This document shows positions 1-64,000 of a stretch of 64,000 bases of DNA, piece by piece. The notes below the pieces were generated by a model, which was given only the letters and a program-made list of their open reading frames with translations, did no database searches and was not told the DNA's origin. The stretch is taken from the sequence record MF360958.1. One strand, written 5' to 3'. The first letter of the stretch is position 1; every line of letters starts with the position of its first letter. The position numbers were made by a program, and so were the translations under genes.

Positions 1-465
1 TTAACTTACTTGCGGAAAATAATATTTATCATTCATTGTGTTTAAAAAAGAACAATTTTGTATTTCATTTCCATCCATAACATGATTATCATTAACAATA
101 TTTCCATTAATAATAATAACTAAATCATAATCTCCATCTTGCTTCTGTATTTCGCTAAGTGAAAGATCATAATTGAGTTTGTGATAATAACATAAACATT
201 CTATTGTGTAATAGATTCCAAATATTTTTTCTAACTTTGAAATTTTATATTTTTCTAATATATCCCAAACTGTGTTTGGTTTATCATTAAAAGTATATAT
301 TCTTTGCTTTCTTGTATTAACTGGATAATTATTCCACCATTCTATGATGTCATTTATTGTTTTTTGCGTCATATCATTTTGAATGTTGTTGGTGATAAGT
401 TCATTCCATAAAGCTAACCGCTTATCATATTCAAAAACATATGGTGAAATAATTGTTTCAGTCAT
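1..465 (-). CDS. hypothetical phage protein (154 aa)
   Basis: ORF with AAGGAG RBS upstream of ATG; TAA stop at 1-3. Confidence 0.75.
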   Translation of the reverse strand: MTETIISPYVFEYDKRLALWNELITNNIQNDMTQKTINDIIEWWNNYPVNTRKQRIYTFNDKPNTVWDILEKYKISKLEKIFGIYYTIECLCYYHKLNYDLSLSEIQKQDGDYDLVIIINGNIVNDNHVMDGNEIQNCSFLNTMNDKYYFPQVS

Positions 466-486
466 TTTTATCTCCTTTTTAAAGTA

Positions 487-528
487 AAAAAGCCAACGCG
501 ATTGAAACTTTCAATCAGGTTGGCTTTT
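487..528 (-). terminator. long imperfect stem-loop with T-tract, probable intrinsic terminator
   Basis: AAAAGCCAAC-gcg-ATTGAA-act-TTCAAT-cag-GTTGGCTTTT inverted repeat; T-run follows on the minus strand, downstream of ORF 594..1172. Confidence 0.6.
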
Positions 529-593
529 ATGATAATTAATAGTATGGATCTTAAAATATCTCACATGTATATTTATAAACATATACGTGAAAA

Positions 594-1172
594 TTAACTG
601 AAATGTTTATTAATTTCTTTATATAATTTTTGAACTAATTCTGTTGTATTTTTAGGATCACTATAATGATATAATTCTACGTTTTTATCTTTGAAAAAAG
701 AAAACGCACTTTCAAAAAATATATCATCTTCATTGAGACTTACTTCAATATTCGAATAAAAATTTGTAGAATATAGTTTATTTTCTAAAGAATATATATA
801 ATCAAGTTCTTTCTTCCTAATATGTGCCGAATCATTTTTATTTAATTCACAATAAAAATGACGTTGTGTTACATTTAATAAAAGTTCATAAGGATTAGTT
901 ACTGGATCTATTAAAAATGTGTTTAAATTATACTTTTCAGCAAAATAAAGACAGTAAAATGAACCTAAATTACAACCTATAAAATGAATTTTCTCATAAG
1001 GATTATCATACTGTTGTTTTATTATTGTTTTGATGTATCTCATACATTTAGTAGGAGAATTAGGAAGATTTGGTGTTATAAATTTATATTGTGGAAGATA
1101 GTATTGTAAAAGATCACTTTTCGAACATTGACCTGATGAATTAAATCCATGTAGAAAAATGATCTTATCCAT
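594..1172 (-). CDS. YqiA/YcfP-like alpha/beta hydrolase, probably catalytically altered
   Basis: N-terminal IIFLHGFNSS motif and FLIDPVTNP segment; nucleophile elbow reads GCNLG instead of GxSxG. Confidence 0.75.
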   Translation of the reverse strand: MDKIIFLHGFNSSGQCSKSDLLQYYLPQYKFITPNLPNSPTKCMRYIKTIIKQQYDNPYEKIHFIGCNLGSFYCLYFAEKYNLNTFLIDPVTNPYELLLNVTQRHFYCELNKNDSAHIRKKELDYIYSLENKLYSTNFYSNIEVSLNEDDIFFESAFSFFKDKNVELYHYSDPKNTTELVQKLYKEINKHFS

Positions 1173-1194
1173 ATTTGTATCTCCTAAAATATAT

Positions 1195-4008
1195 TTAAAG
1201 TTTCATTATAAACGCTAATGCATAATATGGTGGTAAATTTTTATCAGTACCATTCTCACCCGTAGAATTTGTATTTAAATTATGTGAATGAGCCCCGCCA
1301 TTATCCACATTTAAGGAATGGTTATGATTACCAGCTGAATTAGTAACCCTATTCTTATACCAAATAAAGTTGTTGTCTGTATCCTTATGTGGTGGTCCGG
1401 GGTAATTATCTCCGGGTCTAAATTCATTACCATCATCACCACCTTTATATGACTCAATAAAATAACCATCTCTATATCCATGTGTATGATCTCCTTTACT
1501 ATCAGTACTACCAGTATGTGAATGTGATCCACCTTCAGTAGTTGAGCCATCATGTGTATGTTCAACTACTACAGCATCCTTAGAACCTCCTGTATCATTT
1601 TCAGAATAGTTACCACCAGCACCTACTATAAAACGATCTGTTAAATCAGGAGTGCCATTTGAACCATCACAATTATGTACAATAATATCATTTGCTATAA
1701 ATGAACGATTATCTTTAACTTTTATATCATAACGTTTTTTAAACTTACTAAGATTCATTTGCGATTGATCTACATCATTAATTAATTTATTAGATTTTAC
1801 TTTTAATTTGTAAAACATTCCATTAGAATTATTAATATTGTAATTAATAATGGTATCATCTTCAACAAGATCTTTTGCTTCCACCCAACCTTTGTTATGT
1901 ACCCAGATGGGATGATTATTCGTGAGATTAATGCTTATTTCATCAATAACTGATTCCACAATCAGTTCTCTCCATACAGAATTGTCTTCAACATCATTAC
2001 AGAACCAATCTATTATTGGTTTTGATTCTATTAAACCATTATATTCATTATAACTAAGAACATTAACCTTTTCTTTATTTTCAACAATTTCTTTTATTTC
2101 TTTCTTAGAACCATCCTCTAACGTAACAAATGTATCACCCGTGACACATAATGCCCAGCCTGCCGGAATATTATTAATAAGCCCAGACCACATTATGATT
2201 CCACCTGTAGGAGTGCCCGTAGCTTCCGCAATAAGTTTATCTACTTCATCTTGTGTATAATATCGACTATCATGATCAGCGGAATTAATATGATCATGCA
2301 TTCCTTTTGCACTTAACACATCACCATCAGTAGTTGATGTGCGTGTATCAGTTATTGTCATAATTCCTTTATGAAATACATCATTACCATTAATTGTCAC
2401 ATTATTAAATTCAACATTATCATCTTCAGAAATTTTTAGTGCGTTTCTACCATCATTAGGTGTTTCTGATTCTATTAAGTCAAAACCAGTTTGTCCAACA
2501 TCTAAACCAATATTTAGACGGGCTTGTTCTTTTGTTTCTGACTTTATTAATTTTAATCCTACAGTGCCTGTTATATCAGTGTTGATATATTCTGACCAAT
2601 CAGACCATGAAAATCCATTATATGATCTTATGCTACTTTTTTTAGAATCACCTCTGTATGCTATTTGATGAACCCAATTATTAACACCGGGTCTATATAC
2701 AATTAAACTACAAGAATTAGTATAAGGATTTCCAGAAGATTGAGATGGTAATCTATAAATTCCTGTTGTAAAAGCAATATCTGCATCTGTTATTTCTTCA
2801 CCGGGATCACTATTTACGCTCAGTCCATATTTTTGTATAATAGTATATACACTCTCAGGAGTTGTAGCTACTGAGTCATCACCATTAATTGATTGCTGTT
2901 CATTAGAAAATTTAACAGTTCCTTTTGAATCAACTTTAGCTGTAGTAATATTACTTCCATCTATGTTAAGATTATTCCATTCACCATTATATTTCTTTTC
3001 AAATATATTACTATTATGGTTAAATCTAATTGAATTTTCTGGAAGTTTACTAATATTAGTAGTTTCAAACATTGTAGCATACTCGCTACCTTCCAAGTCA
3101 TCCAATTTATCAGCATTAAGTTTAGAATTAATACCGTCAACTTTTATAATTTCATTCAAAAGATAATTAGGTGTTAGTAAATTCTTAAAATTATCTAAAT
3201 TAGTTTTTAATGTATTTACAGCTTTACTAGTTGCGATATGATTACTGCTAGTGTTTTGTATAGAGTCACTAAGAGGGTTTTCTGAATTATTATAAATAGT
3301 AACCCAATCTTTAAATTCATTTGTATCATGATAACGATAACGTATTTTATTACTATCGGTAGAAAGGAATAACTGTGATTGACTATCATAATCATCAGAT
3401 TTTAGGTTTAATAAATACCCGTCATCATTATTTGGGCGGTTTTTTGTTATATTCCCAACTTTATATTGATCACCCACCAAGTTATTGAGATCATCAACAT
3501 TATCCTGTGGTTGTGTTATAAAATCGCTAACATCTAAATCATATTCATATATAAATTCGCCATTATCACTGACTCTAAGTATAAGAAAACGATTCTCATA
3601 ATCGGAATAATTAGAACTAGGATGTATATCTGATACTTTTATTTGATCACTTTCTAACTCATTTAATGAATTTATTCGAAGCCATCCTTCACCAGTAATT
3701 GAATCAGACCAATCGATATGTGTAGGAGCGACAAGTTTTGGCACATAAGAATTAATATCTTCACGATACATCATTACTGTATTTTGTTCTGTACCATCAC
3801 TTTTTACAGGAATGCCATCAAAATACTTAGCATTTGAATGTATAGTAAATGTGTCTTCATTTAAATGTTGTTCGATTCGCCTGAATAAATCTTCATAAGT
3901 AAATTTATATTCTGTGCCATCTTTAGAAACTAAAAGTAATGTATTATTATCAATAGTATAAACTTGATCTAATTGATGTAATTCAGTTGTTTCGTAATTT
4001 TGAGCCAT
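1195..4008 (-). CDS. tail fibre/needle protein with tail-collar-like domain, interrupted by an intein
   Basis: PTGGIIMWSG..IPAGWAL|CDGSNGTPDLTDRFIVGAG collar motif once the intein is removed; several HxH motifs and C-terminal NLPPYYALAFIMKL typical of fibre tips; gp53-like/fibre segments upstream. Confidence 0.85.
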   Translation of the reverse strand: MAQNYETTELHQLDQVYTIDNNTLLLVSKDGTEYKFTYEDLFRRIEQHLNEDTFTIHSNAKYFDGIPVKSDGTEQNTVMMYREDINSYVPKLVAPTHIDWSDSITGEGWLRINSLNELESDQIKVSDIHPSSNYSDYENRFLILRVSDNGEFIYEYDLDVSDFITQPQDNVDDLNNLVGDQYKVGNITKNRPNNDDGYLLNLKSDDYDSQSQLFLSTDSNKIRYRYHDTNEFKDWVTIYNNSENPLSDSIQNTSSNHIATSKAVNTLKTNLDNFKNLLTPNYLLNEIIKVDGINSKLNADKLDDLEGSEYATMFETTNISKLPENSIRFNHNSNIFEKKYNGEWNNLNIDGSNITTAKVDSKGTVKFSNEQQSINGDDSVATTPESVYTIIQKYGLSVNSDPGEEITDADIAFTTGIYRLPSQSSGNPYTNSCSLIVYRPGVNNWVHQIAYRGDSKKSSIRSYNGFSWSDWSEYINTDITGTVGLKLIKSETKEQARLNIGLDVGQTGFDLIESETPNDGRNALKISEDDNVEFNNVTINGNDVFHKGIMTITDTRTSTTDGDVLSAKGMHDHINSADHDSRYYTQDEVDKLIAEATGTPTGGIIMWSGLINNIPAGWALCVTGDTFVTLEDGSKKEIKEIVENKEKVNVLSYNEYNGLIESKPIIDWFCNDVEDNSVWRELIVESVIDEISINLTNNHPIWVHNKGWVEAKDLVEDDTIINYNINNSNGMFYKLKVKSNKLINDVDQSQMNLSKFKKRYDIKVKDNRSFIANDIIVHNCDGSNGTPDLTDRFIVGAGGNYSENDTGGSKDAVVVEHTHDGSTTEGGSHSHTGSTDSKGDHTHGYRDGYFIESYKGGDDGNEFRPGDNYPGPPHKDTDNNFIWYKNRVTNSAGNHNHSLNVDNGGAHSHNLNTNSTGENGTDKNLPPYYALAFIMKL
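1672..2148 (-). mobile_element. mini-intein (159 aa, Hint domain, no endonuclease) in the tail fibre gene
   Basis: starts CVTGDT (Cys1); block B TNNHPIW; block F RYDIKV; ends IIVHN followed by Cys+1; removal restores GWALCDGSNGTPDL. Confidence 0.9.
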
Positions 4009-4023
4009 TATATCGTTTTCCTT

Positions 4024-4935
4024 TTATGCTTCTAAATTGTTACCATTTGCATCAATTGTTTTGCCGTTTGCTGTAAGCATAGTTATTCCTTCTGGTTGTG
4101 GCATTTCATTGAACGGTTCATCAACAATGCCTTCTATATCCCAACGATCTATACGATAGAATATTTTTGTAGTATGATCTACAGGTTGTGTAAATTTTAT
4201 AAGAATTTTAGAACTTGAAATTTCTGCATAAAATTCGATAAAATCATCATTTATAGCAGGATTATATAGAATGTGATCATCAACAAAACCTATTTGATTG
4301 TTGTCGTTGGTATTATTATCACTCATAACCCTTATTGTTCCAGAACGTCTATGCCAACCATTGTTTTGAATTAATATATATTCAACATTAATATAAAATA
4401 CTTGGTTAACATCATACTCAAGAAAAATATTTTCTGAAGATGAATCTAATTCTTTAACCAAAAGTTTTTTAGAAGGTCTAGAAAAATCAAGCTCAGGATT
4501 ATAATGTATATTATGATCGGCAGGGTGAATATAATCATTAACGTTGTTTTGAGTGATTACTTCTACGTTACGTTGTAAGCTTGCAATAGGTCTAGAATCT
4601 GATCCATAATTTGAAGCATTCTTAGTATTAATATAATCAATAATTTCTTTTGCTTTTTCTTCAGATTCTGTTTCTATTGTAAGATTTTCATTAACTTCAT
4701 ATGTAGTATAATCAGATGAACTATTTAAATAACTTTGAACAACCTGTTTAGCGTTCATAAATGGATAGATATTGATTATATTGAAGTCAATATCTATAGC
4801 CTTTTCAGGATCAGTACCAATAAATAGTTGCGTTGTATCATACGCAAATCCAAATTCACCAGAATCTAAAGAGGGTAGATCTTCACGTAAACCTTGACGT
4901 TGTAATAATTTTTCATATCGAATTTCTTCTGTCAT
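4024..4935 (-). CDS. virion structural protein with Mtd-N/hyaluronidase-like N-terminal motif
   Basis: QRQGLREDLPSLDSGEFGFAYDTTQLFIG matches the RxG...LP.L..GE.G...DT..LFIG fibre-anchor motif; late box 24 bp upstream. Confidence 0.65.
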   Translation of the reverse strand: MTEEIRYEKLLQRQGLREDLPSLDSGEFGFAYDTTQLFIGTDPEKAIDIDFNIINIYPFMNAKQVVQSYLNSSSDYTTYEVNENLTIETESEEKAKEIIDYINTKNASNYGSDSRPIASLQRNVEVITQNNVNDYIHPADHNIHYNPELDFSRPSKKLLVKELDSSSENIFLEYDVNQVFYINVEYILIQNNGWHRRSGTIRVMSDNNTNDNNQIGFVDDHILYNPAINDDFIEFYAEISSSKILIKFTQPVDHTTKIFYRIDRWDIEGIVDEPFNEMPQPEGITMLTANGKTIDANGNNLEA

Positions 4936-4958
4936 TGCATAAACCCTTTATTTTAAAG

Positions 4959-4966
4959 TATTTATG
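4959..4966 (-). promoter_or_regulatory. T4-like late promoter box (CATAAATA)
   Basis: 24 bp upstream of the ATG at 4935; same motif and spacing recur before many genes. Confidence 0.5.
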
Positions 4967-4978
4967 CAATTTTATATA

Positions 4979-5680
4979 CTATTCAAAAAAATCTTTTAGA
5001 ATGTTTAACCAGCGGTTTTTCCAATAATTAAATTCGTCACCAGTAACAATTCGTTCCGATACTGTAAAATCTGTTGAGTTTCCAAAAAGAATTACGAATT
5101 GATCTATATCGGTATTATAAAGATAATTATGAGCTACCGCATAAGCGGCGCTTTGAAGAAAATAATTTTCCATATGTTCTTCTTTTTTATCTTTATAACT
5201 GTTTTTAAAATCAATTATAGAGGGTTTGCCATTATATACACCAATTAAATCAGCACGACCGGCATAGAGTTGAGGAATGAATAACGGGGTTTCACTACCC
5301 CAAAGTTCTGTTAATTTTTTTTCAAGATAATTGCTTTGAATATTATTTGCTAACTTGTTAGCAACTTCAAATAAAAAGTTTTTCTTAAATTTATTTTCAT
5401 AATTAGGTGTTTCAGTAAGTCGATAGTGAAGAATATCATGCATTCGATCACCAATATTTGTACTTTTAGAAATTATTTGATTTGCTTTATCATGTCCAAT
5501 AAGATTCTTCCATTCTTCAACGGCATCTTTTACATTAGACATTCGAGAAATGATAGTTGTTACAGAATAAAGAGGATCATATTCAAAGTTATTATGTCTT
5601 ATAAAATAAACCCTGCCGTTTTCAGTAGTAGATTCATCTTTAACAACAGGATAGGTAAAAGGAGATTTTATAGAAATCAT
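4979..5680 (-). CDS. PD-(D/E)XK family exonuclease
   Basis: SVTTII, GDRMH, YAGRADLIG and IIDFKNS motifs; QSAAYAVAH. Confidence 0.85.
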   Translation of the reverse strand: MISIKSPFTYPVVKDESTTENGRVYFIRHNNFEYDPLYSVTTIISRMSNVKDAVEEWKNLIGHDKANQIISKSTNIGDRMHDILHYRLTETPNYENKFKKNFLFEVANKLANNIQSNYLEKKLTELWGSETPLFIPQLYAGRADLIGVYNGKPSIIDFKNSYKDKKEEHMENYFLQSAAYAVAHNYLYNTDIDQFVILFGNSTDFTVSERIVTGDEFNYWKNRWLNILKDFFE

Positions 5681-6045
5681 TGTAGGTTATCATCCACAGC
5701 ATCTTTAGCAATATTTGCAACACGGTCATAACCACCTTCTTCAGTACCTTCAGAATCCATAGGTTCTCCAATGGTTTCTGTATCATTATTGATTTCATTT
5801 TCATCGATTACATTAACATATTCATTTTCATCTATTTCGAATCCATCCATATTTTCAATTTCATTTATAAGATCATCTTTAGATACTGAAAAACCCATAG
5901 TGGATAATTCATTAATTATATTATTAATATGTGTAGTTTCAATATTTTTAGTTTTAAACATAACAAGAACATCGGTTAAGCTTTTATGAAGATTATCATC
6001 AAATTTTTCTGATTGTGTTTTTTCAAAAAGATCATTTATTCTCAT
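5677..6045 (-). CDS. acidic hypothetical protein with LFE leader (putative head protein)
   Basis: starts MRINDLFEK; lies in the structural operon. Confidence 0.7.
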   Translation of the reverse strand: MRINDLFEKTQSEKFDDNLHKSLTDVLVMFKTKNIETTHINNIINELSTMGFSVSKDDLINEIENMDGFEIDENEYVNVIDENEINNDTETIGEPMDSEGTEEGGYDRVANIAKDAVDDNLQ

Positions 6046-6048
6046 AGT

Positions 6049-7032
6049 TTACTCTTGTCTGCGTTCAAAATCTTCTGAATCAAGATCTAAATCAAATTCA
6101 TCTTCATCATTGTCATTTTCTTTTTCATCATTGTCAATACTAGTATCATCATCTTCAGATTGATCTTCATCTTCAGATTGATCTTCATCTTCAGATTGAT
6201 CTTCATTTGCTTCGTCATCTTCAAGAGATCCAATATCAGGTTCATCAACCATATTTTCTTCAGAATTTTCATCACCACTTAACATATTAACAACATCATA
6301 AAAATCATCTTTGGATTGATCAATAGTTTCGAGAATATTATTTAATGCACTATTAAGTTTTTCACGAATTTGATTACCTGTTTCACTAGAATATTCAGAA
6401 TTAACCTTTTGAACAAAGCTATCTAATGTTTCATTAAGCATTTCACCAATTTTAGCTTGATAATTAAGAATATCATCAAGAAGACCCTGTGCTGCCATAA
6501 TTGTTTCAGCACGTTCAGTATCTTCATTCATTTTCATTCTTAGTTGCTGCCCTACATCATTTTTAAAAACTTCTTTTTTAAGACGACTCAACTTTTCATT
6601 AAGCTCTTTAGATTTTTCATCAAAGCCGTTAGTATGTACATAGTTTTCATATAAACTTTCAAGATGAGCAATTTTTTCTTTAGGGGATACTGTTTTTGAC
6701 ATTTTTGATTTACCTTTTTGTTCTTTATTCTCTTTTATAGATTGTCCTGACGATTTAATAATATCAATATCTGAATCATATTTTTCATTTTTCATAACAA
6801 TATCACATGCTTCAATAATTAGAAGTGCTTTATTATAGTTTTTATCTTTATGATAAGTATTATATGCACTATTTTCAACAACTTTATTTTTTAAGTTTTT
6901 AGCTTTTTCTTTAAGATTTTTAGCTCTTTCAAATGAAGAATCCATACTTAAAGTATTATTATAATTAAATGATTCTTTGAGCATTTTATTAATGCGATCC
7001 AAACGTTTTTGATTAATTCTTTTGTCAGCCAT
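6049..7032 (-). CDS. putative prohead core/scaffold-like protein
   Basis: helical composition, several (L/I/M)xE sites, very acidic C-terminal tail; function is inference. Confidence 0.55.
   Translation of the reverse strand: MADKRINQKRLDRINKMLKESFNYNNTLSMDSSFERAKNLKEKAKNLKNKVVENSAYNTYHKDKNYNKALLIIEACDIVMKNEKYDSDIDIIKSSGQSIKENKEQKGKSKMSKTVSPKEKIAHLESLYENYVHTNGFDEKSKELNEKLSRLKKEVFKNDVGQQLRMKMNEDTERAETIMAAQGLLDDILNYQAKIGEMLNETLDSFVQKVNSEYSSETGNQIREKLNSALNNILETIDQSKDDFYDVVNMLSGDENSEENMVDEPDIGSLEDDEANEDQSEDEDQSEDEDQSEDDDTSIDNDEKENDNDEDEFDLDLDSEDFERRQE
6151..6204. repeat. 3 x 18-bp perfect tandem repeat encoding (EDQSED)3
   Basis: ATCTTCAGATTGATCTTC at 6151, 6169 and 6187. Confidence 0.9.
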
Positions 7033-7091
7033 TTCAATAATCCTTAGTTGCTTTTTTTTAATTAATTAACTTTTTGTTTTGATTGTATTTA

Positions 7092-7730
7092 TCATTTTTT
7101 AAAGTTTCTATACGATTCAATAATTGGACGTTTAAAAGAAAGGGCTCTTGTTTTATTCTCATCAAATTTAGCTTTTTCAATATCTTGCTTATCAAAGTCG
7201 CCTGTTTTCTTATATTTGTTATAATTTCGTTTATTCATTCTAGCGTCTGTTACAAATTTTTCATATTTTTCATTAAGTTTAAGAATATTTAGAACTTTTG
7301 AGCTATTAAATGAATGTCCCTGATATAAATAACTGGCAATATTATAAACTGTTTCATATAGTAAACTTTGTGTTATAAGTTTTCGACCATCTTCATCAAA
7401 TAAATCATATGTTTTGTCTTCATTTTTAATAATTTTGAAATCTCCTATACTTAAAGATTCTTCATTATAATTATACTTAGTGTCTTTAATTTGCTGTGCC
7501 ACACTATCATTATCTTCTTCTGATATATTACTCAATGCTTTTTCAAAATTATCGAGAATTTGACCCATATCTTTATGATAATTCATAGACTTTTCAGGAT
7601 CATATGAATATGATTGATCATTTTCACCAATTGATGGATTATTGTTTATTTGTTCTTGGGATTCAGCTTGTTGCATTATTGAAAGAGCATTTTCAATATC
7701 ACTAATAGCATTAGGGTCAAAATCATTCAT
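7092..7730 (-). CDS. hypothetical protein (212 aa)
   Basis: ORF in a tightly packed minus-strand operon; RBS within the upstream gene end. Confidence 0.8.
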   Translation of the reverse strand: MNDFDPNAISDIENALSIMQQAESQEQINNNPSIGENDQSYSYDPEKSMNYHKDMGQILDNFEKALSNISEEDNDSVAQQIKDTKYNYNEESLSIGDFKIIKNEDKTYDLFDEDGRKLITQSLLYETVYNIASYLYQGHSFNSSKVLNILKLNEKYEKFVTDARMNKRNYNKYKKTGDFDKQDIEKAKFDENKTRALSFKRPIIESYRNFKK

Positions 7731-7936
7731 AGATAAACCTCTCTTAAATAATAATAATCTTCTTCTTTATCAAGAACATGATACTCTACTAAAGAATCAC
7801 ATAAAATAATTTGTTTTTCTGTTAGTTTTTTCGAATCAATAATTGTCATATTTTTATCAATAATTCGTTTAAGAAGCCTATATTCCATTGATGGAAGTGT
7901 TGTTTTTAATCCACCGGTTATTTCAACAACTTTCAT
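7727..7936 (-). CDS. hypothetical protein (69 aa)
   Basis: GAGG RBS; 4-bp overlap with the downstream ORF. Confidence 0.7.
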   Translation of the reverse strand: MKVVEITGGLKTTLPSMEYRLLKRIIDKNMTIIDSKKLTEKQIILCDSLVEYHVLDKEEDYYYLREVYL

Positions 7937-7954
7937 ATTAAACCCTCAGTTCAT

Positions 7955-8125
7955 TCAAATGAGATATCCGTTATAAATTTCAAATACTTTTTTTTCATCA
8001 TTATTTCTTATAGCATCTGTAATTTCAACTAAATCTGTAAGGCTCATATCTGGAATAACATCTTTAACTTCTTCATTATTAACATTGAGTATATTTGATA
8101 TAAGTTCTGATAGTGATTTTGACAT
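7955..8125 (-). CDS. small hypothetical protein (probable start MSKSLSELI)
   Basis: ATG at 8125 lies just after the stop of 8130..8456; the track start at 8182 overlaps the upstream gene. Confidence 0.6.
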   Translation of the reverse strand: MSKSLSELISNILNVNNEEVKDVIPDMSLTDLVEITDAIRNNDEKKVFEIYNGYLI

Positions 8126-8129
8126 AGTA

Positions 8130-8456
8130 TTATTTTTTCTCTTTATCTTTAAAATCTTTTTCAACGGAATTCGGTGTTTCATCTTTAACAGAATTTTTGC
8201 GTTGTTTTGATAATGTTTTATTTAAACGTTGAACTTGTTTACTAATCGGATTCATTCGTTTTGTTTTTTTGGTTTTACGAGCAATTTGTTTTTGTTTTTG
8301 CTTACGTAAACGGCGCATTCGCATTTTCTTCTTAATATCTGGTGGACCAAAACAGTTTTGTGGTTGTGATACAATACGCCCTTTACGACGCCCTTGTGTA
8401 CAACGATACTTTTTAACCAATTTACTTCCACTTCTTCCGTATATTAATTTAGCCAT
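8130..8456 (-). CDS. highly basic protein, putative nucleic-acid-binding virion protein
   Basis: K/R-rich; KYRCTQGRRKGRIVS..QNC motif; GGGG RBS upstream. Confidence 0.7.
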   Translation of the reverse strand: MAKLIYGRSGSKLVKKYRCTQGRRKGRIVSQPQNCFGPPDIKKKMRMRRLRKQKQKQIARKTKKTKRMNPISKQVQRLNKTLSKQRKNSVKDETPNSVEKDFKDKEKK

Positions 8457-8502
8457 AATATTTTAAACCCCTAGTTAATATTGAGATAATAATCAGCAGA
8501 AA

Positions 8503-8931
8503 TTAAATCTGCTGATTAATCTTAAATTCAATATTTAAACTTCCACCTTCTGTATAAAAAGTTTGTCCATCTACTGTAATATCATTGAAAATATATTTTA
8601 GATGATATACAGGATCATCTATATTATAATCATCATCAACACTTGCGAAAACATCAGAATGTTCTACAACAAATTTAAAAACATATCCAGTACCTGTTAA
8701 ACTTGGTGCACCTTCATTTTCTAACTGAGAAACATTATATGGTTCACCTATTACTACAGGCTGCGCTCTGGTACTAATAAGAGTAATAATATTATCAAAA
8801 ACTTTCTGTGATGTATCTTGGTAATTACCAGTTGTTGTAATATCTACAGTTGTATACAATGTAAAGAATTGTAGATTTCCTACGATTTCTTCGGTATGTG
8901 ATGCAACTGAGCGATCAATATTTTGTGTCAT
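8503..8931 (-). CDS. hypothetical virion protein, paralogue of 9036..9419
   Basis: AAGGAG RBS; GNLQFFTLYT..RAQPVVIGE aligns with GALEYILIRT..RANVVIVGE. Confidence 0.7.
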   Translation of the reverse strand: MTQNIDRSVASHTEEIVGNLQFFTLYTTVDITTTGNYQDTSQKVFDNIITLISTRAQPVVIGEPYNVSQLENEGAPSLTGTGYVFKFVVEHSDVFASVDDDYNIDDPVYHLKYIFNDITVDGQTFYTEGGSLNIEFKINQQI

Positions 8932-8954
8932 TGTATAAATCTCCTTGTAAAATG

Positions 8955-8980
8955 GCCGGAATAATAATTATTAATCCGGC
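8955..8980. terminator. intergenic stem-loop (GCCGGA...TCCGGC)
   Basis: GC-rich inverted repeat in an AT-rich spacer between 9036 and 8931; only a short T-run on the minus strand. Confidence 0.4.
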
Positions 8981-9035
8981 CCATAATGTTACTAATTATA
9001 ATTAGTATTATTTTAAATATGTACTATTATACAAA

Positions 9036-9419
9036 TTATGCATAACTACGGCTTGGATCGTATAGACGGAAATCAACTAGAGAGACTGTTACTCCGCTTA
9101 GATCAACTGTACCGCTGCCAAAATCTACACTACCCATAGCTTGAATTTTACTTTCAATTTCAGTAGGATCAACTGCGGATTCAGCTTCTACAGCCATAGA
9201 AATATCTTCTGCGTTAATTTCACCAACAATTACTACGTTAGCACGCATACGAATAATTTCAATAATTTGTTCATGCACACGATTTTGTTTAAAGAAATTT
9301 TCGGTATCTTCACTTGCCGTAATTTCTAGAGATTGTGGTGTGCGAATTAAGATGTATTCCAAAGCACCGGTTAGCATCTGCTGTGGAAATACTTCTGTTC
9401 TGCGTTCAGGATATGCCAT
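9036..9419 (-). CDS. hypothetical virion protein, paralogue of 8503..8931
   Basis: AAGGAG RBS; host-like codon usage suggests high expression. Confidence 0.75.
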   Translation of the reverse strand: MAYPERRTEVFPQQMLTGALEYILIRTPQSLEITASEDTENFFKQNRVHEQIIEIIRMRANVVIVGEINAEDISMAVEAESAVDPTEIESKIQAMGSVDFGSGTVDLSGVTVSLVDFRLYDPSRSYA

Positions 9420-9502
9420 TTTAATATTCTCCTTACGTTAATAGCTTAATCAATTGTTTACATTTATATTTATACAAATAACCAAAAAAAAAGATAAAAA
9501 AG

Positions 9503-10261
9503 TTATTTTTTATTTTCTTTATTATTCCCAAGAAATTTGGCTAATGCATACCCCGCAAGGCCATACATTAAAGGTTTATTATAATCAGAACCTTTATCTT
9601 TTTTACTTTTTTCAGGTTTCTTTTCAGAAGGTGATACACCTATAGTATCATCGGCTCTGGCTTTCTTTAAATCTATTTCACGATGACGCTCTTTACGTTG
9701 TTGTTCGTGATCATAGCGTACATTTGAAGCCATTTCATTTATATATTGAGTTATTACAGATCGACGATAATTAATAGTCCCATATTTTGATAATTTGTCC
9801 ATAGTAATTCGCTTTTCACGAATCCCTAAACGATTCCAATTTACTGCTAAGCGTCCAAGTGAACGAAGCATATTATCTTCAATATAAAGATATTTTGTTA
9901 TCAATTTCAGAAAACGATCTAATTCTGTTAGTGGTAAAGAACCACTAGAAAGCTTTCTTAAAAGTCGTATATATGCATGAACATCAAGACTAGTTCTTTT
10001 TAATAAAATAGTATCATTTTTTGATAATTCAAATTCACCAATATTCATAATGTAATAAAATGAATTATATAATTCGGTAGCATTAATTTTGAAATTATTA
10101 AATCCGCTATGCATTACTGTCATTTTTGCATAATTGGCAGCTTCCTCAGAATATTCATATTCTTTATACATAATTGCTAAAGCAATCATGTCAAAATAGA
10201 TTTTATTTAGAACCTGTCGTGGTCCAAAATCGTGCATTTGTTTTAAACTTCTAAACATCAT
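9503..10261 (-). CDS. hypothetical protein (252 aa)
   Basis: long ORF in the operon; AAGGA RBS. Confidence 0.75.
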   Translation of the reverse strand: MMFRSLKQMHDFGPRQVLNKIYFDMIALAIMYKEYEYSEEAANYAKMTVMHSGFNNFKINATELYNSFYYIMNIGEFELSKNDTILLKRTSLDVHAYIRLLRKLSSGSLPLTELDRFLKLITKYLYIEDNMLRSLGRLAVNWNRLGIREKRITMDKLSKYGTINYRRSVITQYINEMASNVRYDHEQQRKERHREIDLKKARADDTIGVSPSEKKPEKSKKDKGSDYNKPLMYGLAGYALAKFLGNNKENKK

Positions 10262-10281
10262 ATTTTTATTATCCTTATAAT

Positions 10282-12252
10282 TTATGCATAAGTTATTACA
10301 ACCGTTAACGAGCCGGTTGTTGAATTTGCTGGTTCAAAATATGCATTTAAACTTGTATCTCCACCATTATCATATACATAGGAAGGATTACTTGCATAAT
10401 TTGATACAGAAGTAAGATCAACTATTTCATTTTCAATAAGCCGTTTATTATCACCCGAATCGCCAACATCAATTATTGCTTTATCATCGTCAAATGCTTG
10501 ATCTACACTTATAGTTATATTTGATACACGCGAATTATTAGAGACAGTACCTACAAGATATGTTCCTTGAGTATCAGCACTTGTTAGTGTTAATGATAAT
10601 GTATTCGCGTCAGTTTTAGCACTATCCGCATTAGCAATCATACTCCAACCTGACATGGTATAAATCCAATAAGCCCATTCACCATTTCCACTATCCATAA
10701 CATAAGCAGAATCACCGGGAAGTACATTTAAATTATTCTTTTGATTATCATCGTCTACAATATATACGTCACCTTTCCGTATACCTTGTTCAACGTATAA
10801 CACAACCGGATAACGACCATTATGGACATCATATAAACCTAATTCAGATATCATATTTACACTATTAGTTGAAGGATTATTAAATTGTAGCTTTCCACCA
10901 TCTAAACGGGAAATAATGATTTTATAATCAGTTGATTCAGATTTCGATAATGGCCATGCAGTTATCGAACTTGTTCCTGCAAATGGAATATCATTAGTAT
11001 CATTCTGAACATTAACAATATTAATAGAATTACCATTTAAAGAAGTAAGGATAGCATCTGAACCGTCAACGGATGCTTCTATATTTTCTATATTAGCTTT
11101 ATTTATTGTATTAACAATATCATATTCATCAGCTATACCTGATCCGTAACGGTTTGAACCACTACTATCATCATTAAATTCTATTAAATTTCCATTAATT
11201 TCAGCACTAAATGGTATATAACCACCAAATAATCCATAATTATATTCTCCAGATTGTACTGTCATAGTTACTTCTGAAGATGTTATATCAGAACTATATA
11301 ATTCTGAATTTAAATTATTAATATTATTACTTAATGTTTGTAAACTACCGTCATTAGTAGAAACACTTTCTCCATTAATTAATAGTTCATCTCCTGATGA
11401 GAAATTGGGATTGGCGTTAGTTCCTGTTATACTAGTAGATACAGCATCTAATAATTTAATAAAAAGAAGTTTAGAAGACTTTTCTGTTGTTATTTCACCA
11501 TTACTTCCAGAATAGAGAAAATCACCTGCATTTCCTTCAACGGCGGGGCGATAATCATATATATCGTTTATAGGATTTATCATAAACCAATCACTACCCA
11601 TTGTTTGAGTAACATGACCAACTATACGATTTGAATTTGAATCATTTGTTTTTATAAACTCTCCTGTATTAGATATTGATATAATATCACCTTTGGTAAG
11701 TCCATGATTTGTTTTAAACAATAAGAAATTTTCAATAGGATTTAAATATTTAAAATAAGAATCTACACGGCTATAAAATCGCGTACTAGAAAAGTCTTTT
11801 GGAATTGATGAAAACATCGGTTGCATGTTTTCATTTACTTGAAATATAACACATGCACCTATATCAATACGTCCTACACCATCAGAAGCATTAAATGTAT
11901 TATAACGTAAGTAATCTTCAGCAACTATATCAATTTCAGTTGAAGATTTATAAATGACTTGTGTTATTTTTAATACTGTTCCATCATTAGAAGCAATATA
12001 ATCACCTACATGGATATCATATCCATTATATACAAAAGGTTCTCTAGTTAAATGAGATCCATGCTGGGCTTCTTCTATGGTAATATTATAACTCCAACTA
12101 TAATACCGTGTTTGAGAACCATCTTTCCACCATGGATCATTCGAACCATTTGGATAAGACCAATATCCATATCCTGAGACAGATTGTACTTCACCTCTTA
12201 ATAGTTTAGGAGGAACATTAGCTTCTATATTGGATGTTTTAAATAAATCCAT
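10282..12252 (-). CDS. virion structural protein (tail/baseplate-associated, 656 aa)
   Basis: beta-rich G/S/N/D composition; directly downstream of the giant fibre gene. Confidence 0.65.
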   Translation of the reverse strand: MDLFKTSNIEANVPPKLLRGEVQSVSGYGYWSYPNGSNDPWWKDGSQTRYYSWSYNITIEEAQHGSHLTREPFVYNGYDIHVGDYIASNDGTVLKITQVIYKSSTEIDIVAEDYLRYNTFNASDGVGRIDIGACVIFQVNENMQPMFSSIPKDFSSTRFYSRVDSYFKYLNPIENFLLFKTNHGLTKGDIISISNTGEFIKTNDSNSNRIVGHVTQTMGSDWFMINPINDIYDYRPAVEGNAGDFLYSGSNGEITTEKSSKLLFIKLLDAVSTSITGTNANPNFSSGDELLINGESVSTNDGSLQTLSNNINNLNSELYSSDITSSEVTMTVQSGEYNYGLFGGYIPFSAEINGNLIEFNDDSSGSNRYGSGIADEYDIVNTINKANIENIEASVDGSDAILTSLNGNSINIVNVQNDTNDIPFAGTSSITAWPLSKSESTDYKIIISRLDGGKLQFNNPSTNSVNMISELGLYDVHNGRYPVVLYVEQGIRKGDVYIVDDDNQKNNLNVLPGDSAYVMDSGNGEWAYWIYTMSGWSMIANADSAKTDANTLSLTLTSADTQGTYLVGTVSNNSRVSNITISVDQAFDDDKAIIDVGDSGDNKRLIENEIVDLTSVSNYASNPSYVYDNGGDTSLNAYFEPANSTTGSLTVVITYA

Positions 12253-12255
12253 AAA

Positions 12256-15200
12256 TTAAGCTCCTTTGAAAGTCATTAATACCCATGTATCTGCGAATTT
12301 TAAAGTGTCACCTGTAAACGCATCTACGTGTGAAGCACCCATATCTGTCATGTTTAGGGTATATTCTTGATAAAATCTTGGTACTGAACTATCGTTTGTT
12401 GAAGGCATATTATAGTTCCCAAATGGTTCTGTTTTTGTATATGATGTTGCTTCATCACGATTGTATATATAACCAGTACCAAGTGCCTGATCTAATGGGC
12501 GTTGCTTATAAACACCTCCCGTAAATTCACCTGTGCCACTATCATATTCCGCAAGAGCCCCTGTAAATGCGTAGAAATTTATACCACTAGGGGGATATGG
12601 ATAAACTAATGTTCCTATATGTGCGACAGTACCGTCAGCATCAGCAATTTCAATATGTAAATTCCCAGAAGGATTAATAATATCTGCAATATTATTACTA
12701 CTATCATATACTACCCGGAATGATTCAAATACTGCATCCCCCGAACTGGAACCACCTGAAGGAATATCTTGTGGTTCATATTCACCATTAGTATCATTGT
12801 AAACTAAAATCTGTCCGTTAGTTGGCGCAGTAGTACTTATGTCTGTTAGATCACTACTTGCTAATGATGGAGATGTAGATGTGTTATCAATAACTTCAAA
12901 ATTACCTGTAGAACTGTTGTATGCAAGAATCTGACCATCACTAAGACCAGTTGTATCTACATCAGCTAAATCATTAATATTTGTAACAAGATTTACGGTT
13001 TCATTTACAAAATTTGTACCATTATAACGAATAAATTGCCCACTAGATGGACTACTTACTGAAACATCAGTTAAATCATTTAATGTTGAAATATTTGATG
13101 ATGTTTGATCTTGTGGTTCAAACACATTATTTGATGAATTATATACAAGAACTTGACCATCTGTAGCTCCACTTGTATTAATAGTACTGAGTATAGATAA
13201 ATCATAAGTCTTGTTAACAAAATTAGTTCCATCATATTCTAAAATTTGACCATTTTCTAGAAAAGATATATCAACATCAGATAATTCATTTAGTTGTTGT
13301 GCCCCTTCATTTATGCTAGAAGGTACGAATTGAGAACCATCCCATTGTAAATATTGATTGGTACTAATATTTGATATATTAACATCATCAAGATTCGACA
13401 GCTGTGTTCTTCCTTCGATATAATCAATAGGTATAAATTGAGAACCATCCCATTGTAATATTTGATCAAGACCTATACTACTAATATCCACATCATTTAA
13501 GTTTCCTATTTCATTTACACCTTGAATAAGATCGATAGGTATAAATTGAGAACCATCCCATTGTAATATTTGATCAAGACCTATACTACTAATATCCACA
13601 TCGTCAAGATCGTTAATTTTTTCTGCGCCCTCAATATTATCAACAGGTACAAATTCAGAACCATTATACTCAAGGATTTGTCCTGATGTAATGCTTGAAT
13701 AATTTACGTTAGCTAAATCATTAATATTTGTAACAAGATTTACGGTTTCATTTACAAAATTTGTACCATTATAACGAATAAACTGTCCGTTAGACGGACT
13801 AGTTACTGAAACATCAGATAAATCATTTAATGAATTAACAATTTGAACCGTTTTCTGTTCAAAAAATCCACTTGTGGAGTTGTATACTAGATAATCACCA
13901 TCTGATGGTGATGAAATATTAAACCAATCAAGTTTTTGAAAATCTATAGAACGATTAGTAAAATCTGTGCCATTATATACTAGTACGTCATCGGTTGTTA
14001 AAGAACTAATATCTGTATCTGTAAGATCAGATATTGTTGTTGATGTTACATTATCAACAGGTACAAATTCAGAACCATTATATTCAAGGATTTGTCCACT
14101 AGTAGGAGCAGTAGTAGATAAGTCAACATCACTTAATCCATTTAGTTCTGTAGCCCCCTCTGTTATTGTTGAAGGTACGAATTGAGAACCATTCCACTGT
14201 AGATATTGATTAGAATTTATATTCGAAGCATCAACATTTGTAAGATCGAACATACTAATCAATGTTACATTATCAACAGGTACAAATTCAGAACCATTAT
14301 ATTCAAGGATTTGTCCACTAGTAGGAGCAGTAGTAGATAAGTCAACATCACTTAATCCATTTAGTTCTGTAGCCCCCTCTGTTATTGTTGAAGGTACGAA
14401 TTGAGAACCATCCCATTGTAAGTATTGTCCTGTACTAATAGAATCTAATAATATATCATTAAATTCACTAATACTTTCACCTAACACATTAGGTTGTTTT
14501 GATATAAAGTAACCTTGAGATGAATTAAATGAAAGTATATCATTATCATTTGGAGATAATGAACCATCAACATCACCCAACTCTGATAGTTGTGTTGCAC
14601 CAATTCCATCACTTGTTATGGTTTGAGCACTGAATGATCCAGATGAAGAATCGTATATCAAAGCTTGCCCGTCACTTGGAGAAAGAGTATCGCTGACATC
14701 ATTCAGTTCAGATAATTGAGTCGCACTTCCAGTTCCAGTAGTAGTAGTCACGAAATAACCACTATTAGCATCGTAAATAAGTATCTGTCCATCCATTGGA
14801 CTAAGATTGGGATCGATTTCAGGCAAATCAGTTATATTTTTTACTGCATCTATATTTTCAAAATTAGTTGTAACAAATGCTGAACCATCAAATTGTAATA
14901 TATCACCTGCTGAAATATTATTAAATACAACATCATTAAATATGGATATTGATTCATTAGATAATTTATAAGGAACAAATTCAGAATTATTAGCATCCCA
15001 ACTAATTAGATCGGTATTGTCCAATTTAATAGTTTCAGAGCCATTAACCGTTTCTTTTACATTAATACCATTTAAATCTGTTATATTATTTCGTATGTCT
15101 AATGTTGCATTAATGAAAGAACTTCCTGACCAAATTAAGGCTTCACCACCATCAGGAGAAGTAATATTAACATCACTAATATCGTTTAATTGATTAATTA

Positions 15201-17988
15201 CAGGAGGTTTATTAGAAGCAATATAGTTACTTCCATCATATTCTAAAATTTGTCCAGATACAATACCGCTATCATCAACATTTGAAATCTCATTTAATTG
15301 GTTAATTGTTCCAACATCAGGATTTCGTACAAACTTACTACCATCCCATGTTAAAGCATCACCACTTTGTATGTTAGATAAATCTACATCTGAAAATACA
15401 TCAATAGTAGTTAGTTCATCTGAAAGATTTATTGGTACAAAATTTGTTCCATCATACTGAAGTATCTGGTTACTAGAGACTGTATTTATATCAACATCAG
15501 TAAGATCATTTAGTGAAATACTACCTACATTTATATCAGCAGGTATAAATTGAGAACCGTCCCATTGAATAACCTGATTAGTAGTTATGGATGAAATATC
15601 TACATCAGACATATTACTAATTGAATTATTTTGTATGATAAATTCTGAGGTACTATTGTCATATACAAATGTTGCACCATGAGAAGGAGTTTGATAATTT
15701 ATATTAAGACTATCGTAGATATTTCTTGAAACATATTCATTGGTATTTGAATCATAAATGATAATGTCGTTATTATTTGCTGTTTCAAATATTATAGCAT
15801 TTTTGTTAACAAATTCAGAACCATTGTAAATAAGAACTTGATTTTGAGATAATGAACTAAATGTTGTATCTTTTAAATCTGCAACTGATAAGAAATTGTC
15901 TTTACTAATATTTTCAAAAGAACTATCTGTTTGATTATAAACAAGAATATGATTATCAGATATAGAAGTTATGTTAATGTCATCCAAATCATTCAAAGTT
16001 GATCTATCAATATTATTAATACTTATTCTTCGGAAATAACCATTAGCAGCATCATATGCAAGGATATCATTATCGGAATAAGATGATGATGAATTAAATG
16101 GTATAATATCTTCATTGACAAAGTTATTACCATTGAATACAATACCTTGACCCTGTTGAATATTAGAAGCATTCACATCATTTTGTTTAAGTATAGTATC
16201 AGAATCAGATAATGCTTCAAAATAATTTTGCGAAGCATTATATTTCAAAATATAACCATTCTGAATATTATTAATACTATTTGAATCAACATCTGTGAGT
16301 TCTGAGACTGATTGAGAAACAGTTATATTTAAATCATCAGAAGATGCTGGTACAAATTTACTTAAAGAACCATCCCATATAATAATATTGCCATCATTAA
16401 TAGAACTAAGATCTATATCTTTTAAATTATTAACTGAAATATTACCTAATTCAGTTGATAAATTTTGTGTATTTAAAAATTTATTATTATTAGTTTCAGT
16501 TAAATCATCAGTTGTCATATTAGCAAAAAAGCTATCAAAATTACTTTGATTAAGATACTTTGCATTTTGAGATTCCATTAAATCATCAATATATTGAATT
16601 TTATCTTCAGGAATCCATATAGAATTAGAACTATCATAGACAAGATATTGATTATTAGTTAAACTATTAAGATCTACATCATTTAAATCAGATATATTAA
16701 TATGTGTATTAATCCAAAAACCATTATCAAATTTTAAAAATAAACCATTGCTAGATTGACTAATATTCGTATCGGAAATTTGAGATAATTGTATTCCATA
16801 GGATGGACTATCTATATATGTTGTTATATCATTAAAAGTTCTTTGCTGATTATAATATAAATTATTATTTCCTTCAGGAATATCATCAGTTGTATTAATA
16901 TCTACAACAATGTTTCCAAAAGTCCATTGAGAACCATCCCATATAGGAGCTTGGTTTTCTTGGGGATTGCCATCAACTAACCCAAGATCTTGTATAGTAA
17001 CATTTTGAAGATATGATTCTACACGGCTATCCGTATAATATAAATTATTATTTCCTTCGGGAAGATCATCAGTTGTGTTCGAAATATCAGCATCAATAAT
17101 AAGTTCTTCACTATTAGAAGATTGTTTAATAGTGATGCCATTACCTTCTAAAAGTGTTCTATATTGAAGAATACCACCTATTTTTCCAGAAAATAATTCA
17201 TAACCATTGCCTAAATTCTCACCATTTATAACATCTCCATCGCCTGAACCACCAGAAAGATTTAAAACACTAACAGGAACAACTTCCCATAAACTGCGTG
17301 AAGCATTATAATACAGCACACTTTCATTTTGAATATTTGAACTATCAACATCATGAAGATTGTTTAGAAAGTTATTTTCTGGAACAGTTGCAATCCAATC
17401 GTTTTCTGAATCGCTCCATTGTAATATATTACCATCTTCGGCAGAACCTTGTGAAATTGTTTGTGTGGTTATGGATTCGGTTGCCGTGCCGTGAAATGTT
17501 ACAGCAAAAATATTTGCAAATCTTCTACCATTTGAACCTAAGTCGTATGTGTTATCATCATCAGGAAGGTTAGATGCATTTGCTTCAAGAAAAGCAGAAT
17601 GAGATTCTTCTACTGAATAAACATTTAAATTACTACGTGCTTTTTCTGAATCCAGATCTGATAGATTTTTTGATATTTGTACTAAATCATCTTTCGTTAA
17701 TGAATCTAATGTTTGTGCATCACCATTGAAATGAATATCAACTGTAGCACCATTATTGATAATATCAATACCATTACTACCAGTAATTGATTTTATTCTA
17801 ATGGTTCTTCCTTGTATATCATTGAATATTCTTTCACCCGAGCCCATACTAAAACCATTTTCAACAATAGTATCTACATTAAATAAATTAAGTGTTGGTT
17901 CTGTATTAATGAATTTTTTTTGAATTTCATCATAAATTAATATATGATTAGAAAGTGGATTGTTTATATTGAAATGTTCATCAGACAT
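12256..17988 (-). CDS. giant repeat fibre protein (1910 aa)
   Basis: dozens of ~35-aa repeats L.DL.DV.......GQ.L.(Y/W)DGS.FVP; N-terminal DDDNTYDLGSNGRRFANIFA fibre motif. Confidence 0.85.
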   Translation of the reverse strand: MSDEHFNINNPLSNHILIYDEIQKKFINTEPTLNLFNVDTIVENGFSMGSGERIFNDIQGRTIRIKSITGSNGIDIINNGATVDIHFNGDAQTLDSLTKDDLVQISKNLSDLDSEKARSNLNVYSVEESHSAFLEANASNLPDDDNTYDLGSNGRRFANIFAVTFHGTATESITTQTISQGSAEDGNILQWSDSENDWIATVPENNFLNNLHDVDSSNIQNESVLYYNASRSLWEVVPVSVLNLSGGSGDGDVINGENLGNGYELFSGKIGGILQYRTLLEGNGITIKQSSNSEELIIDADISNTTDDLPEGNNNLYYTDSRVESYLQNVTIQDLGLVDGNPQENQAPIWDGSQWTFGNIVVDINTTDDIPEGNNNLYYNQQRTFNDITTYIDSPSYGIQLSQISDTNISQSSNGLFLKFDNGFWINTHINISDLNDVDLNSLTNNQYLVYDSSNSIWIPEDKIQYIDDLMESQNAKYLNQSNFDSFFANMTTDDLTETNNNKFLNTQNLSTELGNISVNNLKDIDLSSINDGNIIIWDGSLSKFVPASSDDLNITVSQSVSELTDVDSNSINNIQNGYILKYNASQNYFEALSDSDTILKQNDVNASNIQQGQGIVFNGNNFVNEDIIPFNSSSSYSDNDILAYDAANGYFRRISINNIDRSTLNDLDDINITSISDNHILVYNQTDSSFENISKDNFLSVADLKDTTFSSLSQNQVLIYNGSEFVNKNAIIFETANNNDIIIYDSNTNEYVSRNIYDSLNINYQTPSHGATFVYDNSTSEFIIQNNSISNMSDVDISSITTNQVIQWDGSQFIPADINVGSISLNDLTDVDINTVSSNQILQYDGTNFVPINLSDELTTIDVFSDVDLSNIQSGDALTWDGSKFVRNPDVGTINQLNEISNVDDSGIVSGQILEYDGSNYIASNKPPVINQLNDISDVNITSPDGGEALIWSGSSFINATLDIRNNITDLNGINVKETVNGSETIKLDNTDLISWDANNSEFVPYKLSNESISIFNDVVFNNISAGDILQFDGSAFVTTNFENIDAVKNITDLPEIDPNLSPMDGQILIYDANSGYFVTTTTGTGSATQLSELNDVSDTLSPSDGQALIYDSSSGSFSAQTITSDGIGATQLSELGDVDGSLSPNDNDILSFNSSQGYFISKQPNVLGESISEFNDILLDSISTGQYLQWDGSQFVPSTITEGATELNGLSDVDLSTTAPTSGQILEYNGSEFVPVDNVTLISMFDLTNVDASNINSNQYLQWNGSQFVPSTITEGATELNGLSDVDLSTTAPTSGQILEYNGSEFVPVDNVTSTTISDLTDTDISSLTTDDVLVYNGTDFTNRSIDFQKLDWFNISSPSDGDYLVYNSTSGFFEQKTVQIVNSLNDLSDVSVTSPSNGQFIRYNGTNFVNETVNLVTNINDLANVNYSSITSGQILEYNGSEFVPVDNIEGAEKINDLDDVDISSIGLDQILQWDGSQFIPIDLIQGVNEIGNLNDVDISSIGLDQILQWDGSQFIPIDYIEGRTQLSNLDDVNISNISTNQYLQWDGSQFVPSSINEGAQQLNELSDVDISFLENGQILEYDGTNFVNKTYDLSILSTINTSGATDGQVLVYNSSNNVFEPQDQTSSNISTLNDLTDVSVSSPSSGQFIRYNGTNFVNETVNLVTNINDLADVDTTGLSDGQILAYNSSTGNFEVIDNTSTSPSLASSDLTDISTTAPTNGQILVYNDTNGEYEPQDIPSGGSSSGDAVFESFRVVYDSSNNIADIINPSGNLHIEIADADGTVAHIGTLVYPYPPSGINFYAFTGALAEYDSGTGEFTGGVYKQRPLDQALGTGYIYNRDEATSYTKTEPFGNYNMPSTNDSSVPRFYQEYTLNMTDMGASHVDAFTGDTLKFADTWVLMTFKGA
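12964..13782. repeat. 72-bp exact direct repeat (12964-13035 = 13711-13782)
   Basis: identical by inspection; 747-nt in-frame offset. Confidence 0.85.
13427..13602. repeat. 68-bp exact direct repeat (13427-13494 = 13535-13602)
   Basis: identical by inspection; 108-nt in-frame offset. Confidence 0.85.
14043..14411. repeat. 150-bp exact direct repeat (14043-14192 = 14262-14411)
   Basis: identical by inspection; 219-nt in-frame offset; encodes TITEGATELNGLSDVDLSTTAPTSGQILEYNGSEFVPVDNVT twice. Confidence 0.9.
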
Positions 17989-18028
17989 AGGTTATATTCC
18001 TTTTCTTTTATTAATATATCTTTGTTAT

Positions 18029-18036
18029 TATTTATG
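18029..18036 (-). promoter_or_regulatory. T4-like late promoter box (CATAAATA)
   Basis: 41 bp upstream of the giant fibre gene start. Confidence 0.5.
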
Positions 18037-18064
18037 AAATCAAGAAAACAGAATGCATTCATGG

Positions 18065-18093
18065 TTGACATGATTTTTAAAAAATTATAGTAT
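18065..18093 (+). promoter_or_regulatory. sigma70-type promoter
   Basis: TTGACA-17 bp-TAGTAT upstream of ORF 18154. Confidence 0.65.
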
Positions 18094-18153
18094 ATTAATC
18101 ATGAATTCCTATTCTATTAATATAAACATACACCCATAAAGGTTTACTTAAAA

Positions 18154-18855
18154 ATGCATACCAAACTTACTGCAAAACGAAGAGAATTAAAGACTAAAGC
18201 AAAATGGTTAAAAATTGAAAATTCAACCAATATGGTTAAGTCTATAATTGATGAAAATGATGATGAAATTTTCATTTCAAAATTAAGCGATCTTCTTAAA
18301 TTTTACACACCATGTAATAGCAACGATGATCCAAAAGATTTTATTAGAAAACATTTTTTAAAGTACAATTTCAAAGAAAAAGATAAACTTGAATCGTATA
18401 TGCCAAACAAATCAAAAGAAAATTCTAAAAAGAATCAAAAGAAAAAAGCTAAACAAAAAGAACAAGAAATCAACAGTCCTAATAGTAATATGACAAAACA
18501 ACATAATAACCCTACATGTGAGCAAAGAAACCTTTTCGATGAGCTAATGGAAGGTGTTGATGCTTTAATGGACGAAAGGTTTCATGGAAAAGAACTTAAA
18601 AAAGAACGAGTTACTGACAATAAATCCAATCAAGATAATACTCAACAACCATTCCAGTATGATGAAATTGTTTATGAGTTAATTATTTATAAAAAAGATA
18701 ACTCTGTTCATTTTATAATGGAATTTGAATCTTATGATCATCTTAAAGATCATCTACGCAGCTATTTGGTGCGTTATCCTAGTGTTAATGATAAATTTAA
18801 AGTAAGAACCAAATATATTAAAACAACCGATATTGATATGGATCTAAAGGATTAA
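18154..18855 (+). CDS. hypothetical protein (233 aa)
   Basis: ORF downstream of the sigma70 promoter. Confidence 0.75.
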   Translation: MHTKLTAKRRELKTKAKWLKIENSTNMVKSIIDENDDEIFISKLSDLLKFYTPCNSNDDPKDFIRKHFLKYNFKEKDKLESYMPNKSKENSKKNQKKKAKQKEQEINSPNSNMTKQHNNPTCEQRNLFDELMEGVDALMDERFHGKELKKERVTDNKSNQDNTQQPFQYDEIVYELIIYKKDNSVHFIMEFESYDHLKDHLRSYLVRYPSVNDKFKVRTKYIKTTDIDMDLKD

Positions 18856-18858
18856 ACT

Positions 18859-20289
18859 ATGTTTGAAGCACTCAATCTTTCTCATTTATTAGGGCAAGAC
18901 CCAATAACTTTTATAAGAGATCAAATTCAAAATAATCAAATGTTAGTAGCGTTTGTTGCAACAATGGCTATTGGTTCGATCTTATTTTTCTTGAGAAAAA
19001 TACCTTCATTGTTGTCAAAACTGTTTTTATCTAATTTTACAGTTGTAATGACTGTATCAAATTCAGATTTAAATTATAATGATATTATGAATTATTTCAC
19101 AGCAAATGGTTTTATAAGTTCAAAAGTAAGACGTGTTGAAGCAATTGAATATTGTCAAAAGAATGAAGATAGTAATTCTTTCAAACAATCTATGACTAAT
19201 AATATAGATCTTGGTTTAGGACCGGGTTATCATATTATTTTTTATAAAAGAAAGCCTTTTCTTATTCATCATCATATTAGTCAAGAATCAAAAATGAAAG
19301 ATAAACCAAAGACATTAACAATTAGAACATTTGGGCGAAATAATACTGTATTAAAAAACTTTTTACATGATGTAACGAATTATGTTTTCAATAGAGATAG
19401 TGAATATATTCGTGCTGAAATTGTTGATAGTTTTCGGTCATTTGAAACACAATCTCCAAAACGATATCGGCATACTCTCATCCTTGATAAAGAAACTGAA
19501 GATGATATTTTTCATGATATTGGTTGGTTTACTACAAACCGCAATTGGTATATGAAGCGTGGTATTGCTTATAAGCGAGGTTATCTATTCTATGGTCCTC
19601 CGGGTACGGGTAAGACCTCATTGGTTAAAACTATTTCCACGTATCTAGAAACAAATATTAAAATTATCAATCTAAATTCTGTCATGGATGACAATCAGCT
19701 ATTAGCTATGTTTGCCTCTATTGATAGAGGCAGTATAGTACTGTTAGAAGACATTGATGCTATTAATCTTGATATCAATGAACGAAATAAATCCGTTTCT
19801 AATCAATCAAACATTAAGAAAGTCAAGAATGATTCTAAAACACCAAATGAAAGTGAAAATGAACAAAATGAACAAGAGGAACATAGAGGTGGTGGTGGTG
19901 TAACACTTTCTGGTGTGCTTAATGCTCTTGATGGTGTTACCAATTCCGATTCAGTGATAACCATCATGACAACTAATTATCCCGAGAAAATTGATACTGC
20001 TATGTTACGTCCGGGACGTGTTGATAAGAAAGTTTATATTGGTTATCCAAATTTTGACTCTTGTAAACGCTTTTTTGAAATGTTTTATGATGATATTCAA
20101 GATGAAGAAATTAAAGATAATTTTGCACAAGCTTGTGTGAACAATCAATTATCACCTGCTGATATTCAAGAAGTTTGTATTGAAAATATTGGAAATCCTG
20201 AAAAAGCAATTGATAATATCAAAAATAATTCACACCAAAAATCATTACATAGTGTTTATTATACTAAAAATAATAACACAATTTCATAA
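18859..20289 (+). CDS. BCS1-like membrane-anchored AAA+ ATPase
   Basis: N-terminal hydrophobic segment; WYMKRGIAYKRGYLFYGPPGTGKTS Walker A, LLEDID Walker B, VTLSGVLNALDGV, TTNYPEKID.AMLRPGRVD. Confidence 0.85.
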   Translation: MFEALNLSHLLGQDPITFIRDQIQNNQMLVAFVATMAIGSILFFLRKIPSLLSKLFLSNFTVVMTVSNSDLNYNDIMNYFTANGFISSKVRRVEAIEYCQKNEDSNSFKQSMTNNIDLGLGPGYHIIFYKRKPFLIHHHISQESKMKDKPKTLTIRTFGRNNTVLKNFLHDVTNYVFNRDSEYIRAEIVDSFRSFETQSPKRYRHTLILDKETEDDIFHDIGWFTTNRNWYMKRGIAYKRGYLFYGPPGTGKTSLVKTISTYLETNIKIINLNSVMDDNQLLAMFASIDRGSIVLLEDIDAINLDINERNKSVSNQSNIKKVKNDSKTPNESENEQNEQEEHRGGGGVTLSGVLNALDGVTNSDSVITIMTTNYPEKIDTAMLRPGRVDKKVYIGYPNFDSCKRFFEMFYDDIQDEEIKDNFAQACVNNQLSPADIQEVCIENIGNPEKAIDNIKNNSHQKSLHSVYYTKNNNTIS

Positions 20290-20356
20290 TATTTAAATAT
20301 TGATCTTTATGATAAGTTATCATAGAATATTACTAACTAAACTTTAAAAGGTAATT

Positions 20357-20674
20357 ATGAATAGAGTCACAAAATCATTTCTGCGAATTCTACAAAGCTT
20401 TATACAAGATGTTGTAGTTTTTACAATTCTTTATATACCAGTCATATTTTTACTGAGATATTTCGGTTGGATTGATCCAATAGACCTTTCACACATTTTA
20501 TTCGCGGTGACTGTATTAATCATTTCACCAATATCGGATTATATTTCATCTAAAATCAATATTAATGATCGTGTACTATGGACTCGTAAACATAGTTCGG
20601 ATTATACCGACGAAGATGTAGATCCAAATTATTTAAATAACCAAGTTAAATGTGAGGAAGGAGATTATTCATGA
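20357..20674 (+). CDS. small membrane protein (about 2 TM)
   Basis: two hydrophobic stretches; AAGG RBS. Confidence 0.65.
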   Translation: MNRVTKSFLRILQSFIQDVVVFTILYIPVIFLLRYFGWIDPIDLSHILFAVTVLIISPISDYISSKININDRVLWTRKHSSDYTDEDVDPNYLNNQVKCEEGDYS

Positions 20675-20877
20675 TTCAATCAACAAATAATAGCTCAAAA
20701 GGTGTTACACTTGAAGCTGAAATTGATGAAGCTTTTGCTTATCTTTCAGCTTCAGGCAAAAACGCAACCACAATTGTATTTAACAATATTACATTAATGG
20801 TTGAACGCCAGTCCAATATTGACAACATTATTGCAGATTACCATTCAAAACTAGAACAACGAAAAGCGAATCGTTAA
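20671..20877 (+). CDS. hypothetical protein (68 aa)
   Basis: GGAG RBS; ATGA overlap with the upstream ORF. Confidence 0.7.
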   Translation: MIQSTNNSSKGVTLEAEIDEAFAYLSASGKNATTIVFNNITLMVERQSNIDNIIADYHSKLEQRKANR

Positions 20878-22007
20878 TCTTTTAATTCTTCAACTATTTC
20901 ATCCCCTATGGTACTATAGGGGATCAATATATACTCTTTCGTATTAAACCATAATTCATTATCATCAATACCATCGTCAATACTATTTGTAATGAAGTTT
21001 TCTTCTACGTTTTCTTTAAAATTTTCTAATACATCTTTTATTCGATAATTATCTATAAATAATACTTCAAGTTCATTTTCTAATGATTGTAACTCATTAA
21101 TAATAACTTTAATTTTATTGCCGATAGTATCTATAACTTTAATATCCCCATCATAATCAGCAAATTTATTTTTAATGTTTTGATAACTTTCCATACAAGT
21201 ATTAATATATTTGGTAATAATAACTTTTACTTTTTTCATAATATCTTCTAATCCATTAGTTATAAGATATTCTAAATTAGTAGATTGAGATACTACTTTT
21301 TCAATATTTTCTATTATATAATCATAATTATCATTAATTTTTTTAAGTTCTTTATCCAATGTAGATTTATCAATAATGTTATGGTCATTATTTGCAATAA
21401 ATATTTGATCATTCAATTCACTTATAGGATTTTTCATGGATTTCAAATTAGAAAGATAACGGTTTATAAATTCACCATTAATGTTTGTAAAAAATTGATT
21501 TAGATCATTTAAGTTTTTTGTCATAATGTCTTGTGATATATTAATATCGCCTCTACCAGATGGCCCCTTTGAATAACTGTACTCATATCCACCTACTGGA
21601 AGGAAATAAAACCATTGATCCACCGCAACACCTTTAAAGTCTGTTGGTTGTTGTGTAGTTGTGAATACAACATGTTCATCACGTCGAGCAATACCTTGTT
21701 TCTCAAAATAATCGTTAAGCTGTTGTCGGAACGTATGATCACTGGTAATGTTTCCGTATGAAATTTTTCTTTTCTCGCGAGTCTTTCTTGTAAAGATAGC
21801 ATCTGTTGACAATCCATCTTCACCACGATAAACTATTATATTATTTGTATAAAATTCATTTATAAAATTTTGTGATTTTGATCTAATGAATTTTACAGCT
21901 TTTTCAACAAATGCTCTGCGGTATGTTGAATATTTATCAAGTTCTTCAATCTCGTCTGGTATTTCAATATAATTTGATTCATCGTTTTCCATCATATATA
22001 AACGCAT
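20874..22007 (-). CDS. hypothetical late protein with MRLYMMEN leader; possible ART-like fold
   Basis: AAGGAG RBS; late box at 22032-22039; IIVYRG and VVFTT segments. Confidence 0.7.
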   Translation of the reverse strand: MRLYMMENDESNYIEIPDEIEELDKYSTYRRAFVEKAVKFIRSKSQNFINEFYTNNIIVYRGEDGLSTDAIFTRKTREKRKISYGNITSDHTFRQQLNDYFEKQGIARRDEHVVFTTTQQPTDFKGVAVDQWFYFLPVGGYEYSYSKGPSGRGDINISQDIMTKNLNDLNQFFTNINGEFINRYLSNLKSMKNPISELNDQIFIANNDHNIIDKSTLDKELKKINDNYDYIIENIEKVVSQSTNLEYLITNGLEDIMKKVKVIITKYINTCMESYQNIKNKFADYDGDIKVIDTIGNKIKVIINELQSLENELEVLFIDNYRIKDVLENFKENVEENFITNSIDDGIDDNELWFNTKEYILIPYSTIGDEIVEELKD

Positions 22008-22087
22008 AAATAATATTCTCCTTTCTAATATTATTTATTGACTATAATACATATTGATGATAATATTTTAAAAAACGAGTTTATAAC

Positions 22088-22954
22088 ATGTCTAAAATTA
22101 TGAAAGTTCCAAACTACTATATTAATAGAACCCTGAATGTAATGAAAAGTGCTATCATTTTTTATTATAATCGTTTTGAATTAAATGACAGCGAAGTTAC
22201 TAATAAACATTTAAATTATATCGGAGAGAATGTTAATCCAGAAAAGCATATATTAATCAACACAGATTCTGATAACATTATTCTAGGCACAATTATTAGT
22301 TGTGATTTAAATGATTTCGATTATCCTTTACATTCTAAACGCCCCAATATCACAAATAGTAATATAGTAAATGTTCGAATAGAAATATGTTTTTCTAACA
22401 AAAATGAATCCACATTCAATGTTACTAATGATAGTAATGAGAATTATTTAGTACGTATGCGATTTAATATCTATTCGATTGTTCAAAATATAAAAAATAT
22501 GACAAATATGAATTATAATATATTTAATTCAATGTTTCATTATTTGAAACATAGCATACGTCATGAATGGATGCACTTTATCCAATGCTTCATATTACAT
22601 TATGATCAAATGGCCGTGAAAGCGTTTTACAGCGATCACAGTGACGAATACTATACATCCTATGCCGAACGTTTACCTATGCTTGAAAGCGCTAGAGGAT
22701 TATTTGAAACGGTTATATGCAATAATGAATTTTGGAACGATCTCAGCAAAAACGATAAAATGAAATTTGTACGGCAATTTGTTGGTATTGATCGTTACGA
22801 TTATATACATATTACGATTGGTAAAGAAACATTAACGCTTAAAACTGATTTGATCCATAACCCTTCTATATTTGCAGCTTATAAACGATCCAAGCCTCAA
22901 ACATATAACTTGATTGTTAAAAAGTTTATTGGTATGATTTCGCCACGATTATAA
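22088..22954 (+). CDS. zincin-like (HExxH) putative metallopeptidase
   Basis: IRHEWMHFIQ plus downstream YYTSYAE; aligns with 47818..48798. Confidence 0.6.
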   Translation: MSKIMKVPNYYINRTLNVMKSAIIFYYNRFELNDSEVTNKHLNYIGENVNPEKHILINTDSDNIILGTIISCDLNDFDYPLHSKRPNITNSNIVNVRIEICFSNKNESTFNVTNDSNENYLVRMRFNIYSIVQNIKNMTNMNYNIFNSMFHYLKHSIRHEWMHFIQCFILHYDQMAVKAFYSDHSDEYYTSYAERLPMLESARGLFETVICNNEFWNDLSKNDKMKFVRQFVGIDRYDYIHITIGKETLTLKTDLIHNPSIFAAYKRSKPQTYNLIVKKFIGMISPRL

Positions 22955-22970
22955 AAATTATAAAGGATTT

Positions 22971-24101
22971 TTGTACATGGCATTCGGTAATCCAAAATTG
23001 AAGATCAATGAGCAACCACAATATACAAGCGAATCTGGCGAAGTTATTCTTTATAAGGGGCTATTAGAAAATCCAGCCACCGTCGATGAATATTTATCTA
23101 TTGAAGATGTTGCTGTAGAAGCCATTCGTAGGGGTATGTTTCTTTATGGTTCTTCAGACATACATCAATATATCACAATAAATTCTAGTATTATTAAAAA
23201 AATAGTTATCAATGAAGCAAAATATCACAGTAAGTTACTTGATAGTAAACATTTTTCTATTCCATATGGTGTAGAAAAAGTTTTAAAAGAATTTAATGAT
23301 AAAATTAATATTAAAGAATTTTTAGAAAATCCCTTAAAATATAATAATCCATTATCAGCGAACATGAAACACCGATTATTTGATGATGTTTTAGTTAAAA
23401 ATCTAATCAAATGTCCGTCTGAAAATAAATATTTTTTGAATAATAATTATCGTTCACCACTTTCTTGTTTAGATTTAACAAAAGATGCTGTGGAAACATG
23501 TGTATATCTTCATCTAAATCCATGCTTTATATTTTCCAAAATGATTGAATCAAAATTATTAAGTGAAGTGGAAAATAAAAAGTTTTGGGAAACTATTATA
23601 CTGGATATTATTGAATGCTGTAAAAGACTTGTTTATAGAACAGTTATTGATATATCGCAGGATGAATTATATCAGTATATGACTGAAATTAATATAAATC
23701 ATTCCAAGCGTGTTAAAAATATCTATAATCAAACCATTAATGAAAAAACATTTCAAATTAAAGAAAACTTTACTGAAGATTATTTCATTGAAATTATCAT
23801 AAGTTACTTAGATTATGTTTTTAGTAAAATATTATACTATTACAAGAATGATATTATTGTATTTGATAATCAACAAGCACATAACACGACTAAATTTGAT
23901 TTCTTTGCATATGAAAATGCAATAAAAATAATAGTTCCAATAATTTATTCAATTTATATTTTTTATGGCACACTACAATATGATCAACTACCTGATAAAT
24001 TAAGACGGTATTTAAATCGCTGCAAATTACAATATAGCAATGAAAATTTAAAATTCTTATCAGCAATTATTGAGGCATTTATAGATCAACCGCCAATTTA
24101 A
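22971..24101 (+). CDS. hypothetical protein (376 aa)
   Basis: long ORF; AAGGA RBS. Confidence 0.75.
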   Translation: MYMAFGNPKLKINEQPQYTSESGEVILYKGLLENPATVDEYLSIEDVAVEAIRRGMFLYGSSDIHQYITINSSIIKKIVINEAKYHSKLLDSKHFSIPYGVEKVLKEFNDKINIKEFLENPLKYNNPLSANMKHRLFDDVLVKNLIKCPSENKYFLNNNYRSPLSCLDLTKDAVETCVYLHLNPCFIFSKMIESKLLSEVENKKFWETIILDIIECCKRLVYRTVIDISQDELYQYMTEININHSKRVKNIYNQTINEKTFQIKENFTEDYFIEIIISYLDYVFSKILYYYKNDIIVFDNQQAHNTTKFDFFAYENAIKIIVPIIYSIYIFYGTLQYDQLPDKLRRYLNRCKLQYSNENLKFLSAIIEAFIDQPPI

Positions 24102-24139
24102 ACTAAAAATAATTATATAATAGGTTAATAAATAAAGAT

Positions 24140-24616
24140 ATGGAACAAACAAATATATTAACGTATGAAACACCGTTCTATACGTTTCTAACTTTAGATA
24201 ATGATGATTTTTTAGCGAGTTATACTTCACGTAATAGCTTTTATTTTCAAACAATTCTAAGTGAATATATTTGTCAAATAAATACATATCCTAATTCTGA
24301 AAATCTTATTAATTTTATAAAAAATCATTTTAAACATTATACAAATTGTAAAGAACATTTAATTAATATGAATCTTGCTTTATATTCTTACCTTTATGAA
24401 AATACTTCATTATTTAAAGATGGTTATGTTCAATTATTAGTAGATCGTATATATGATGAAATGACATTTCATCATGTATTTAAAACAAAATTCTTATTTG
24501 AAGGACGATTCGTTTTAAATATTGATAGCAAAACGTACAATAGAATAAAAATAAGTAATGAACAAATTCACTATTTACTTTATAATCTTTTCCAGTATAA
24601 TAAAATAACCGAGTAA
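24140..24616 (+). CDS. hypothetical protein
   Basis: ORF within a plus-strand operon. Confidence 0.7.
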   Translation: MEQTNILTYETPFYTFLTLDNDDFLASYTSRNSFYFQTILSEYICQINTYPNSENLINFIKNHFKHYTNCKEHLINMNLALYSYLYENTSLFKDGYVQLLVDRIYDEMTFHHVFKTKFLFEGRFVLNIDSKTYNRIKISNEQIHYLLYNLFQYNKITE

Positions 24617-24631
24617 TTAAAGTTTATACTA

Positions 24632-24832
24632 ATGAGGAATAAAATCATGTCTCAAAACAAAATTGAAAATAATATTGGGTATCATAATCTAAATCTTGAA
24701 GAATTAGTTCATGAAATTTCAAATAGTGATAATAAACTAGCAAAATGCTTTGTTGAAGAACTTTTAAGTGAAATAGATAAAGGAAACAATGATAAGGACA
24801 ATATTGTGGATAGAATTCGAAGTAAATATTAA
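24632..24832 (+). CDS. hypothetical protein (start may be MSQNK at 24647)
   Basis: GAGGA RBS precedes the second ATG. Confidence 0.6.
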   Translation: MRNKIMSQNKIENNIGYHNLNLEELVHEISNSDNKLAKCFVEELLSEIDKGNNDKDNIVDRIRSKY

Positions 24833-24835
24833 ACT

Positions 24836-25087
24836 ATGACATTATCAACAATTCTTATAGAAACACTCGGACTTATTGCGTCCATATTGATTATTATTAG
24901 TTTTCTTTCAAATGATGTGTCTTTTATACGCAAAGTTAATCTGGTAGGATGTATACTGTTTTTAGCGTATGGCCTATTAATTGTTTCAATATCAATTATT
25001 TTGATTAATATTATTTTGTTTGGAATTCATATGTACAAATTGGCTAAAGTAATTCGTGATAAAAAAAGTAATAGGGGATTAGTATGA
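24836..25087 (+). CDS. YgjV-like small inner-membrane protein
   Basis: three hydrophobic helices with LG.IAS..II.SF...IRKVNLVGC..F..YG pattern. Confidence 0.6.
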   Translation: MTLSTILIETLGLIASILIIISFLSNDVSFIRKVNLVGCILFLAYGLLIVSISIILINIILFGIHMYKLAKVIRDKKSNRGLV

Positions 25088-25521
25088 AAAATTTGCGTTA
25101 TTGTGAAAAACACAAACTTGGTGTCTTTTCTGACAAATACATGTTTTTAAGAACATTTATAGATAATAATGTAACTGAAGATGAAGCTGACAAAATAATT
25201 GATCAATTTCTTGATGATTTTGATCGTTATTGCGAAGATTATCTTCCTGCAATTAAAAAATCTGTTCTAAGATATTGTTTTAGAAAGAATACATATTATT
25301 CCTATGATGAACTATTGAATGATGATAACCTTACTAATGGTACAGATTATGGTGGTATGTGTTTAAGCTATGGTTCAAGCAGTAACCATCTAAGAGTAGG
25401 ATATGCAACAAACAATATGATTCTTAATGATCAGACTAAGAATTTTCATCTTGAAAAAATTAAGGAATATACTGGTTATAATGTAGAATGTGTAGAATAT
25501 GGGGATGCATATTATGATTAA
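25084..25521 (+). CDS. hypothetical protein
   Basis: GGGG RBS; overlaps the upstream stop. Confidence 0.7.
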   Translation: MKNLRYCEKHKLGVFSDKYMFLRTFIDNNVTEDEADKIIDQFLDDFDRYCEDYLPAIKKSVLRYCFRKNTYYSYDELLNDDNLTNGTDYGGMCLSYGSSSNHLRVGYATNNMILNDQTKNFHLEKIKEYTGYNVECVEYGDAYYD

Positions 25522-25918
25522 AGGGGTCGTTTTTGAAAATTGGCTTATAGGATGTGTCAAAAGTGATCCGAGTCTTATACAACATTTCATTAATAAGATT
25601 GATAAACAATTGATGATTAAAGCATGTGAACATAATCCTTATTGTATTAAATTTATTAAAGATCCTTCATTTGAACTAATGGCCGTATGTTTAAAATATC
25701 AACCGACTATTATAACATCAATTCCTAACAATGAAATCAAAAAGAAACACCGAGAAGAATTAGAAATTATTGCTCTTGATAATTATTGGAATTATCATTT
25801 TTATTATAGCTTTCTTTTAAGTTACTTCAATCCTCATAGTAAATGGTTTTATAAAGAAATTAATAAATTAAAACTAAAACATGGTCCAATGAAATCAACT
25901 TTAGTAAAGAAATGTTAA
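25499..25918 (+). CDS. 22-aa-repeat protein, INKxKLxxGP family (true start probably 25514)
   Basis: IKFIKDPSFELMAVC repeat; YWNYHFYY...KEINKLKLKHGP. Confidence 0.7.
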   Translation: MGMHIMIKGVVFENWLIGCVKSDPSLIQHFINKIDKQLMIKACEHNPYCIKFIKDPSFELMAVCLKYQPTIITSIPNNEIKKKHREELEIIALDNYWNYHFYYSFLLSYFNPHSKWFYKEINKLKLKHGPMKSTLVKKC

Positions 25919-25924
25919 TTTAAA

Positions 25925-26446
25925 ATGGCAAAACAAGATTATGATTATCAAAATTATGTAGATATATGTAATATAATGGATGTAGATCCAAATAATGATA
26001 TGTCTAAAAAATCTCAATTATATATAATAAATGCAATCAATTCTAATTATATTAAGTTTATTAAGAATCCATGTAAAGAAGCTCAGATTGAAGCTGTTAA
26101 ATATTGTGCAGCTTTACTTAATTATATTGAAAATCCAACAGGCGAAGCCATACATGAAGTGTGTCATAAACATCCACTTTTAATAAAATTAATAAAAGAT
26201 AAACCTAATTACAATGAGGATGTTTTTTATAATATAATTAAAGATTGTGTTAACCCTCTAAAAATATTATACTATAATAATGATCAGATAAAAATAACAG
26301 AAAATATTCTATTATTATGTTTAGAGAAATCTTGGAGAATATCATTTTATAATCACATACAACAATTATACCCTGATCAGGTTAACAACAAATACTTTTC
26401 ACACCATATAAAGAAATTAAAACTCGTAAAAGGCCCTCTTAAATAG
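25925..26446 (+). CDS. 22-aa-repeat protein, INKxKLxxGP family
   Basis: IKFIKNPCKEAQIEAVK repeat; KSWRISFYN...HIKKLKLVKGP. Confidence 0.75.
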   Translation: MAKQDYDYQNYVDICNIMDVDPNNDMSKKSQLYIINAINSNYIKFIKNPCKEAQIEAVKYCAALLNYIENPTGEAIHEVCHKHPLLIKLIKDKPNYNEDVFYNIIKDCVNPLKILYYNNDQIKITENILLLCLEKSWRISFYNHIQQLYPDQVNNKYFSHHIKKLKLVKGPLK

Positions 26447-26468
26447 ATTATTGTTATAAGATAATACT

Positions 26469-26476
26469 GATAAATA
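26469..26476 (+). promoter_or_regulatory. late promoter box (GATAAATA)
   Basis: 27 bp upstream of ORF 26503. Confidence 0.5.
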
Positions 26477-26502
26477 ATATTAAAATCAGGAGTTTTTATA
26501 AC

Positions 26503-28710
26503 ATGCGTTTAAATAATCTTTTTGAATCCAATCATCCACAAAAACTTTACGAATCCTACCAACGTTTTGTAAATGATAATAATAATGAATATTTACTAAA
26601 AGAAACTATCGAAAATAATATTCATAGTGTTATGTCTAAACAGTATGAGAAATCCAGTCTTGCGCAAATTCTTATGGATTATCATGAAGACGATCTTTAT
26701 GAATTCTGGAAAGCTAATGGTGCTGAAGGTTTACCTAAAGGATTTGGAACACAGAATGCTTTCAATGAATATAAAGATTGGATGAAGTGTATGTTAAACT
26801 TAAATGAAACTCGTCAAGAACAATCCCTACAAGCTTTATTTGAAGCTAAAAAAGATTTTATCAACATGTTTTCTGTTATTGATGAAGTCGTTGAACTTTC
26901 TAATAATATAGAAACAGAAGAACAAAAGGATAATTTTAAAGGATTAATGCATGAAGGTAGTTCAATGTTGCAAAATGCTTTTAATCATAATAATGTAGGC
27001 GAGTACTTTCTAGAACGTTTAGAGCAAAGGTTTGATAATACTCAAACAAATTATATTATATATTTTCTTCGTATGAATAAAGGCGTTATTATTAAAACTT
27101 GGATGGAGAACGGACTTATAAAACTTATAGAAGAACAAGATCCGCAATTATCTAAAAAACTCTACAAACAGTTTAATATCTTAAAAGGGCAAATTGATGA
27201 ATTAAATACCAATGCTACTTTTAATACAATTAGAAACTTTAAACAAAAAATTGAACACTTTCTAAGTTTGGATTACCAACCTATTCAGCAATTAAATCCT
27301 CTTGATTATAAATCTTTTGAAGACTTAGAAGAAGCACTATCTGAACTTGAAGATGAATGGCGTGAACAAATTGCAGAAGAAAAACGCTATCTTAAACTTC
27401 AAGATGGTGATGAAATTTTTAAAGATTATGGAAATTATGTGTGGATCAAATTAGATCGTAGCCGTTGTGAAGAAGAAGCAGACGCTATGGGGCATTGTGG
27501 GAACAGACCTGCGGGTAATACAGATGCTCGTATCCTTTCATTTAGAGAACGTATTAAAAAAGATGACAAAACACTATACAAGCCACATCTTACATTTATT
27601 TTAGAAGAAAATGGATACTTAGGTGAGATGAAGGGTTATGCTAATGACAAACCTTCCAGTAAATACCATCCTTATATCATTGATCTACTTCAAATGGATA
27701 TGGTCAAAGGCATCACCGGGGGTGGTTTTGAAGCTGAAAATAATTTTGAAATGTCCGATCTTGATACAGATGTTCGCGAACAATTAGTTAAGGAAAAACC
27801 CACTCTTGAGCCATTAGAATACTATGAAGAAAGTATGAAAGAAAATGGATATGTAGATAATAATAACGTTGTTGAAATAGTTTCAGAATACTTAGAAAAA
27901 GAATACGATGCACCTGTAAAACCTATGCAAGCATTGGGTTATGTAGTAATTAATATGGATATCAATGATGATTTTCTTAGAGTATCAGAAGATACTACTA
28001 AGACTATAGAATTGTTAAATGGTGAAGAAGAAGGAACTCGAATAGACATGATAGACGAGATAGTTCCTAATATTAATACAAAAGACTTCATAAAACTTAT
28101 GGAAGTATTACAGGAAGATAATTCCGAAACTTATGAAAAAATTTCTAATCGTGTATACAATTTCTTCGATTATATTAATAATATTGAACCTGATCTGATA
28201 AACATATTTTTCAGAAGTTATATAGATTTTTATGAAGATCAGAATACAAATGATTTAGCAGAGTTTCTATATGACATAGACTATGGTACAATAGATGTTG
28301 AAGAAATTGTTGACGAAATTAACGAGGATGATGATTTTATTATATCACAACAACAACTTGATTATATCAGTGAAACGATTGAAACATTAAATGATGAAAT
28401 AGTAATTCCAATCATGACAATATTTAAAGAAATAGCGTTTCAAAATTCTGAACAGATAGCTTTTAATAAACTTAAAAAAGAAATTCAAAACGAAGCACAC
28501 TTTTCATCATTAACGAATGATCAAGAATTAACACAATTAACAACTTCTCTAATTGATGATGGTGAACTATACGAAGTTCCAATCACCAGTATACAAAAAA
28601 TTCAGGATGAAGGATTAAGTGTTGAACTTGATGTTTCATTTCATGTTGAAAATATGATTACTCCTGATATTATTGAAGAAAATAGAGACATTATTGAAAT
28701 TGATATTTAA
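26503..28710 (+). CDS. large acidic protein with LFE leader and PcfJ-like (xMGHC) domain; putative head-packaged protein
   Basis: MRLNNLFES; EEADAMGHCG..ILSFRE..PHLTF..GEMKGYANDKP; AGGAG RBS. Confidence 0.7.
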   Translation: MRLNNLFESNHPQKLYESYQRFVNDNNNEYLLKETIENNIHSVMSKQYEKSSLAQILMDYHEDDLYEFWKANGAEGLPKGFGTQNAFNEYKDWMKCMLNLNETRQEQSLQALFEAKKDFINMFSVIDEVVELSNNIETEEQKDNFKGLMHEGSSMLQNAFNHNNVGEYFLERLEQRFDNTQTNYIIYFLRMNKGVIIKTWMENGLIKLIEEQDPQLSKKLYKQFNILKGQIDELNTNATFNTIRNFKQKIEHFLSLDYQPIQQLNPLDYKSFEDLEEALSELEDEWREQIAEEKRYLKLQDGDEIFKDYGNYVWIKLDRSRCEEEADAMGHCGNRPAGNTDARILSFRERIKKDDKTLYKPHLTFILEENGYLGEMKGYANDKPSSKYHPYIIDLLQMDMVKGITGGGFEAENNFEMSDLDTDVREQLVKEKPTLEPLEYYEESMKENGYVDNNNVVEIVSEYLEKEYDAPVKPMQALGYVVINMDINDDFLRVSEDTTKTIELLNGEEEGTRIDMIDEIVPNINTKDFIKLMEVLQEDNSETYEKISNRVYNFFDYINNIEPDLINIFFRSYIDFYEDQNTNDLAEFLYDIDYGTIDVEEIVDEINEDDDFIISQQQLDYISETIETLNDEIVIPIMTIFKEIAFQNSEQIAFNKLKKEIQNEAHFSSLTNDQELTQLTTSLIDDGELYEVPITSIQKIQDEGLSVELDVSFHVENMITPDIIEENRDIIEIDI

Positions 28711-28727
28711 TAAAGGATAAAATTGGT

Positions 28728-28922
28728 ATGAATAAAATACATCCTGAAGAAAAAAACGTACTCTGGTTAATATTTTGGGATGGCTTTAATGATGCAAAAA
28801 AATATCATTGTAAATGGGAACCATATTGGCAACAACATCATATTGATGCCTATATGGAAGGTCAGGAAAAAATGATTAGACACATTTTAGAAATACCTAT
28901 GGTACGATTTGATGAAGTTTAA
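28728..28922 (+). CDS. small hypothetical protein
   Basis: AAGGA RBS. Confidence 0.6.
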   Translation: MNKIHPEEKNVLWLIFWDGFNDAKKYHCKWEPYWQQHHIDAYMEGQEKMIRHILEIPMVRFDEV

Positions 28923-28932
28923 AAGAGTATGT

Positions 28933-29514
28933 TTAAGTTTCAATTATATCGTCAGCGATATCAACGTCAGCTTGAACATAATCCACACCTTCAAGGTCAG
29001 GATCAATAATTACACCACTGGTAGCATTATCCCAATGTATAACTAATGGTTCATTATGAAAATAATCACTGAGCCATTCAATATCTCGTGTATCATAAAA
29101 TTGGGCCGAATCCACAATATTATCGGGAGTTAGTGCTTGTTTAATTATTTCAACATTGTCTTCAAAACTATTTTGTTCATCTAGATTTATTTCTCCCGGA
29201 TGAATTTTTGAATCATAATCCATATAATCTTCTACATATTTACTGGCTACTTTTTCAACAAGATTATTGTCATCAAAATTTACAATAGTTGCTTGATTAT
29301 TAGGACGTAGTATAAAAGGTACACCATATTGTTCCGCCACATTCCAATTCTTAGTAACTTGTAATATGGGTTTATCTTTTATTTCTCCATCATGACGACC
29401 ATGGACGAAATAACCTTCTGGAACAGTATCATGTGCCATGAGATAGCTTGCCCATTTCACACTCATTGGATCATAAGGATTATCAGTATTTTCATATAAG
29501 TGTCGTATTTTCAT
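28933..29514 (-). CDS. hypothetical protein with MKIRHLYEN leader; possible ART-like fold
   Basis: FVHGR..QVTKNWNVAEQYG pattern; probable start at ATG 29514. Confidence 0.65.
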   Translation of the reverse strand: MKIRHLYENTDNPYDPMSVKWASYLMAHDTVPEGYFVHGRHDGEIKDKPILQVTKNWNVAEQYGVPFILRPNNQATIVNFDDNNLVEKVASKYVEDYMDYDSKIHPGEINLDEQNSFEDNVEIIKQALTPDNIVDSAQFYDTRDIEWLSDYFHNEPLVIHWDNATSGVIIDPDLEGVDYVQADVDIADDIIET

Positions 29515-29524
29515 ATTTGATCTC

Positions 29525-30931
29525 TTATTCATAACCCATAACTTGACGAATTTTCTTTATTAAATCTTCATCAAGTTTGTCAGGGCTTACTTCTGGATTA
29601 AAGAACAGCTTTGATATGAGATTATCATCATTTAAATCAATAATATATTCTATGACCTCTCTCGTGGGGGAAGGTACTAATCGAATCAATGAAGGCTCTT
29701 GTTTTACAGTTTCTAATTGAACAGCCGGATATACTTCTTTCATATGTCTTATAGAATATGGATTATCTTTAACAGCTTTCATTTGTTGTTGTTCAGTTGG
29801 ATTATCGATATAAGCAATACCCTCTTGTGGGGATTGCTTAAATGCATATTCTACCATTTCATTATTTGGATATTGCCCATTACTATCATCATGCAATTGA
29901 TGTATATAATCAACATCATGTTTTAAAATATGCCACGCTTGTTTCTCTGTAATATTATCATAGTATTCTAAAGCGTGTATCGGACTGTATTGGAACACGT
30001 AATCAATCATTTTTTGTGTTGGGAACCCTTCGATTCTATTAAAAAAATTTAATGTTCTAGGTTCAATCTTTAATACTTTCCATATTATCTGTTCATTAAA
30101 TAAACCTTCATCTAGAGATCTAATAGCTTCAAAAGGATCATTTCTTATAGCAGTTTCAATAACTTTATCAGTTGGTTTTTCAATAAACCCTATGGACTCA
30201 ACATTTTTATTAACTGCCGCTAGTTGAACATCTTCAGATGGATTATCTATTTTCCTTATAATCCCCGGTATATATTCAATTATATCAATTAATGTTTCTT
30301 TTTTTAAATTATTAACATTTATTGCTTTTTGTATAATATCTAGATTTTGTACAAAAAAATCTTTAATATATTGTAATGAAATATCTATTGCATTCTTAAA
30401 CTCTTCGGGGGTACATTGTTTATCATTTTCATTATAAAATCCAACTAAATCATTTTTATCTATATCATATACTATCGCATATTTTTCATTTTCAGATTTA
30501 TTAAAAATATACATAAAAGCTTGATTTTGTATATAAAAATAATAAGCAAATTCATTTTCGGATTCGGTAGCAGCCGTACACCATTGAGTATTTTTTCCAT
30601 AAAAACAACTTGCATTTTTTGTTAATGGTATAACCATGAAGTAATCATCGTCATCATGAACAATTATGGAATCTTTTTTCTTAGATTTCTTCACTTCGGA
30701 CTTGGATTTTTCTTGTGATTTACTGTCAACAAACTCTTTAAATAGATTCCATCCTTGCTTAATCCAATACCCTATATCTTTATCTTGACCAGATATAGTA
30801 CCTTTTTTGGTTAATTGCTTAAAGGTTTCAAGGTACTGCTTTACTTCTTCCTCAGAGGCTTCCTGAGAAAATTTTTGTTGTGCATCTTTAAAAGATTCGA
30901 ATAAGTATTGTGTTATATGCTTAACTTTCAT
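29525..30931 (-). CDS. MKVKHITQYLFES-family protein (constant N-module, WC domain, about 10 degenerate 22-aa repeats)
   Basis: shared N-terminus; SCFYGKNTQWCT; IDNPSEDVQLAAV repeats. Confidence 0.85.
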   Translation of the reverse strand: MKVKHITQYLFESFKDAQQKFSQEASEEEVKQYLETFKQLTKKGTISGQDKDIGYWIKQGWNLFKEFVDSKSQEKSKSEVKKSKKKDSIIVHDDDDYFMVIPLTKNASCFYGKNTQWCTAATESENEFAYYFYIQNQAFMYIFNKSENEKYAIVYDIDKNDLVGFYNENDKQCTPEEFKNAIDISLQYIKDFFVQNLDIIQKAINVNNLKKETLIDIIEYIPGIIRKIDNPSEDVQLAAVNKNVESIGFIEKPTDKVIETAIRNDPFEAIRSLDEGLFNEQIIWKVLKIEPRTLNFFNRIEGFPTQKMIDYVFQYSPIHALEYYDNITEKQAWHILKHDVDYIHQLHDDSNGQYPNNEMVEYAFKQSPQEGIAYIDNPTEQQQMKAVKDNPYSIRHMKEVYPAVQLETVKQEPSLIRLVPSPTREVIEYIIDLNDDNLISKLFFNPEVSPDKLDEDLIKKIRQVMGYE

Positions 30932-31128
30932 CTATTTAAAACCTTCTCAATTGTTACGTCATCGAAAACAATTTCTTTATCGTTAGAATAAAACCATTGC
31001 TTAGGAACACTAATTTCAAAACGATCCATAGTTCCTTCTTTAGATACAATCATACGAACCATGGAAAAAGCAATATAGCTTCGATGAACTTGATGTTTTA
31101 CATCATTAATCATTATATAATCAAACAT
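30928..31128 (-). CDS. small hypothetical protein
   Basis: AAGGA RBS; overlaps the downstream start. Confidence 0.65.
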   Translation of the reverse strand: MFDYIMINDVKHQVHRSYIAFSMVRMIVSKEGTMDRFEISVPKQWFYSNDKEIVFDDVTIEKVLNR

Positions 31129-31137
31129 AATATTTCC

Positions 31138-31617
31138 TTATTGAATTTCATATTCAACATAAAACGTAGAGCCATCTTCTACAATATCTGTGTGTTCATA
31201 TCCTAATCTAGTTAATTGTGCCGCAGAATCAGGACGTTCCAATTTACGTTGTAAAATCTCAAATGTTGATCGTTCAAATACAGAAAAGCGCATTGTTTTC
31301 ATACGATAACGATAACGTCTAATAATATCCACAGCCAATTCAAAACACTCTTCAAAATGATTCATAGCTTGACGAACATTATTTTCTTGTTTAAGTGTAT
31401 TCATGGAACCAATAATCATATCTTCGACGTTAGGACTTTTGCTACTTGTTAAAACACAATATCCTTCATAATACACAATAATTATGAGATAAAGGTTTTT
31501 TGTCTTTCGAATAACTGTATATATAGCTTTCTTTTCAGGAATATAGCTATATTCACTATTATTAAATTCGCCTTCATTGGTTCCATATTGACTTTCAAAA
31601 AGTTCAGTTATTTTCAC
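31138..31617 (-). CDS. hypothetical protein with MKITELFES leader
   Basis: GTG start; leader motif. Confidence 0.7.
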   Translation of the reverse strand: MKITELFESQYGTNEGEFNNSEYSYIPEKKAIYTVIRKTKNLYLIIIVYYEGYCVLTSSKSPNVEDMIIGSMNTLKQENNVRQAMNHFEECFELAVDIIRRYRYRMKTMRFSVFERSTFEILQRKLERPDSAAQLTRLGYEHTDIVEDGSTFYVEYEIQ

Positions 31618-31618
31618 A

Positions 31619-32416
31619 CTAAGATTCCCATAATTTTTTATATAATTCTTTAACTTTTTCTGTTGGATTATCTATATATTGTATACTAGGACCATACTCT
31701 TTCACTGCTGCTAATTGTACTTGCTCAGTTGGATTGTCGATGTCTATTATTGATAGACCATGATCATTCATTACTTCTATTTGTACTTCTTCCGGTGCGT
31801 TATTCAGATCCATGGTTTTTTCTATTCTATTAGCATAATCTTCATACATATCTAATAAATGCTGTTTTGATAATCCTGTTTGTTTCTTAAATTCACTCTC
31901 GTTTAATGTCTCATCTAATTCATTAAAGTATTCAAACATATTCTTTCTTTTTGAATATGAAGCCGCATATTTAATATTATTATTTTTCATATATATATAA
32001 AATAACACAATGTTTCTTGTATAAAAGTATCGATTAAATGTGTTATCTTTATCAGCAGCCGTACACCATTTAGTATTTTTCCCATAATAACAACTAGCAT
32101 CTTTAGTTAGAGGAATAACTACCATTTTTTCATCATCTTCGTGAACAATAATGGAATCTTTTTTCTTAGATTTATTTATTTCGCGTTTGGTTTTTTCTTG
32201 TGATTTACTGTCAACAAATTCTTTACATAGATTCCATCCTTGCTTAATCCAGTACCCTATATCTTTCTCTTGTCCTGATATAGTACCTGTATTGGATAAT
32301 TGTTTAAACGTATTGAGGTATTGGTTTACTTCTTCTTCAGATGCTTCTTGGGGAAACTTTGCTTGTGCATCTTTATAGGACTCGAATAAGTATTGTGTTA
32401 TGTGTTTTACTTTCAT
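31619..32416 (-). CDS. MKVKHITQYLFES-family protein (2 repeats plus cap)
   Basis: true start at 32416 by homology to the paralogues, AGGA RBS and late box at 32439-32446; the track extends to 32524. Confidence 0.85.
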   Translation of the reverse strand: MKVKHITQYLFESYKDAQAKFPQEASEEEVNQYLNTFKQLSNTGTISGQEKDIGYWIKQGWNLCKEFVDSKSQEKTKREINKSKKKDSIIVHEDDEKMVVIPLTKDASCYYGKNTKWCTAADKDNTFNRYFYTRNIVLFYIYMKNNNIKYAASYSKRKNMFEYFNELDETLNESEFKKQTGLSKQHLLDMYEDYANRIEKTMDLNNAPEEVQIEVMNDHGLSIIDIDNPTEQVQLAAVKEYGPSIQYIDNPTEKVKELYKKLWES

Positions 32417-32480
32417 GAGATACATTTCCTGTTTGAAGTATTTATTGAATTGTTCACCAATAAATAATATAAAAATGATA

Positions 32481-32508
32481 TTGACAACACGATCATTTTT
32501 ACGTAAAA
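32481..32508 (+). promoter_or_regulatory. sigma70-type promoter for the sigma-factor operon
   Basis: TTGACA-16 bp-TAAAAT. Confidence 0.5.
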
Positions 32509-32542
32509 TTTGAAGAATATCCACAGCTATTCAGGAGTTATT

Positions 32543-32782
32543 ATGGAACATTATGGTGATACCAATACAACTGAAGATAATTCTATAATTACTCTTCTCA
32601 TCCTAAGTTTTATAATGGGTGTTGTATTCCATACATACGGTGGTAAAATCACAGGCAGTGATTTGTTGGAAAAAGAATCACAAAAAACATATGTTAGTGA
32701 ATCTGGTACAAGAATTATAAACAAAACCTCCAAATCAACACTGAAGCAAAAAACATATCCAAAATCTATTTTTGACAAATAA
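32543..32782 (+). CDS. small membrane-anchored protein
   Basis: AGGAG RBS before ATG 32543; one TM segment. Confidence 0.65.
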   Translation: MEHYGDTNTTEDNSIITLLILSFIMGVVFHTYGGKITGSDLLEKESQKTYVSESGTRIINKTSKSTLKQKTYPKSIFDK

Positions 32783-32799
32783 AACTATAGGAGTTGTGT

Positions 32800-33648
32800 A
32801 TGAATAACATCATTCCCGTATGCAGCAATGATGAAGAATTTATTAAATCTATTATGAAAATTTCCACGCCTGATCGTGAAACAGAACAAAGTATGTTTAA
32901 ATATTGGAACGAAACAGGTGATCAAGAAACAGCCCGGAGCATTGTTCTATCTCATATGAAATTTGTAGTCCATATTGCTTCTAATTATAAATATCATGGC
33001 ATTCCCCAAGCAGAACTTATCCAGCAAGGTTCCATTGGGCTTATGAAAGCATTGGAACGTTTTGATGTTTCAAAGGGTTGGCGTTTTGCAACTTATGCAG
33101 CTCATTGGATTAAATATGCAATATCTGAATTTGTTATTACTAATGTAAAAACATTGAAAATTGCAACAACAAAACCCCAACGCAAATTGTTTTACAATCT
33201 TAATCGTTATATTTCTGATGGTAGCCGTTGGCTGAATTATGATGAAAAACAATACATTGCTGATGAACTTGATGTGAAAATTTCAGACGTTGAAACTATG
33301 GAAGAACGTTTAAAACAAAAAGAATATTATGTTACCTACATGGATAGTGACCAAGAAGATCAATGGGATGGTCAGGCATATAAAGAATCGTGGTTAGCTG
33401 ATGGTAATGAAAGTTTAGAAGATCAATACATTGAAACTGTTGATAATAATAAACAAATTCAATTAATGAGAAATCAAATGAATCAGCTTAATGATCGTGA
33501 TCGGTATATTATTGAAAGAAGGCATATTGATGAGGATAAAGCTACTCTCAATGAATTGGCTGAAATTTATGATGTATCATGTGAACGAGTACGCCAGCTT
33601 GAAAATAATGCTCTAAAGAAATTGAGAAAAGCTTTAACAACACAATAA
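32800..33648 (+). CDS. rpoH: RNA polymerase sigma factor, RpoH (sigma-32)-like
   Basis: region 2.1 LSHMKFVVHIASNY; 2.2 ELIQQGSIGLMKA; RpoH box IATTKPQRKLFYNL; region 4.2 TLNELAEIYDVSCERVRQLE. Confidence 0.9.
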   Translation: MNNIIPVCSNDEEFIKSIMKISTPDRETEQSMFKYWNETGDQETARSIVLSHMKFVVHIASNYKYHGIPQAELIQQGSIGLMKALERFDVSKGWRFATYAAHWIKYAISEFVITNVKTLKIATTKPQRKLFYNLNRYISDGSRWLNYDEKQYIADELDVKISDVETMEERLKQKEYYVTYMDSDQEDQWDGQAYKESWLADGNESLEDQYIETVDNNKQIQLMRNQMNQLNDRDRYIIERRHIDEDKATLNELAEIYDVSCERVRQLENNALKKLRKALTTQ

Positions 33649-33676
33649 TAAAGCCAGCATTAATGCTGGCTTTATT
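33647..33676. terminator. bidirectional terminator between convergent genes
   Basis: 30-bp perfect palindrome AATAAAGCCAGCATTAATGCTGGCTTTATT. Confidence 0.85.
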
Positions 33677-34812
33677 TATACTAGATCTAGTATACTCGTG
33701 GCTTTTGTCTCTCTGCTTATACCGTATTTTTCCAATGTATTACCAACTTTAATATTTAAATCGTTTTGAAATTCATCACTTATTACACCTTTATGTTTAT
33801 TACTTTCAGACATTTGTTTTACAATTTCCAATGTCAACAATGATCTTAAATACTTATTATTTTTGGTAGTAAATGAAGTGGATGAATAGTATATTTCTTC
33901 ATCAATGCTTACCGAAATAAAATTAGCATCGTATTGAAAAGTTCCAGTATTAATTTGGCGTTTATCACCTTTAATGGTTATTTTTACAGGTAACGTATAA
34001 CGTTGAATCACTTTTCCATTATCCATATGATTGGTGTAGCCTTCTTCAATACCTAATGGTGTTATCTCATAAGTCGTATATTGTGTTGGAAAACTTATAC
34101 TAAGTTCTTGTTCCAGTTGTTCTATATCAACAGCGTCCGATTCAAGTTTGTTTCTAAATTCAATCAGTGTTTTTTCAGTAGGTTCTTTTAATTCATTATC
34201 ACGATATTGTACTTCAACGATTACTCTAGTTTTTCGATTTGCAATAATGGCATACTTATCATAGCGTGTATGAATAATGTATATATCGTGAACTTCATTA
34301 TACGTTTCAAAATGGTTATCACTTCCTCGGGATGAAATACACCATCTTGTTTCAGAACCTAAGTGACATGATGCTTCTTTGGTATGAGGCTTAACCACTT
34401 TCCAATCATCACCTTTAGTTACTAGTTTATATTCTGATTTAAGTTCTTTTTCATAACGTTTTTGTTCAATACGAGACTCCCAATTAATGAGAGTTTCGAT
34501 AATTAAACTATGAAATGCATCCAATCGTTGTAAAACCTCATCTTGTTCTACAGATTTGTTGAGATATTTTGTCCACATGCTGGCATCTTTTGCCTTATCC
34601 GGCGCTTTACTTCCACCACTTATTACTAATAGAATATTACTTTTAACTAATTTAGAAAAAATATCGACAGGATGTTGATCTTTTATACCCATATCGTTAG
34701 CATGACTTCGAATATCATTTAATGTATTGTCAAAATTGTACTCATTGGCAATATTATCATATGCGTTTTTAAGATCTTTGTAATTTTCAAATAAAATATG
34801 CTTTACTTTCAT
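33676..34812 (-). CDS. divergent WC-domain protein with MKVKHILFEN leader
   Basis: VVKPHTKEASCHLGSETRWCISS aligns with VIPLTKDASCYYGKNTKWCT; late box at 34839-34846. Confidence 0.75.
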   Translation of the reverse strand: MKVKHILFENYKDLKNAYDNIANEYNFDNTLNDIRSHANDMGIKDQHPVDIFSKLVKSNILLVISGGSKAPDKAKDASMWTKYLNKSVEQDEVLQRLDAFHSLIIETLINWESRIEQKRYEKELKSEYKLVTKGDDWKVVKPHTKEASCHLGSETRWCISSRGSDNHFETYNEVHDIYIIHTRYDKYAIIANRKTRVIVEVQYRDNELKEPTEKTLIEFRNKLESDAVDIEQLEQELSISFPTQYTTYEITPLGIEEGYTNHMDNGKVIQRYTLPVKITIKGDKRQINTGTFQYDANFISVSIDEEIYYSSTSFTTKNNKYLRSLLTLEIVKQMSESNKHKGVISDEFQNDLNIKVGNTLEKYGISRETKATSILDLV

Positions 34813-34856
34813 GAACTTATTCCAATGTGTATATGAATTATTTATCTAAAAAAAGT

Positions 34857-34885
34857 TTGACAACAGTGTTATTTTTTCCTATAAT
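34857..34885 (+). promoter_or_regulatory. consensus sigma70 promoter
   Basis: TTGACA-17 bp-TATAAT, with an A-tract upstream. Confidence 0.85.
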
Positions 34886-34910
34886 GGGTACATATTGTTA
34901 AGGAGATCTT

Positions 34911-36095
34911 GTGATGACTACTTATACCGCCAATATTCCTTCTGAAAACATTACAAAACTTACAAACGAAATCGGTAAGCTCAACAAAAAAGCTGTAAAG
35001 CTTGGCTGTGATGAAATCGATGTTCATCTTGGCGAAAAGTCTTACAAGAAAATCACCAACAACTCTGTAGAAGAAAGTAACTCTTATCGCGAATACATTG
35101 AGATCACTATTGAAGGCCCTACGCCTACTTTTAGCGGTTGGACTTTCCTTAGTCGTATTGAACATACCGACAGCGGTAACATCATTGCAAAGTACAACTT
35201 CGCAGATGGTATCGACATTCCTCATGAGTATCACCATACTGATGAAAAGCTCTGTGAACATTGTAATACTCGTCGTCATCGTAATAACACCTATCTGGTT
35301 GTTCACGAAGATGGTGAAATTAAGCAAGTAGGTAGCAACTGCCTTAAAGATTTCCTTGGTTTCAATTCTCCCGAACGTGTCCTGAACATTTGCACCATGA
35401 TCAGCGAGCATATCAGCAATGCTGAAAATGATGGTGATACTTATGCAGGTTCTTCTCAGGTTGTACCTATGTATTATGTTCCTGAAGTTCTCGCATATGC
35501 TGATTCACTTATTGAGCGTGAAGGTTTTCGTAATGCGCGTCATGATGATCCTACAGGTGGTATTGTTGAAAACGCTCTTAACGATCCTCTTAAATTTAAA
35601 AAGATTATGGGTGTTGATGAAATCGAACAGCGCAACTATGACAAAGCTCATAATGTTATTGACTGGTTTGCTTCTGAGCCTATTAAGGAAGATGATAGCG
35701 AATACATTATTAACCTCAAGGTAGCTATTAATGAAGGTTATATTTCGCATCGTAACATCAATCTTGTTGTGAGTGCTGTCCATGTTTACAATAAGCAAAT
35801 GGATAAGATCAAGCAAAACAAAAAGCCTTCCGAGCATCTTGGAAATATTGGTGACCGCATGAATTTTGGTCAGTGTGAAATTATTTTCATCCATTGTTTC
35901 AAAACTCAATTTGGAACTTCTATGCTTATCAAATTCCGTGATGAAGACGGTAATATGATTGCGTGGTTCTCTAGTCGTGTACGGGATGTTAAGAAAGGTG
36001 ATGTATACAACCTCATGGCTACTGTTAAGAATCATGATGAATATAAAAGTGTTAAGGAAACTGTTGTGAAGAATGCTAAACTTCACGAAGTATAA
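34911..36095 (+). CDS. phage early-type protein with CEHC zinc-finger-like motif and C-terminal OB-fold-like domain
   Basis: LCEHCNTRRHRN..QVGSNCLKDF; EHLGNIGDR..WFSS..TVK.H.EY..VKET; AAGGAG RBS; host-like codons. Confidence 0.65.
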   Translation: MMTTYTANIPSENITKLTNEIGKLNKKAVKLGCDEIDVHLGEKSYKKITNNSVEESNSYREYIEITIEGPTPTFSGWTFLSRIEHTDSGNIIAKYNFADGIDIPHEYHHTDEKLCEHCNTRRHRNNTYLVVHEDGEIKQVGSNCLKDFLGFNSPERVLNICTMISEHISNAENDGDTYAGSSQVVPMYYVPEVLAYADSLIEREGFRNARHDDPTGGIVENALNDPLKFKKIMGVDEIEQRNYDKAHNVIDWFASEPIKEDDSEYIINLKVAINEGYISHRNINLVVSAVHVYNKQMDKIKQNKKPSEHLGNIGDRMNFGQCEIIFIHCFKTQFGTSMLIKFRDEDGNMIAWFSSRVRDVKKGDVYNLMATVKNHDEYKSVKETVVKNAKLHEV

Positions 36096-36101
36096 TAATT
36101 A

Positions 36102-36139
36102 GATACCAAAGGTTGATAGTAGACACAGCCTCTGGTATC
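36102..36139. other. intergenic hairpin
   Basis: GATACCA.AGGTTG / CAGCCT.TGGTATC 14-bp stem with one mismatch and one wobble; no T-tract. Confidence 0.45.
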
Positions 36140-36164
36140 ATTTGTTCATATTTGGAGTATTGTA

Positions 36165-36446
36165 ATGGCTAAAGACGAACAGAATTGTCTCTATAAATCT
36201 CAGGATAAATGGCTCAATGGTGTCATTGGTGGTATTTGTGAACATTATGATTGGGATAAAAATTTAGGCCGTATTCTGGTTATTATTGCAATGATTGCCG
36301 GATTATGTGGTGTTGTTATTATCACATATATTGCTTTGATGTTTTTTATGACTGATCCAGAAAACGATAATGAACAACAAAACAATGATGATCAAAATGA
36401 TGAGCATTATTGCGAAACTGATGAGTATGACGATGGTAAGGTATAA
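36165..36446 (+). CDS. pspC: PspC-domain membrane protein
   Basis: LYKSQDKWLNGVIGGICEHY..GRIL..TM..YIA..FFM matches the PspC N-terminal domain pattern. Confidence 0.75.
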   Translation: MAKDEQNCLYKSQDKWLNGVIGGICEHYDWDKNLGRILVIIAMIAGLCGVVIITYIALMFFMTDPENDNEQQNNDDQNDEHYCETDEYDDGKV

Positions 36447-36448
36447 GT

Positions 36449-36661
36449 ATGAAATTAGGTCACTATTTTGTTAAAAAGTATGAATATTATTACAATGATA
36501 CTGTGTGTTATGAAACAAAGTTTCTTTGGTTTCCTACAGTTGTAGGAGACTTTTTCAAAGACGGTATTGAACTAAGATGGTTGGGTTGGGGAAGAATCTA
36601 CTGGTTATGGAATGTAACCTATGGTTGGCATAAAATTCGTTTCACAGAAGATGAACAATAA
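36449..36661 (+). CDS. small Trp-rich hypothetical protein
   Basis: ORF in the operon; AAGG RBS. Confidence 0.65.
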   Translation: MKLGHYFVKKYEYYYNDTVCYETKFLWFPTVVGDFFKDGIELRWLGWGRIYWLWNVTYGWHKIRFTEDEQ

Positions 36662-36673
36662 TAAGGTTAATTT

Positions 36674-37420
36674 ATGAGATATGATCTATACGGATTCGTA
36701 AATACCGATAATGATAATTGTCTGTATTTCGATGATTGCGATAAGACTTATAAACAAAAAGATATTATTTCTAGTTACAGATCACGCGACCTTTATGTTC
36801 ATCTATACAGTAACTGGATGAGTGCAAAAATAAAAAATCTTCATAAACAATATGACGTTATTACTCTTGTAATGGATCATGAAACGTTAAATCATTATCA
36901 AGAGAATAATTATATTAATAAAATTCTATCAGAAATGTCGAAAAATGAAAAAAATGACGCAGCGCGTTTGAATATCATTTCAATGCATCAAAACGCAGGT
37001 AATGGTGCATTTAGTACATATTGTATATTTTATTTTCGTTCAAATGATGATCGTCCATCTCTACAAAATTATTACACACTATGTTCATATCAAGATAATA
37101 CAAAGGAAGATGCTTTTATTCATTGTGAACAAGCACTAAAAGCTAATTGTGCGAATGAATCAAAAACTCATTGTGTTATTACAATGGGTCATGGCTTGGT
37201 CTTTGAAAAGTATAAGGAAACTCAATATGAAGGATTCTTTCGTGCAACGTTGAAAGAAAGTTTTAATGAATCAAAAGGAAAATTTGAACTATCATTCCCG
37301 CAAGGCGTTCATAACAGTTTTACGGAACACGATGACAAATTCATTAACCTAACAACCTATAAGCAACCGCCTGTTGAAGATTTATATGATAGAGAATTTG
37401 ATGAAGATTGGGTTGGCTAA
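36674..37420 (+). CDS. hypothetical protein (248 aa)
   Basis: ORF in the operon; AAGG RBS. Confidence 0.75.
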   Translation: MRYDLYGFVNTDNDNCLYFDDCDKTYKQKDIISSYRSRDLYVHLYSNWMSAKIKNLHKQYDVITLVMDHETLNHYQENNYINKILSEMSKNEKNDAARLNIISMHQNAGNGAFSTYCIFYFRSNDDRPSLQNYYTLCSYQDNTKEDAFIHCEQALKANCANESKTHCVITMGHGLVFEKYKETQYEGFFRATLKESFNESKGKFELSFPQGVHNSFTEHDDKFINLTTYKQPPVEDLYDREFDEDWVG

Positions 37421-37421
37421 A

Positions 37422-38756
37422 TTATTTTTTCAACGATTGAACAAAATCGTCTAAATCATTCATTTCATCTTTTTGTACATCATCAGGATTAGTGTATGAT
37501 TTTTGAGTTAATTTCTCGTATTGTTTTATAACTTTATCACTAGGGTTTTCAATGTTTGCTATAATTTTTGGATATTCTTTAACAGCTTCTAACTGTATCT
37601 TTTCCGAAGGATTATCTATATAATTTATAGACCATGGATTTTGTTTTACTGCTTCTAGTTGTATTCGTTCTGTAGGGTTATTTATAAATCTAATATTTGA
37701 GCTATCTCGTTTCACTGCTTCTAACTGTATTTTTTCAGAAGGATTATCTATAAATCTAATATTTGAGCTATCACGTTTTACTGCTTCTAATTGAACTTCT
37801 TCTGAAGGATTATCTATGAACTGAATATTTTCACCATTATATTTAACAGCTTTCATTTTCATTTCTTCTGTAGGATTATCTATAAATCGAATACTAGGTC
37901 CACTTTGTGTAACAGCTTTCATTTTCATTTCTTCTGTAGGATTATCTATAAAATCTATAGATGATGGTTTATTTTTTATAGCTTCTAATTTGACATCATC
38001 TGATGGATTTTTTATTTGTTTTATTATAAGACCGTCTTCTTTTACTGCTTCGAGTTGTAGTTTTTCAGAAGGATTCTTTATACTAGGAAATTTATTAATA
38101 TTTAGTTGTATAATATTTAATTGATCTTCTTCCGAAGCATTATTAATATCTCTCATACTTTCTATTTTTTCTTCATTTTCATTATACCATATATATAATT
38201 CATCAGTAGTTATATCTGTTTGTTTTTTAAATTGACTTTCATCTATACCTTCATCCATATTATTAAAGTATTCAAATTTATTCAACATTTTTGAGTATAC
38301 AGCAGCAAATTTTTCATTATTAGTTTTCATATATACATAAAACAATACAATGTTTTTAAGATAAAAGTATTCATTAAATTTGTTATTTTCATTACCGGAA
38401 GTACACCATTTAGTATTTTTTCCGTAATAACAACTAGCATCTTTAGTCAGAGGAATAACTACCATTTTCTCATTATCTTCGTGAGCAATGATAGAATCTT
38501 TTTTCTTAGATTTCTTTACTTCACTTTTACTTTTCTCTTGAGATTTACTATCCACGAATTCCTTAAATGAATTCCAGCCTTGTTTAATCCAATACCCTAT
38601 ATCTTTCTCTTGTCCTGATACTGTGCCTTTCTTAGCTAATTGCTTAAAGGTATCAAGGTATTGCTTCACTTCTTCCTCAGATGCTTCTTGAGCAAATTTT
38701 GATTGGGCATCTTTATAGGACTCGAATAAGTATTGTGTTATATGTTTAATTTTCAT
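37422..38756 (-). CDS. MKVKHITQYLFES-family protein (9 regular 22-aa repeats)
   Basis: shared N-module; repeats SIxFIDNPSExxQLEAVK; 37844-37886 = 37910-37952 exact 43 bp at a 66-nt period. Confidence 0.9.
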   Translation of the reverse strand: MKIKHITQYLFESYKDAQSKFAQEASEEEVKQYLDTFKQLAKKGTVSGQEKDIGYWIKQGWNSFKEFVDSKSQEKSKSEVKKSKKKDSIIAHEDNEKMVVIPLTKDASCYYGKNTKWCTSGNENNKFNEYFYLKNIVLFYVYMKTNNEKFAAVYSKMLNKFEYFNNMDEGIDESQFKKQTDITTDELYIWYNENEEKIESMRDINNASEEDQLNIIQLNINKFPSIKNPSEKLQLEAVKEDGLIIKQIKNPSDDVKLEAIKNKPSSIDFIDNPTEEMKMKAVTQSGPSIRFIDNPTEEMKMKAVKYNGENIQFIDNPSEEVQLEAVKRDSSNIRFIDNPSEKIQLEAVKRDSSNIRFINNPTERIQLEAVKQNPWSINYIDNPSEKIQLEAVKEYPKIIANIENPSDKVIKQYEKLTQKSYTNPDDVQKDEMNDLDDFVQSLKK

Positions 38757-38757
38757 T

Positions 38758-40401
38758 TTATGATTCGCCTGTTTTAATAAAATCTTTTACATCTTTTAAT
38801 AACTCATCGGATATTGGATATAATAAACCATCCAATACTTCTTTTTGTTTTTCTAAAACAGATTTTTTAAATATACTGAGTTGATCTTTATTATTCTCAC
38901 CAATAATGTGTTTAATAATATATTTAATCATTGATAGTTTTAAATCGTCTGTTATTTTATCCAATAATTTAATCAACGGTAGATAACTGTTTAGATTATC
39001 TTCAACATTACGGAGCATCTGATCATTAAATTCTATGTTAATACTATCCTTTTTCATAGATTTTATACTATCAACGACTTGTTTAATATATTTCTCCATA
39101 TCAACCGGAGTATTAGATTCTATTATAGACTTGGCAATATAATCTATATTGCTATTATTGATAATTTTATAATCAACAAGTTTTTCAAATGTAAGATATT
39201 TACTGTCTAAAATAAAAAATAATTTATCAATTTGCTTATTCCTTTTAGAATAATTTGAAAAATGTGATTCTAATATATTAATTAAATTGTTATCTATTAA
39301 ATCATTTTTTATTAAATATACTAGCAATCTTAACGTATCATTTTCCAATGATTCTTTTAATAATGATTCTTTATCTGAAACATACTCATAAGCGTTTCTC
39401 CAAATTAAATTTCTAAGGAAGTCATATTCACTATAAATCTTATGATTCTTAGAATGGTCAATGAAGCTTAATATATTGTTTTCATTAGAGTTTTCAAAAA
39501 ATAATTCTTTTATAGGTTCAAAATTAACATTTGCTGGACTCATATTTTCTATACTAAATAACAAATAATTATCAATCATGCCAAAAATGTATTCCGTAGA
39601 GGTATGTTTTATATTATTCCATAATGAATTGATTTTTTTACTTAAATAACTATTATAAATTAATCTAAAACTAGCTCGTTTATCTTTAGAAATATTATAA
39701 ATTAGATCATCATCAACATTATCCAACTCATAGAATAAACTACTATCTTCTTTAATTAGATCAACTTTATCACTAGTAGAAGCGGAACTAATATCCATTG
39801 ATTTCATAATTGTTTGTTTATATTCATTAAACAGTTTACGCAAATAATCATCATCAATAGATGTAAATTGTTTGAATTGTTTTTGAGAAATAGATTTATC
39901 CATCTCATTAAAGAATTCAAATTTATCAACTTCTTGAGAATATGCACCAGCATATTTTTTTCCTGATTTTTTTATAAACACATAAAACAATACAATATTC
40001 TTTAAATAAAAATAATTTGCAAACTCATTATCTTCATCACCTGCGGTACACCATTTAGTATTCTTTCCGTAATAACAACTCGAATCTTTACTTAAAGGAA
40101 TAACCACTATTTTTTTGTCATCATCATGAGCAATAATAGATTCGCTTTTTTTACTTTTCTTTACCTGTGATTTAGATTTTTCCTGCGACTTGCTATCCAC
40201 GAATTCCTTGAACAAATTCCATCCTTGCTTGATCCAATACCCTATATCTTTCTCTTGTCCTGATACTGTGCCTTTCTTAGCTAATTGCTTAAAGGTATCG
40301 AGGTATTGCTTCACTTCTTCCTCAGAAGCTTCTTGAGCAAACTTTGCTTGTGCATCCTTATAGGACTCAAATAAGTATTGTGTTATATGTGTAACTTTCA
40401 T
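38758..40401 (-). CDS. MKVKHITQYLFES-family protein with an unrelated helical C-terminal tail
   Basis: shared N-module with a 68-bp DNA stretch identical to 37422..38756; no NP repeats in the tail. Confidence 0.9.
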   Translation of the reverse strand: MKVTHITQYLFESYKDAQAKFAQEASEEEVKQYLDTFKQLAKKGTVSGQEKDIGYWIKQGWNLFKEFVDSKSQEKSKSQVKKSKKSESIIAHDDDKKIVVIPLSKDSSCYYGKNTKWCTAGDEDNEFANYFYLKNIVLFYVFIKKSGKKYAGAYSQEVDKFEFFNEMDKSISQKQFKQFTSIDDDYLRKLFNEYKQTIMKSMDISSASTSDKVDLIKEDSSLFYELDNVDDDLIYNISKDKRASFRLIYNSYLSKKINSLWNNIKHTSTEYIFGMIDNYLLFSIENMSPANVNFEPIKELFFENSNENNILSFIDHSKNHKIYSEYDFLRNLIWRNAYEYVSDKESLLKESLENDTLRLLVYLIKNDLIDNNLINILESHFSNYSKRNKQIDKLFFILDSKYLTFEKLVDYKIINNSNIDYIAKSIIESNTPVDMEKYIKQVVDSIKSMKKDSINIEFNDQMLRNVEDNLNSYLPLIKLLDKITDDLKLSMIKYIIKHIIGENNKDQLSIFKKSVLEKQKEVLDGLLYPISDELLKDVKDFIKTGES

Positions 40402-40413
40402 TTTACATATGCC

Positions 40414-41715
40414 TTATGGTGTATATTCTTTTAGATTTCCTGATTCGTTCAATTCATATTCAGTAGCTTTTTCATTCCATGTTTCTTTACTTTGTGCATA
40501 TTGTTCTAGTTGTTTTAGAAATTCTTTTGCTGTATCCCACTTTTGCATACCTACGGCTCTTGCAGCATAAATAGCAAGCCAGTGAACTTCATTATAAGGT
40601 ACTAATCTGTCATATTGTCTGGCGTAAGTAAGCAAGCCTTTGTTTATTTCTTCTCTATATTCTTCAAAGTCTTTTTCAAACCATTCCGCGTTATTTTTTA
40701 ACTCTTGGTCTATTCTTTTTAAAAATTTATCTGTGTTTTCAATATATTCTAATACTTTATTCAATTTTTCTTTAACAGCTTCATAACCGTCTTTATCAGA
40801 ACCGTATTTCATTTGATGGGTCATACGATGAATAAGATCTCCTGTATGTTCAATAACAACATTCAAAACACCCCCACCTATAAGATGTTGTAGCCTAACC
40901 ATAACAGTTTCGGGCTTGCCTCTTTGTTCTTCGCCAATTATAGAAAATTCTTCTCGAACAAACTTTGGCATTTCATCATTGGAATCATTATCATCTTCGT
41001 TAATATTTTCTTTATCTCTAAGCAATTCATCGACATGATATAAGAAACGTTTCATAAATCGTTTCCAAACACGTTGATCTCTTACATCAGAACTTTTAAA
41101 GAATTGATCAAAATAATCAGTAAAGGTTGGACTCATTTTTGAATTACCTAATTTACGAATAAGTTCATCACTTTTAAGATATTTTTCCAACTTATCAGGA
41201 TCAACATTTTTATCTCGTAATTGTTGAGCCGCATTAATTGCATACGCTTCAATTTCTTTTTTCTGCGATAAGTATTCTTTCCAAGATTTTTCATGTTGGA
41301 AATCTTTTCTTCGAACTGTCGATACAGAGTCTTTATAATTAGCTCTTAATGTTTGAATAACATGAACCATCTCATGAACAATCATTTGTCGTAATTCGAA
41401 TAAAAAGTTATCTATATCATTATTCATTTTTTCTTTATTAAAAAGAAAATTAGCGGTCAATAATATAGCTTCTTCTTTTTTATTATCAACACTAACTGAA
41501 ATATCAGCATAGTTAGGTTTTGTATGAGAACGTACTGATACTTCAGTAGGAATTTCTATATCATAATCATTGAGTATATCTTTAAGAGCACGTTTCACAA
41601 CAGTGGTAAAATTTTTCACATCATCATTGGTTGCGAGATGTTTTTTAAGAACATCCTGAACATGATCTTCTATTTGTTTCGATGATATAGCTTCGGTGAT
41701 TTGTTTAACTTTCAT
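40414..41715 (-). CDS. two-domain protein with MKVKQITEA leader and zincin-like HExxH domain
   Basis: IVHEMVHVIQ...EIEAYA; internal INEDDNDS linker. Confidence 0.7.
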   Translation of the reverse strand: MKVKQITEAISSKQIEDHVQDVLKKHLATNDDVKNFTTVVKRALKDILNDYDIEIPTEVSVRSHTKPNYADISVSVDNKKEEAILLTANFLFNKEKMNNDIDNFLFELRQMIVHEMVHVIQTLRANYKDSVSTVRRKDFQHEKSWKEYLSQKKEIEAYAINAAQQLRDKNVDPDKLEKYLKSDELIRKLGNSKMSPTFTDYFDQFFKSSDVRDQRVWKRFMKRFLYHVDELLRDKENINEDDNDSNDEMPKFVREEFSIIGEEQRGKPETVMVRLQHLIGGGVLNVVIEHTGDLIHRMTHQMKYGSDKDGYEAVKEKLNKVLEYIENTDKFLKRIDQELKNNAEWFEKDFEEYREEINKGLLTYARQYDRLVPYNEVHWLAIYAARAVGMQKWDTAKEFLKQLEQYAQSKETWNEKATEYELNESGNLKEYTP

Positions 41716-41731
41716 ATTCGTTTCCCGTTAG

Positions 41732-42463
41732 TTATTTATATAATTCCTTTACTTTTTCAGTGGGATTATCAATAGAATCAATACGATCAGGTTCATCTTT
41801 TAAAATTTCTATTTGGATATCTTCAGGTGTATTATCCAAATCCATTGCATGGTATAAAAAATCTTCATATTTGAGATATAACCTATCTAACATATTTTCA
41901 TCGATATTAAATTTATCTTTAATTATTTCCAATTGTTCATCTTCTAATTCTTCATCATATTCATTAACATATTCAATTTCTTCTGTACTATCAAAAGTTG
42001 GATATTTTATAGCAATTTTTTCATCACTTATTTTAGATAATACATAAAATAAAACAGTTTGGAATTGATAAAAATATTGATTAAACTTATTATCTTCATA
42101 ACCAGAAGTACACCATTTAGTATTTTTTCCGTAGTAACAACTAGCATCTTTAGTCAGAGGAATAACTATCATTTTCTCATCATCTTCATGAGCAATAATG
42201 GAATCGCTTTTTTTACCTTTTTTTACTTGAGATTTACTTTTCTCTTGCGATTTACTATCCACAAATTCTTTAAATGAATTCCAGCCCTGCTTTATCCAAT
42301 ACCCTATATCTTTTTCCTGCCCTGATACAGTACCTTTTTTAGCTAGTTGCTTAAAGATATCAAGGTATTGCTTTACTTCTTCATCAGAAGCTTCCTGAGC
42401 AAATTTTGCTTGTGCATCTTTATAGGATTCAAATAAATATTGTGTGATGTGTTTAACTTTCAT
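41732..42463 (-). CDS. MKVKHITQYLFES-family protein (shortest; 1 repeat plus cap)
   Basis: shared N-module; ends IDNPTEKVKELYK. Confidence 0.9.
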   Translation of the reverse strand: MKVKHITQYLFESYKDAQAKFAQEASDEEVKQYLDIFKQLAKKGTVSGQEKDIGYWIKQGWNSFKEFVDSKSQEKSKSQVKKGKKSDSIIAHEDDEKMIVIPLTKDASCYYGKNTKWCTSGYEDNKFNQYFYQFQTVLFYVLSKISDEKIAIKYPTFDSTEEIEYVNEYDEELEDEQLEIIKDKFNIDENMLDRLYLKYEDFLYHAMDLDNTPEDIQIEILKDEPDRIDSIDNPTEKVKELYK

Positions 42464-42465
42464 TG

Positions 42466-42780
42466 TTATGACCTATCTTTCCAAATTAAATAGTGAAGTT
42501 CTTCATAAGGATCGTTTGATTTTTCAGAATCTATAACAACGTCACCATTTACTACTACAGCCCAATTTCCGTCTGTATGTAAAAATAATTTTGCATGTTG
42601 TTCTCGAACTGTTTGAAACATAAGTACTTCTACATCTTCATTACTTACATGATTGTAATTTTTAATAGCATTTTGATGCTCAAACTCTCGGAATATTTTT
42701 TCTAAAGTATTTTTTTGTACATCACCACTGTTAGCATTTTCTATAAGATCCATAAACTTTCTTATTGAATTCATTATCAT
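42466..42780 (-). CDS. small protein with IRKFMDLIENA leader
   Basis: GGAG RBS; leader similar to 55848..56126. Confidence 0.7.
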   Translation of the reverse strand: MIMNSIRKFMDLIENANSGDVQKNTLEKIFREFEHQNAIKNYNHVSNEDVEVLMFQTVREQHAKLFLHTDGNWAVVVNGDVVIDSEKSNDPYEELHYLIWKDRS

Positions 42781-42834
42781 TCTCCATTATACTGTTATGT
42801 TTACTATTATTTAGAATTTTTATAAAAGATCATA

Positions 42835-42864
42835 TTGACAAAATTATCCTCCAACGGTTATAAT
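42835..42864 (+). promoter_or_regulatory. sigma70-type promoter
   Basis: TTGACA-18 bp-TATAAT upstream of the RNA ligase. Confidence 0.75.
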
Positions 42865-42898
42865 AGACAAAATTATCGTAATATAAGGAATACACATC

Positions 42899-44110
42899 AT
42901 GAACGCACGTGACATGTTTGAACAGGCTAAGAAAGTGGTAGAAAACGAACCGGAAAAATTCTTCATGAACATTCATGAGTATGACGGTGTGCGTTATGCT
43001 ATGTTCGACTATGCTCTAACCATTCCTTCTCACTTCAATACCTCGGCTGCATTTGAATGCCGTGGTTCAGTATTTGAAGTTGATGACAATGATAATTTCG
43101 TGCGTATTGCTTCTCGTCCTTTTGAAAAGTTTCTCAATCTTCATGAATACGATTACCTTCACAATGAAGGTTTGTTCAATGGTGTGAAAGAAAAGTACGG
43201 TGTTGATGTTCAAAGCTCAGATGATATCAAAAAACTTAATGTTGCTTATGCACTCAACAAGGAAGATGGTTCCATCATTTCCACTTTTCTCCATAAAGCT
43301 GAAATGGATCTCAAGTCTAATTCTTCACTGACTTCTGACTACAAGAAAAAAGCTCAGAAGATTTTGGATCGTGAAGAAAATGAACATCAGCGCAAAGTAG
43401 CAGAAGAACTTTGTCATGAAGGTTATACAGTAATCTTTGAATTTGTATCTGACAATATTGATTATCAAATTATTCTTCCGTATAAAGAAGAACGTCTGAT
43501 CACTCTTGCTGTTCGAAACAATGAAACTGGTGAATACCTTTCTCATTATGAAGTCCAAAAACTTTTTGGGAAAGATAACTGCGCTCCTATTATTTCAAAT
43601 TGGGATTGGGATGACGTGCAAAATCTGGAAGACATTGAAGGTTATGTTGTTGTCTTTGAATGCGGTCTTCGTGTCAAGCTTAAAACACTTTGGTATGTTG
43701 AGCGTCACAAAGCGAAAGGCAACATTCTTTCCAGTCGTCGTCACTTTTGGGAACTGTTTGTTAAGGATGAAATTGACGATCTGTTCTTGCTCATTGAACA
43801 TGATGAAAATCTTCGTCAGCGTTTCGATGAACTGCTTGAACTGTGCGAACATGTTTACGAAAAGATCATGCATGATGGCTATGAATTCTATAATGAAAAC
43901 GGTCATCTTGAGAATCGTTACTATTTCCCAAAGGTTAATCAAACCAAGTTTGATTATCATCTTTCTGGTATGGTTGCACAGGAAATGTTCAAGAACAATG
44001 GTGATAAAAGCATTGTGAAAAAGAAGATGGAAGATAAGCTTCTGATTCGCAAGCATATTTCTCGTCTTGGTCTTACTGGTAATGGTTCTGATGAAGACGA
44101 AGATGATTAA
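42899..44110 (+). CDS. rnlA: T4 Rnl1-type RNA ligase
   Basis: CRG..F, SRPFEKFLNLHE, motif I KEDGSII, TVIFEF, EGYVV, RVKLKT.WY. Confidence 0.85.
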   Translation: MNARDMFEQAKKVVENEPEKFFMNIHEYDGVRYAMFDYALTIPSHFNTSAAFECRGSVFEVDDNDNFVRIASRPFEKFLNLHEYDYLHNEGLFNGVKEKYGVDVQSSDDIKKLNVAYALNKEDGSIISTFLHKAEMDLKSNSSLTSDYKKKAQKILDREENEHQRKVAEELCHEGYTVIFEFVSDNIDYQIILPYKEERLITLAVRNNETGEYLSHYEVQKLFGKDNCAPIISNWDWDDVQNLEDIEGYVVVFECGLRVKLKTLWYVERHKAKGNILSSRRHFWELFVKDEIDDLFLLIEHDENLRQRFDELLELCEHVYEKIMHDGYEFYNENGHLENRYYFPKVNQTKFDYHLSGMVAQEMFKNNGDKSIVKKKMEDKLLIRKHISRLGLTGNGSDEDEDD

Positions 44111-44187
44111 AGGTTAGTCATAGGCGTACAGGGATGTAACTTTTTTCATAAATACAGGAACGATTAAGTAATGTTTCTGGTTTTACT

Positions 44188-45024
44188 ATGGCGATAATTA
44201 ATAGCTGGAATAATATCCTCACCGTATCAAAATTAATAGAACATATTTATAATCAAGATATTCATTGTATTGATGAATCTTATATTAAACCTTCCAAATA
44301 CTACAATAATTCAATTGTATTTCACGATGACCAATTTAATTCCAGTATTAAACTTAATTATGATTTTACCAAGCCATTACGGAAAAATTGTATATATGGT
44401 AATTATGATACCGATCAACAACAATACATAGATGATATTGTAAAAGATAACGAAGTTAACTATGCTCACCTTAAACGGGTTATAAACAACAATAAAGACA
44501 AACCCGACAATAAAGTTATATTGTATCATTACAATGTTACTCAATTCATGTCGAAAATGCTAACAAGTCATACTGCTAATCGTGTCGAAAAGAACGAACC
44601 TTATTTCATAAGTGATAATAATTCGATGATTAATTTAAATGAGGATGAAATAGGAGTCGTAATCCATACAGCCCTAAGAGATCGCTATAATAATGTTATT
44701 GGCTGTAATGAAAGCAGATCCATAAAACACTTATACAACGATTTTGATGACGATAAACAGTATGATAATAGAAAAGGTATCATCCATCTTTCAATGGGTG
44801 TTGATAAGTATCAACGCTATCTATTAGCGACTGTGAAGATTAAAAATCTTCATAGTCTTATGAAATATATCAAACTTTATGGTTTAAATGTGAATGGGTA
44901 TCTATTGTATACTTATAATTTTGAAAAACTCATTATGAATCATTATCATCAACATAATTTCCTTCAGCTTTTCAATTTCTTCCCCCAACTTGATATGTTT
45001 CTAAGGTTGTGTCGTATGAACTAA
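44188..45024 (+). CDS. hypothetical protein (278 aa)
   Basis: long ORF; CATAAATA box at 44147-44154. Confidence 0.7.
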   Translation: MAIINSWNNILTVSKLIEHIYNQDIHCIDESYIKPSKYYNNSIVFHDDQFNSSIKLNYDFTKPLRKNCIYGNYDTDQQQYIDDIVKDNEVNYAHLKRVINNNKDKPDNKVILYHYNVTQFMSKMLTSHTANRVEKNEPYFISDNNSMINLNEDEIGVVIHTALRDRYNNVIGCNESRSIKHLYNDFDDDKQYDNRKGIIHLSMGVDKYQRYLLATVKIKNLHSLMKYIKLYGLNVNGYLLYTYNFEKLIMNHYHQHNFLQLFNFFPQLDMFLRLCRMN

Positions 45025-46061
45025 TTATGTATAATGATCCAATAACAAATATTGGTTCTATTATGCTTACAATATACGATTTTTTTGAAAAATTCCGAAC
45101 CGACCAAATAAGATTGCTATCAGAGTGTCACGAATTTAATGTTATTCAACTTTACGCAATGTACGATAATCTTTTTAAAGTACTAAGTGATTTGACGGCA
45201 GTTGGCATTCCTAACAATGTTAGTACTGATGATCCAGAACTTTTTAGTGATGGGCCCATGTGTTCAAAAGAATTTGGTATATATTTACAGAACAAAATAG
45301 ATGAAATGGATGATGATTGTGTTATCTATTTTGTAAATAACCTGTTCAAGTTTGACTTAGATGGCGAACCGTATGCGGTCAATGACAGTAAACGTTCAAA
45401 TAATCTATCACACGTGGACTCATTGAAACCGTTAATCGATGATGAAAAAAGCTCTTTTTGGATGAAATCTTGGCTTCAAACAGAATTTATGAATACTAAA
45501 TATGTCCACGAACAATATATAGATTTTATAAAATGCGCCGATATCAGTGAAAGTTTAATCGATAGATTCACAAATGATTTTTCTGTCACAATGATTATCC
45601 CAATTGATCATTTACATGATAATCCCAAAGAGCTTTTCGAATTATTATCAAAAAAGAATACTGAATTAAGAATAACGTATTGCACATTAGATTATGAATT
45701 TAAAAATAGAACTAGTATCTTTAGAGATTTTTCATGTGAAAGATTTTATAATAATGATCATTATAAAACCTATAAAACATTAGAAAATATCAAATATTAC
45801 GAAATGATTGATAATATTGTAAGATGTTATAAATTCGCAAAAGGCTATTACATAGGAAAACATTATATTACTGTGGAGTGTGAATTTGAATCACTACTCG
45901 AAGGTTATTTAAGTAAATTTTGTAATTATTTAAAAGTATTTTCAGATCCTTATCAAGGATACATTTACATGTCAAACTTTCGAATTAATACCATGTATAA
46001 TGATGTTCAGACTCGAAAAAAAGTAATTCAAATGTATGACTGTATAGCGAAACTAAAGTGA
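45009..46061 (+). CDS. hypothetical protein, paralogue of 46068..47033
   Basis: MLTIYDFFEKFRTDQI vs MLTIHDFFSNLRNDQI; shared DD.KSS.W and L.K.CNYLK motifs. Confidence 0.75.
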   Translation: MSYELIMYNDPITNIGSIMLTIYDFFEKFRTDQIRLLSECHEFNVIQLYAMYDNLFKVLSDLTAVGIPNNVSTDDPELFSDGPMCSKEFGIYLQNKIDEMDDDCVIYFVNNLFKFDLDGEPYAVNDSKRSNNLSHVDSLKPLIDDEKSSFWMKSWLQTEFMNTKYVHEQYIDFIKCADISESLIDRFTNDFSVTMIIPIDHLHDNPKELFELLSKKNTELRITYCTLDYEFKNRTSIFRDFSCERFYNNDHYKTYKTLENIKYYEMIDNIVRCYKFAKGYYIGKHYITVECEFESLLEGYLSKFCNYLKVFSDPYQGYIYMSNFRINTMYNDVQTRKKVIQMYDCIAKLK

Positions 46062-46067
46062 GAAATT

Positions 46068-47033
46068 ATGTTAACAATTCATGATTTTTTTAGTAATCTT
46101 AGAAACGATCAAATCATCCCAATAACACAATGTGAAAATAAAGATATTTTTGCATTGTATAGTTTTTTTGAAAATTTTATTGTAACTATATCAGGACATT
46201 CTATAATAGGAATCCCTGATAATATTGATTATGATTTTTTAGGTAACTATGATTATAACGATACCTTGTTGGATTTTTTAGGATATCTAACTGATAAAGT
46301 TAAAGAAATGGAACCTGATAATAAAATTTATTATATTGATTGTACTGACATTGATGTTAAAAAAGATGAATATGGTTTTGTTCAAGAATGGTACTTTATT
46401 TATTCGGGCAATGACCATAATACAAAAAATACATTATCATCATTATACACAATTATTAATTTACGCGATGATAAAAAAAGTTCTTATTGGTATAATCAAC
46501 CGCCTTATGTAAGGTATGTAGATTACACAAATAGTGTTAACAGTAAGACTCTTAATAGAGTAAAAGAACTATTAACAACAATTGTTATTCCGATTTATGA
46601 TCAATCACAATCATTAGAATTAGCTCAGTTTTTTACGAAACTCAAACCAGAATTAAAAGTTCGTGTATATTACGATGGCTCACATCATAATTATCCCGAA
46701 AATTTTTCAAGTAAGATAAACGATGTAGAAGTAAATATTACGATGTATGATTATCATATTTCTAACAATATATCCTGCGTTATGTCTGATGTTTTACAAA
46801 TTTATCCCTATATGGATAAAAATTCTTCATCGAAATATTATTTAATGGTCGAAGTTGAATACGATGATCTTATTAATAATTCATTAACAAAATTATGTAA
46901 TTATCTTAAAATGACTAATTATTGGGGATCAACATATTTATTGATGAACGATTTTAATATTTCAACATTAATATCGAATAAGACGCTCAAAGATAGTGTT
47001 GTTAATATGCATGATGTAATCGCAAACTTATAA
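46068..47033 (+). CDS. hypothetical protein, paralogue of 45009..46061
   Basis: shared motifs with 45009..46061. Confidence 0.75.
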   Translation: MLTIHDFFSNLRNDQIIPITQCENKDIFALYSFFENFIVTISGHSIIGIPDNIDYDFLGNYDYNDTLLDFLGYLTDKVKEMEPDNKIYYIDCTDIDVKKDEYGFVQEWYFIYSGNDHNTKNTLSSLYTIINLRDDKKSSYWYNQPPYVRYVDYTNSVNSKTLNRVKELLTTIVIPIYDQSQSLELAQFFTKLKPELKVRVYYDGSHHNYPENFSSKINDVEVNITMYDYHISNNISCVMSDVLQIYPYMDKNSSSKYYLMVEVEYDDLINNSLTKLCNYLKMTNYWGSTYLLMNDFNISTLISNKTLKDSVVNMHDVIANL

Positions 47034-47045
47034 TAAGGATGTTTT

Positions 47046-47528
47046 ATGACGACTATAATTGTAGATTTAAAACATAATAAAACTGAATTTGGATTTTTTA
47101 AACCATTTGGTTTTCGAAAAACACAGATTAAAACTCATGGTAATGTAAAAATCATTCCTAATGATCATAATAGTGTTTTTGTAGGGGCTGGTTATACGGA
47201 TGTTATCAAACGATTTATACAAAATTATAAGAAAGGTAAACTGTCAAAATTACCCGATTCATGTGTATTATTAATAGAAAATTGCTATCCAACATTTAAA
47301 CTCAAGGCATTTGAAGGTAAAAACTGCGACAGAGTTAAAATACATGATGAAACCAGACACATTATTATAGGAAGTGGTTCACATTATGCATCAGGATATA
47401 TGGACGGATGTGATCCAGAAGATGAACATCGAGCCTATAAAGCAATACAAACTGCGTCAAAATTTGATTTTTATACTAATAATTATATAATAGTTTATTC
47501 ATTTCCAAATTATAATGACATATGTTAA
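47046..47528 (+). CDS. HslV/proteasome-beta-like Ntn-hydrolase peptidase
   Basis: N-terminal MTTI (Thr1 nucleophile); IGSGSHYA; A...A..FD.YT pattern; AAGGA RBS. Confidence 0.7.
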   Translation: MTTIIVDLKHNKTEFGFFKPFGFRKTQIKTHGNVKIIPNDHNSVFVGAGYTDVIKRFIQNYKKGKLSKLPDSCVLLIENCYPTFKLKAFEGKNCDRVKIHDETRHIIIGSGSHYASGYMDGCDPEDEHRAYKAIQTASKFDFYTNNYIIVYSFPNYNDIC

Positions 47529-47662
47529 TAATTATATTTAGAAACAATAATATTAATTAAAAGGAGAATTATGATTATATCTGAAGTTTATAAAAAAATG
47601 TAGCTATTGATGATAATAATCAAATAGTAGCAGATATTGTTGTGTATAATCTAAAGGGTGAT

Positions 47663-47821
47663 ATGAAAGAATATCACCTGAGTATCTACTCAATCAATGA
47701 AAATAAACGTATTGAGAGTATTAATCTTATAAAAGTTCATAAAATTGATATTGTTGATTATAATAATCTTATTGCTAAAGCTAAATATCGATTTAATGAA
47801 TGGGTTGATGAGCAGAATTAA
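47663..47821 (+). CDS. 52-aa hypothetical protein (below the track threshold)
   Basis: AAGGGTG RBS; ATG 47663 to TAA 47821; extended -10 TGTGTATAAT at 47641-47650. Confidence 0.55.
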   Translation: MKEYHLSIYSINENKRIESINLIKVHKIDIVDYNNLIAKAKYRFNEWVDEQN

Positions 47822-48798
47822 ATCAATCCACGTTTATTAATTTCATTCCAAAAATACTTAACTGCTTTTTTCCATTTTTCATTATCAGAGTTTTTCAAAC
47901 TCATAAAAAAACTTCTAGGTAATTTAACAGTTCTAAAATTGGTTAATGTATTATCAATACCTTTTAAGTTTTCCCCGCTATATTCTGATAATGTTTGAAG
48001 GGTATTCGTTTGCCCTACAATATAATTGAATATATTTCGTTTGTATTGTTTATCAATATATTGTTGTGATTCATCACTCATACTATTAAAAAACTTTTCA
48101 AAATCTCTTACGGCACTTAAAATCTGTGGGCTGTATTCTACTTCACTTCCAAAATATTCATCATAGTTTTCTTTTGAACCATGTTCGTGTTTATAATCGG
48201 GTTTCTCAACTTGTTTTTCAGACTTTTGTTTTAGATAATTATGTTGAATATAATGGGCCAATTCGTGTTCAATTGTTGACTTTGAATCTTTGATGAAATC
48301 AGTGAGATGTTTCTTAACAGTTTTATCAAAATCAAAAAGGTCCAATTCTTCAAAAATTTCTTTTTTTGATAAATCATCAGTGGTATACATTTCTTTATAA
48401 GTATCACGAACCATACTTAACGCTTCAATTAATGAATGAAAATTCACAACGACCATATTGTTTTTCTCATCATAAGCACCAGATGCGGTGTTATCTATAT
48501 TCATCAGAGCTAATGTAAGCGTTTCAAAGCCCTCATCGGATTCACTATAGGGGTTCTCTACTTGTTCAACATAAAGATCATATATGAAAGCCTGACTGGG
48601 TTTAAGATCAAGGAATGACTGATCCCCATTAGGAGATATATCATAAGATATTTTATCTTGAAGAAACTCAAGAAACATGGGTGTATTTTTAAACACATCA
48701 TAAACAACTTCATGTGCTTTAAATACAACGATTTCGTATGCTTGATCTTGAGCAGATTGCGGAACAGTAATTACACCTTCGTTGAGAATAACTTTCAT
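47818..48798 (-). CDS. zincin-like (HExxH) protein with MKVILNEG leader
   Basis: TIEHELAHYIQH...YFGSEVEYSPQ; late box GATAAATA at 48824-48831. Confidence 0.7.
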   Translation of the reverse strand: MKVILNEGVITVPQSAQDQAYEIVVFKAHEVVYDVFKNTPMFLEFLQDKISYDISPNGDQSFLDLKPSQAFIYDLYVEQVENPYSESDEGFETLTLALMNIDNTASGAYDEKNNMVVVNFHSLIEALSMVRDTYKEMYTTDDLSKKEIFEELDLFDFDKTVKKHLTDFIKDSKSTIEHELAHYIQHNYLKQKSEKQVEKPDYKHEHGSKENYDEYFGSEVEYSPQILSAVRDFEKFFNSMSDESQQYIDKQYKRNIFNYIVGQTNTLQTLSEYSGENLKGIDNTLTNFRTVKLPRSFFMSLKNSDNEKWKKAVKYFWNEINKRGLI

Positions 48799-48852
48799 TT
48801 TTTATATCCTTATCTTTTAAGGATATTTATCAGAATTTACTTTCCTATATTA

Positions 48853-49368
48853 TTAGAGCCCAATGTTAACTTCATACGGTTCGCCTCTTATGAGTTTCAT
48901 TCTATTGATTTCTTTTCTAAGATAATCAGATCTCTTAAAATAGTTCAGAACCCTTAAATAAAATAATTTATCCCAAGCTTTATGCAAAGCCAGCAATATA
49001 ATATCATCATCTGGGTCGCTAATATTAAAAAGACAATTCGGATTTTTATTAACTACTAAATATTGTAGTGTGTGACTTGGATTTTTAATATACTGAATCA
49101 AGTATGGGGAAACTGAAAGTATGGTTTTTATTCTCATATCGTCTAGTTTATAGTAATATTTAAAATTATTGGGATATACTCTTAAATAATTAATTATTAA
49201 AACTATTGATATATAACACATACATTGTGCCGGTATAAACCTAAAGATATTATTTTTAAATCTATTAAATCTATAAGATAAATTATTTGGTGATATTATT
49301 TTCCTCATTAATAAACTAATCTTTAAAGCATATTTGTAGCTAATTCTATCAATATAATTATTTTTCAT
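48853..49368 (-). CDS. INKxKLxxGP-family repeat protein
   Basis: IQYIKNPSHTLQYLVV; KAWDKLFY...KEINRMKLIRGEP. Confidence 0.75.
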   Translation of the reverse strand: MKNNYIDRISYKYALKISLLMRKIISPNNLSYRFNRFKNNIFRFIPAQCMCYISIVLIINYLRVYPNNFKYYYKLDDMRIKTILSVSPYLIQYIKNPSHTLQYLVVNKNPNCLFNISDPDDDIILLALHKAWDKLFYLRVLNYFKRSDYLRKEINRMKLIRGEPYEVNIGL

Positions 49369-49904
49369 ATATTATTCATTAATTGTTTAAATATTCTATC
49401 GTTTTGTTCATGTTTACTAAGTTCTCTTGGAGGACCATATTTTAATTTTAGTTTATTGATTTCACGTATAGTACTTTGTTCAAGAGTTAATTGTCTTTGT
49501 ATTCTATTGAAAAATTGCATATCCCATGATTCTTTTAAAGCTTTTAGAATAATATTTTGAGTTGGATTTTCTATATCAAACAATAAATCAGGGGACAATC
49601 TTATAGCATAATCTTGTGTATTTTCTGAAGGATTATGAATGTGACGTATATCTTTCGGACAATATAATACACAGGTTTGTTTTAATTGTTCCGTGAACTT
49701 ATAACTGTATTTGAAACAATCGAGATTGTGCCTAATATAATGATGAAGACAACTATTATCAATATATTCCATAGACTCTTTCGGAATATATTTCATAAGG
49801 TCTTTCTTTCCATTATATTTTATGTGAAAGACATATTTCTTTATACGCCTTTCATAATACATAGCTATTAATTTATAAAATATAGTAAACATATAATCAC
49901 CCAA
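49365..49904 (-). CDS. INKxKLxxGP-family repeat protein
   Basis: IRHIHNPSENTQDYAI; ESWDMQFFN...REINKLKLKYGP. Confidence 0.75.
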   Translation of the reverse strand: MGDYMFTIFYKLIAMYYERRIKKYVFHIKYNGKKDLMKYIPKESMEYIDNSCLHHYIRHNLDCFKYSYKFTEQLKQTCVLYCPKDIRHIHNPSENTQDYAIRLSPDLLFDIENPTQNIILKALKESWDMQFFNRIQRQLTLEQSTIREINKLKLKYGPPRELSKHEQNDRIFKQLMNNI

Positions 49905-50799
49905 ATATATCTTTAAATGTTTTCTTTATTTTTTGAACAGCACTGCTATCCTCATCATAATCTTCATTGTCCGTAGCATAGGTATTTCTTGTATAAGTTA
50001 CTTCAGTGTAATCATTTTCTTGATATGGTTCATCAGTATTATTCATATCATGAGTGTAAATTGGCGAAAGATTTTTAGCACGAATAGTAATACTATAACC
50101 TGTATCCATAACTACAAGAAAACGATCTTTAAGTATATCATATTCCACGATAGAACCTTGCTGAAGATAGGTCTTTAATTTTTTGTTATTCACGTAAACT
50201 TTCGTATCAATTCTGAGATTTTCATGTGGAATATAATCTTTGAAATGATGATAAGGTTTTTGACCTGAGATTAATTTTTTAAAATAACTAGGAGATTTTG
50301 TTGTTCTTGGAGAAATATTCTTATAATACTGATCCTTAATTATATTAATAATATGTTGCTGACTATAGCCGTGTCCTGAATTGAATAGTTCTACATAATG
50401 CCTTTTTATTGTTTTTACTTCATCTTCATTAAATAATAAACGATGTAATCCACGAATACTACGCGGTTTATGCCAATAAAGATTATCTACACGAATATCG
50501 ATTACATCTTCATTTTTAAATTTAATATCATAGTCGAGCAGACTCTGTTTCGTAGGATCAAAGTTTTCTGGTTTACCGAGATAAGCATATGCCACCAATC
50601 GTGCCGCGCTAAAAGACGTGTCTCGGATATAATAATAACACCGTTGCCCACAAGGATAGTAAGGTTTCAACCATGCTTGTGTAGCTAAAGAATAAACATT
50701 GCCTGTGGGTGATACACAATAACCTGCTAGATTTTGGAATCCTTTAATGAGTCATGTTTTTTAAATAATTTGTTCATCTGTTAATATTTCTTCTTGCAT
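49897..50799 (-). pseudogene. NUMOD4/HNH-like protein; 5' end interrupted by two in-frame stops and HNH residues degenerate
   Basis: frame from ATG 50799 (AGGA RBS) reads MQEEILTDEQII*KT*LIKGFQNLAGYCVSPTGNVYS...AARLVAYAYL...DNLYW; the track ORF starts at TTG 50670. Confidence 0.5.
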
Positions 50800-50808
50800 A
50801 ATAGAGTC

Positions 50809-51240
50809 CTATATATGATCTCTCATTCCTAATGCATACTCTATTATCCTTTTTTTCACAACGCACGAACCATTCATATCATTATATAATAGTTTCATTT
50901 TATTGATTTGTTTATGCGTATCATCATCAATATTGAAACACATTTTAAGAGAGTCATAGAAATCTTTGTGCCAATATAATTTTAATGATTCTAACATCAA
51001 GTCTTGTGTTACATATTCTTTAGCAAGAAATATACTGTTGGGATCTTTACGTATTGCCTGTTGTATTTGTGATATATGTCCATTTTTATAATAGAAGGTC
51101 ATCAGTAATGGATATTTAAGAAATAGTTCATTTACTTTGTCATTTTTCACTTTATGAATATATTTAAAATTTGCGGGAACGCACGATAGTAATAATCCTA
51201 AACGCCCGGTGTCCATATTATTAATAATAGATTTAGGCAT
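50809..51240 (-). CDS. INKxKLxxGP-family protein
   Basis: LYWHKDFYD...KQINKMKLLY. Confidence 0.7.
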   Translation of the reverse strand: MPKSIINNMDTGRLGLLLSCVPANFKYIHKVKNDKVNELFLKYPLLMTFYYKNGHISQIQQAIRKDPNSIFLAKEYVTQDLMLESLKLYWHKDFYDSLKMCFNIDDDTHKQINKMKLLYNDMNGSCVVKKRIIEYALGMRDHI

Positions 51241-51339
51241 GAATAAGAGAAATTTTTTCCAAAATATTGGTTTTTTCTAAAAATATTAAAAGATAATAGG
51301 TTTCAATATATTTAGAAAAATAATTAGCTATTATTTTAA

Positions 51340-51912
51340 TCATAACGACTCAATAGAAATTCTTTCTTGGGTACCACGCTCAGTTCCTTTTGAATAAGTA
51401 TTATAGCTAAATTGTTCCTCTTCCATTGGACCTTTCATTAATTTTTCTCTATTAATTTTTTTATTAATATTGTCAGATAAATTGAATCTTTGTTTAACTT
51501 CATTGTAAAAACATTGTTTCCAACGTTTTGTTAATGCATTAAAAATAACGTTTTCAGTTGAATTATCAATTAAAAAAAGATTTATAGGACTTTTTTGAAC
51601 AGCTAACAATTGTAATGGTTCATTATCATTGTGTATATAGGATATAACAAATGGTGTATTATAGTAAACAATTATATCTTCGATATAATCATATGGCAAC
51701 TTATCACTATAACGATTTAGATTGTTATAATAAAATGTTACTGCTTCCAATAATGTTTTCTTATCAATATAAGGGATTATCTTTTGTGGAATATGTTTTA
51801 AAAAGTTTCTTCTAATGTAGTTGGATTCTCGTATGAAAAAATTATTCATAATATATTGATTTATGAATATATTATAAAACAGCGCTGAAAATTTGTATAT
51901 CATATTAATCAT
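51340..51912 (-). CDS. INKxKLxxGP-family protein
   Basis: KRWKQCFYN...KKINREKLMKGP. Confidence 0.75.
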   Translation of the reverse strand: MINMIYKFSALFYNIFINQYIMNNFFIRESNYIRRNFLKHIPQKIIPYIDKKTLLEAVTFYYNNLNRYSDKLPYDYIEDIIVYYNTPFVISYIHNDNEPLQLLAVQKSPINLFLIDNSTENVIFNALTKRWKQCFYNEVKQRFNLSDNINKKINREKLMKGPMEEEQFSYNTYSKGTERGTQERISIESL

Positions 51913-51914
51913 AA

Positions 51915-52571
51915 TTAATCCATCGGTCCTTTTGATAATTTCAACTTATTAATTTTTTGAATAATACGATCATATTGTTCATTAGTGATTTCAATGTTTT
52001 GCTCATGTAAATAGGTTAGATAATCTGAAAAAACTCTATTATAAAAATCTCTATGCCAACATTGAGTTATCGACATCAATAATAGTTCTTCCGTGAAATA
52101 ATGTTTTCTATAATATTTTTTAACCATAATATTGAATATTATTCGAGGATCATTATACACAGCTTTCCAAATCATATTATAGTCAAGTCCTCTATTGAAT
52201 TTTGTTTCTTCATGGTTAAAAAATAAAACCGAAGAAGGTCTTAATTCTATAATTTTTAATTTAGCTTCATCAGAAATTTTTCGATCATAATCAATAATAT
52301 ATCTAGGATAACGCGACAATGCCTCGACAATTGTTTGTTCATAAGGATTCTTAATTTTAATTAGATTATCTGGATCGTTAATTACTGCTAATGATTCCAC
52401 ATATTCGGTATAATTGTTCATGTATAATATATTTTTAGGATTCATACATATGCAAACGAATTGAAAATTCTCTGAAGGGTACTCAATCTGTGCTAACACA
52501 GTTGGATCTTCACGAACCTGTTCTATAATAATGGAGTCTATATTGTCATCATTAAAGTCATTATGAAACAT
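51915..52571 (-). CDS. INKxKLxxGP-family repeat protein
   Basis: IKIKNPYEQTIVEAL; QCWHRDFYN...QKINKLKLSKGP. Confidence 0.75.
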   Translation of the reverse strand: MFHNDFNDDNIDSIIIEQVREDPTVLAQIEYPSENFQFVCICMNPKNILYMNNYTEYVESLAVINDPDNLIKIKNPYEQTIVEALSRYPRYIIDYDRKISDEAKLKIIELRPSSVLFFNHEETKFNRGLDYNMIWKAVYNDPRIIFNIMVKKYYRKHYFTEELLLMSITQCWHRDFYNRVFSDYLTYLHEQNIEITNEQYDRIIQKINKLKLSKGPMD

Positions 52572-52577
52572 ACCAAC

Positions 52578-52991
52578 TTATCCTTTATACACTGTCCATG
52601 AACCTTGATGATCATGATATCCCGTAACACACCATTCATTGTTTTTACGTTTACTCAGAGGAATCTCATAACCGTTTTGATTTGTTTGTATGTTTCCATC
52701 TGTATCTACACTATCTCTACGCACGGTCATTCTTTTAGCAGTTTTATGACTGACGGTAAATGTTTCAATGTTTCCAAGATGATTATGTTGTATACGATCA
52801 CCAACAACTAATTCATCAAAAGGATGAAAATATTCTTTTGCTTTTTTAATAAGAAGTTCAACTTCAAAAAGTTTATCGTCACCACAGATATAATTAGCAT
52901 TTAGTAAATTTTCTGCTGACGAAACATTAATATTAAATTCTGTTAAATAATAGATGTCCTTTGCTTTTTCTTCATTCATTGTAATTTTCAT
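52578..52991 (-). CDS. hypothetical protein
   Basis: AAGGA RBS; ORF in the operon. Confidence 0.7.
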   Translation of the reverse strand: MKITMNEEKAKDIYYLTEFNINVSSAENLLNANYICGDDKLFEVELLIKKAKEYFHPFDELVVGDRIQHNHLGNIETFTVSHKTAKRMTVRRDSVDTDGNIQTNQNGYEIPLSKRKNNEWCVTGYHDHQGSWTVYKG

Positions 52992-53002
52992 TGCAATCCT
53001 TA

Positions 53003-53404
53003 TTATTTTTTTTGAACAAGTACTTTATTTTCAAATGAGAATTTATAAATGTATTGGTCTTCCTGTTCATCATAACGCCAATAAAACACAAGAAGGTTGG
53101 GTAGATGATCCGAATAACCAACAATCATACTATCAATCCCAACATGAGGCGTTTTATTACCAGTAGTACGTTCAAGACCAAGTTGATAAATGACTTCATG
53201 GATAACTTGATGAATTTTTATATTAGTTGGAAAGTGGACATTAATATCATGTTCAGAAACATCATAATGATTCCTCATAGGATCACGTTCGATATATACT
53301 TGACCGTATGTTTCCTTATTGATGATATCATAGAAACGATTGATCATTTTTCGAATCTGTGTTTTCGAAAAATTTTCAGATTGATTAGGAATTACAAATG
53401 ACAT
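53003..53404 (-). CDS. hypothetical protein
   Basis: GAGG RBS; ORF in the operon. Confidence 0.7.
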   Translation of the reverse strand: MSFVIPNQSENFSKTQIRKMINRFYDIINKETYGQVYIERDPMRNHYDVSEHDINVHFPTNIKIHQVIHEVIYQLGLERTTGNKTPHVGIDSMIVGYSDHLPNLLVFYWRYDEQEDQYIYKFSFENKVLVQKK

Positions 53405-53458
53405 ATTCTAGTACCTCTATTAAATTAAATACAATTATACTAAGAGTTGAATAATAAG

Positions 53459-53938
53459 TCAAGATTCGCAATAATTAAAAAATTTCTTTAAATCGTAATA
53501 CTCATCATTACCTATTTTGAACTTTTTAAATTCATTATAATTATGAACATTCAAAACAAGATAATAACACATGGTTCGTCCACATATTGATGGAGGCATA
53601 GCTGAACGTGCTATTGTGCCTATAGCATAAGGCAGGTATCGATTTTCAATTTTACAACTAATATTAAATTCAAATATAGGATTCACGCAATTTATATCTT
53701 CAATAAAATATTCAAATAATGATTTAAGCTGATAATGTTTTGAAATCATTATGTACATAAATTGCTCAATTTCACTATTTAAGAATTGTAAACCATGTTT
53801 AAAACGATAAAGCAATATACCATTCATATAAGTACTGGTTAAGCTATTACCAGTAGATTGTGCATAAGGTTCCATAGAATTGTTTTCAATAACATCATAA
53901 ACCAATGGTTTAAAATTTTGAATATAATAGTCGGTCAT
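53459..53938 (-). CDS. hypothetical protein
   Basis: GGAG RBS; GATAAATA box at 53958-53965. Confidence 0.7.
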   Translation of the reverse strand: MTDYYIQNFKPLVYDVIENNSMEPYAQSTGNSLTSTYMNGILLYRFKHGLQFLNSEIEQFMYIMISKHYQLKSLFEYFIEDINCVNPIFEFNISCKIENRYLPYAIGTIARSAMPPSICGRTMCYYLVLNVHNYNEFKKFKIGNDEYYDLKKFFNYCES

Positions 53939-53975
53939 ATTATTTCTCCAACTACTATATTTATCAAATTCTTAT

Positions 53976-55523
53976 CTAGATCTTATTATTAGGAATACTA
54001 TTAATGATTTCGTCTGCTTTATCATTAGAAAACACAATAAATTGTCCCGACCAATTTTTATTAATTTTTATTCTTAATAGTTTCAAATAAGATAATTGTT
54101 TAGTCGATTTAAGAATCATTTCCACACCTGTATCATAAGCAATATTTTTTAAACCAGAACCATCTATTAAATAATAATGTATAATATTACCACTCTTTTG
54201 GTATTTTCTTACAATTTCATTTACTTTTTCCCGACAAACATTCATAAGTTCTTTTTTATTATTCATTTCACCCATATTGTTTTTAACTTCATTTTGCATG
54301 GATGTTGGTGTTATACGAATTTTAAACAATATATTATTATTAATTTCGACATTATCATCATTTGTGATCACTTGATGAAATTCATCAGAACTCAATAGTC
54401 TATTATTGTACAATACATGATCATGTCGCATATCATGATGAAGAATAAACTGATTGAAAGTATAAAGTTCTTTATAGTGACTTAGAAAGCTTTCTCTATT
54501 TATAAGGTTATTATATTCTAATCGACCACTATTATATAAATCAATACTTGTTAATAATCCGGGAGAAAATGTAAATCTACGAGTTGTATGCATAAAGTTA
54601 TAATCTTTACTCATCTTTCCAATTCTAGAATTAATTGTTGTTATTGTTCCCTGTAATTGTTTAATTTTATTTGAATTTATAGTAAAATACATTGCATTTA
54701 TTTTTTTCAATTCATGATTGACATCTGAAACAAAATTATAATTATCAGCTCTATTAAAGTTTGCTTGTAAATGATGCTTTTCAGCAATAAGAAGATTTTT
54801 AATAAATTCATTACTTTGTTCGATATAATATTGAACACCTTTCACATCAATATGATAATTATTATCATCATGTAATGTTGTTAAGAACGTTACTTGTTTT
54901 AAAAGATTTTCAAAATTATCACTGGTTAACAAGCGACAATTATTGATATTATTAATAACTGTTTCAATTTCTTGAAATTTTGTTTTAGTTGGTTGTTTAC
55001 CGGTTTTAATGGTGCTTCTATTTTTCTCAATATATTGCGCTGCTCGGTTATACGCAAGAAGTTCGATCTTAATAAGATCGTCCATATCAAGATTGGTATA
55101 AATAGTTGATAGCGATTCATCAAGAACTTGTTTACAAGGAAGTTTATTATCTGTAAGTACTCGAATGTTATTTACATAATAATTAACTAATGAACTATAG
55201 TTCATTTGATATGTACTAACATCCATGAATAACAAGTTCGTGTTTTCATTTTTGATTGTTTTAATATTAATGAAATTTTTATAGATTTCATTTCCATTGG
55301 TTGGAATAATCATTACTGATGACAATCTGTCATCAGACTTTTCCAATTTTTCAATTTCATGACATACTGGCTGCATACTTTTATTTTCAAAGATTGGATT
55401 AATAATGACCTTATTATTAACATTATCAATTGTTGTACCAAGAGCAGGAATCTTTGCTTCATTTACCATATTTTTAAACACCTTAATTAATATAAATTTT
55501 CGCTGAATAATGAGCCGTGACAA
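53976..55523 (-). CDS. hypothetical protein (true start probably MVNEAK at 55469)
   Basis: long ORF; AAGGTG RBS before the internal ATG. Confidence 0.7.
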   Translation of the reverse strand: MSRLIIQRKFILIKVFKNMVNEAKIPALGTTIDNVNNKVIINPIFENKSMQPVCHEIEKLEKSDDRLSSVMIIPTNGNEIYKNFINIKTIKNENTNLLFMDVSTYQMNYSSLVNYYVNNIRVLTDNKLPCKQVLDESLSTIYTNLDMDDLIKIELLAYNRAAQYIEKNRSTIKTGKQPTKTKFQEIETVINNINNCRLLTSDNFENLLKQVTFLTTLHDDNNYHIDVKGVQYYIEQSNEFIKNLLIAEKHHLQANFNRADNYNFVSDVNHELKKINAMYFTINSNKIKQLQGTITTINSRIGKMSKDYNFMHTTRRFTFSPGLLTSIDLYNSGRLEYNNLINRESFLSHYKELYTFNQFILHHDMRHDHVLYNNRLLSSDEFHQVITNDDNVEINNNILFKIRITPTSMQNEVKNNMGEMNNKKELMNVCREKVNEIVRKYQKSGNIIHYYLIDGSGLKNIAYDTGVEMILKSTKQLSYLKLLRIKINKNWSGQFIVFSNDKADEIINSIPNNKI

Positions 55524-55762
55524 ACATCTTCATCACGTACAATTTGATTATTACCATGAGCAACTTCATAGGCTTGCTCGCGATCATAGAATTCACCAAA
55601 TTGATCAACAAATCCTTGGACCGTATTCGAATGGGTTACATGCATATTCATTGCTTGAATTTGTTGAATCATAAAATGGTCGAAATGACGAACACCTACA
55701 ACGATAGTTCCGTCTTGAAGTTTCATAGCTGCACATACAATACGCGGATTCATAGTATTCAC
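55487..55762 (-). CDS. small phage protein of a recognisable conserved type
   Basis: IVCAA..GVRHFD..QGFVDQFG.F.DR..A..VA..LFSENLY pattern. Confidence 0.7.
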   Translation of the reverse strand: MNTMNPRIVCAAMKLQDGTIVVGVRHFDHFMIQQIQAMNMHVTHSNTVQGFVDQFGEFYDREQAYEVAHGNNQIVRDEDVCHGSLFSENLY

Positions 55763-55847
55763 CTATTGATTAATTGACATAGGATATCATAATAACATTT
55801 TGAACACAAGAGGCATAAATACATTTACAATTAAGGAGTTAAGAATT

Positions 55848-56126
55848 ATGGCTACAGAACGAAAAATGCGTAAATATATGGATCTAATAAAAGAATCATC
55901 CGAAGACTATCAGAAGATCATTGATAATAATGAAGGTCGTTTTGGAGAACCTGCTTTAAATATTGATGGAGAAGAAATCGAAAACTCTGTATATCTTGGC
56001 GATGGTATGATTGCTTATAAAGAACATAATGGTGTTGTTATATATCATTATGATCCCGCTAATAATGAAAAGAAACATATGTTCTTAACCCATAAATCAT
56101 TCGAAATTCTAAAACATAAACTTTAA
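55848..56126 (+). CDS. small protein with MRKYMDLIKES leader
   Basis: AAGGAG RBS; CATAAATA box at 55814-55821. Confidence 0.7.
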   Translation: MATERKMRKYMDLIKESSEDYQKIIDNNEGRFGEPALNIDGEEIENSVYLGDGMIAYKEHNGVVIYHYDPANNEKKHMFLTHKSFEILKHKL

Positions 56127-56141
56127 GGAGAATATTAAAAA

Positions 56142-57098
56142 ATGAGTCTGAAGATGAATAATATACCCTTCACAGGGCAATTTAAAATTAAAAATAAATT
56201 TGCAAACATTATTGATAAACCAAATATATACGTTGGTGAATATACTAATAGTGGAACAATATATAAGTTCGATAATGATAATAATGAACTTTGGACATTT
56301 AATAATCATACTGGTTCAATATCGGGATTAGCAAAAGATAATAGTCATTTATACAGTGTTTCTTATGGTGACGATACAGCTAAAAAAATTGATACCAATG
56401 GTAATGAAATATGGACATTTACTGAAAATACCTCACCAAGATGTATATGTGTAGACCCTAATGGTAATAGTTATAATGGAGGGGTATATATCTTTAAATT
56501 AGATTCTAATGGTAATAAATTATGGCAATCCTCATATATATCTAATAATTGTCATTCAGTTTGTATTGACAATAATTTGAATGTTTATGGTGGAATAGGT
56601 GATGGTAGTATTAAAAAAATTGATACCAATGGTAATGAACTATGGTCATATTCTATTTTTAATAATATAACGTATATAGTCAGGACTGACAAACAAAATA
56701 ATATATACACCGGCGATTCAGCAGGTAATTTAAAAAAATTAGATGGTGATGGTAATGAACTATGGTCCGTATCACCTAAACATAACGATGCTATACGCTT
56801 CTTAGCATTAGATAATAAAGGGTATATATATACAACATCTGATGATAAAACAGTTAAGAAAAATGATGGTCTTGGAAATACTGTATGGAGCTTTACAACT
56901 TTAGGAAAAAATTATTCAGTTTATGTAGACCAAGTTGATAACGTTTATGTTACAGCAATGGATTTTACTGACGATAATGCATATATTTATAAATTAAATT
57001 CTGAAGGTCAAAAGATATGGCGTAAAGATATGTTAAATAACGATATACGTTACGGTTTAGCAATAGAATCGGGAATATATCCAATATTCTGGGGGTAA
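56142..57098 (+). CDS. beta-propeller repeat protein (PQQ/SBBP-like blades)
   Basis: repeated K(I/L)D.NGNELW..(F/Y) blades; 28-bp exact DNA repeat 56381-56408 = 56612-56639. Confidence 0.75.
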   Translation: MSLKMNNIPFTGQFKIKNKFANIIDKPNIYVGEYTNSGTIYKFDNDNNELWTFNNHTGSISGLAKDNSHLYSVSYGDDTAKKIDTNGNEIWTFTENTSPRCICVDPNGNSYNGGVYIFKLDSNGNKLWQSSYISNNCHSVCIDNNLNVYGGIGDGSIKKIDTNGNELWSYSIFNNITYIVRTDKQNNIYTGDSAGNLKKLDGDGNELWSVSPKHNDAIRFLALDNKGYIYTTSDDKTVKKNDGLGNTVWSFTTLGKNYSVYVDQVDNVYVTAMDFTDDNAYIYKLNSEGQKIWRKDMLNNDIRYGLAIESGIYPIFWG

Positions 57099-57100
57099 CT

Positions 57101-57123
57101 AAAAAGCCCCTCATATGAGGGGC
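57101..57123 (-). terminator. intrinsic terminator downstream of clpA
   Basis: GCCCCTCA-TA-TGAGGGGC palindrome followed by TTTTT on the minus strand. Confidence 0.8.
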
Positions 57124-57158
57124 CACAGGAGTCACCATCCTTGGTTCCGATTTAACCT

Positions 57159-59375
57159 TTACATGTAATCGAAAGTGAATTCATTATCCTTGTATCCAAC
57201 TTCGACTGTACCACCTTGAGTGAGCTTACCAAACACCACTTCACGAGATAGAGGTTTCTTAATTTCATCCTTGATAACTCGTTGTAGCGGCCTAGCACCC
57301 ATTGTTTCATCATAACCAAGTTCAGCCATGCGCGTTTTTGCTGAATCACTAAGAGTGATCTCAACATTACTTTCATCCTTGAGCTTGTTACTAAGACTTT
57401 GAACTTCTTTATCTACAATGCGAAGCATATCTTCATGCGTAAGATTGTTAAAGCTCAGAGCTTCACCGACACTTAGACGGTTTAGAAATTCCGGTGTGAA
57501 GAATTGTTCAACCGCTTTTTTATCAGCAGTGTTATTAGTATGGTTAACATAGCCAATACTGCCTTTATTCTTTTCCTTAGCTCCAAGGTTGGTTGTCATC
57601 AAAATAATGACATTATTGAACTTAATTGTCTTCCCATGTGAAGACGTGAGCTGTCCATCATCCATGATTTGAAGAAGGATACTAAGAACTTTGGGATGTG
57701 CTTTTTCGATTTCATCAAGAAGCAGAACCGAATTAGGATTATTCTCAATGTCATCAATAAGCTGAGCCGAATTCTCGTCATATCCCACATAACCCGGTGG
57801 TGCACCGATCAGTTTAGATACTGAATGTTGTTCCTGATATTCGCTCATATCATATTTCATTAGTGGAATATTAAGCTTGTCAGAAAGCTGACGCGCAAGT
57901 TCTGTTTTACCAACACCTGTCGTGCCAGATACCAAGAACGAACCAATTGGTTTATTATTTTCAACCATTCCCGATTTGGAGATCAATACTTCTTCAACAA
58001 TCTTATCAACCACATGATCCTGACCGTAAAGATTGCTCTTAATTTCATTCCCAAGATTCTTGAATACATCTGTTTCAGACTTGTTAATCGCCTGTTCAGG
58101 GACATTAGAAATTCGAGACACAATCTTGGTCACAACATCCGAATCAACTGTTTCAAAATCATTAATCTTGCTATATGCCCCGCTAGCGTCCAGAATATCA
58201 ATTGCCTTATCAGGGAAAGCTCTATTCTGAATATAGCGTTCACAATACTTCATGAGTGTATCAATAATTCCATCATAAGTAACACCATGGAATTCTTCAT
58301 ACACAGGCATAATCTTTTCAAGAATGATTCGTGTGGTTGCTTCATCAGGTTCTTCAACTGTATAGTTCTGAAACCGGCGAACCATAGCTTTGTCTTTCTC
58401 AATATTTTCCTTATATTCATCATACGTAGTGGCAGCAATTGCCATAAGGTCACCACGTGCTAGAAGCGGTTTCATGATATTTGCAAGATCTACGCCCCCT
58501 TGTGTAGATGCACCTGCTCCCATCACAGTATGGGCTTCATCAATAAACACAACAGCATTACCGTCTTCGGCAAGCTCATTAAAGATTTTCTTAGCACGTT
58601 CTTCAAATTCACCCCGATACTTAGTTCCGGCAAGCATTCCGGCAATATCGAGAGAATAGATGCGTTTGTCTTGAAGAGATTCATGGCATTCTTGTTTATA
58701 AATCGCTAATGCAATGCCTTCCACGACTGCGGTCTTACCAACACCGGATTTCCCAAGAAGCATGATATTATTCTTTTTCTTACGAGCCAGAATTTCAGTC
58801 ATTTCTTGGATTTCCATGCTTCGACCAATTACGGGATCAATACGTCCTTCTTCTGCCATTTTTGTGAAGTCAGTAAGATAATCTGTGTCTTCATAATTTC
58901 CTTGATCACTAGCAGTGCTTTCCAGCGTTTCAACAATTGCAGCTTTCGCATCCGGTGAATTAGCGAAAATATTACCAAGAAGGGTATCACTATGATACTG
59001 TTCTTCTTTCACCATAAGACGGAAAATGTCAAGCCATTTGATATCATTAAGATTTCGACCATTTGACGTAACATGCATAGGTACAGCACAAAGAATATCA
59101 ATAAGTTCGGATTCATATTCAATACGCTGCGTATCAGTATTGACTGATGGTGATTGTTGGCGAATTTGTTGATAGATGATTTCACTCATCTTGTTAGGTT
59201 CAATAGCAGAATCTTTGAGGACATTTTTTACTTGATCATCCTGTGTCAACAACACGTAACAAAGATGATCTCGTGTCACCATATCGTATTTTTCATTAAC
59301 AGCAACTTTAGCTGTATCGTTGATGATATTTTCAATAGCTGGTGGCACTTGATGATTTCTTTTTGAATCGGACAT
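57159..59375 (-). CDS. clpA: ClpA-like ATP-dependent Clp protease ATPase subunit
   Basis: Clp-N domain; GKSGVGKT/FIDEAH (D1); GTTGVGKT/LLDEIEKAH (D2); GSIGY ClpP-docking-type loop; no ClpB middle domain; start ATG 59375 with AGGAG RBS. Confidence 0.9.
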   Translation of the reverse strand: MSDSKRNHQVPPAIENIINDTAKVAVNEKYDMVTRDHLCYVLLTQDDQVKNVLKDSAIEPNKMSEIIYQQIRQQSPSVNTDTQRIEYESELIDILCAVPMHVTSNGRNLNDIKWLDIFRLMVKEEQYHSDTLLGNIFANSPDAKAAIVETLESTASDQGNYEDTDYLTDFTKMAEEGRIDPVIGRSMEIQEMTEILARKKKNNIMLLGKSGVGKTAVVEGIALAIYKQECHESLQDKRIYSLDIAGMLAGTKYRGEFEERAKKIFNELAEDGNAVVFIDEAHTVMGAGASTQGGVDLANIMKPLLARGDLMAIAATTYDEYKENIEKDKAMVRRFQNYTVEEPDEATTRIILEKIMPVYEEFHGVTYDGIIDTLMKYCERYIQNRAFPDKAIDILDASGAYSKINDFETVDSDVVTKIVSRISNVPEQAINKSETDVFKNLGNEIKSNLYGQDHVVDKIVEEVLISKSGMVENNKPIGSFLVSGTTGVGKTELARQLSDKLNIPLMKYDMSEYQEQHSVSKLIGAPPGYVGYDENSAQLIDDIENNPNSVLLLDEIEKAHPKVLSILLQIMDDGQLTSSHGKTIKFNNVIILMTTNLGAKEKNKGSIGYVNHTNNTADKKAVEQFFTPEFLNRLSVGEALSFNNLTHEDMLRIVDKEVQSLSNKLKDESNVEITLSDSAKTRMAELGYDETMGARPLQRVIKDEIKKPLSREVVFGKLTQGGTVEVGYKDNEFTFDYM

Positions 59376-59409
59376 AATTTTCTCCTGTTTTATATATGAA
59401 AACAATTAC

Positions 59410-59438
59410 ATTGTAACGTTCTGGTATTGCTTTATCAA
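59410..59438 (-). promoter_or_regulatory. sigma70-type promoter of clpA
   Basis: TTGATA-17 bp-TACAAT on the minus strand. Confidence 0.65.
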
Positions 59439-59553
59439 GCAAAATTTTTGTTGTGTTTTTATGGAAAGAAATTGATTCCAAACACGAAGGATATTGATTA
59501 GAACATATTTAGAAAGGTCTTTCAAGGGAAAAATTTTATTATTATTCTGATCT

Positions 59554-59970
59554 TTATTTTCTAGAAGAATCTTTCTGATAATTATTATCATTATCATCTT
59601 TACTATAGTATTCTTTCTGACGTTTAATAATACTTCTTTGTTGTTCAATAATACTTTTTAATTGATTCATGTTATATGTTAAATTTTTGTAACCTTCAGC
59701 GGTTAAAGATATATACACATCTGGCATATTAGATGCTTGACCATTAACAATCTTTTTCATTTTTTCTTTATTAAGAACATAAAATTTTAATTCATTCCAA
59801 GAAATATTATTAGGAGTCTGAATATCGAGAGGAATACGACAAACCATAACATTTTTCTCAGACTCAGATCCACCTAATTCGGGATCATTTTTCATGATTG
59901 TATCTGTCCATGAACAACCACCTAATAAAATTAAAAATAAAACTAATATACTTTTTTTCATATTAATCAT
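59554..59970 (-). CDS. o-spanin-like lipoprotein
   Basis: signal peptide with lipobox LLGGC; follows a TM coiled-coil gene. Confidence 0.75.
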   Translation of the reverse strand: MINMKKSILVLFLILLGGCSWTDTIMKNDPELGGSESEKNVMVCRIPLDIQTPNNISWNELKFYVLNKEKMKKIVNGQASNMPDVYISLTAEGYKNLTYNMNQLKSIIEQQRSIIKRQKEYYSKDDNDNNYQKDSSRK

Positions 59971-60499
59971 TATTATTCTCTTCTTTATTTGAATTTTGAT
60001 TTTTCAGTTTATTTTGATTAAATATAGATTTCAAACGTTTTTTGAATTCACGTGTACCATCATTGATACGGTTTTCAATCATATCTGGTTTTTGCCGAGC
60101 TAAATTTTCAAAATCTCTTTGTTCACCAGAAGAACTTTGATTAAAAATTTGTCTAAGTTTAGATATTTCTTTTTGATTTTTTATACGAGTCTCGCGCAAT
60201 TCTTTTGTGATATTTTGTTGTTTTTTAATATCTTGATTAATTTGTTTACGAAATTCATTAATATCGTCTACTAGATCATTATATTCTTTTTTTGTTTCTT
60301 CAACTTCTACATTTAAATCTGCATTTTTGCTTTGTAATTCTTGGTTTTCAGATTCTAATGAATTAATTCGATACCAACCATATAGTGCAATAGTACCAAT
60401 AATTAAATATACTGAAATATTTGAGAATTGAAAAAAGGACTTTATTGCACCTAAACTTATAAATCCTTTTTGTTTAGATAATAATTTATATTTCATCAT
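59963..60499 (-). CDS. i-spanin-like protein
   Basis: N-terminal TM helix, then a long coiled coil; overlaps the lipoprotein gene. Confidence 0.75.
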   Translation of the reverse strand: MMKYKLLSKQKGFISLGAIKSFFQFSNISVYLIIGTIALYGWYRINSLESENQELQSKNADLNVEVEETKKEYNDLVDDINEFRKQINQDIKKQQNITKELRETRIKNQKEISKLRQIFNQSSSGEQRDFENLARQKPDMIENRINDGTREFKKRLKSIFNQNKLKNQNSNKEENNND

Positions 60500-60936
60500 T
60501 TTAAGTCCTCTTTTGTTTCTTTTTTGTTTCTTTTTTTTTGTTTTTTACTATTACTTATGAAATAATTTTCAAGTTGTTCTTTGTTATATGTTTTTGAATG
60601 TTTTCCATAAACTTTCAAATCCCATTCTTCAAGATTGCTTGTGCTCATTAATTCGTAACATAATCTTAATATATCGTCAAATGTATTACTACTATTCGTT
60701 AACTCTACAAAGATTACATATTCAAAATTATTGTTTATGTAATTTGAATGAGAAACATCAATTAATGTTTTAAGTGGCATATAATTAATGAATGTTATTA
60801 TATCTTCTAATGCATTTCTTTCAGATATATAAAAATTAACAACTGTTATATCATCAGTATTACCACTTTTAGGGTAATACATACCTATTTCAATATAGGG
60901 TCTTAATATGTATTCAAGATCTTCGTATCTTAGCAT
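60496..60936 (-). CDS. hypothetical protein
   Basis: AAGGA RBS; ORF in the operon. Confidence 0.75.
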   Translation of the reverse strand: MLRYEDLEYILRPYIEIGMYYPKSGNTDDITVVNFYISERNALEDIITFINYMPLKTLIDVSHSNYINNNFEYVIFVELTNSSNTFDDILRLCYELMSTSNLEEWDLKVYGKHSKTYNKEQLENYFISNSKKQKKRNKKETKEDLK

Positions 60937-60949
60937 TTATATAATCCTT

Positions 60950-61510
60950 TTAAAATTCAAATTCTTCATCGTCACCTAATCCACCACCTTCATTATCTTC
61001 TTCATCACCGTTAATATTGGTTTGTTCAGAATCAACATAAACCGCTTCAATATCTTCATATTCAATATATTCGTCATCAATTTTAAACACAGTATTACCA
61101 TCAAGTGGTAGAAAGCGTTCAGGTATTTTAATTGATACAACCCATACATTGTGTTCAAAAAGTCTTTTTTCAAAACCTTCTTTTTCAAAAGATGTATTAT
61201 TAGTTGAGTTTGCTTTCACGTTTACAACACGGCGATATATGTCTTGTTCCATTTGAACTTTACATCCAATATTATCAAGACGCTCCATAACAATAGGATC
61301 AGGGTCCATATTTTCAGGAAACATCATTTTAAAAGATACAAAATATTTTTCCCTTTTAGGGCCTTCGATTAATTCACCGTTAATCCAATTTTTAAATGCG
61401 AATGCTCCAATTTGCTCTAGAAATGCTGCACATTCCATAGCAATATCAAGCATTCCATTCTGATCATTAAGCCTCTTAGTGTTTGAATAAATAGTGCTAG
61501 TAGTAATCAA
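60950..61510 (-). CDS. hypothetical late protein
   Basis: TTG start with GGAG RBS; GATAAATA box at 61532-61539. Confidence 0.75.
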   Translation of the reverse strand: MITTSTIYSNTKRLNDQNGMLDIAMECAAFLEQIGAFAFKNWINGELIEGPKREKYFVSFKMMFPENMDPDPIVMERLDNIGCKVQMEQDIYRRVVNVKANSTNNTSFEKEGFEKRLFEHNVWVVSIKIPERFLPLDGNTVFKIDDEYIEYEDIEAVYVDSEQTNINGDEEDNEGGGLGDDEEFEF

Positions 61511-61562
61511 TGTTTGTTCTCCATTTTAAACTATTTATCATAACTTAATACAAGAGGGTTAT

Positions 61563-63170
61563 ATGTCAACAAGAAAAAACAATCAAGAATCCAATCAAAA
61601 CGATTCTAAAAATATCATTGAACCAATGATTAAACCAAAGAATATGTCTCAGAATAATGCACTCAATGCATTAAATGATGAATCACTTAGTTACCATTTT
61701 CTCACTGGCAGTGCCGGAAGCGGGAAGACCCTTTTGGCTGTTCTTTACGCTATAAAGAAATTTGTAAATAAAGAATATAAAAAAATTGTCGTCACACGTC
61801 CTGCGGTTAATCTTGATGAAGAGCATGGTTTTCTCCCCGGTCCTCAGCCTCTTTATAGTAAAGTATTAACATCAAATGGATGGAAAACTATGGAAGAAAT
61901 GGTTATAGGAGAAGAAGTAATTACTGTTGATGGCCAAACTTCTATTATTGAAAACATATATCCTCAAGGTGTAAAAGATGTTTATGAAGTTAAAACATCT
62001 TATGGTAAAAGAGCACATGTTTGTGGAGATCACGTTTGGGAAGTTTCTACTAATAATGAAGAAAACGTTATAAAATCCACGAATCAAATAAAAGAACTTA
62101 TAAAAAATCAACATGTATATCTACCTACTATTAGTTATAATAAAATAAAATATAAAAATAACTTTGATATTATGAATACCTTATCTCATATGGTAATAGC
62201 TCATTTTAAAGATGTTAATATATCTATAAAACACAATCAAATAAATGAACATTCATTTGTTAAAGATAATATTTCTCATATATCTTTTGATCAATACAAC
62301 GGTCGCATTAATTACTATGAAAATCAGAATGGTTTAATGGTAATTTTTGATGATTACGAATATAAAATAAAAGATTTTATTGAAAAAATTATTCTAACAT
62401 CCAATATTGAAACAAAGTTATATATTATTAAACAGATTGAAAAAACGTTTGGTGATATTAATAAAGAACTCATAATTCAATCTTCCTATGTTATGAAATT
62501 TATTCAGTGGATGATGTTTTCAATGGGTTACAGTGTTGATATTCAAACAAATAATGATTACTACACTATTAATGTTAATAGAGATCCAGATCGTGATTAC
62601 ATTCAATCAATAGAATATGTTAAACAAGAACAAGTTCAATGTATTAGTATTGATGATGATCGCAACCTATACATTACTGATGATTTTATCCCAACACATA
62701 ATACTCTCGAAGAGAAAATGCATCCATGGATGCTTCCAATTTTTGATATTTTAAGTGAATTTTTTGATTCACAAACTCTTAAAAGCTATATTGAAAATGG
62801 TAATATTGAAATCGCACCGCTAGCTTATATGCGCGGTCGTAACCTTGGACCTATTATTATGGATGATAATCAAGAAGATCAAAGAGGTTATATCATCATT
62901 GCTGATGAAATGCAGAATAGTACAGAAGAACAAATGAAAATGCTTCTTACCCGTATTGGACATAATAGTAAAATGATTATTACAGGTGATCCTAGTCAAC
63001 ATGATAGAGATATGGATTCAAATGGTCTCATTGACATCATTCAGAAATTGAGATATAAAAAGATAAACTCTTGCAGTCTACATGAATTTAATGATCAAGA
63101 AGTTCAAAGATCTAAAGCAGTAAAAGACATTCTTAACGTTTATAGTGAAGGTAACAAGGAAAATCATTAA
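61563..63170 (+). CDS. phoH: PhoH-like ATPase interrupted by an intein
   Basis: TGSAGSGKT Walker A; TRPAV..GFLPG|TLEEKMHPW; IAPLAYMRGRN; IIADEMQN; LTRIG..SKMIITGDPSQHD. Confidence 0.92.
   Translation: MSTRKNNQESNQNDSKNIIEPMIKPKNMSQNNALNALNDESLSYHFLTGSAGSGKTLLAVLYAIKKFVNKEYKKIVVTRPAVNLDEEHGFLPGPQPLYSKVLTSNGWKTMEEMVIGEEVITVDGQTSIIENIYPQGVKDVYEVKTSYGKRAHVCGDHVWEVSTNNEENVIKSTNQIKELIKNQHVYLPTISYNKIKYKNNFDIMNTLSHMVIAHFKDVNISIKHNQINEHSFVKDNISHISFDQYNGRINYYENQNGLMVIFDDYEYKIKDFIEKIILTSNIETKLYIIKQIEKTFGDINKELIIQSSYVMKFIQWMMFSMGYSVDIQTNNDYYTINVNRDPDRDYIQSIEYVKQEQVQCISIDDDRNLYITDDFIPTHNTLEEKMHPWMLPIFDILSEFFDSQTLKSYIENGNIEIAPLAYMRGRNLGPIIMDDNQEDQRGYIIIADEMQNSTEEQMKMLLTRIGHNSKMIITGDPSQHDRDMDSNGLIDIIQKLRYKKINSCSLHEFNDQEVQRSKAVKDILNVYSEGNKENH
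61842..62702 (+). mobile_element. intein (287 aa), class-3 type (Pro1, W-C-T signature), with a decayed endonuclease region
   Basis: starts PQPLYSKV; block B CGDHVW; block F VQCISID; block G FIPTHN followed by Thr+1; removal restores GFLPG-TLEEKM. Confidence 0.85.
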
Positions 63171-63402
63171 AATAGCCTAGCTTCATCTTTTTGTAATCAT
63201 TATTTGTTAAAATAATCGAAACCGTATTATCATCATTAATGGTTATACGGTTTTTCTCTTTTATTTGAGAAATTCTAAGCTTTTTTGATATAATTCTAGC
63301 ACATATAATATTAAAATTATTATCATTACCGTGAATGATAATTGAATTAGTACTTAATTCCATTCTAAAGTCATAATTTAAAATAGATGCTTTTTTAATC
63401 AT
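63133..63402 (-). CDS. hypothetical protein
   Basis: ORF with AAGG RBS; converges on and overlaps the phoH 3' end by 38 bp. Confidence 0.55.
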   Translation of the reverse strand: MIKKASILNYDFRMELSTNSIIIHGNDNNFNIICARIISKKLRISQIKEKNRITINDDNTVSIILTNNDYKKMKLGYFNDFPCYLHYKR

Positions 63403-63432
63403 AAAACCTTATTGTTATTTTTATCTCAATAC

Positions 63433-63446
63433 TATAAATATTTATA
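63433..63446. promoter_or_regulatory. palindromic TATAAATATTTATA: late box on both strands between divergent genes
   Basis: 14-bp palindrome between ORF starts 63402 (-) and 63490 (+). Confidence 0.5.
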
Positions 63447-63489
63447 AGAAATTAAAATTGATTTCTTAATTCAATAAAGGAGAAGAAAG

Positions 63490-63705
63490 ATGACACATGA
63501 ACAAGCATTTCAGGAATATCTAGGCAGTCCCGCAAGCGGTAAAAAAGCATTTGTTATTGAACTAGCTGAGGGTGAGAATAATCCATTTTCTAAAATTGCT
63601 GGTGGAAAAATTACTGGTCGTGGTCGTATGATTATGAAAAGCAATGCTCTGTATATTGAAGCGGAGAGTTGTTCAAACAATGAAGCGCAAGAGCTTACAG
63701 TTTAA
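63490..63705 (+). CDS. small hypothetical protein
   Basis: AAGGAG RBS. Confidence 0.7.
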   Translation: MTHEQAFQEYLGSPASGKKAFVIELAEGENNPFSKIAGGKITGRGRMIMKSNALYIEAESCSNNEAQELTV

Positions 63706-63730
63706 ATAATACATTTTAAACATAGAACTA

Positions 63731-63757
63731 AAAAAGCCTCCATAAAGGAGGCTTTTT
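63731..63757. terminator. bidirectional intrinsic terminator
   Basis: AAAAAGCCTCC-ATAAA-GGAGGCTTTTT between convergent genes. Confidence 0.85.
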
Positions 63758-63759
63758 AT

Positions 63760-64000
63760 TTATACAGCCACTTGTGGTTTTGGAGTTTTCATAGGTGTTT
63801 TATTAACACGACCGTTATACAAAACATCTTCCCATTTCATATATAATAAATCATCAATTGTGTTTAATGATTTATTTAATTTTACACCAGTTTCATTCTC
63901 ATAATATTCACGTGTTAGAATCTCTTCTGTGTATTCTATCTGATTAGTGTATATATGTGCATCTGTTAGATCTATAGCCAGATGTCCTACATCCATATTA
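63760..64000 (-). CDS. thyA: thymidylate synthase, 3' fragment (gene runs off the window)
   Basis: VGHLAIDLTDAHIYTNQIE..EILTR matches the ThyA C-terminal D-x-H-I-Y-x-N motif. Confidence 0.75.
   Translation of the reverse strand, partial: NMDVGHLAIDLTDAHIYTNQIEYTEEILTREYYENETGVKLNKSLNTIDDLLYMKWEDVLYNGRVNKTPMKTPKPQVAV

Follow-up and report, generated by a model that had tools for sequence, protein, structure and literature searches.

Inteins carried by phages have been described in proteins that act on nucleic acids or on nucleotides, i.e., in terminase, polymerase, helicase, RecA, ribonucleotide reductase, and portal proteins. The inteins of mycobacteriophages (Kelley et al., 2016; PMC5050341) fall into 13 extein groups, all described as nucleic-acid-binding and including terminase, portal, helicase, and methylase; tails are never mentioned, and these inteins are read as selfish elements spread by phages. 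In a cryoconite virome, an intein was found in none of 36 tail fibre/collar genes (PMC7468147). Both surveys agree with the statement, made in an initial annotation of the DNA analyzed here, that inteins are unusual in virion adhesins.

In the phage T4 proteins gp37 and gp12, metal ions are bound on the axis of the trimer by the histidines of repeated HxH motifs. The tips of these two proteins (Protein Data Bank [PDB]: 2xgf, 1ocy, and 1pdi), like Pvc13 (PDB: 9qgo), the fibre of a Photorhabdus contractile injection system, have a collar-type core motif that is followed by the HxH repeats and by a conserved C-terminal end; all of them are intein-free. The solved class-1 mini-inteins, on the other hand (PDB: 8ubs, 7cfv, and 3ifj; Npu and Ssp DnaB), come from ribonucleotide reductase, DNA polymerase III, RecA, and DnaB helicase and combine a Hint fold without an endonuclease with a set of catalytic residues comprising Cys1, a TxxH motif, a His-Asn pair, and a +1 nucleophile.

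Here, we describe a gene in which these two kinds of protein meet. The window analyzed is the first 64 kb of sequence record MF360958.1, from the giant salt-pond Salicola phage SCTP-2, the host of which, Salicola PV4, is an extreme halophile of solar saltern origin. A PolB mini-intein has been reported in this phage (PMC6892783), and the genome holds other inteins in the terminase, in a RecA-like protein, and in the ribonucleotide reductase (RNR) alpha subunit. Gene 4 (1195..4008 on the minus strand, as are all features given below) encodes a tail-fibre-like, intein-containing precursor of 937 aa and 105.4 kDa that is annotated as "hypothetical protein" (ASV44019.1). Judged by sequence, the gene 4 product (gp4) is a tail-fibre-type protein that, in an arrangement like that of the T4 and Pvc13 fibres, has a collar-type core motif, HxH repeats, and a conserved C-terminal end and that differs from them in that its collar is a short variant interrupted by an intein.

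The Gene 4 Insert

The insert occupies aa 621-779 (1672..2148; 159 aa, 18.5 kDa), exactly where the initial annotation had placed a Hint-type insert, and all of the residues listed there are present and canonical: Cys1 at aa 621, TNNH at aa 696-699, YD at aa 760-761, and VHN at aa 777-779, with Cys+1 following at aa 780. Block A (2110..2148; CVTGDTFVTLEDG) includes the Cys1 nucleophile, and alignment A3 shows no variation at its residues C1, T3, L10, and G13. Block B (1912..1923) is the TNNH stretch from Thr696 to His699, the His of which (intein residue 79) is likewise invariant in A3, and blocks F and G (1672..1743; YD ... IVHN) contribute the penultimate His and the terminal Asn. Between blocks B and F, intein residues 100-135 form a short, 36-aa linker (1744..1851), as delimited by alignment A1, by split phmmer matches, and by comparison with mini-inteins.

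When scanned alone, the insert scores above the curated cut-offs of Pfam PF14890 Intein_splicing (38.6 bits, cut-off 35.8; E = 1.2e-9), TIGR01445 intein_Nterm (38.6 bits, cut-off 24.5), and TIGR01443 intein_Cterm (21.7 bits, cut-off 15.6), an intein signal that, by these profiles, is far beyond chance. Neither a LAGLIDADG nor an HNH domain was matched in the 159-aa insert in a Pfam scan, and the earlier description of a mini-intein without an endonuclease domain is thereby confirmed. Sequence matches in the PDB include the NrdJ-1 intein (8ubs; E = 6e-10) and the Spl DnaX mini-intein (7cfv). A word-indexed search confined to the intein region returned three proteins. An AlphaFold model of the intein alone, built on a 7-sequence alignment, has a pLDDT of 87.3 and a pTM of 0.82, and its top 50 Foldseek matches in the PDB are all inteins or other Hint-fold domains, the best of them being 8ubs (TM 0.77), with the Mtu RecA splicing domain at 0.76. 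The SCTP-2 intein thus resembles the solved class-1 mini-inteins in predicted fold (TM 0.72-0.77), in size, in its catalytic residues, and in lacking an endonuclease, at a sequence identity of 16-28%, but resides in a fibre-type protein rather than in an enzyme of replication, recombination, or nucleotide metabolism. The curated profiles, the catalytic residues, the fold model, and the empty-site alleles described below all agree in identifying the insert as a class-1 Hint mini-intein.

Bacterial intein-like (BIL) domains share the Hint fold and were set apart here as Hint domains that lie in variable proteins, lack empty-site alleles, and have no conserved +1 nucleophile. The gene 4 insert is of a different kind: its +1 Cys is native and invariant, empty-site alleles are abundant, and the intein-specific profiles pass. 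As to its history, the GC content at third codon positions (GC3) is 0.176 in the intein versus 0.145 and 0.152 in the exteins, a similarity that indicates long residence of the intein in the AT-rich SCTP-2 genome, with a codon composition now common to both. We also considered a recent copy of another SCTP-2 intein as the source, and this was ruled out: tblastn places the intein only once in the record, also when matches up to E ≤ 1 are allowed, and when the nine stretches of MF360958.1 were all scanned with profiles, gene 4 was the only strong match.

The Insertion Site

The collar core motif has its N-terminal half at aa 602-620 (GGIIMWSG...PAGWAL; 2149..2205); this half runs up to the splice junction, aligns to intein-free relatives, and gives a weak match to positions 1-18 of the 57 positions of the Pfam Collar profile. 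The junction flanks in SCTP-2 read GWAL|CDGSNGTPDL. In 75 intein-free relatives, found by the search for such alleles that the initial annotation had proposed, the flanks meet directly at GWxL|C[DN]G (gap 0), in keeping with its claim that the insert splits the collar core motif upstream of the conserved HxH array. The phrog_5795 profile is divided in the same way, with positions 351-412 matching the end of the N-extein (aa 558-619) and positions 414-541 matching the start of the C-extein, and P0004, an intein-free relative, can be aligned to 9qgo with no break at the junction. Cys+1 (Cys780) is invariant in the aligned relatives (41/41 and 30/30), a conservation that marks it as the fibre's own native cysteine. 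Because the insertion site lies inside an invariant motif and Cys+1 is native, an intact fibre would be expected to need splicing, as had been proposed, and the deduction is a sound one.

On the Pfam Collar model (PF07484), SCTP-2 scores 10 bits versus a cut-off of 24, and the C-extein alone gives no match; P0004, the closest intein-free relative, scores 18 bits and is also below the cut-off. The label "collar" is therefore taken from homology to relatives and not from the curated model. A more distant relative, P0130, has a canonical Pfam Collar domain (65.7 bits) that is split by an intein at profile position ~17, and we read the SCTP-2 motif as a short variant of this domain type. It should be noted that the two exteins were compared separately throughout, and that the structure prediction for aa 560-937 with the insert in place (41-sequence alignment), being unusable at a mean pLDDT of 51.6, was kept out of the fold comparison.

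The Exteins and Their Genomic Context

The N-extein (2149..4008; aa 1-620, 70.0 kDa) matches tail-protein profiles (phrog_5795, "tail protein") over its last ~60 aa; no family was assigned to its first ~560 aa in a Pfam scan, and no relatives of aa 1-559 were found in IMG/VR in a peptide-pattern scan. When the whole protein was compared by tblastn with phage isolates, other phages were matched over aa 780-937 only, i.e., over the C-extein (1198..1671; 16.9 kDa), a tail-collar-fibre C-terminal domain with Cys+1 as its first residue. Among the PHROG families, the C-extein matches phrog_1800, "tail collar fiber protein" (E = 1.2e-13), as well as phrog_5795 and phrog_19618, and the annotations given to its phage relatives are tail fibre or tail collar fibre protein. 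In the PDB, it matches residues 281-434 of the Pvc13 fibre (9qgo_A) with E = 6e-4 as a single sequence and E = 8e-17 as a family profile, and the family profile of the C-terminal domain also matches 6ov6 and 9nxk.

Five HxH motifs start at aa 817, 829, 841, 895, and 907 of the C-extein, and a sixth (HDH, aa 571-573) lies in the N-extein; the earlier remark that all such motifs are C-terminal to the insert is thus nearly right, holding for the five but not for the sixth. The first cluster (HTH, HSH, HTH; aa 817-843; 1480..1560) includes the invariant residues H817 and H819, with H829, H831, H841, and H843 present in at least 90% of A2. In the second cluster (HNH, HSH; aa 895-909; 1282..1326), H907 is invariant and H909 is present in at least 90% of A4. 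The 51-aa segment between the clusters (aa 844-894; 1327..1479) is variable; if the T4 gp37 tip is taken as a guide, this segment may lie distally and contact the receptor. The domain ends in the conserved C-terminal motif NLPPYYALAFIMKL (1198..1239). The match to the gp37 tip itself (2xgf), over the HxH region, is weak and strongly biased in composition, with E = 1.2e-3 for A4 and E = 2.8e-7 for the broader A2, and T4 gp12 is matched by the A2 profile only.

Gene 4 lies at the left end of MF360958.1, where exonuclease and alpha/beta-hydrolase genes adjoin it, ~75 kb away from the head genes and also far from the tail sheath gene. Of the other genes, gene 5, which adjoins gene 4, has a weak match to a tail protein, and the product of gene 17 (1910 aa) contains fibre-like repeats. 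[quoted passage not shown]

A Family of Inteins at the Collar Site

The initial annotation had treated the insert as a one-off. When 1.84 billion representative proteins were searched, however, the best matches comprised at least 28 further clusters with a related intein at the collar site, for a total of at least 29 with SCTP-2 included, of which 23 are of endonuclease size and 6 are mini forms. A LAGLIDADG domain (LAGLIDADG_2) is present in 9/9 of the endonuclease-size members checked; P0002, P0003, and P0006, e.g., have inteins of 363-367 aa with PF03161 LAGLIDADG_2 at the same site as in SCTP-2. The metagenomic members (e.g., P0123 and P0003, the latter a "microcystin-dependent protein") share with SCTP-2 both the GWxL|C[DN]G site and the host protein family, and their splicing domains are homologous to the SCTP-2 intein (35-53% identity). 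In the endonuclease-size relatives, however, an endonuclease-size stretch of ~205-225 aa is placed where SCTP-2 has its 36-aa linker, which is probably a remnant left by endonuclease loss. In simple neighbour-joining trees of 100-aa (N-region) and 40-aa (C-region) stretches, calculated without support values, the collar-site inteins (all but one of them in the C-region) are set apart from other-site inteins, and the mini forms adjoin endonuclease-size sisters at no fewer than four places; the outgroup inteins in these trees were labelled as RecA, ligase, and helicase by reading the flanking residues, and P0198 by its helicase Pfam domains. As the allelic family at this site is mostly of endonuclease-bearing size, the SCTP-2 copy is therefore seen as a decayed homing intein.

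SCTP-2 is the sole carrier of a collar-site intein among 50,697 phage isolate records, and the other members come from uncultivated material. Whether tail-collar inteins were already known at this site, a point raised in the initial annotation, thus has a divided answer: such inteins are numerous, but nearly all of the proteins are metagenomic and unnamed, and one, P0123, is labelled "intein/homing endonuclease" by JGI. A scan of IMG/VR with SCTP-2 peptides returned inteins located elsewhere, in an NrdJ-type reductase and in a DnaE-like gene that is fragmented, and none at the collar site. An A1 scan of a genome collection of 185,579 species gave 80 collar loci, none with an intein by profile, a weak negative because the search patterns were narrow. 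No paper on tail-fibre inteins was found in a literature search, and the family of inteins that targets this site is apparently both wider than SCTP-2 and undescribed.

Discussion

Very probably, the SCTP-2 collar intein is a homing intein that has decayed and whose constitutive splicing yields a 778-aa fibre. The favored reading is that of a selfish element, from a lineage that occupies one site, and of a leftover rather than a regulator. Like the mycobacteriophage inteins (PMC5050341), it belongs to a phage-borne mixture of endonuclease-bearing and mini forms at a conserved motif. The collar site is likely an intein target by homing logic, because GWxLC[DN]G is the only strongly conserved stretch of fibres that are hypervariable elsewhere and supplies the native splicing cysteine, and the intein would persist because only its exact removal restores the invariant motif.

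The scheme that we infer for gp4 is the standard four-step class-1 mechanism; that the protein splices at all, and when, is predicted from its sequence. A literature search returned neither a virion proteome nor expression data for SCTP-2. After translation, Cys621 would attack the Leu620 peptide bond (N-S acyl shift), Cys780 would receive the N-extein by trans-thioesterification, Asn779 would cyclize and set free the 18.5-kDa intein, and an S-N shift would leave a normal Leu-Cys bond in a 778-aa (~87 kDa) fibre subunit with its collar motif intact. The spliced subunit would then trimerize and load metal on the HxH array, and splicing is most likely fast and constitutive, ahead of trimer assembly.

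The intein could be real and gene 4 nevertheless encode some other collar-domain protein, such as a decoration protein, a whisker, or a non-structural protein of the "microcystin-dependent protein" type, the label that JGI gives to relatives. The orphan N-terminal 560 aa would fit such a protein, as would the exonuclease and alpha/beta-hydrolase neighbours without a recognized tail module and a Pfam Collar score below the cut-off. We nevertheless consider this unlikely in view of the several PHROG tail-fibre and tail-collar families and the solved fibres that the C-extein matches, the annotation of its phage relatives as fibres, the weak tail-protein match of gene 5, and the fibre-like product of gene 17. 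It is highly improbable, in turn, that the Hint domain fails to splice, i.e., that it is retained as an extra domain or, like a BIL domain, only cleaves to leave a truncated shaft without the HxH tip. BIL domains (2lwy and 6y75) are among the Foldseek matches, at TM ~0.7, and mini-inteins may decay further once the endonuclease is lost; yet the residues for all four splicing steps are present and canonical, Cys+1 is native and invariant, and the intein-specific curated profiles are above their cut-offs. Moreover, the motif that the insert breaks is continuous in the trimeric fibres 9qgo and 6ov6, so that retention of three 18.5-kDa domains is unlikely to be tolerated.

A further reading takes up the proposal of the initial annotation that conditional splicing could gate tail maturation or give tip-less versus tipped virions: splicing would depend on salt, redox state, or metal and so gate the number of adsorption-competent fibres or virions in the hypersaline host. 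If true, this would be the first case of a virion adhesin that is controlled post-translationally by an intein. The extreme halophile host from a solar saltern, the cysteines at both junctions, and an HxH array of metal-binding type that begins 37 residues past Cys+1 would fit such a switch, and salt, heat, redox, and metal dependence are documented for some inteins according to the account in PMC10663303, which cites a haloarchaeal intein shown by experiment to be salt-dependent (Reitter et al., 2016). SCTP-2 shares the hypersaline habitat of that haloarchaeal intein, and no compositional signature of salt dependence was found in the SCTP-2 intein, which has a pI of 5.00 and a net charge of -7 and does not exceed the exteins (pI 4.52 and 5.26) in acidity. 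Beyond the junction residues, it has a single cysteine, Cys50, which its nearest relatives do not conserve, so that neither form of a switch signature, be it an additional Cys that is conserved or an acidity well above that of the host protein, is seen, and the catalytic residues are canonical. In addition, the family occurs in collar proteins from many metagenomic sources that are not known to be saline, its mostly endonuclease-size membership is the signature of a selfish element and not of a host-adapted regulator, and several further SCTP-2 inteins occupy the usual genes. Conditional splicing, and with it the making of tip-less and tipped virions, thus finds no support in this analysis and appears quite improbable.

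Taken as a constitutively splicing, decayed homing intein, the SCTP-2 element and its site-specific tail-collar fibre lineage of 29 or more clusters are a clear counter-example to the pattern of phage inteins in nucleic-acid- and nucleotide-handling proteins, with SCTP-2 as the sole cultivated case. The annotation of the "hypothetical protein" of MF360958.1 can be changed to that of a tail-fibre-like protein that contains an intein, with a predicted mature length of 778 aa rather than 937 aa, and SCTP-2 is an available isolate in which the splicing of a structural protein would be observable. Finally, the endonucleases of the related inteins could in principle, by cutting beside the tip coding region, favor the co-conversion of fibre tips when phages co-infect a cell; if true, cleavage near the receptor-binding tip region could influence the exchange of tips among phages.

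Results

A mini-intein in gene 4 of phage SCTP-2

Salicola phage SCTP-2 (MF360958.1), a jumbo phage of 440,001 bp from a solar saltern in Italy, encodes on the minus strand at 1195-4008 a 937-residue product, gene 4 (ASV44019.1), that its record annotates as "hypothetical protein." Over its first 20 kb the window matches the beginning of this record at 100% identity. Residues 621-779 of this product (minus strand, 1672-2148) constitute a 159-residue mini-intein bordered by GWAL/CDGSNGTPDL (the slash marks the splice junction). The splicing residues are present, that is, Cys1, TNNH (696-699), YD (760-761), VHN (777-779), and Cys+1 (residue 780), and the coordinates, length, and motifs proposed for this insert in the initial annotation are all confirmed. 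Scored by itself, the insert exceeds the cut-offs of Pfam Intein_splicing (38.6 vs 35.8 bits), TIGR01445 (38.6 vs 24.5 bits), and TIGR01443 (21.7 vs 15.6 bits), and by sequence it matches the NrdJ-1 intein (8ubs; E 6e-10) and also the Spl DnaX mini-intein (7cfv). AlphaFold models the isolated insert confidently (pLDDT 87.3, pTM 0.82), and the best 50 PDB matches of the model are inteins or other Hint-fold domains (top TM 0.77). The gene 4 insert is a canonical mini-intein in an unusual class of host protein.

In the literature open to full-text searching, which takes in only a minority of subscription journals, we found no tail-fibre intein described. The 13 extein groups described for mycobacteriophages are all termed nucleic-acid-binding, portal included, and that paper never mentions "tail" (Kelley 2016; PMC5050341); in a cryoconite virome, none of 36 tail fibre/collar genes held an intein, and one was present in a minor head protein (PMC7468147).

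The insertion site is intact in intein-free relatives

We compared the two flanks of gene 4 separately with 120 relatives, always keeping the exteins as two pieces. In 75 of them the flanks meet at GWxL/C[DN]G with no gap, providing the intein-free alleles that the initial annotation had suggested looking for among related fibres. Likewise, the PHROG tail-protein profile phrog_5795 aligns with the end of the N-extein over its positions 351-412 and with the start of the C-extein over positions 414-541, and the alignment of an intein-free relative (P0004) with the solved fibre 9qgo is unbroken across the junction. The +1 cysteine belongs to the fibre itself and is invariant in the aligned relatives (41/41 and 30/30).

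A family of inteins at the collar site

The gene 4 insert is not a one-off but belongs to an apparently undescribed family of inteins at this collar site. A first search returned three metagenomic relatives (P0002, P0003, and P0006) with inteins of 363-367 residues at the same insertion site, in which a LAGLIDADG_2 domain occupies the place of the 36-residue linker of SCTP-2. With the intein alone as query, 1.84 billion representative proteins yielded 894 matches (E ≤ 1e-3), and the upper part of this list consists mostly of inteins at the same collar site. Among 153 proteins examined, at least 29 clusters, SCTP-2's included, lie clearly at the site (23 endonuclease-size, 6 mini), and LAGLIDADG_2 was present in all nine endonuclease-size members checked. 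In one metagenomic member, P0130, the Pfam Collar domain is canonical (65.7 bits) and the intein splits it at profile position ~17, so the lineage invades canonical and short collar variants alike.

Simple neighbour-joining trees, without support values, were built separately from the first 100 and the last 40 intein residues. Collar-site inteins cluster away from other-site inteins in the N-region tree, where the SCTP-2 intein lies next to that of metagenomic relative P0123, and all but one are set apart in the C-region tree. Mini forms adjoin endonuclease-size sisters in at least four places, which is the pattern of a lineage of homing inteins that has lost its endonuclease repeatedly.

SCTP-2 is alone among 50,697 phage isolate records in having the collar-site intein; other isolates match the exteins alone or match through inteins in genes for polymerase, helicase, RNA ligase, UvsX-like protein, and terminase. 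When 185,579 species, one genome each, were scanned with narrow patterns, our profiles detected no intein at any of the 80 collar loci returned. SCTP-2 is the only cultivated representative of the family. The initial annotation had held that many annotated tail-collar inteins would speak against its reading: many collar-site inteins do exist, but nearly all are unnamed metagenomic proteins, and JGI labels one of them "intein/homing endonuclease." Their surroundings look phage-like, with large neighbouring ORFs, a helicase, and homing-endonuclease genes. Directly upstream of P0121, the mini-intein collar gene closest to that of SCTP-2, lies a GIY-YIG endonuclease gene (region 6680-9398 of L097, a 130-kb phage-like contig).

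Probably constitutive rather than conditional splicing

The gene 4 intein is best read, from sequence, as a homing intein that has decayed and whose splicing is constitutive. The precursor would follow the standard four-step class-1 pathway, releasing a free 18.5 kDa intein and a 778-residue fibre subunit with its collar motif intact, and splicing would precede trimer assembly. The initial annotation had instead envisaged conditional splicing as a gate on tail maturation. The data lend this no support and leave it improbable: the acidity of the intein does not exceed that of the flanking exteins, relatives do not share its additional cysteine, and the family extends across many metagenomic sources with endonucleases of intact size. 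That interpretation is supported in part, in that a Hint-type mini-intein in a collar-type fibre protein stands. In third-position GC the intein (0.176) resembles its exteins (0.145 and 0.152), so it did not arrive recently. Recent copying from another SCTP-2 intein was also considered and rejected, there being no close copy elsewhere in the genome.

The host protein resembles collar-type tail fibres

The C-extein matches PHROG phrog_1800, "tail collar fiber protein" (E 1.2e-13), several other tail-fibre families, and the C-terminal domain of 9qgo_A, beginning exactly at the CDG..TPDL of the latter. This structure shows Pvc13, a fibre from a Photorhabdus contractile injection system; the authors of the structure likened the C-terminal region to the domains with which phage short tail fibres bind the host (PMC12546770). 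The A4 profile, built from 30 short relatives, matches 6ov6, 9qgo, and 9nxk strongly, and the HxH region of the T4 gp37 tip (2xgf) weakly and with strong compositional bias (E 1.2e-3); a broader profile (A2) extends to T4 gp12. In gp37 and gp12, histidines of the HxH type bind metal ions along the axis of the trimer. Within the relatives, H817, H819, and H907 do not vary, and several other HxH histidines are kept in 90% or more of the sequences. Of the HxH motifs, five are in the C-extein and a sixth, HDH at residue 571, is in the N-extein, so the initial annotation went slightly too far in placing all of them C-terminal to the insert. Over the collar core (1627-2205), A4 also matches the adenoviral fibre chain 8on5 weakly (E 0.011), consistent with a remark on regions common to such fibres (PMC12546770).

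The SCTP-2 collar is a short variant, with TPDL almost directly after CDG, and Pfam Collar (cut-off 24 bits) scores 10 bits on its pieces and 18 bits on the closest intein-free relative. Because this cut-off is missed, no relatives or families were found for the first ~560 residues of the N-extein, and the gene is distant from the head and sheath genes, with an exonuclease gene and an alpha/beta-hydrolase-like gene as its neighbours, an adhesin role is one that we infer. It is unusual for a fibre gene to adjoin such a hydrolase-like gene (gene 3; 594-1172, minus strand; UPF0227, PF05728 at 47 bits).

Other inteins and genes of SCTP-2

SCTP-2 is an intein-rich genome. Pfam places inteins in the terminase gene 224 (215993-218077; Intein_splicing 62.9 bits, ahead of the Terminase_6C domain), the RecA-like gene 204 (38685-40655 of SCTP-2 stretch L011; Intein_splicing at 62 bits over two segments, and Hom_end_hint), and the ribonucleotide reductase (RNR) alpha gene 428 (26800-29469 of stretch L014; Intein_splicing and LAGLIDADG_3). 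A mini-intein has been reported in PolB (PMC6892783), gene 179 (L011 15064-18333); Pfam did not detect this intein at E ≤ 1e-3. None of these four is marked in the record. The record gives the name "Terminase large subunit" to three genes at widely separated positions, all outside the window: gene 224 and the short ORFs 267 (256428-257321) and 534 (429356-429748), the latter two without a Pfam match.

ARAGORN found no tRNA genes in the 64-kb window. Gene 17 (12256-17988, minus strand; 1910 residues), with nine phrog_9627 repeats and tail-fibre PHROG matches, is by these matches probably another large fibre, with no collar or intein match. Gene 8 (6049-7032, minus strand) ends in a highly acidic repeat of EDQSED-type units. 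On an IMG/VR contig (L008, IMGVR_UViG_3300035698_024294; 5758-8568), a DnaE-like gene lies in pieces, with the N- and C-terminal intein halves on separate ORFs and a free-standing endonuclease-like ORF in between, an arrangement resembling a "fractured gene."

Follow-up and report, generated by a model that had tools for sequence, protein, structure and literature searches.

The capsid targeting sequence (CTS) of the T4 internal proteins was reportedly described by Mullaney and Black in 1996. T4 also packages Alt, an ADP-ribosyltransferase processed by gp21; as a large enzyme that travels in the head and loses a short leader by cleavage, Alt serves as the model for injected enzymes. The CTS is carried by IPI, IPII and IPIII as well as by Ip4, Ip5 and other polymorphic T-even proteins (PMC3012670, PMC9026906), and its processing depends on residues 8 and 10 (PMC9026906). 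In the phiKZ-like giant phages many head-internal proteins are cut after Glu by proteases related to gp21 (phiKZ gp175, SPN3US gp245), and their propeptides contain several redundant sites (PMC10052503). Cleavage there follows A/S/G-x-E and the propeptides are mostly long (111-254 residues). Finally, phages and conjugative elements encode polyvalent proteins (Iyer et al. 2017, cited in PMC7824862), which, as far as described in the citing paper, are giant single polyproteins that deliver varied anti-defence cargo with the DNA.

The window analysed here covers the first 64,000 nucleotides (bases 1-64000) of the genome of Salicola phage SCTP-2. This jumbo phage (440 kb) comes from a salt pond, has an extreme halophile as host, and belongs to the T4 superfamily as a relative of RaK2. 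SCTP-2 has been placed in the RaK2-like T4 branch (the capsid protein is 61% identical). About thirty of its late proteins share an N-terminal leader of 7-17 residues that ends with Leu/Ile-x-Glu and is followed by Ser/Asn. The leader is present in 15 genes of the window (10 sequence families; Table 1) and in 31 genes genome-wide (21 families), with families being BLAST groups and the genome-wide number counted with the leader removed. All N-termini quoted in the initial annotation are found in the sequence; its minus-strand coordinates are the low ends of the open reading frames, and the respective leaders are therefore located at the high ends (22007, not 20874). The annotation had assigned a shared leader to about 16 unrelated proteins. 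The sharing is confirmed, whereas "unrelated" was overstated because six window genes (34, 37, 40, 45, 46, and 48) are paralogues with a conserved "WC" domain, which reduces the window set to the 10 families.

Table 1. Leader genes and late-promoter-like boxes in the window (arrow, putative cut site).
Feature	Position	Strand	Leader or spacing	Remarks
Gene 7	5677..6045	-	MRINDLFE↓K	122 aa, very acidic
Gene 22	20874..22007	-	MRLYMME↓N	377 aa, weaker leader
AATAAATA box	22032..22039	-	24 nt before gene 22 ATG	
GATAAATA box	26469..26476	+	26 nt before gene 31 ATG	
Gene 31	26503..28710	+	MRLNNLFE↓S	735 aa, second site LYE↓S at residue 17
Gene 33	28933..29514	-	MKIRHLYE↓N	193 aa
Gene 34	29525..30931	-	MKVKHITQYLFE↓SF	468 aa, WC paralogue with DUF4116
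Gene 36	31138..31617	-	MKITELFE↓S	159 aa, GTG start
Gene 37	31619..32416	-	MKVKHITQYLFE↓S	WC paralogue
AATAAATA box	32439..32446	-	22 nt before ATG at 32416 (gene 37)	
Gene 40	33676..34812	-	MKVKHILFE↓N	378 aa, distant WC member (GSETRWCIS)
GATAAATA box	34839..34846	-	26 nt before gene 40 ATG	
Gene 45	37422..38756	-	MKIKHITQYLFE↓S	444 aa, WC paralogue, five DUF4116 repeats
Gene 46	38758..40401	-	MKVTHITQYLFE↓S	547 aa, WC paralogue
Gene 47	40414..41715	-	MKVKQITE↓A	433 aa
Gene 48	41732..42463	-	MKVKHITQYLFE↓SYKDA	243 aa, minimal WC-family member
Gene 49	42466..42774	-	MNSIRKFMDLIE↓NA	102 aa, class-B leader
Gene 56	47818..48798	-	MKVILNE↓G	326 aa, weak leader
GATAAATA box	48824..48831	-	25 nt before gene 56 ATG	
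CATAAATA box	55814..55821	+	26 nt before gene 68 ATG	late-promoter-like
Gene 68	55848..56126	+	MATERKMRKYMDLIKE↓SS	92 aa, class-B leader

As in the T4 internal proteins, a short (L/I)-x-E leader is thus attached to otherwise unrelated, hypervariable late proteins in a phage that encodes a gp21-family protease, and gene 68 is by sequence a homologue of IPI. The SCTP-2 set adds a new case to a known mechanism, the T4 trick, and an unusually large one: about 31 predicted proteins in 21 families, compared to three to five proteins per T-even phage. The SCTP-2 leaders differ from those of the T-even phages in forming two classes, A with MK(I/V)K..L(F/L)E↓S/N and B with M..(I/M)(R/K)K(Y/F)..L(I/L)E↓NA, and in having mostly Ser/Asn at P1' instead of Ala (the RB14 leaders read MKTFKEF...ITE↓A and MKTYQEFITE↓A). 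The cargo of this phage of an extreme halophile is acidic (Asp+Glu 14-29%), and some of it consists of large multi-domain proteins, the longest with 735 aa. T4 IPII and IPIII are basic and bind DNA, a difference that speaks against the analogy. Compared to the phiKZ-like propeptides, the SCTP-2 leaders are short and have the T4-like Leu/Ile at P3, and the phage belongs to the RaK2-like T4 branch and not to the phiKZ group.

We consider it likely that in SCTP-2 the leader is the counterpart of the T4 CTS, and that the proteins are packaged into the head, processed, and, at least in part, ejected with the DNA. The proteins would be synthesised late from gp55-type ATAAATA promoters, and their N-terminal 7-17 residues would presumably dock them on the prohead's scaffolding core during assembly. 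The gp21-family protease would then cut after the Glu of Leu/Ile-x-Glu, before Ser/Asn/Gly/Ala, which would release the mature proteins within the head as the scaffold is degraded at the same motif. The mature proteins would remain amid the packaged genome and exit together with it when a cell is infected. Loading into the head, trimming there, and delivery of at least part of the set with the DNA are thus probable. That the proteins are cleaved, reside in the virion, are ejected, and act before transcription starts is suggested for gene 68 by its homology and for the others by analogy. The initial annotation proposed a T4-type leader on late proteins, which a gp21-like protease would remove by cutting behind (L/I)-x-E; all indirect tests that were run supported this.

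The head machinery needed for this is encoded by SCTP-2, which supports T4-type targeting: a Peptidase_S77 (gp21-family) prohead protease (genome 81165-81803; E=4.9e-24), the Gp23 capsid protein (E=6e-94), and a gp55 homologue resembling late sigma factors (185992-187020; E=1.9e-7). A gp20 portal is also annotated. Further support comes from the motif being enriched in the scaffold (17 occurrences versus 3.5 in shuffles, P<0.0005) and in the protease itself (5 versus 1.1, P=0.001), and from the N-terminus of the capsid protein, which reads MANLFE↓N with a second site, VVLE↓N, at residue 34, kept in phage CBB. At the putative cut site of the 31 leaders P1 is always Glu, P3 is Leu in 25 and Ile in four cases (29/31), and P1' is Ser in 13, Asn in 12 (together 25/31), Gly in three and Ala in two, which fits the T4 (L/I)-x-E rule. 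Weak leaders are MKVILNE↓G, MRLYMME↓N, and MKFNQIKTNQINE↓G.

Because [LIM]-x-E alone occurs at 1.5% of positions, and because besides the six paralogues among the 15 window genes there are two other families of 2-4 members, a few duplicated families might inflate a common short motif in a proteome rich in Glu, Leu, and Asn. Chance matches are indeed found in plainly non-internal proteins such as the terminase (MNQFFIE↓N) and the sheath. However, the leader motif is about ten times as frequent at N-termini as in protein interiors. L-[FYLIM]-E-[SN] starting at residues 3-14 was observed 21 times with 2.3 expected (P=6e-14), and L-x-E-[SNGA] starting at residues 4-14 is present in 35 proteins with 8.6 expected, of which 27 remain after collapsing paralogues (P=4e-7). 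The 21 families persist without the leader, and the motif is tied to late promoters and kept in independent metagenomic phages. Chance plus paralogy is therefore disfavoured and hardly credible as an explanation.

Alternatively, the motif could be unrelated to the head. It might mark proteins for recognition by the Clp components that SCTP-2 itself encodes (ClpA, window 57159-59375, ClpP, ClpX, and ClpS), or it might reflect how translation starts in an AT-rich genome, with Met-Lys-Ile/Val codons. Many leaders begin with Met-basic-hydrophobic residues, which presumably resembles a described class of ClpX N-terminal degrons. But the invariant part is not the Met-Lys start but Leu-x-Glu followed by Ser/Asn, which recurs within the scaffold, the protease, and the capsid-protein N-terminus and aligns with the experimentally defined T4 IPI cut site. 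At P3 and P1' the codon choice matches that of the whole genome (Leu including TTA/CTT, Ser including TCN/AGY), and selection therefore acts on the peptide and not on the DNA; the leader is conserved at the amino-acid level with no conservation at the DNA level. A codon-level start effect would not keep Leu across both codon families, and we regard this explanation as very improbable.

Gene 68 serves as the positive control of the leader set. It matches Pfam IPI_T4 (PF11634; E=1.7e-8, 34.8 bits with a cut-off of 25). A second match (E=3.2e-7) is to the solved structure of T4 IPI* in the PDB (2JUB, "Internal protein I"), in which residue 6 of the mature chain pairs with residue 23 of gene 68. 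In tblastn searches it matched 293 T-even records annotated as ipI or internal head protein. The leader aligns as well, its P1 Glu16 is invariant in the alignment with T-even IpI, and the cut site coincides with that of T4 IPI, which again argues for T4-type targeting. Gene 68 may encode an IPI-like restriction inhibitor. Against the T4 reading, no other cargo protein is homologous to a known internal protein.

ATAAATA is sharply concentrated 20-30 nt before start codons, where two 5-nt bins contain 40 copies with about one expected in each; this holds for the sense strand alone. The sequence was independently proposed as late promoter in the RaK2-like phages CBB and GAP32 (PMC5259590). The strict 8-mer TATAAATA does not show a comparable peak upstream of start codons. 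The six NATAAATA boxes that had been placed upstream of leader genes are all there, at a measured distance of 22-26 nt from the ATG. The late character expected of the leader genes holds genome-wide and supports the T4-type reading: 23/31 leader genes are located in ATAAATA units compared to 117/472 of the other genes (odds ratio 8.7, P=4e-8). Against it, eight leader genes do not have a canonical ATAAATA box within 12-45 nt. Gene 7 lies 3 nt behind gene 8 within a long operon on the minus strand, with the closest ATAAATA of that strand at 7086-7092, and gene 49 opens the unit 42774-37422 with only a variant CTAAATA box upstream. The start of gene 37 is GTG at 32524 in the record, and the ATG at 32416 is preceded by a ribosome-binding site and a promoter box.

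Arrays of leader genes are also present in four contigs of uncultured T4-like phages (L013, L014, L034, L035). Their homologous bodies carry leaders of differing length and class, with class B replacing class A on the same body, which is in agreement with a CTS. In CBB, at least 8/32 leader-like proteins were found in the virion by mass spectrometry compared to 47/479 others (P=0.014), which supports T4-type targeting in general; the SCTP-2 leader proteins do not have homologues in CBB, and the CBB proteome therefore says nothing direct about them. The leader could also be a prohead-protease propeptide on structural or assembly parts of the head interior (phiKZ-like phages offer the precedent of an inner body or scaffold accessories) and not on effectors for the next host. 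The motif is shared with scaffold and capsid protein, the heads of the RaK2-like phages 121Q and phAPEC6 contain a radiation-sensitive mass of internal protein (PMC7247149), and most of the cargo does not contain a recognisable enzymatic domain. However, the set is hypervariable and lineage-specific, with almost no homologues in isolates, and its paralogue arrays with variable repeat tails resemble an arms race and not a core structure. In addition, one member is a homologue of IPI, a known injected inhibitor, other members have HExxH motifs, and a leader protein of a relative contains a GNAT domain. A purely structural role thus seems rather unlikely.

For the ejected cargo the initial annotation had listed WC domains, zincins, and ART-like folds. 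The first two are present at the motif level, while a Pfam search of the SCTP-2 leader proteins did not find an ART domain in any of them, in contrast to T4 Alt with its ART activity. The only link to ART is an Atlas neighbour cluster whose aligned part is the LPD23 domain and not the ART domain. Gene 47 contains HEMVH at residue 114 as a zincin-like lead, and its Atlas neighbours are viral clusters of about 230 aa and metallopeptidase families (a lead only). Gene 56 contains HELAH at residue 178 and has a paralogue at 243350-244204 (MRLAKLYE↓S, HELQH); its structural leads in the Atlas are LPD23, M76, and DUF6782 metallopeptidases at TM<0.5. Pfam did not reach LPD23 membership for either gene. 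The HExxH proteins may thus be metallopeptidase-like, and the large WC/DUF4116 family would be further cargo. Such LPD23-type leads resemble the polyvalent proteins, at least as these are cited, and so does the idea of varied cargo delivered with the DNA, but SCTP-2 would use many separate proteins with their own address tags. Residues 290-491 of gene 31 are a PcfJ-like lead, gene 22 has a paralogue at 251808-252680 (MKIKQLLE↓S), and genes 33 and 36 are orphans that did not match in the family search.

The WC family comprises 15,179 profile matches. In gene 48, the invariant residues are P102, G112, T115, W117, and C118. Its AF2 model (pLDDT 85) did not match any fold in the PDB, and in this model one helix spans residues 4-21; being so constant, the leader of this family could be part of the fold rather than a tag. 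Gene 40 was linked to gene 34 by BLAST (E=1e-8), and DUF4116 was found in gene 45 with E=3e-17. In favour of a CTS, among 83 distinct representatives of the family, 78 have a hydrophobic-x-E at residues 4-24, which in 54 of the 78 adjoins the fixed body start [GSDN][YF][KPSRN], and the leader length varies from 9 to 24 residues.

The N-terminal leader, a stretch of 7-17 residues ending in Leu/Ile-x-Glu with a putative cut (↓) after the Glu, is a real feature of the Salicola phage SCTP-2 and reaches beyond the window. A 6-kb probe is 100% identical to the SCTP-2 record MF360958.1, of which the window covers bases 1-64000. Every N-terminus quoted in the initial annotation is present, and for minus-strand genes the coordinate quoted is the low end of the open reading frame, so that the leader sits at the high end. 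The gene set comprises 503 genes from a simple codon-usage caller run on the complete genome (nine loci), with starts consistent with the deposited annotation. In this genome of 440,001 bp, whose source is a solar saltern, regular expressions built on the quoted N-termini identify 31 leader proteins, and 15 genes in the window carry the leader. The number 31 is a lower bound, as at least one further leader was missed by the expressions (see the table). Two types can be distinguished, class A with the pattern MK(I/V)K..L(F/L)E↓S/N (24 of the 31 proteins) and class B with M..(I/M)(R/K)K(Y/F)..L(I/L)E↓N(A/T) (7 of the 31). Glu invariably precedes the putative cut (P1), P3 is occupied by Leu in 25 proteins and by Ile in four, and the cut is followed (P1') by Ser in 13, Asn in 12, Gly in three, or Ala in two. 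Because the codons roughly follow genome-wide usage (TTA, CTT, CTA, CTC, and TTG for Leu at P3, and both TCN and AGY for Ser at P1'), the conserved unit is the peptide and not a DNA cassette.

A motif as short as this might be explained by chance plus paralogy. Paralogy does contribute: the leader proteins had been called unrelated, which holds only in part because the five MKVKHITQYLFES proteins and gene 40 form one family in all-against-all BLASTP searches with the leader removed. However, the same searches divide the 31 proteins into 21 families, and the window alone accounts for 10 of them. The motif L-[FYLIM]-E-[SN] begins at residues 3-14 in 21 proteins where interior positions predict 2.3 (P=6e-14), and the looser L-x-E-[SNGA] begins at residues 4-14 in 35 proteins compared to 8.6 expected, of which 27 are left when paralogues are collapsed (P=4e-7). 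Chance plus paralogy is thus a less likely explanation of the excess.

The six NATAAATA boxes named in the initial annotation are all in place, 22-26 nt ahead of the start codon. Genome-wide, the sense-strand heptamer ATAAATA peaks sharply 20-30 nt upstream of start codons, with 16 and 24 copies in two bins of 5 nt that would each be expected to hold about one, and a genome-wide count of antisense copies near start codons gives no peak. The strict T4 octamer TATAAATA was rejected as the promoter signal: of its 156 copies in the genome only about 32 lie 80 nt or less ahead of a start codon, without a sharp positional peak, so that the heptamer is the real signal. ATAAATA boxes also stand ahead of the portal, terminase, giant virion, and other structural genes, and the heptamer has been independently proposed as the late promoter of CBB, a RaK2-like jumbo phage, and of GAP32 (PMC5259590). 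The equal frequency of the leader motif in late genes and elsewhere, which the initial annotation had named as speaking against its proposal, is absent because units headed by ATAAATA contain 23 of the 31 leader genes but only 117 of the 472 other genes (odds ratio 8.7, P=4e-8). Several of the eight leader genes outside such units have a variant CTAAATA box or a box farther away, or lie inside a long structural operon. Together with a homologue of gp55, the late sigma factor of T4, the peak and the enrichment point to late expression of the leader genes from gp55-type promoters. The CTAAATA variant precedes leader genes in L014, a metagenomic contig of a T4-like phage, and two leader genes of SCTP-2 (upstream of 42774 and of 102214), and may be a second form of the late promoter. 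The annotated start of gene 37 is probably wrong because with the deposited GTG at 32524 the AATAAATA box and the ribosome binding site would fall within the open reading frame, and the ATG at 32416 yields the standard MKVKHITQYLFES start of its family.

The deposited record annotates T4 homologues for the portal (gp20), the prohead protease (gp21), the major capsid protein (gp23), the sheath, the DNA polymerase, and others. If the leader motif is a protease site it is expected in the classical gp21 substrates, and there it was found. The capsid protein shares about 61% identity with its counterparts in the RaK2-like jumbo phages GAP32, CBB, Munch, and their relatives. Its sequence opens with MANLFE↓N and contains VVLE↓N at residue 34; CBB has conserved both sites, as LLTE↓S and VME↓S. 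The scaffold-like protein contains 17 [LIMVF]-x-E-[SNAG] sites compared to 3.5 in composition-preserving shuffles (P<0.0005), and the protease contains five compared to 1.1 (P=0.001). One of the latter, LNE↓S at residues 19-21, recalls the LIE-9 site near the N-terminus of T4 gp21 (PMC9026906). The core prohead proteins thus carry the leader motif at putative processing sites. Relatives of gp21 in phiKZ-like phages cut after Glu as well, but with Ala, Ser, or Gly at P3 (PMC10052503) where the SCTP-2 leaders have Leu or Ile.

Gene 68, whose leader reads MATERKMRKYMDLIKE↓SS, acts as a positive control within the set. Its product scores 34.8 bits against the Pfam family IPI_T4 (PF11634; curated cut-off 25), matches the solved chain of mature T4 IPI* (2JUB) with E=3.2e-7, and finds ipI or "internal head protein" genes in 293 T-even records by tblastn, with some alignments running from residue 4 and thus through the leader. 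In alignments with three other proteins, namely RB14 IpI (MKTFKEF...ITE↓A), one from a Dhakavirus, and one from a Providencia phage, P1 is Glu throughout and the starts of the mature domains line up. The same RB14 record encodes Ip4 and Ip5 with the leaders MKTYQEFITE↓A and MKTFKEF..ITE↓S. IPI* is built of beta sheets between N- and C-terminal helices, and the single-sequence AF2 model of gene 68 (pLDDT 63) has a helix, four strands, and a helix in the published order; Foldseek did not retrieve 2JUB with this poor model. Because of the sequence matches and the aligned leader, at least one leader protein belongs by homology to the family on which the concept of the capsid targeting sequence (CTS) was founded. 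In T4 IPIII the first 10 residues are enough for packaging, with residues 4 and 7 important for targeting and 8 and 10 for processing, and the T-even internal proteins are otherwise highly diverse (PMC9026906, PMC3012670). Reviewers have proposed the CTS as a means by which T4-like phages take diverse proteins into the head (PMC9026906).

The best explanation, which we consider likely, is that the leader serves for capsid targeting and cleavage as in T4. A Clp- or translation-related tag is a less likely reading of a motif that also stands at putative processing sites of prohead proteins. SCTP-2 does encode a full set of Clp homologues. A purely structural inner-body role would agree with the internal radiation-sensitive protein mass seen in the heads of the relatives 121Q and phAPEC6 (PMC7247149). 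T4 IPI*, in turn, is packaged, ejected, and blocks the modification-dependent nuclease GmrSD (PMC3012670, PMC13326640), and we regard the structural role as less likely than capsid targeting with subsequent ejection. By homology, the gene 68 protein would enter the host and act against its defences, and by analogy the other leader proteins may do the same.

A published virion proteome is available for CBB, which has 82 proteins in common with SCTP-2. One peptide of the CBB ClpP homologue was found in virions. Neither homologues of the SCTP-2 leader proteins nor an IPI homologue were found in CBB, and it shows neither a large leader expansion nor a strong N-terminal enrichment of the motif; a leader-like appearance is confined to the head module and about ten proteins. 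At least eight of about 32 leader-like N-termini belong to virion proteins detected by mass spectrometry, namely CBB_213, 214 (MSNLRKLME↓S), 236, 254, 256, 257, 298 (MSKQFSKMME↓S), and 320, compared to 47 of 479 other genes (P=0.014). The virion proteins detected from the first 100 kb of CBB lack the leader. The proteome weakly and indirectly suggests that the leader proteins of SCTP-2 may be present in virions.

Among isolates, the family sharing the WC domain (invariant residues P102, G112, T115, W117, and C118 in gene 48) was found only in SCTP-2, and gene 56 has two weak partial matches, both in Stenotrophomonas phages. The WC family has close metagenomic relatives, and two contigs of similar G+C content, L013 and L014, carry arrays of leader genes. 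L013 encodes eight WC paralogues starting with MKI.DISYYLFE↓S, and other bodies behind MKIKDLFE↓N, MKIRDLFE↓N, MKIKHLLE↓T, and the class-B leader MRSINDYMSMIE↓A. In L014 WC bodies follow a class-B leader, MTNDIRKNIMLIE↓S..ILDE↓SFKDA, and a GNAT acetyltransferase, a candidate packaged enzyme, follows another. A WC profile search of 1.84 billion representatives gave 15,179 matches, many to DUF4116 repeats only. Among the best 150 of these are 83 distinct non-SCTP-2 proteins with an N-terminal WC domain, of which 78 have hydrophobic-x-E at residues 4-24; in 54 this motif lies directly before [GSDN][YF][KPSRN], with which the conserved body begins. Their leaders are 9-24 residues long, and typical ones (MRAYEFIAE↓GYKE, MRLFELLIE↓GYKE) are similar to the T-even leader MKTYQEFI(A/T)E↓A. 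A removable address tag would be expected to look like this, with a variable, exchangeable leader ahead of a constant junction. Two of the contigs with such N-terminal-WC proteins encode T4 baseplate, gp32, UvsX-like, UvsW-like, and terminase genes and have more leader genes beside the WC gene (MKINEILE↓T, MKINEIITE↓I, MRLNEVINE↓E).

Pfam and PHROGs searches did not provide a function for most leader proteins. At the motif level, the cargo shows DUF4116 repeats in genes 34 and 45 and HExxH motifs in genes 47 (HEMVH) and 56 (HELAH) and in two proteins outside the window (about 0.2 expected by chance in about 9,500 residues, by our own estimate). As for the ART-like folds proposed in the initial annotation, a scan of 30 leader proteins found none, with E<=0.05 as the limit for an ART family. 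Genes 47 and 56 have no Pfam match, and their Atlas neighbours are LPD23, M76, or DUF6782-type metallopeptidases with TM below 0.5, which are only leads towards zincin-like metallopeptidases. The PcfJ-like neighbours of gene 31 are likewise only a lead. For gene 48 (AF2 model with pLDDT 85) Foldseek found no structural relative in the PDB (best E=3.5), and among AFDB clusters only uncharacterised or DUF4116 proteins (TM<=0.43).

Because the mechanism is known from T4 and our literature search found no paper on this leader system in SCTP-2 or the RaK2-like group, SCTP-2 is an unusually large new case of a known mechanism. To our knowledge, head-packaged proteins cannot be recognised from sequence in most phages. 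Head-borne proteins are the first phage products that meet the host defences, as exemplified by the restriction-enzyme blocker IPI*. If the leader is a true packaging tag, about 30 SCTP-2 proteins become candidate injected proteins testable as counter-defence factors, from the IPI homologue and the HExxH proteins to a very large unexplored family, and the rule extends to uncultured T4-like phages. The leader could possibly also be used to load foreign proteins into jumbo-phage heads, as the CTS does in T4. More tentatively, and with doubts outweighing our confidence, the Leu-x-Glu leader might serve as a readable address label throughout the T4 superfamily, uncultured phages included, in which case sequence alone would suffice to list injected proteins. 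The WC/DUF4116 proteins might then represent a major group, so far undescribed, of injected proteins that are packaged in the head and have polymorphic repeat tails; nearly all sampled N-terminal-WC proteins have a leader. The two leader classes, which are interchangeable, might direct cargo to different places in the prohead or to different copy numbers.

Coordinates of the features discussed, in the SCTP-2 genome unless a contig is named
Feature	Coordinates	Remarks
Prohead protease (gp21)	81165-81803	Pfam Peptidase_S77 PF03420, E=4.9e-24
Coiled-coil scaffold-like protein	81822-83168	between protease and capsid protein
Major capsid protein (gp23)	83184-84368	Pfam Gp23 PF07068, E=6e-94
gp55 homologue	185992-187020	E=1.9e-7 against RB14 gp55; 342 aa, almost twice T4 gp55 (185 aa); not annotated as gp55 in the deposited record
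Gene 68	55848-56126	plus strand
Gene 37	31619-32524	WC family
RpoH-like sigma factor gene	32800-33648	annotated; opposite strand, between two leader-gene units
Leader missed by the expressions	282007	MKITDILHE↓N
Third HExxH leader protein	102214-103311	sub-threshold Pfam DUF6782 and DUF6055
Leader protein MRIKQITE↓N	291482-292012	sub-threshold NUDIX (E=0.0014); may be a packaged nucleotide hydrolase
Second array of leader-bearing paralogues	209669-214398	MKIKQLFE↓S, MKINDILIE↓N, MKINNLLNE↓N
Adjacent paralogues	45027-46061, 46068-47033	similar N-termini (MLTIYDFFEKFRTDQI, MLTIHDFFSNLRNDQI) without leader
ClpA, ClpP, ClpS, ClpX homologues	57159-59375, 112828-113424, 192057-192359, 192731-193945	
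GNAT acetyltransferase	L014:8290-8724	Pfam E=5e-6; class-B leader MLNEIRNDIKLIE↓S
Tail-fibre-like protein	1195-4008	937 aa; sub-threshold Pfam intein splicing domain
PhoH homologue	61563-63170	sub-threshold Pfam intein splicing domain
BCS1-like AAA ATPase	18859-20289	BCS1_N, AAA, and BCS1 lid domains

The family of the second array has no relatives outside SCTP-2, even among a set of 5.8 billion proteins. The window also encodes a BCS1-like ATPase, which is uncommon in phages.

Follow-up and report, generated by a model that had tools for sequence, protein, structure and literature searches.

Jumbo phages devote much of their coding capacity to paralogous families without an assigned function. 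In poxviruses and giant viruses, repeat families show lineage-specific expansion, copy-number variation and conversion between adjacent copies. The paralogous ejection proteins of SPN3US have identical N-termini followed by a divergent remainder, and the internal proteins of T4 carry an N-terminal targeting peptide of 10-20 residues that is cut off after a glutamate (PMC5694885). DUF4116, which is present in bacteria, giant viruses and protists, is a domain without assigned function (PMC8078820).

The window analysed here (64,000 nucleotides) corresponds to bases 1-64000 of Salicola phage SCTP-2 (MF360958.1, 440 kb) and contains several genes whose products join a common N-terminal domain to different tails. 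In this they resemble the SPN3US gp53/gp54 and phiKZ gp93 groups, multigene families of large myoviruses with conserved N-termini and a divergent rest (PMC5694885), and also the T4 internal proteins, as their N-terminal peptide ends in x-x-Glu and the genome encodes a T4-type prohead protease. However, no sequence or fold relation to the SPN3US, phiKZ or T4 proteins was found and, in contrast to the T4 propeptide, what is conserved in SCTP-2 is a whole folded domain of 205 residues that includes the invariant W-C, for which cleavage and packaging are putative. The poxvirus and giant-virus ankyrin, F-box and BTB families offer a further parallel (lineage-specific expansion, a constant module plus a repeat binder, variable copy number and conversion between neighbours), although both the domain of life of the host and the constant module are different.

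The W-C domain proteins and their tails

The five ORFs listed in the initial annotation were all present on the minus strand. They encode the W-C domain proteins gp34 (29525..30931, 468 aa, N-terminal domain at 30317-30931), gp37 (31619..32416, 265 aa, domain at 31802-32416), gp45 (37422..38756, 444 aa, domain at 38142-38756), gp46 (38758..40401, 547 aa, domain at 39787-40401) and gp48 (41732..42463, domain at 41849-42463), the last being the shortest member with 243 aa. For gp37 the ATG at 32416 was used here as the start, whereas GenBank places it at a GTG at 32524. The SCTP-2 genome has seven members in all, the other two being gp435, located elsewhere in the genome outside the window, and gp40 (33676..34812, minus strand, 378 aa), a divergent paralogue with the motif T-R-W-C and a non-repeat tail. 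The proposed distant relationship of gp40 was borne out (E 4e-8), and an orthologue is found in a related metagenomic phage (L003 14600-15328, 36% over 242 aa). Within the array, between gp48 and gp46, lies the unrelated gene gp47 (40414..41715, minus strand, 433 aa), with an HExxH motif and weak SprT-like and PHROG matches. The start of gp47, M-K-V-K-Q-I-T-E, resembles the leader of the family.

The shared N-terminal module was readily recovered by tblastn with that of gp45, with 66-84% identity over 155-199 aa (E 1e-68 to 1e-96). Identity falls from 81-92% to 25-52% at around residue 120, as had been noticed earlier, but this is not the end of the module, since homology and a single predicted domain run to approximately residue 205. 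A model of gp48 (AF2, pLDDT 87.6) shows residues 1-205 as one domain, with strands and helices at 88-166. The predicted domain of about 205 residues thus starts at Met1 with a helical subdomain, followed by an alpha/beta core with the motif G-x4-W-C. In 139 diverse members G112, W117 and C118 are conserved at 100%, and E12, P102 and Y130 at 99%; S108, Y130, Y140 and D170 are conserved alongside the invariant W-C, which is placed at the start of a helix, and no His conserved together with the invariant Cys was found among these members. Searches of Pfam, NCBIfam, PADLOC and the PDB gave no match for the N-terminal domain, which would constitute the common handle, or activity, of these proteins.

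The proposal that this domain is PcfJ-like was not supported by Pfam. Around an aromatic/His-Cys motif, the domain and PcfJ-like proteins (PF14284) have their secondary-structure elements in a similar order, but none of the five proteins matched the Pfam PcfJ model at E<=1, and neither did gp40 or gp31. Among relatives, the model was matched by one of 99 members of the family (E 1.7e-4) and by one of 41 relatives of gp31 (E 0.007). With Foldseek, the gp48 model matched PcfJ-like entries of BFVD weakly (E 0.14 at best, and 2.2), and no solved PcfJ structure was among the PDB search matches. The plus-strand gene gp31 (26503..28710), which carries an MGHC motif and had been taken for another distant relative, belongs to a separate family, and the model of its core matches PcfJ-like phage proteins in BFVD (E 8.6e-4, 8e-3 and 9.7e-3). 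It has in common with the five proteins only the short N-terminal L-F-E leader, and profile-profile comparison with its family, which gave a probability of 0.7-2%, did not support it as a relative.

The tails differ in both type and length. A repeat profile revealed three recognisable 22-aa units in gp34, the remainder being degenerate helical sequence, two repeats in gp37, one in gp48 and none in gp46, which has an orphan helical tail instead. In gp45, one degenerate and eight canonical 22-aa DUF4116 units occupy 37548-38141, followed by the cap and an acidic tail at 37425-37547. The earlier counts of about 10, 2, 9, 0 and 1 therefore stand except for gp34. The cap N-P-[ST]-[ED]-K-V...Y.K is common to the C-termini of gp37, gp45 and gp48, as previously described, and directly follows the repeats in gp37 and gp48. 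With the Pfam model of DUF4116 (PF13475, gathering score 24.9 bits), gp45 reached 62.3 bits in seven stretches and gp34 remained marginally under the threshold (24.6 bits), whereas gp37, gp46 and gp48 had no match, the units of gp37 and gp48 being seen with the family-specific repeat profile. The tail of gp45 and those of many relatives correspond to DUF4116 alpha-solenoid repeats, with gp34 a marginal case, but the Pfam model covers the tail only and the N-terminal domain is without a model. Variability among repeats is concentrated at positions 13-16 and 19, and the repeat tails may act as target-binding specificity modules that vary at these loop positions. A polymorphic toxin or cargo system was considered and rejected, since the tails, made up of repeats or of an orphan helical region, gave no toxin-domain match, and no small conserved partner (immunity) gene was found after the copies.

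The family extends well beyond SCTP-2. A profile of the domain detected 7,555 protein clusters (E<=1e-3), of which 3,171 reached E<=1e-10, and 177 confirmed stretches of IMG/VR carry it, whereas 185,579 species genomes yielded only 11 loci, mostly in MAGs. In relatives the same module is joined to ankyrin, LRR, pentapeptide or WG-beta tails, in agreement with the claim of a constant module with variable tails; among 99 members, DUF4116 tails were found in 15, alongside pentapeptide and WG-beta ones. The five proteins match phrog_17056 and phrog_28193 at E 1e-99 to 1e-264, the match to the latter extending over gp46 in full but being limited to the N-terminal 200-270 residues in the other proteins. 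The family was therefore already catalogued, with both PHROGs labelled 'unknown function'. On these comparisons it is a large, uncharacterised and mostly viral family, of which the SCTP-2 copies are an old lineage-specific expansion. Its anatomy is now clear, with an N-terminal domain that is very widespread, strongly constrained and without a curated model, and with swappable binder tails.

Age, selection and recombination

The genes had been described as recently duplicated, with high identity extending to synonymous sites. Over codons 1-120, however, nucleotide identity is 79-88% and the proportion of different synonymous sites (pS) is 0.44-0.74, both of which disagree with that description. 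Where amino acids are identical, 67% of the codons are identical too, whereas codon usage alone would give 57%. In the same codons dN/dS is 0.03-0.15, so the constancy of residues 1-120 is mainly due to purifying selection. In the aligned codons 121-222, dN/dS rises to 0.34-1.17 with the same pS. These genes are thus very probably an old modular multigene family and not a set of recent copies.

Against this background, a 68-nt tract of gp45 (38587..38654) is identical to positions 40232..40299 of gp46, and the match is exact and maximal, as reported previously. Given the 51 mismatches of this pair, such a run is unexpected (permutation P=0.00035), and the tract is a candidate for short gene conversion between adjacent paralogues. 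All other identical runs were of 35 nt or less and none was significant, nine of the 10 gene pairs being without an unusual run. In trees of residues 1-120 the five SCTP-2 proteins are monophyletic in 83% of bootstraps, so that the module groups by genome, but the tail of gp46 is orthologous to that of P0010 (L003 6849-8555) from the related metagenomic phage, the sole tail relative detected. The grouping of the module by genome despite an outside orthologue of the gp46 tail, together with the 68-nt tract, supports some recombination or conversion at the 5' end. As judged from these alignments, limited recombination or conversion of the 5' module has apparently uncoupled it from the tail. Within gp45, two adjacent pairs of repeat units are 82% and 88% identical in DNA, compared with 52-70% in other pairs, which fits unit duplication. 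SCTP-2 has seven copies and the related metagenomic phage (ERZ4750308 contigs) has at least 12, and the number of repeats per protein, from 0 to 9, also differs in this comparison. Therefore, these are not static identical paralogues.

The initial annotation had explained the locus as a gene accordion of recent amplification, in which carrier-plus-binder cargo is diversified by 5' recombination and repeat slippage under host defence. The modular architecture, the evidence for 5' recombination (the gp45/gp46 tract and the uncoupled module and tail trees of gp46 and P0010), the duplication of units in gp45 and the variation in copy number among relatives agree with parts of this model and were retained. 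Recent tandem amplification, in contrast, requires near-identical copies, and even the best-conserved 360 nt do not approach this. With synonymous sites near saturation (codon identity 0.67 vs. 0.57 at random) and unusual identity confined to one gene pair, the recent part of the accordion is unsupported and largely refuted, and host-defence pressure is only a putative selective agent; the model as a whole is improbable. The evolutionary behaviour that can be dated is that of old copies under purifying selection in their first 120 residues, with sporadic 5' conversion and a lineage-specific copy number. It is also plausible, going by the record annotation, that the locus is not a DGR, since the SCTP-2 record lists no reverse transcriptase among its annotations and the repeats follow one another in frame as tandem units, unlike a template/variable pair.

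Putative late expression and virion association

The sequence ATAAATA is found 17-26 nt upstream of gp37, gp40, gp47, gp435 and gp31. Within the array, all on the minus strand, it is located at 32439..32445 (22 nt upstream of the gp37 ATG), at 34839..34845 (26 nt upstream of the gp40 ATG) and at 41733..41739 (17 nt upstream of the gp47 ATG), the last of which could serve gp47, gp46 and gp45; no exact box is present upstream of gp49/gp48. The same box precedes the portal gene gp90, gp89, gp92, gp98, the sheath gene gp477 and the terminase gene gp224, against a background chance of 1.8% per 45 nt. As around 100 gene starts of SCTP-2 carry it, the box is not specific. It may represent a late promoter, in which case the family genes would be expressed with the late or structural class. 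The plus-strand neighbours gp38, gp41 and gp50 have sigma-70 consensus promoters (11-12/12) whereas the family units do not, a further clue to late expression. Against it, the cluster lies approximately 36 kb away from the head module, amid early-looking genes.

A clue to the location of the proteins comes from phage PA5oct, in which EST35_0205 has the domain (E 2.5e-20), is annotated as 'structural protein, ESI-MS/MS' and is encoded between a gene annotated as the large terminase in MIJ3 and another structural gene. As some of the 93 proteins listed for PA5oct particles are enzymes with no relation to the virion (PMC7318152), this detection is not proof. By analogy with this relative, the family proteins could be virion-associated and possibly delivered along with the DNA; association with the virion or ejection is a tentative reading, on the whole somewhat doubtful. 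For the complete explanation, in which an old modular family with swappable tails would be expressed late and be associated with the virion, the chances appear about even. Should the virion clue be true, the family would offer a large and new source of proteins that phages bring into the cell together with their DNA; should it be false, it would be a well-described but ordinary multigene family.

Other roles were weighed against this explanation. The proteins could be unpackaged intracellular effectors, with an N-terminal domain that acts as a cysteine-dependent enzyme or as a common interaction module and tails that steer it to different host or phage proteins for takeover or counter-defence. 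The invariant W-C at a helix start with the conserved S108, Y130, Y140 and D170, tails that are classical protein-binding scaffolds, and a position amid non-structural genes (a sigma-factor-like gene, an RNA ligase and an exonuclease) are in favour of such a role, but searches of the PDB and Pfam matched no enzyme by fold or sequence, neither a His nor any other evident catalytic partner is conserved, the PA5oct relative was detected in particles and is encoded in a block of structural genes, and the family units have no strong sigma-70 promoters like those of the early-looking neighbours, making it rather unlikely. The least probable role is that of Clp substrate receptors, with the constant domain docking onto a phage ClpA/ClpX/ClpS-ClpP machinery and the tails recruiting substrates, purely by analogy with the F-box and BTB ankyrin proteins of large eukaryotic viruses. 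SCTP-2 does have a ClpA-like protein (gp70), ClpP (gp122), ClpS (gp192) and ClpX (gp194), the architecture of a constant handle with repeat binders would suit this role and a giant-virus ankyrin protein was among the structural matches; however, relatives are found on many viral contigs of 5-150 kb, and known Clp adaptors show no similarity. Constant-anchor, variable-tip designs are usual in phage fibres, and an external decoration or fibre-associated protein, anchored to capsid or tail by its N-terminal domain and binding surfaces through its repeats, would also agree with the 'structural' annotation of the PA5oct relative and with the canonical 22-aa repeats in four small genes (gp480-gp483) directly after the tail sheath gene. 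This is nevertheless very improbable, as alpha-solenoid monomers are unlike the known trimeric beta-rich receptor-binding proteins, fibre or decoration proteins were absent from the Foldseek matches and the family genes are distant from the tail module.

For virion association, the leader provides a possible route. L-F-E is present at residues 10-12 of all five proteins, and of 139 relatives 98% have L, I or V at position 10 and 99% have E at position 12. SCTP-2 is annotated with a T4-type portal, a prohead protease (gp93) and capsid genes, and the T4-type arrangement was found as a pattern only, that is, as a [LI]-x-Glu leader together with an annotated gp21-type protease, gp93. This conserved leader could be a T4-type capsid-targeting or prohead-protease signal. 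However, in the model L-F-E belongs to the first helix predicted for the folded domain, and in gp435 it is shifted to residues 20-22, which fits a structural residue equally well as a cleavage site. A more speculative extension, which we regard as unlikely, is that the W-C domain defines a large class, of more than 7,500 clusters, of phage-delivered modular proteins, whose leader and domain together would direct head incorporation and perhaps processing, whose interchangeable DUF4116, ankyrin, LRR or pentapeptide tails would bind different host targets after ejection, and whose leader would mark further packaged proteins of SCTP-2. If the virion clue is true, the short leader would allow such proteins to be found in T4-like giant phages by a simple sequence feature. 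The same leader is present on the unrelated SCTP-2 proteins gp7, gp31, gp33, gp36, gp214 and gp250.

Paralogous genes and their repeat tails

Salicola phage SCTP-2 is a 440,001-bp myovirus of Italian saltern origin with a G+C content of about 29%. The window matches positions 1-64000 of its record, MF360958.1, without differences. The genes gp34, gp37, gp45, gp46 and gp48 are all annotated as 'hypothetical protein' and lie within two tight minus-strand runs, gp49-gp48-gp47-gp46-gp45 and gp37-gp36-gp35-gp34-gp33. As proposed in the initial annotation, they are true paralogues, with 81-92% identity between copies over residues 1-120. The abrupt divergence also proposed at about residue 120 was observed as a drop in identity, but the alignment goes on to about residue 225 at 25-52%; therefore, there is a step in conservation at this point and homology does not end. 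When the whole record was scanned piecewise, seven members were found, these five plus the divergent paralogue gp40 and gp435, a 648-aa protein encoded elsewhere in the genome (346469-348415) with 38-44% identity over the domain.

The repeat profile recognised 3 units of 22 residues in gp34, 2 in gp37, 8 in gp45, none in gp46 and 1 in gp48, with an extra degenerate first unit in gp45. The earlier counts of about 10, 2, 9, 0 and 1 thus hold for gp37, gp46 and gp48 but not for gp34, and for gp45 only if the degenerate unit is included. The C-terminal cap said to be common to three members was found in gp37, gp45 and gp48 and is also kept at the C-termini of metagenomic relatives. Entropy within the unit is low at the framework residues (N-P-[ST]-E, A10, I18 and I21) and high at positions 13-16 and 19, a pattern that a binding surface made by the loops would produce. 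Proteins built only of this repeat are encoded by gp480-gp483 (396709-398910), four small genes in tandem right behind the tail sheath gene, by gp518 (418776-419564) and by gp522 (421106-421816); gp29 (25514-25918 of the window) is a small repeat-only protein with a DUF4116 match at E 6.7e-6.

The gene gp37 is annotated on the minus strand from a GTG at 32524 (31619-32524), which adds 36 residues to the product started at the ATG at 32416. The latter is most likely the translation start, because it is favoured by the paralogue alignment and by an ATAAATA box at 32439-32445, inside the annotated extension. Also within the array, gp47 (40414-41715, minus strand) encodes an HExxH motif and has a start similar to the family leader; its SprT-like match is weak (E 0.09). 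The PspC-domain protein gp42 (36165-36446, plus strand; E 1e-13) sits between the two halves of the cluster, and a terminator-like hairpin with a 13-bp stem (33647-33676) lies between the convergent gp39 and gp40. SCTP-2 also has a full Clp proteolysis set, with ClpA-like, ClpP, ClpS and ClpX homologues (gp70, 57159-59375; gp122; gp192; gp194).

Fold and distribution of the N-terminal domain

The N-terminal domain, named W-C after its motif, was modelled with AlphaFold2 in gp48 with 35 homologues as input, and a confident fold spanning residue 120 was obtained (mean pLDDT 87.6). Residues 4-87 form five helices, 88-102 a beta-hairpin and 105-133 three short helices, the second of which begins at W117-C118; a second hairpin (136-155) and a strand (164-166) precede the linker and the repeat helices. 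Therefore, the conservation step at residue 120 lies inside the fold, directly after the W-C motif. Among 139 diverse relatives, G112, W117 and C118 were invariant, E12, P102 and Y130 (99% each) and S108 (98%) nearly so, and A151 (95%), Y140 (94%) and D170 (93%) conserved; no conserved histidine was found in this set. A second x-x-E site right behind W-C was considered as a propeptide boundary and dropped, the wide-alignment summary having no conservation there.

No relative of solved structure was detected by profile search of PDB sequences, nor did Foldseek find any fold relative of the gp48 model in the PDB below E 1. Pfam, NCBIfam and PADLOC contain no model for the domain, and its matches were limited to PHROGs of unknown function. 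In the BFVD structure set, some neighbours of the gp48 model are named ankyrin or LRR proteins.

The suggestion of a PcfJ-like domain in the five proteins was not supported by Pfam, which has no model for the N-domain, and the gp48 model matched PcfJ-like BFVD entries at no better than E 0.14. Also, gp31 (26503-28710, plus strand), formerly listed as a distant relative with the motif MGHC, was dropped as a relative of the domain: no match with the W-C family at E<=10 came from hmmsearch, hhalign gave probabilities of 0.7% and 2%, and W-C proteins were not retrieved from BFVD with the gp31 model. The gp31 family (95 matches) has an invariant M-G-H-C-G-N, and the confident core of its model (residues 300-440) has BFVD matches, at E 8.6e-4 to 1e-2, to proteins that carry the PcfJ-like name. 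Since the gp48 and gp31 models present elements in a like order (hairpin, helix, aromatic/His-Cys, hairpin, strand, helix), the two families may conceivably have a very remote common origin.

With the N-domain profile, 7,555 clusters (50% identity representatives) were detected at E<=1e-3, of which 3,171 reached E<=1e-10, the domain almost always starting from residue 1 in proteins of 300-700 residues. In IMG/VR it was confirmed in at least 177 stretches from contigs of 5-367 kb, mostly as one copy per 20 kb, at times two or three, and at times as two domains in one giant protein. Only 11 loci, mainly in MAGs, were found among 185,579 prokaryotic species represented by one genome each; therefore, the family is essentially viral. 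A tblastn search of 50,697 GenBank phage records detected it only in SCTP-2 and in PA5oct-like Pseudomonas jumbo phages, with one copy apiece in the latter. The tails of relatives include DUF4116 (15/99), pentapeptide, WG-beta, LRR and ankyrin (protein P0030) repeats. Giant metagenomic proteins of 1,400-2,000 residues, such as P0035 and P0066, carry 2-5 W-C domains per chain; loci for such proteins are L019 5426-11455, L056 1-5166 and L037 7931-12232.

Age of the copies and exchange between them

The five genes had been regarded as recent duplicates. Over codons 1-120, nucleotide identity between copies was 79-88%, and the Nei-Gojobori proportion of synonymous differences was 0.44-0.74 (dS 0.66-3.0), against a non-synonymous proportion of 0.04-0.10 (dN/dS 0.03-0.15). 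At sites with the same amino acid, the codon was identical in 67% of cases among SCTP-2 copies, vs. 57% predicted by codon usage; between SCTP-2 and a metagenomic relative, these values were 60% and 58%. Therefore, the copies are old, and both recent duplication and recent homogenisation are rejected. Aligned codons 121-222 had synonymous values equal to those of the first 120 codons, with dN/dS of 0.34-1.17, so that the constancy of the N-terminal module is, judging by these rates, a matter of constraint and not of youth.

The 68-nt identity shared by gp45 and its neighbour gp46 was verified as exact, and none of the other nine pairs has an unusual run (permutation P=0.00035 for gp45/gp46; P 0.10-0.86 for the rest). 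This tract is direct evidence for gene conversion. In the gp45 tail, DNA identity reaches 82% for repeat units 3/4 and 88% for units 5/6, compared to 52-70% for other pairs, which fits occasional unit duplication.

Copy number varies among related phages. At least 12 copies, with repeat numbers of 0-9, are present on two contigs of equal coverage from the saltern-type assembly ERZ4750308, together with a gp40-like gene, and one copy is present on a marine contig of 361 kb; few other genes are common to these loci and the window. The otherwise orphan tail of gp46 is 24% identical over 358 aa (E 2e-12) to that of P0010, a metagenomic relative (39% over 568 aa at full length); a database search with this tail returned gp46 alone, and P0010 was detectable only by a small pairwise search. 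Yet residues 1-120 united the five SCTP-2 proteins with 83% bootstrap support, and no pairing of gp46 with P0010 was ever obtained. For residues 121-205, grouping by genome was 0% for the copies of either genome, and identity within a genome was no higher than between genomes. Because gp46 shares its tail with P0010 and gp40 has its own orthologue in the related metagenomic phage, at least the gp46 and gp40 types predate the split of these phages.

Accordingly with the tail and module groupings and with the 68-nt tract, recombination through the 5' module, as put forward in the initial annotation, would account for these data, the first 360 nt being exchanged among copies within a genome; alternatively, this stretch may have co-evolved with a genome-specific partner. 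The observation made at the outset is confirmed in part, and its interpretation has partial support. The genes belong to a modular multigene family, both old and dynamic, whose common basis is a viral domain that is widespread and uncharacterised, and a gene accordion of recent make was not borne out by synonymous sites.

In the related metagenomic phage, the gene immediately upstream of the gp40-like one codes for an ART-PolyVal protein, an ADP-ribosyltransferase (L003 14133-14621). A marine, jumbo-phage-sized contig (ERZ909434 k127_358118, 360,972 bp) has type I-C-like cas3, cas5d and csd1 genes (L004 1-3670), with a DUF4116 gene and a member of the W-C family 4-10 kb away.

Possible virion delivery and expression

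The PA5oct protein EST35_0205 has the W-C domain (E 2.5e-20), and its annotation is that of a structural protein detected by ESI-MS/MS; its gene is flanked on one side by the gene annotated as large terminase in MIJ3 and on the other by a further structural gene. The 93 particle-linked proteins of PA5oct include some virion-unrelated enzymes (PMC7318152). All five SCTP-2 proteins have a leader ending in L-F-E at residues 10-12, and the pattern [LI]-x-E-[GS]-[YF] is present in 98-99% of the wide family. A short leader, M-[KR]-[ILV]-x-x-L-[FY]-E-[SNK], also heads proteins otherwise unrelated by BLAST, namely gp7 (5677-6045), gp31 (26503), gp33 (29514) and gp36 (31617) in the window and gp214 (209669-210637) and gp250 (243350-244204) elsewhere in the record, with 17 N-terminal matches vs. 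4.0 expected by the internal rate. The major capsid protein gp95 (83184) starts with M-A-N-L-F-E-N.

The portal, prohead protease and capsid genes of SCTP-2 are of T4 type. The internal proteins of T4 reach the prohead by means of an N-terminal targeting peptide of 10-20 residues, which is cut off after a glutamate, and in SPN3US paralogous ejection proteins have diverged while keeping identical N-termini (PMC5694885). A similar targeting or processing role for the leader is disfavoured by its location in the first helix of the domain in the gp48 model, and by gp435, where the motif is at residues 20-22. Delivery of the family with the virion is the most interesting hypothesis that these indirect clues allow.

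An ATAAATA box, derived from SCTP-2 upstream sequences, is located 17-26 nt ahead of the start codons of gp37, gp40, gp47, gp435 and gp31, and also upstream of gp89, the portal gene gp90, gp92, gp98, the sheath gene gp477 and the terminase gene gp224. It is present at about 100 gene starts across the genome, against a background frequency of 0.00041 for each position on a strand, or about 1.8% in 45 nt. As this box is common to structural genes, the family genes may belong to a late or structural expression class. In three divergent intergenic regions, sigma-70 consensus promoters with 11-12/12 matches are present on the plus strand ahead of gp38 (32481-32509), gp41 (34857-34885) and gp50 (42835-42864), and no match of that grade precedes the minus-strand family units in these same regions. 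Each of these promoters faces a family-bearing minus-strand unit; gp38 is followed by the sigma-factor-like gp39, and gp50 encodes an RNA ligase.

Follow-up and report, generated by a model that had tools for sequence, protein, structure and literature searches.

Salicola phage SCTP-2 (MF360958.1) is a salt-pond jumbo phage of virulent type with a 440 kb genome of 30% G+C, the first 64,000 bases of which (bases 1-64000) constitute the window analysed here. The gene gp39 within this window raises the question of what a lytic-type phage might do with a heat-shock sigma factor of its own: whether it serves the host heat-shock regulon, promoters of the phage, or neither. That gp39 is an RpoH homologue is already public in GenBank, where it is labelled 'RNAP sigma-32 factor-like protein' and "RNAP sigma-32 factor (RpoH) homologue"; the new content presented here is analysis and not the discovery of the gene. 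The features of the locus are listed in Table 1.

Table 1. Features of the gp38-gp39 locus of phage SCTP-2, numbered from the first base of the window.
Feature	Position	Strand	Description
Sigma-70-type promoter, TTGACA-17-TAAAAT	32481..32509	+	11/12 matches; in the divergent gap gp37-gp38
gp38	32543..32782	+	79 aa; single hydrophobic (membrane-type) segment; tail rich in Ser/Lys/Thr
gp39	32800..33648	+	282 aa; RpoH (sigma-32)-family sigma factor with region 2, near-intact RpoH box and region 4.2
Hairpin, AAAGCCAGCA-TTAA-TGCTGGCTTT	~33647..33676		13 bp, GC-cored, -18.1 kcal/mol

The original prediction assigned positions 32543-33676 to the sigma factor gene. While gp39 lies inside this range, the range also spans gp38 and the terminator hairpin. 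The gp39 reading frame begins at 32794 or 32800, the latter being an ATG with GGAG just 5' of it. The sigma-70-type promoter that had been predicted to precede the gene is real, but is located just outside the range and upstream of gp38. It is likely to be the early promoter of a gp38-gp39 transcript, and no further promoter-like site was found in the 17 nt gap between the two genes. No Pfam or PHROG family match was obtained for gp38. The strong terminator predicted to follow the gene was recovered as the hairpin of Table 1, which separates gp39 from the convergent gene gp40, is common to both genes and acts as a bidirectional intrinsic terminator; AAAGCC...GGCTTT hairpins were the most enriched intergenic dyad in SCTP-2.

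Pfam domains Sigma70_r2 (45 bits) and Sigma70_r4 (54 bits) were both detected in gp39, the sole gene of SCTP-2 with Sigma70_r2, and gp39 was the top match for every RpoH profile. It scored 272.9 bits against the NCBIfam sigma-32 subfamily model NF005143 (cut-off 241), the next non-RpoH sigma families being MzaA (123 bits) and RpoS (120.7 bits), and matched E. coli RpoH in PDB 8hkc_E with an E value of 1e-56. The profile, Pfam and PDB matches therefore agree with the prediction of a phage-encoded, full-length RpoH-type sigma factor. As gp39 did not reach the TIGR02392 rpoH_proteo equivalog cut-off (267.8 versus 323.1 bits), it is a diverged member of the family and not a standard orthologue. 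Identity to any bacterial RpoH was 47% or less, with a best value of 46% among 121 genomes of the same order as the host Salicola. The protein resembles bacterial RpoH (E. coli PDB 8HKC, and gamma- and betaproteobacterial sequences) in domain order and in length, the E. coli protein having 284 residues, but differs in belonging to a virulent-type jumbo phage and in having the G+C content of the phage.

A homologue 70% identical to gp39, P0002, was found on a metagenome contig, and a search of IMG/VR returned no close viral relatives. The two best maximum-likelihood trees, which included RpoD, RpoS and FliA, placed gp39 in the RpoH clade with SH-aLRT support of 96, and its placement within RpoH differed between the two. 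RpoD-like viral sigma factors from IMG/VR grouped with RpoD, apart from gp39. Grouping outside the RpoH clade, which had been named as the result that would speak against the prediction, was thus not seen in the best trees, but the AU test rejected neither alternative: the phage pair branching as the sister group of bacterial RpoH as a whole (p 0.40) and the phage pair with RpoD and RpoS (p 0.17).

The residues of gp39 and P0002 were compared with those of 208 bacterial RpoH sequences, in which 108 positions are near-invariant. Of these positions, 34 differ in gp39 and 63 are kept in both phage copies. The motifs quoted in the original prediction were found in gp39 as KIATTKPQRKLFYNLNRY, WRFATYAAHWIKYAI and CERVRQLENN, and the E. 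coli RpoH strings given alongside them match PDB 8hkc_E (vattkaqrklffnl, vhwik, ervrqle). The likeness to bacterial RpoH extends over most of the RpoH box region and a set of DNA contacts. The His-Trp wedge H107-W108 (AAHWIK), which replaces the Trp-Trp of sigma-70, is kept, as are T128 and K130 (IATTK), which contact the spacer and extended -10 element (PMC10216364). All four of the -35 contact residues defined in the same study, L253, E265, R266 and R268, are identical, the adjacent A264 being Cys in gp39, and the core-binding stretch LIQ.G.IGLMKA, also defined there except for Q80, is kept with Q80 included (PMC10216364). The claim that the RpoH box is intact goes slightly too far. Of the 9 residues of the bacterial QRKLFFNLR, 7 recur in the QRKLFYNLN of gp39, and the sites of the other two, altered by F137Y and R140N, do not vary among the 208 sequences. 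The corresponding box of P0002 is QRKLFFNLN. Two invariant polymerase-contact residues are altered, E81Q at the clamp-helix interface and W244H/F at the flap-tip interface (interfaces according to PMC10216364). Further differences of gp39 from bacterial RpoH are P197K, L47Q and the region 2.4 changes described below; gp39 is also longer by one residue behind the RpoH box and by four ahead of region 4.

The promoters available to such a factor were then sought across the whole phage genome. Sigma-70-type promoters are enriched in SCTP-2, with 106 matches of at least 11/12 compared to 54 ± 8 in simulated genomes, and 49 of the 106 fall in non-coding DNA, which makes up 7% of the genome. The original prediction had proposed a scan for CTTGAA-N13-15-CCCCAT, which revealed no excess in the entire 440 kb: no exact match, 6 sites with one mismatch (3.1 expected) and 58 with two (77 expected), nearly all of them within genes. 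Enrichment of intergenic k-mers and gapped dyads recovered ribosome-binding sites, TTGACA/TATAAT boxes, xATAAATA late-type boxes and terminator hairpins, and no third promoter class among them. The suggestion that gp39 redirects RNA polymerase to middle promoters of the phage is therefore unsupported, since SCTP-2 has neither a class of sigma-32 promoters nor a third class of intergenic motif.

A single candidate site was nevertheless recovered with a matrix built from 13 groES, ibpA and grpE promoters of five gammaproteobacteria. Of approximately 880,000 positions, the highest score (23.6 bits) was that of CCCCCTTGAA-N15-ACCTATATA at genome positions 348975-349008, a value that lies among the scores of the training promoters (19.7-31.2 bits) and that none of 20 simulated genomes reached (maxima 16-20.8 bits). 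The site lies 74 nt upstream of gp437, encoding an Hsp20 protein, and is the sole high scorer in intergenic DNA, where relaxed searches (TTGAA-N14-17-CC[CT]AT.T and similar) also returned it alone. Judged by its sequence, it is a canonical-looking sigma-32-type promoter and the one clear case in SCTP-2. The second-best site, at 25527 on the minus strand (20.9 bits), was attributed to chance because it is antisense within genes and its score is about the range of the simulated maxima.

In addition to Hsp20, SCTP-2 encodes a GroES-like co-chaperonin, while GroEL, DnaK and DnaJ were not found in its genome. The presence of the former and lack of the latter suggest that the phage needs the host heat-shock regulon. 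In bacteria, sigma-32 is subject to chaperone, SRP and FtsH feedback through a homeostatic control patch comprising L47, A50, K51 and I54, and mutation of Leu47, one of the four, raises the amount of sigma-32 and its activity (PMC3866087, PMC4823717). L, V or I occupies position 47 in 207 of the 208 bacterial RpoH sequences; the phage copies have a hydrophilic residue there, which is Q in gp39 (its own residue 42) and D in the case of P0002. The patch is thus incomplete at 47 in gp39, the remaining A50, R51 and V54 being as in most bacteria; at residues 200-201, the DnaK site, the W-L pair is kept. Through the substitutions at Leu47 and close to the DnaK site, gp39 may be held less tightly by the host feedback exerted via chaperones, SRP and FtsH.

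The best explanation of these data, to which a probability of roughly 0.55 was assigned, is that gp39 is a functional, phage-adapted early sigma-32 that turns on both the phage hsp20 and the heat-shock regulon of the host, possibly in part free of host feedback. Family identity, purifying selection (see below), the promoter inventory and the residue pattern were obtained directly from the analysis; from there we infer core binding, promoter use, timing and feedback escape. Under such a scheme, gp39 would be transcribed early by the host sigma-70 polymerase, along with the small membrane-type gp38, and its product would bind host core RNA polymerase to form a holoenzyme initiating at sigma-32-type promoters resembling CCCTTGAA-N13-15-CCCCAT. 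Its first target would be the host heat-shock regulon (GroEL/ES, DnaK/J and proteases) and its second the single sigma-32-type promoter before the phage hsp20. That gp39 switches on the host regulon without host control, as originally proposed, is plausible in view of the kept DNA-contact and core-binding residues, the sigma-32-type promoter before hsp20 and the hydrophilic residue 47. Counting against a gp39-driven model, host sigma-32 alone could serve the hsp20 promoter (compare pelagiphage HTVC008M below), and one such promoter amounts to one observation. Together, gp39 and the sigma-32-type promoter on hsp20 represent a simple, testable circuit.

A more extensive and decidedly tentative version holds that the early sigma-32, an hsp20 under its control and the GroES-like protein form a heat-shock module of viral origin in SCTP-2 that is complete in itself. 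Host feedback on the sigma factor would be partly shed through loss of Leu47 and alteration of the DnaK site, so that host chaperones could not shut the response off; hsp20 would be expressed from the sole sigma-32 promoter with a leader that folds over the ribosome-binding site in the manner of an RNA thermometer; and the co-chaperonin would use the induced host GroEL. An Rfam scan of the hsp20 leader detected no known RNA thermometer. Were the module to exist as described, diverged RpoH-like sigma factors on other viral contigs of 77-409 kb would point to a recurrent strategy of jumbo phages.

In sigma factors, region 2.4 forms the helix by which the upstream portion of the -10 element is recognised. 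The sequence of gp39 here is HWIK-YAISE-F in place of the bacterial HWIK-AEIHE-Y. Both phage copies have substitutions at three near-invariant positions (A111Y, E112A and H114S/A, with Ser in gp39), the originals being present in at least 95% of the 208 bacterial sequences, such that promoter specificity may have drifted. Region 2.3 also looks more sigma-70-like (F104Y, N94D), and the stem branch is very long at 1.7-2.9 substitutions per site. These features would suit a re-tooled gp39, whose altered region 2.4 reads an AT-rich -10 element and which acts as a middle or delayed-early sigma factor for phage promoters unlike those of sigma-32, the more so as CCCCAT is costly in a genome of 30% G+C. 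Phage sigma factors serving phage promoters are the classical case, exemplified by SPO1 gp28 and T4 gp55. The inventory of SCTP-2 argues in the other direction: no third promoter class emerged from intergenic motif enrichment, intergenic sites with TTGAAA share no common downstream element and, at variance with the roles of SPO1 gp28 and T4 gp55, no matching promoter class is repeated before many genes. The residues that read the -35 element are unchanged, and the one clear site looks like a canonical sigma-32 promoter. Re-tooling was consequently rated as rather unlikely. The natural substitutions of gp39, among them those in region 2.4, at the RpoH box end and in the control patch, offer a test by evolution of which portions of sigma-32 are for reading promoters and which for feedback control.

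Phages are known to rely on the chaperones of their hosts, and some achieve a raised heat-shock response by indirect means. The J-domain protein Rki of the T4-like phage RB43 raises sigma-32, acting on DnaK (PMC3486835), and lambda CIII is an inhibitor of FtsH (PMC1838920). Both resemble the function proposed for gp39 in being early phage functions that raise the heat-shock response to the benefit of phage growth, but they stabilise the host sigma-32 indirectly, whereas SCTP-2 brings its own; if the preferred reading of gp39 as an active sigma-32 is correct, this would represent a more direct takeover of the host stress regulon. These precedents also lend some credence to gp39 being mainly a decoy or competitor that titrates DnaK/DnaJ, SRP or FtsH, thereby stabilising host sigma-32, or that rivals sigma-70 for core while the host is being taken over, with its own promoter-specific transcription secondary. 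Retention of A50, R51, V54 and the W-L pair at 200-201 means that some chaperone contacts may persist. A decoy would have no need of the DNA contacts H107/W108, K130 and E265/R266/R268, which are kept under purifying selection, and the loss of Leu47 argues against efficient titration of SRP or FtsH; this role was considered improbable.

Purifying selection is evident from a dN/dS of 0.16 between gp39 and P0002, at near-saturated synonymous sites. Gene order is conserved as well: on the related contig L003 a small ORF with a tail similar to that of gp38 (..TYPxS..) directly precedes the sigma gene, and a similar hairpin follows it. A functionless relic of a host gene captured earlier and carried along by hitch-hiking, which might account for the low identity to bacterial RpoH and the score below the TIGR02392 cut-off, is very hard to reconcile with this dN/dS, the conserved gp38-gp39-hairpin order, an intact reading frame, a base composition the same as that of the remaining phage genome and the 63 near-invariant positions kept in both copies.

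Among known phage sigma factors, a parallel is offered by Bacillus phages, which encode homologues of the host sporulation sigma factors (SigF/SigG-like) (Schwartz et al., mSphere 2022, PMC9429907). In these, too, an alternative sigma factor of the host exists as a phage copy whose action could extend to a host regulon instead of phage genes only, and the SCTP-2 case would parallel them if gp39 functions as proposed, but they are of SigF/SigG type and concern another host group and regulon; neither RpoH nor heat shock is mentioned in that study. The sigma factors described for group 2 (T4-like) jumbo phages are of the 'minimal' gp55 type and the 'RpoD-like' type only (Iyer et al. 2021, PMC7824862). 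SCTP-2 is named in that work; like the group, it has no RNA polymerase of its own and depends on factors of sigma type. It also has T4-late-type xATAAATA boxes, but gp39 differs in being of the RpoH type.

An IMG/VR 'provirus' (G166/L158) in which an RpoH-like gene adjoins hsp20, with a CTTGAA-N14-GACCAT promoter, seemed at first to be a second phage example. It was discarded because the genes around it look bacterial, among them genes for DsbC, ThyA, an ankyrin protein, two DnaJ proteins and an RpoD of full length that has the non-essential region. No sigma match was found in pelagiphage HTVC008M, in which a comparable CTTGAA-N16-TTATAT is present upstream of the phage's own hsp20.

The window corresponds exactly to bases 1-64000 of the 440,001 bp genome (30% G+C) of Salicola phage SCTP-2 (MF360958.1), isolated from an Italian solar saltern on Salicola sp. 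PV4. The sigma factor gene had originally been predicted to occupy 32543-33676; the start of that range belongs to a small ORF, gp38, for which no known family was matched, and the sigma factor proper, gp39, lies further into the range. The E. coli RpoH strings with which the gp39 peptides had been compared were correct according to alignment with PDB 8hkc chain E. What the gene encodes was already public, since the GenBank product of gene 39 reads 'RNAP sigma-32 factor-like protein; RpoH homologue'. The expected sigma-70-type promoter was found, although ahead of gp38 rather than directly before the sigma gene, and the expected terminator follows gp39 as a hairpin of the AAAGCC...GGCTTT type common in SCTP-2. 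Sigma-70-type matches of the same quality as this promoter occur in SCTP-2 at twice the frequency in simulated genomes, 49 of 106 lying within the non-coding 7% of the genome; TTGACA/TAtAAT-type promoters are probably the early promoter class of the phage.

Features of the sigma factor locus and of related loci in the SCTP-2 genome
Feature	Position	Strand	Description
gp38	starts 32543	+	79 aa, one hydrophobic segment, ends 17 nt before gp39
gp39 (sigma factor)	32800-33648	+	282 aa; ATG 32800 with GGAG ahead, same start in GenBank; contains all three peptides originally quoted
Sigma-70-type promoter	32481-32509	+	TTGACA-17-TAAAAT, before gp38
Terminator hairpin	33647-33676		between convergent gp39 and gp40, -18.1 kcal/mol
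Sigma-70 consensus	34857-34885	+	perfect TTGACA-17-TATAAT, ~25 nt ahead of gp41
gp168	169793-170257		GreA-like transcription elongation factor (GenBank annotation)
gp170	171932-172210		weaker Cpn10-like ORF, 18 bits
gp293 (GroES-like)	275595-275909 (L234:1498-1812)		Cpn10/GroES 30.5 bits, over cut-off; annotated hypothetical
Candidate sigma-32-type site	348975-349008 (L236:1243-1276)		CCCCCTTGAA-N15-ACCTATATA, 23.6 bits
hsp20 leader	349012-349097 (L236:1280-1365)		two predicted hairpins, -18.6 kcal/mol, z -2.6
gp437 (Hsp20)	349080-349601		found by family search; 'Hsp20-like' already in GenBank

The annotated GTG start of gp37 (32524, minus strand) is probably too far upstream, as the paralogue gp40 begins MKVKHI... 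and this peptide is found in gp37 at 32416; a start there would free 126 bp of divergent promoter region, in which the gp38-gp39 promoter lies. An MKVKH... module at the N terminus and the motif C-x-x-G-x-x-T-[KR]-W-C are common to the two paralogues (phrog_17056 and phrog_28193), which lie one on either side of the sigma gene. DUF4116 repeats were identified in gp34 and gp45, and a duplicated gene family surrounds the sigma gene across 29525-42463. Elsewhere in the genome, gp168 is one more component borrowed from the transcription machinery of the host.

The prediction of a phage gene of RpoH type, which agrees with the GenBank annotation, is supported by profile scores and signature residues. 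Pfam matches covered sigma regions 2 and 4, gp39 being the sole Sigma70_r2 match in the whole phage, and the top three NCBIfam models were all sigma-32. Scores were 272.9 bits to NF005143 (cut-off 241) and 267.8 bits to TIGR02392, under the equivalog cut-off of 323.1, followed by the RpoS model at 120.7 bits. A word-based search of 5.8 billion proteins returned as closest homologue P0002 (70% identity), encoded on a 1.4-kb contig from run SRR18572991, and thereafter bacterial RpoH alone at 47% identity or less, Halomonas and Celerinatantimonas first. The best identity in 121 genomes of the same order was 46%, and no recent donor was present in either data set. As Salicola is placed in the Halomonadaceae (NCBI taxonomy), the top matches at least fit a gene acquired long ago from the host's lineage.

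A quick IQ-TREE analysis (LG+C20) of 70 bacterial RpoH with RpoD, RpoS and FliA of five gammaproteobacteria placed gp39 and P0002 inside the RpoH clade (SH-aLRT 96), within its gammaproteobacterial part, on a stem of 2.9 substitutions per site. When diverged RpoH-like proteins from IMG/VR were included, the pair was sister to gamma- and betaproteobacterial RpoH, still within RpoH (SH-aLRT 96). The predicted grouping was thus recovered in both trees, but AU tests rejected neither a topology in which the phage pair lies outside a group of all bacterial RpoH (p 0.40) nor one that joins the pair to RpoD and RpoS (p 0.17, log-likelihood lower by 21.5). The tree therefore favours the RpoH placement, though not decisively, and the family assignment is carried by the profile scores and signature residues.

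The two phage proteins were compared with 208 gamma- and betaproteobacterial RpoH at 108 columns, each at least 90% conserved in the bacterial set (E. coli numbering). Both kept 63 columns, 34 were changed in both and 11 in one. Residues kept include Q80 and the G-IGLMKA core-binding stretch with I84 and M87; H107-W108, T128, K130 and QRKLF; and L253, E265, R266 and R268. In the sigma-32 open complex, I84 and M87 contact the clamp helix, and among the kept residues are the DNA-melting wedge, those touching the spacer and the extended -10 and those reading the -35 (PMC10216364). Changes common to both are G70Y, Y71H, E81Q, N83S, P95V, V99W/L, L101F, F104Y, the region 2.4 substitutions A111Y, E112A and H114S/A, W121V, R140N (the final RpoH box residue), P197K (adjoining the DnaK site 198-201), D233N, S236D, W244H/F and A264C. 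At position 47, 207 of the 208 bacterial proteins have L, V or I, whereas gp39 has Q and P0002 has D. Leu47, Ala50, Lys51 and Ile54 make up sigma-32's 'homeostatic control region', which binds SRP (Ffh), DnaK and DnaJ and in which mutations raise sigma-32 level and activity (PMC3866087; PMC4823717). On our reading of these residues, gp39 probably retains the parts for binding core polymerase and for reading a TTGAA-type -35, while the helix that reads the -10 and a single control residue appear to have shifted.

It had been proposed that gp39 might redirect polymerase to phage middle promoters, and the promoter inventory of SCTP-2 does not support this. CTTGAA-N13-15-CCCCAT, the pattern originally suggested for a scan, gave no exact site, 6 sites with one mismatch (3.1 ± 2.1 expected) and 58 with two (77 ± 9 expected), nearly all inside ORFs. 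Enriched intergenic 8-mers were ribosome-binding sites, TTGACA and xATAAATA. Most of the 86 TTGACA sites in intergenic DNA had a TAtAAT-like box 16-18 nt further on, and intergenic gapped dyads were terminators and nothing else. Taken together, these searches indicate that SCTP-2 has neither a sigma-32-type class nor any other third class of promoters. The changes in the -10 reading helix would suit a gp39 of drifted -10 specificity serving unseen phage promoters; with this inventory, such a role is unlikely.

For individual sites, a matrix was trained on 13 sites of the form cccCTTGAAa-N13-15-CCCCAT (0-3 mismatches), each the best of sigma-32 type ahead of groES, ibpA or grpE in five gammaproteobacteria (Marinobacter, Vreelandella, Klebsiella, Pseudomonas and Vibrio). 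Its maximum over both strands of SCTP-2 was the site CCCCCTTGAA-N15-ACCTATATA, which ends 74 nt from the hsp20 start codon. The score lies within the training range (19.7-31.2 bits) and exceeds the top score in every one of 20 simulated genomes (16.0-20.8 bits). Among the best 15 matrix sites it alone is intergenic, and relaxed pattern searches of SCTP-2 yielded no second intergenic site of this type; it is the only strong candidate sigma-32-type promoter in the 440-kb phage. T4-like marine phages commonly carry an Hsp20 of this type (26-33% identity, with Salmonella IbpA/B-type proteins at 30%), so the promoter was not brought in by a recent capture of a host gene. The second predicted hairpin of the hsp20 leader is AU-rich and covers the AGGAGG ribosome-binding site and start codon, as in RNA thermometers; the leader had no match in Rfam.

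Cyanophage hsp20 genes have TTGACA-type promoters. Pelagibacter phage HTVC008M carries CTTGAA-N16-TTATATAAATA upstream of hsp20 (L255:225-265), with the same spacing as the SCTP-2 site and 9 of 12 identical bases in the -10 region. In HTVC008M the sigma-32-like -35 box is correctly spaced from a box that is also the T4-late consensus. The comparison fits hsp20 promoters tuned to the host heat-shock sigma factor, and shows that host RpoH may serve a phage that has none of its own.

The reading favoured here, with a probability of about 0.55, is that early gp39 drives the host heat-shock regulon, the first of the roles originally proposed, together with phage hsp20. Produced early, gp39 would join host core polymerase, and the holoenzyme would fire sigma-32-type promoters of the host regulon and of hsp20. 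This would supply GroEL, DnaK and other chaperones not encoded by the phage, to work with its GroES-like protein and Hsp20; loss of Leu47 might weaken host feedback on gp39. Family searches of SCTP-2 found no GroEL, DnaK or DnaJ, and gp293, next to a T4 gp44-like clamp loader, follows a TTGACA-type promoter. A host heat-shock role is plausible, with the lone candidate sigma-32-type promoter before hsp20 as its concrete anchor. A decoy or competitor role for gp39 is judged distinctly improbable. That gp39, for all its changed columns, is a relic is very improbable, with pN 0.19 and pS 0.63 against P0002 (dN/dS ~0.16). On L003, the metagenome contig that carries the P0002 gene, a small ORF with a gp38-like tail precedes the sigma gene and a similar hairpin follows; the gene downstream differs.

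A jumbo-phage survey by Iyer et al. described sigma factors only as 'minimal' and 'RpoD-like' (PMC7824862), and searches of the literature brought up no paper on an RpoH from a phage. Scanning IMG/VR with an RpoH alignment identified large viral contigs carrying sigma genes with RpoH as best family: L156 (77 kb), L157 (214 kb), more weakly L159 (409 kb), and L160 (363 kb). Some ORFs adjacent to RpoH-type sigma genes resemble SCTP-2 genes, and other viral sigma genes of the scan were RpoD-like. On L160 (L160:6001-6527) an RpoH-like sigma is in frame for its N-terminal half and stops after the RpoH box at 143 aa, with a region 4.2 remnant in a different frame (6444-6527); a decaying copy, a truncated sigma factor and a sequencing error would each account for this. 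L154 and L155 were rejected as ordinary bacterial RpoH at contig ends. L158 (IMG/VR_UViG_3300013307_000669), although called a provirus, is probably low-G+C bacterial DNA; it encodes ThyA, two DnaJ, DsbC, an RpoH-like sigma, full-length RpoD and an ankyrin protein, and its Hsp20 gene has a CTTGAA-N14-GACCAT promoter ahead.
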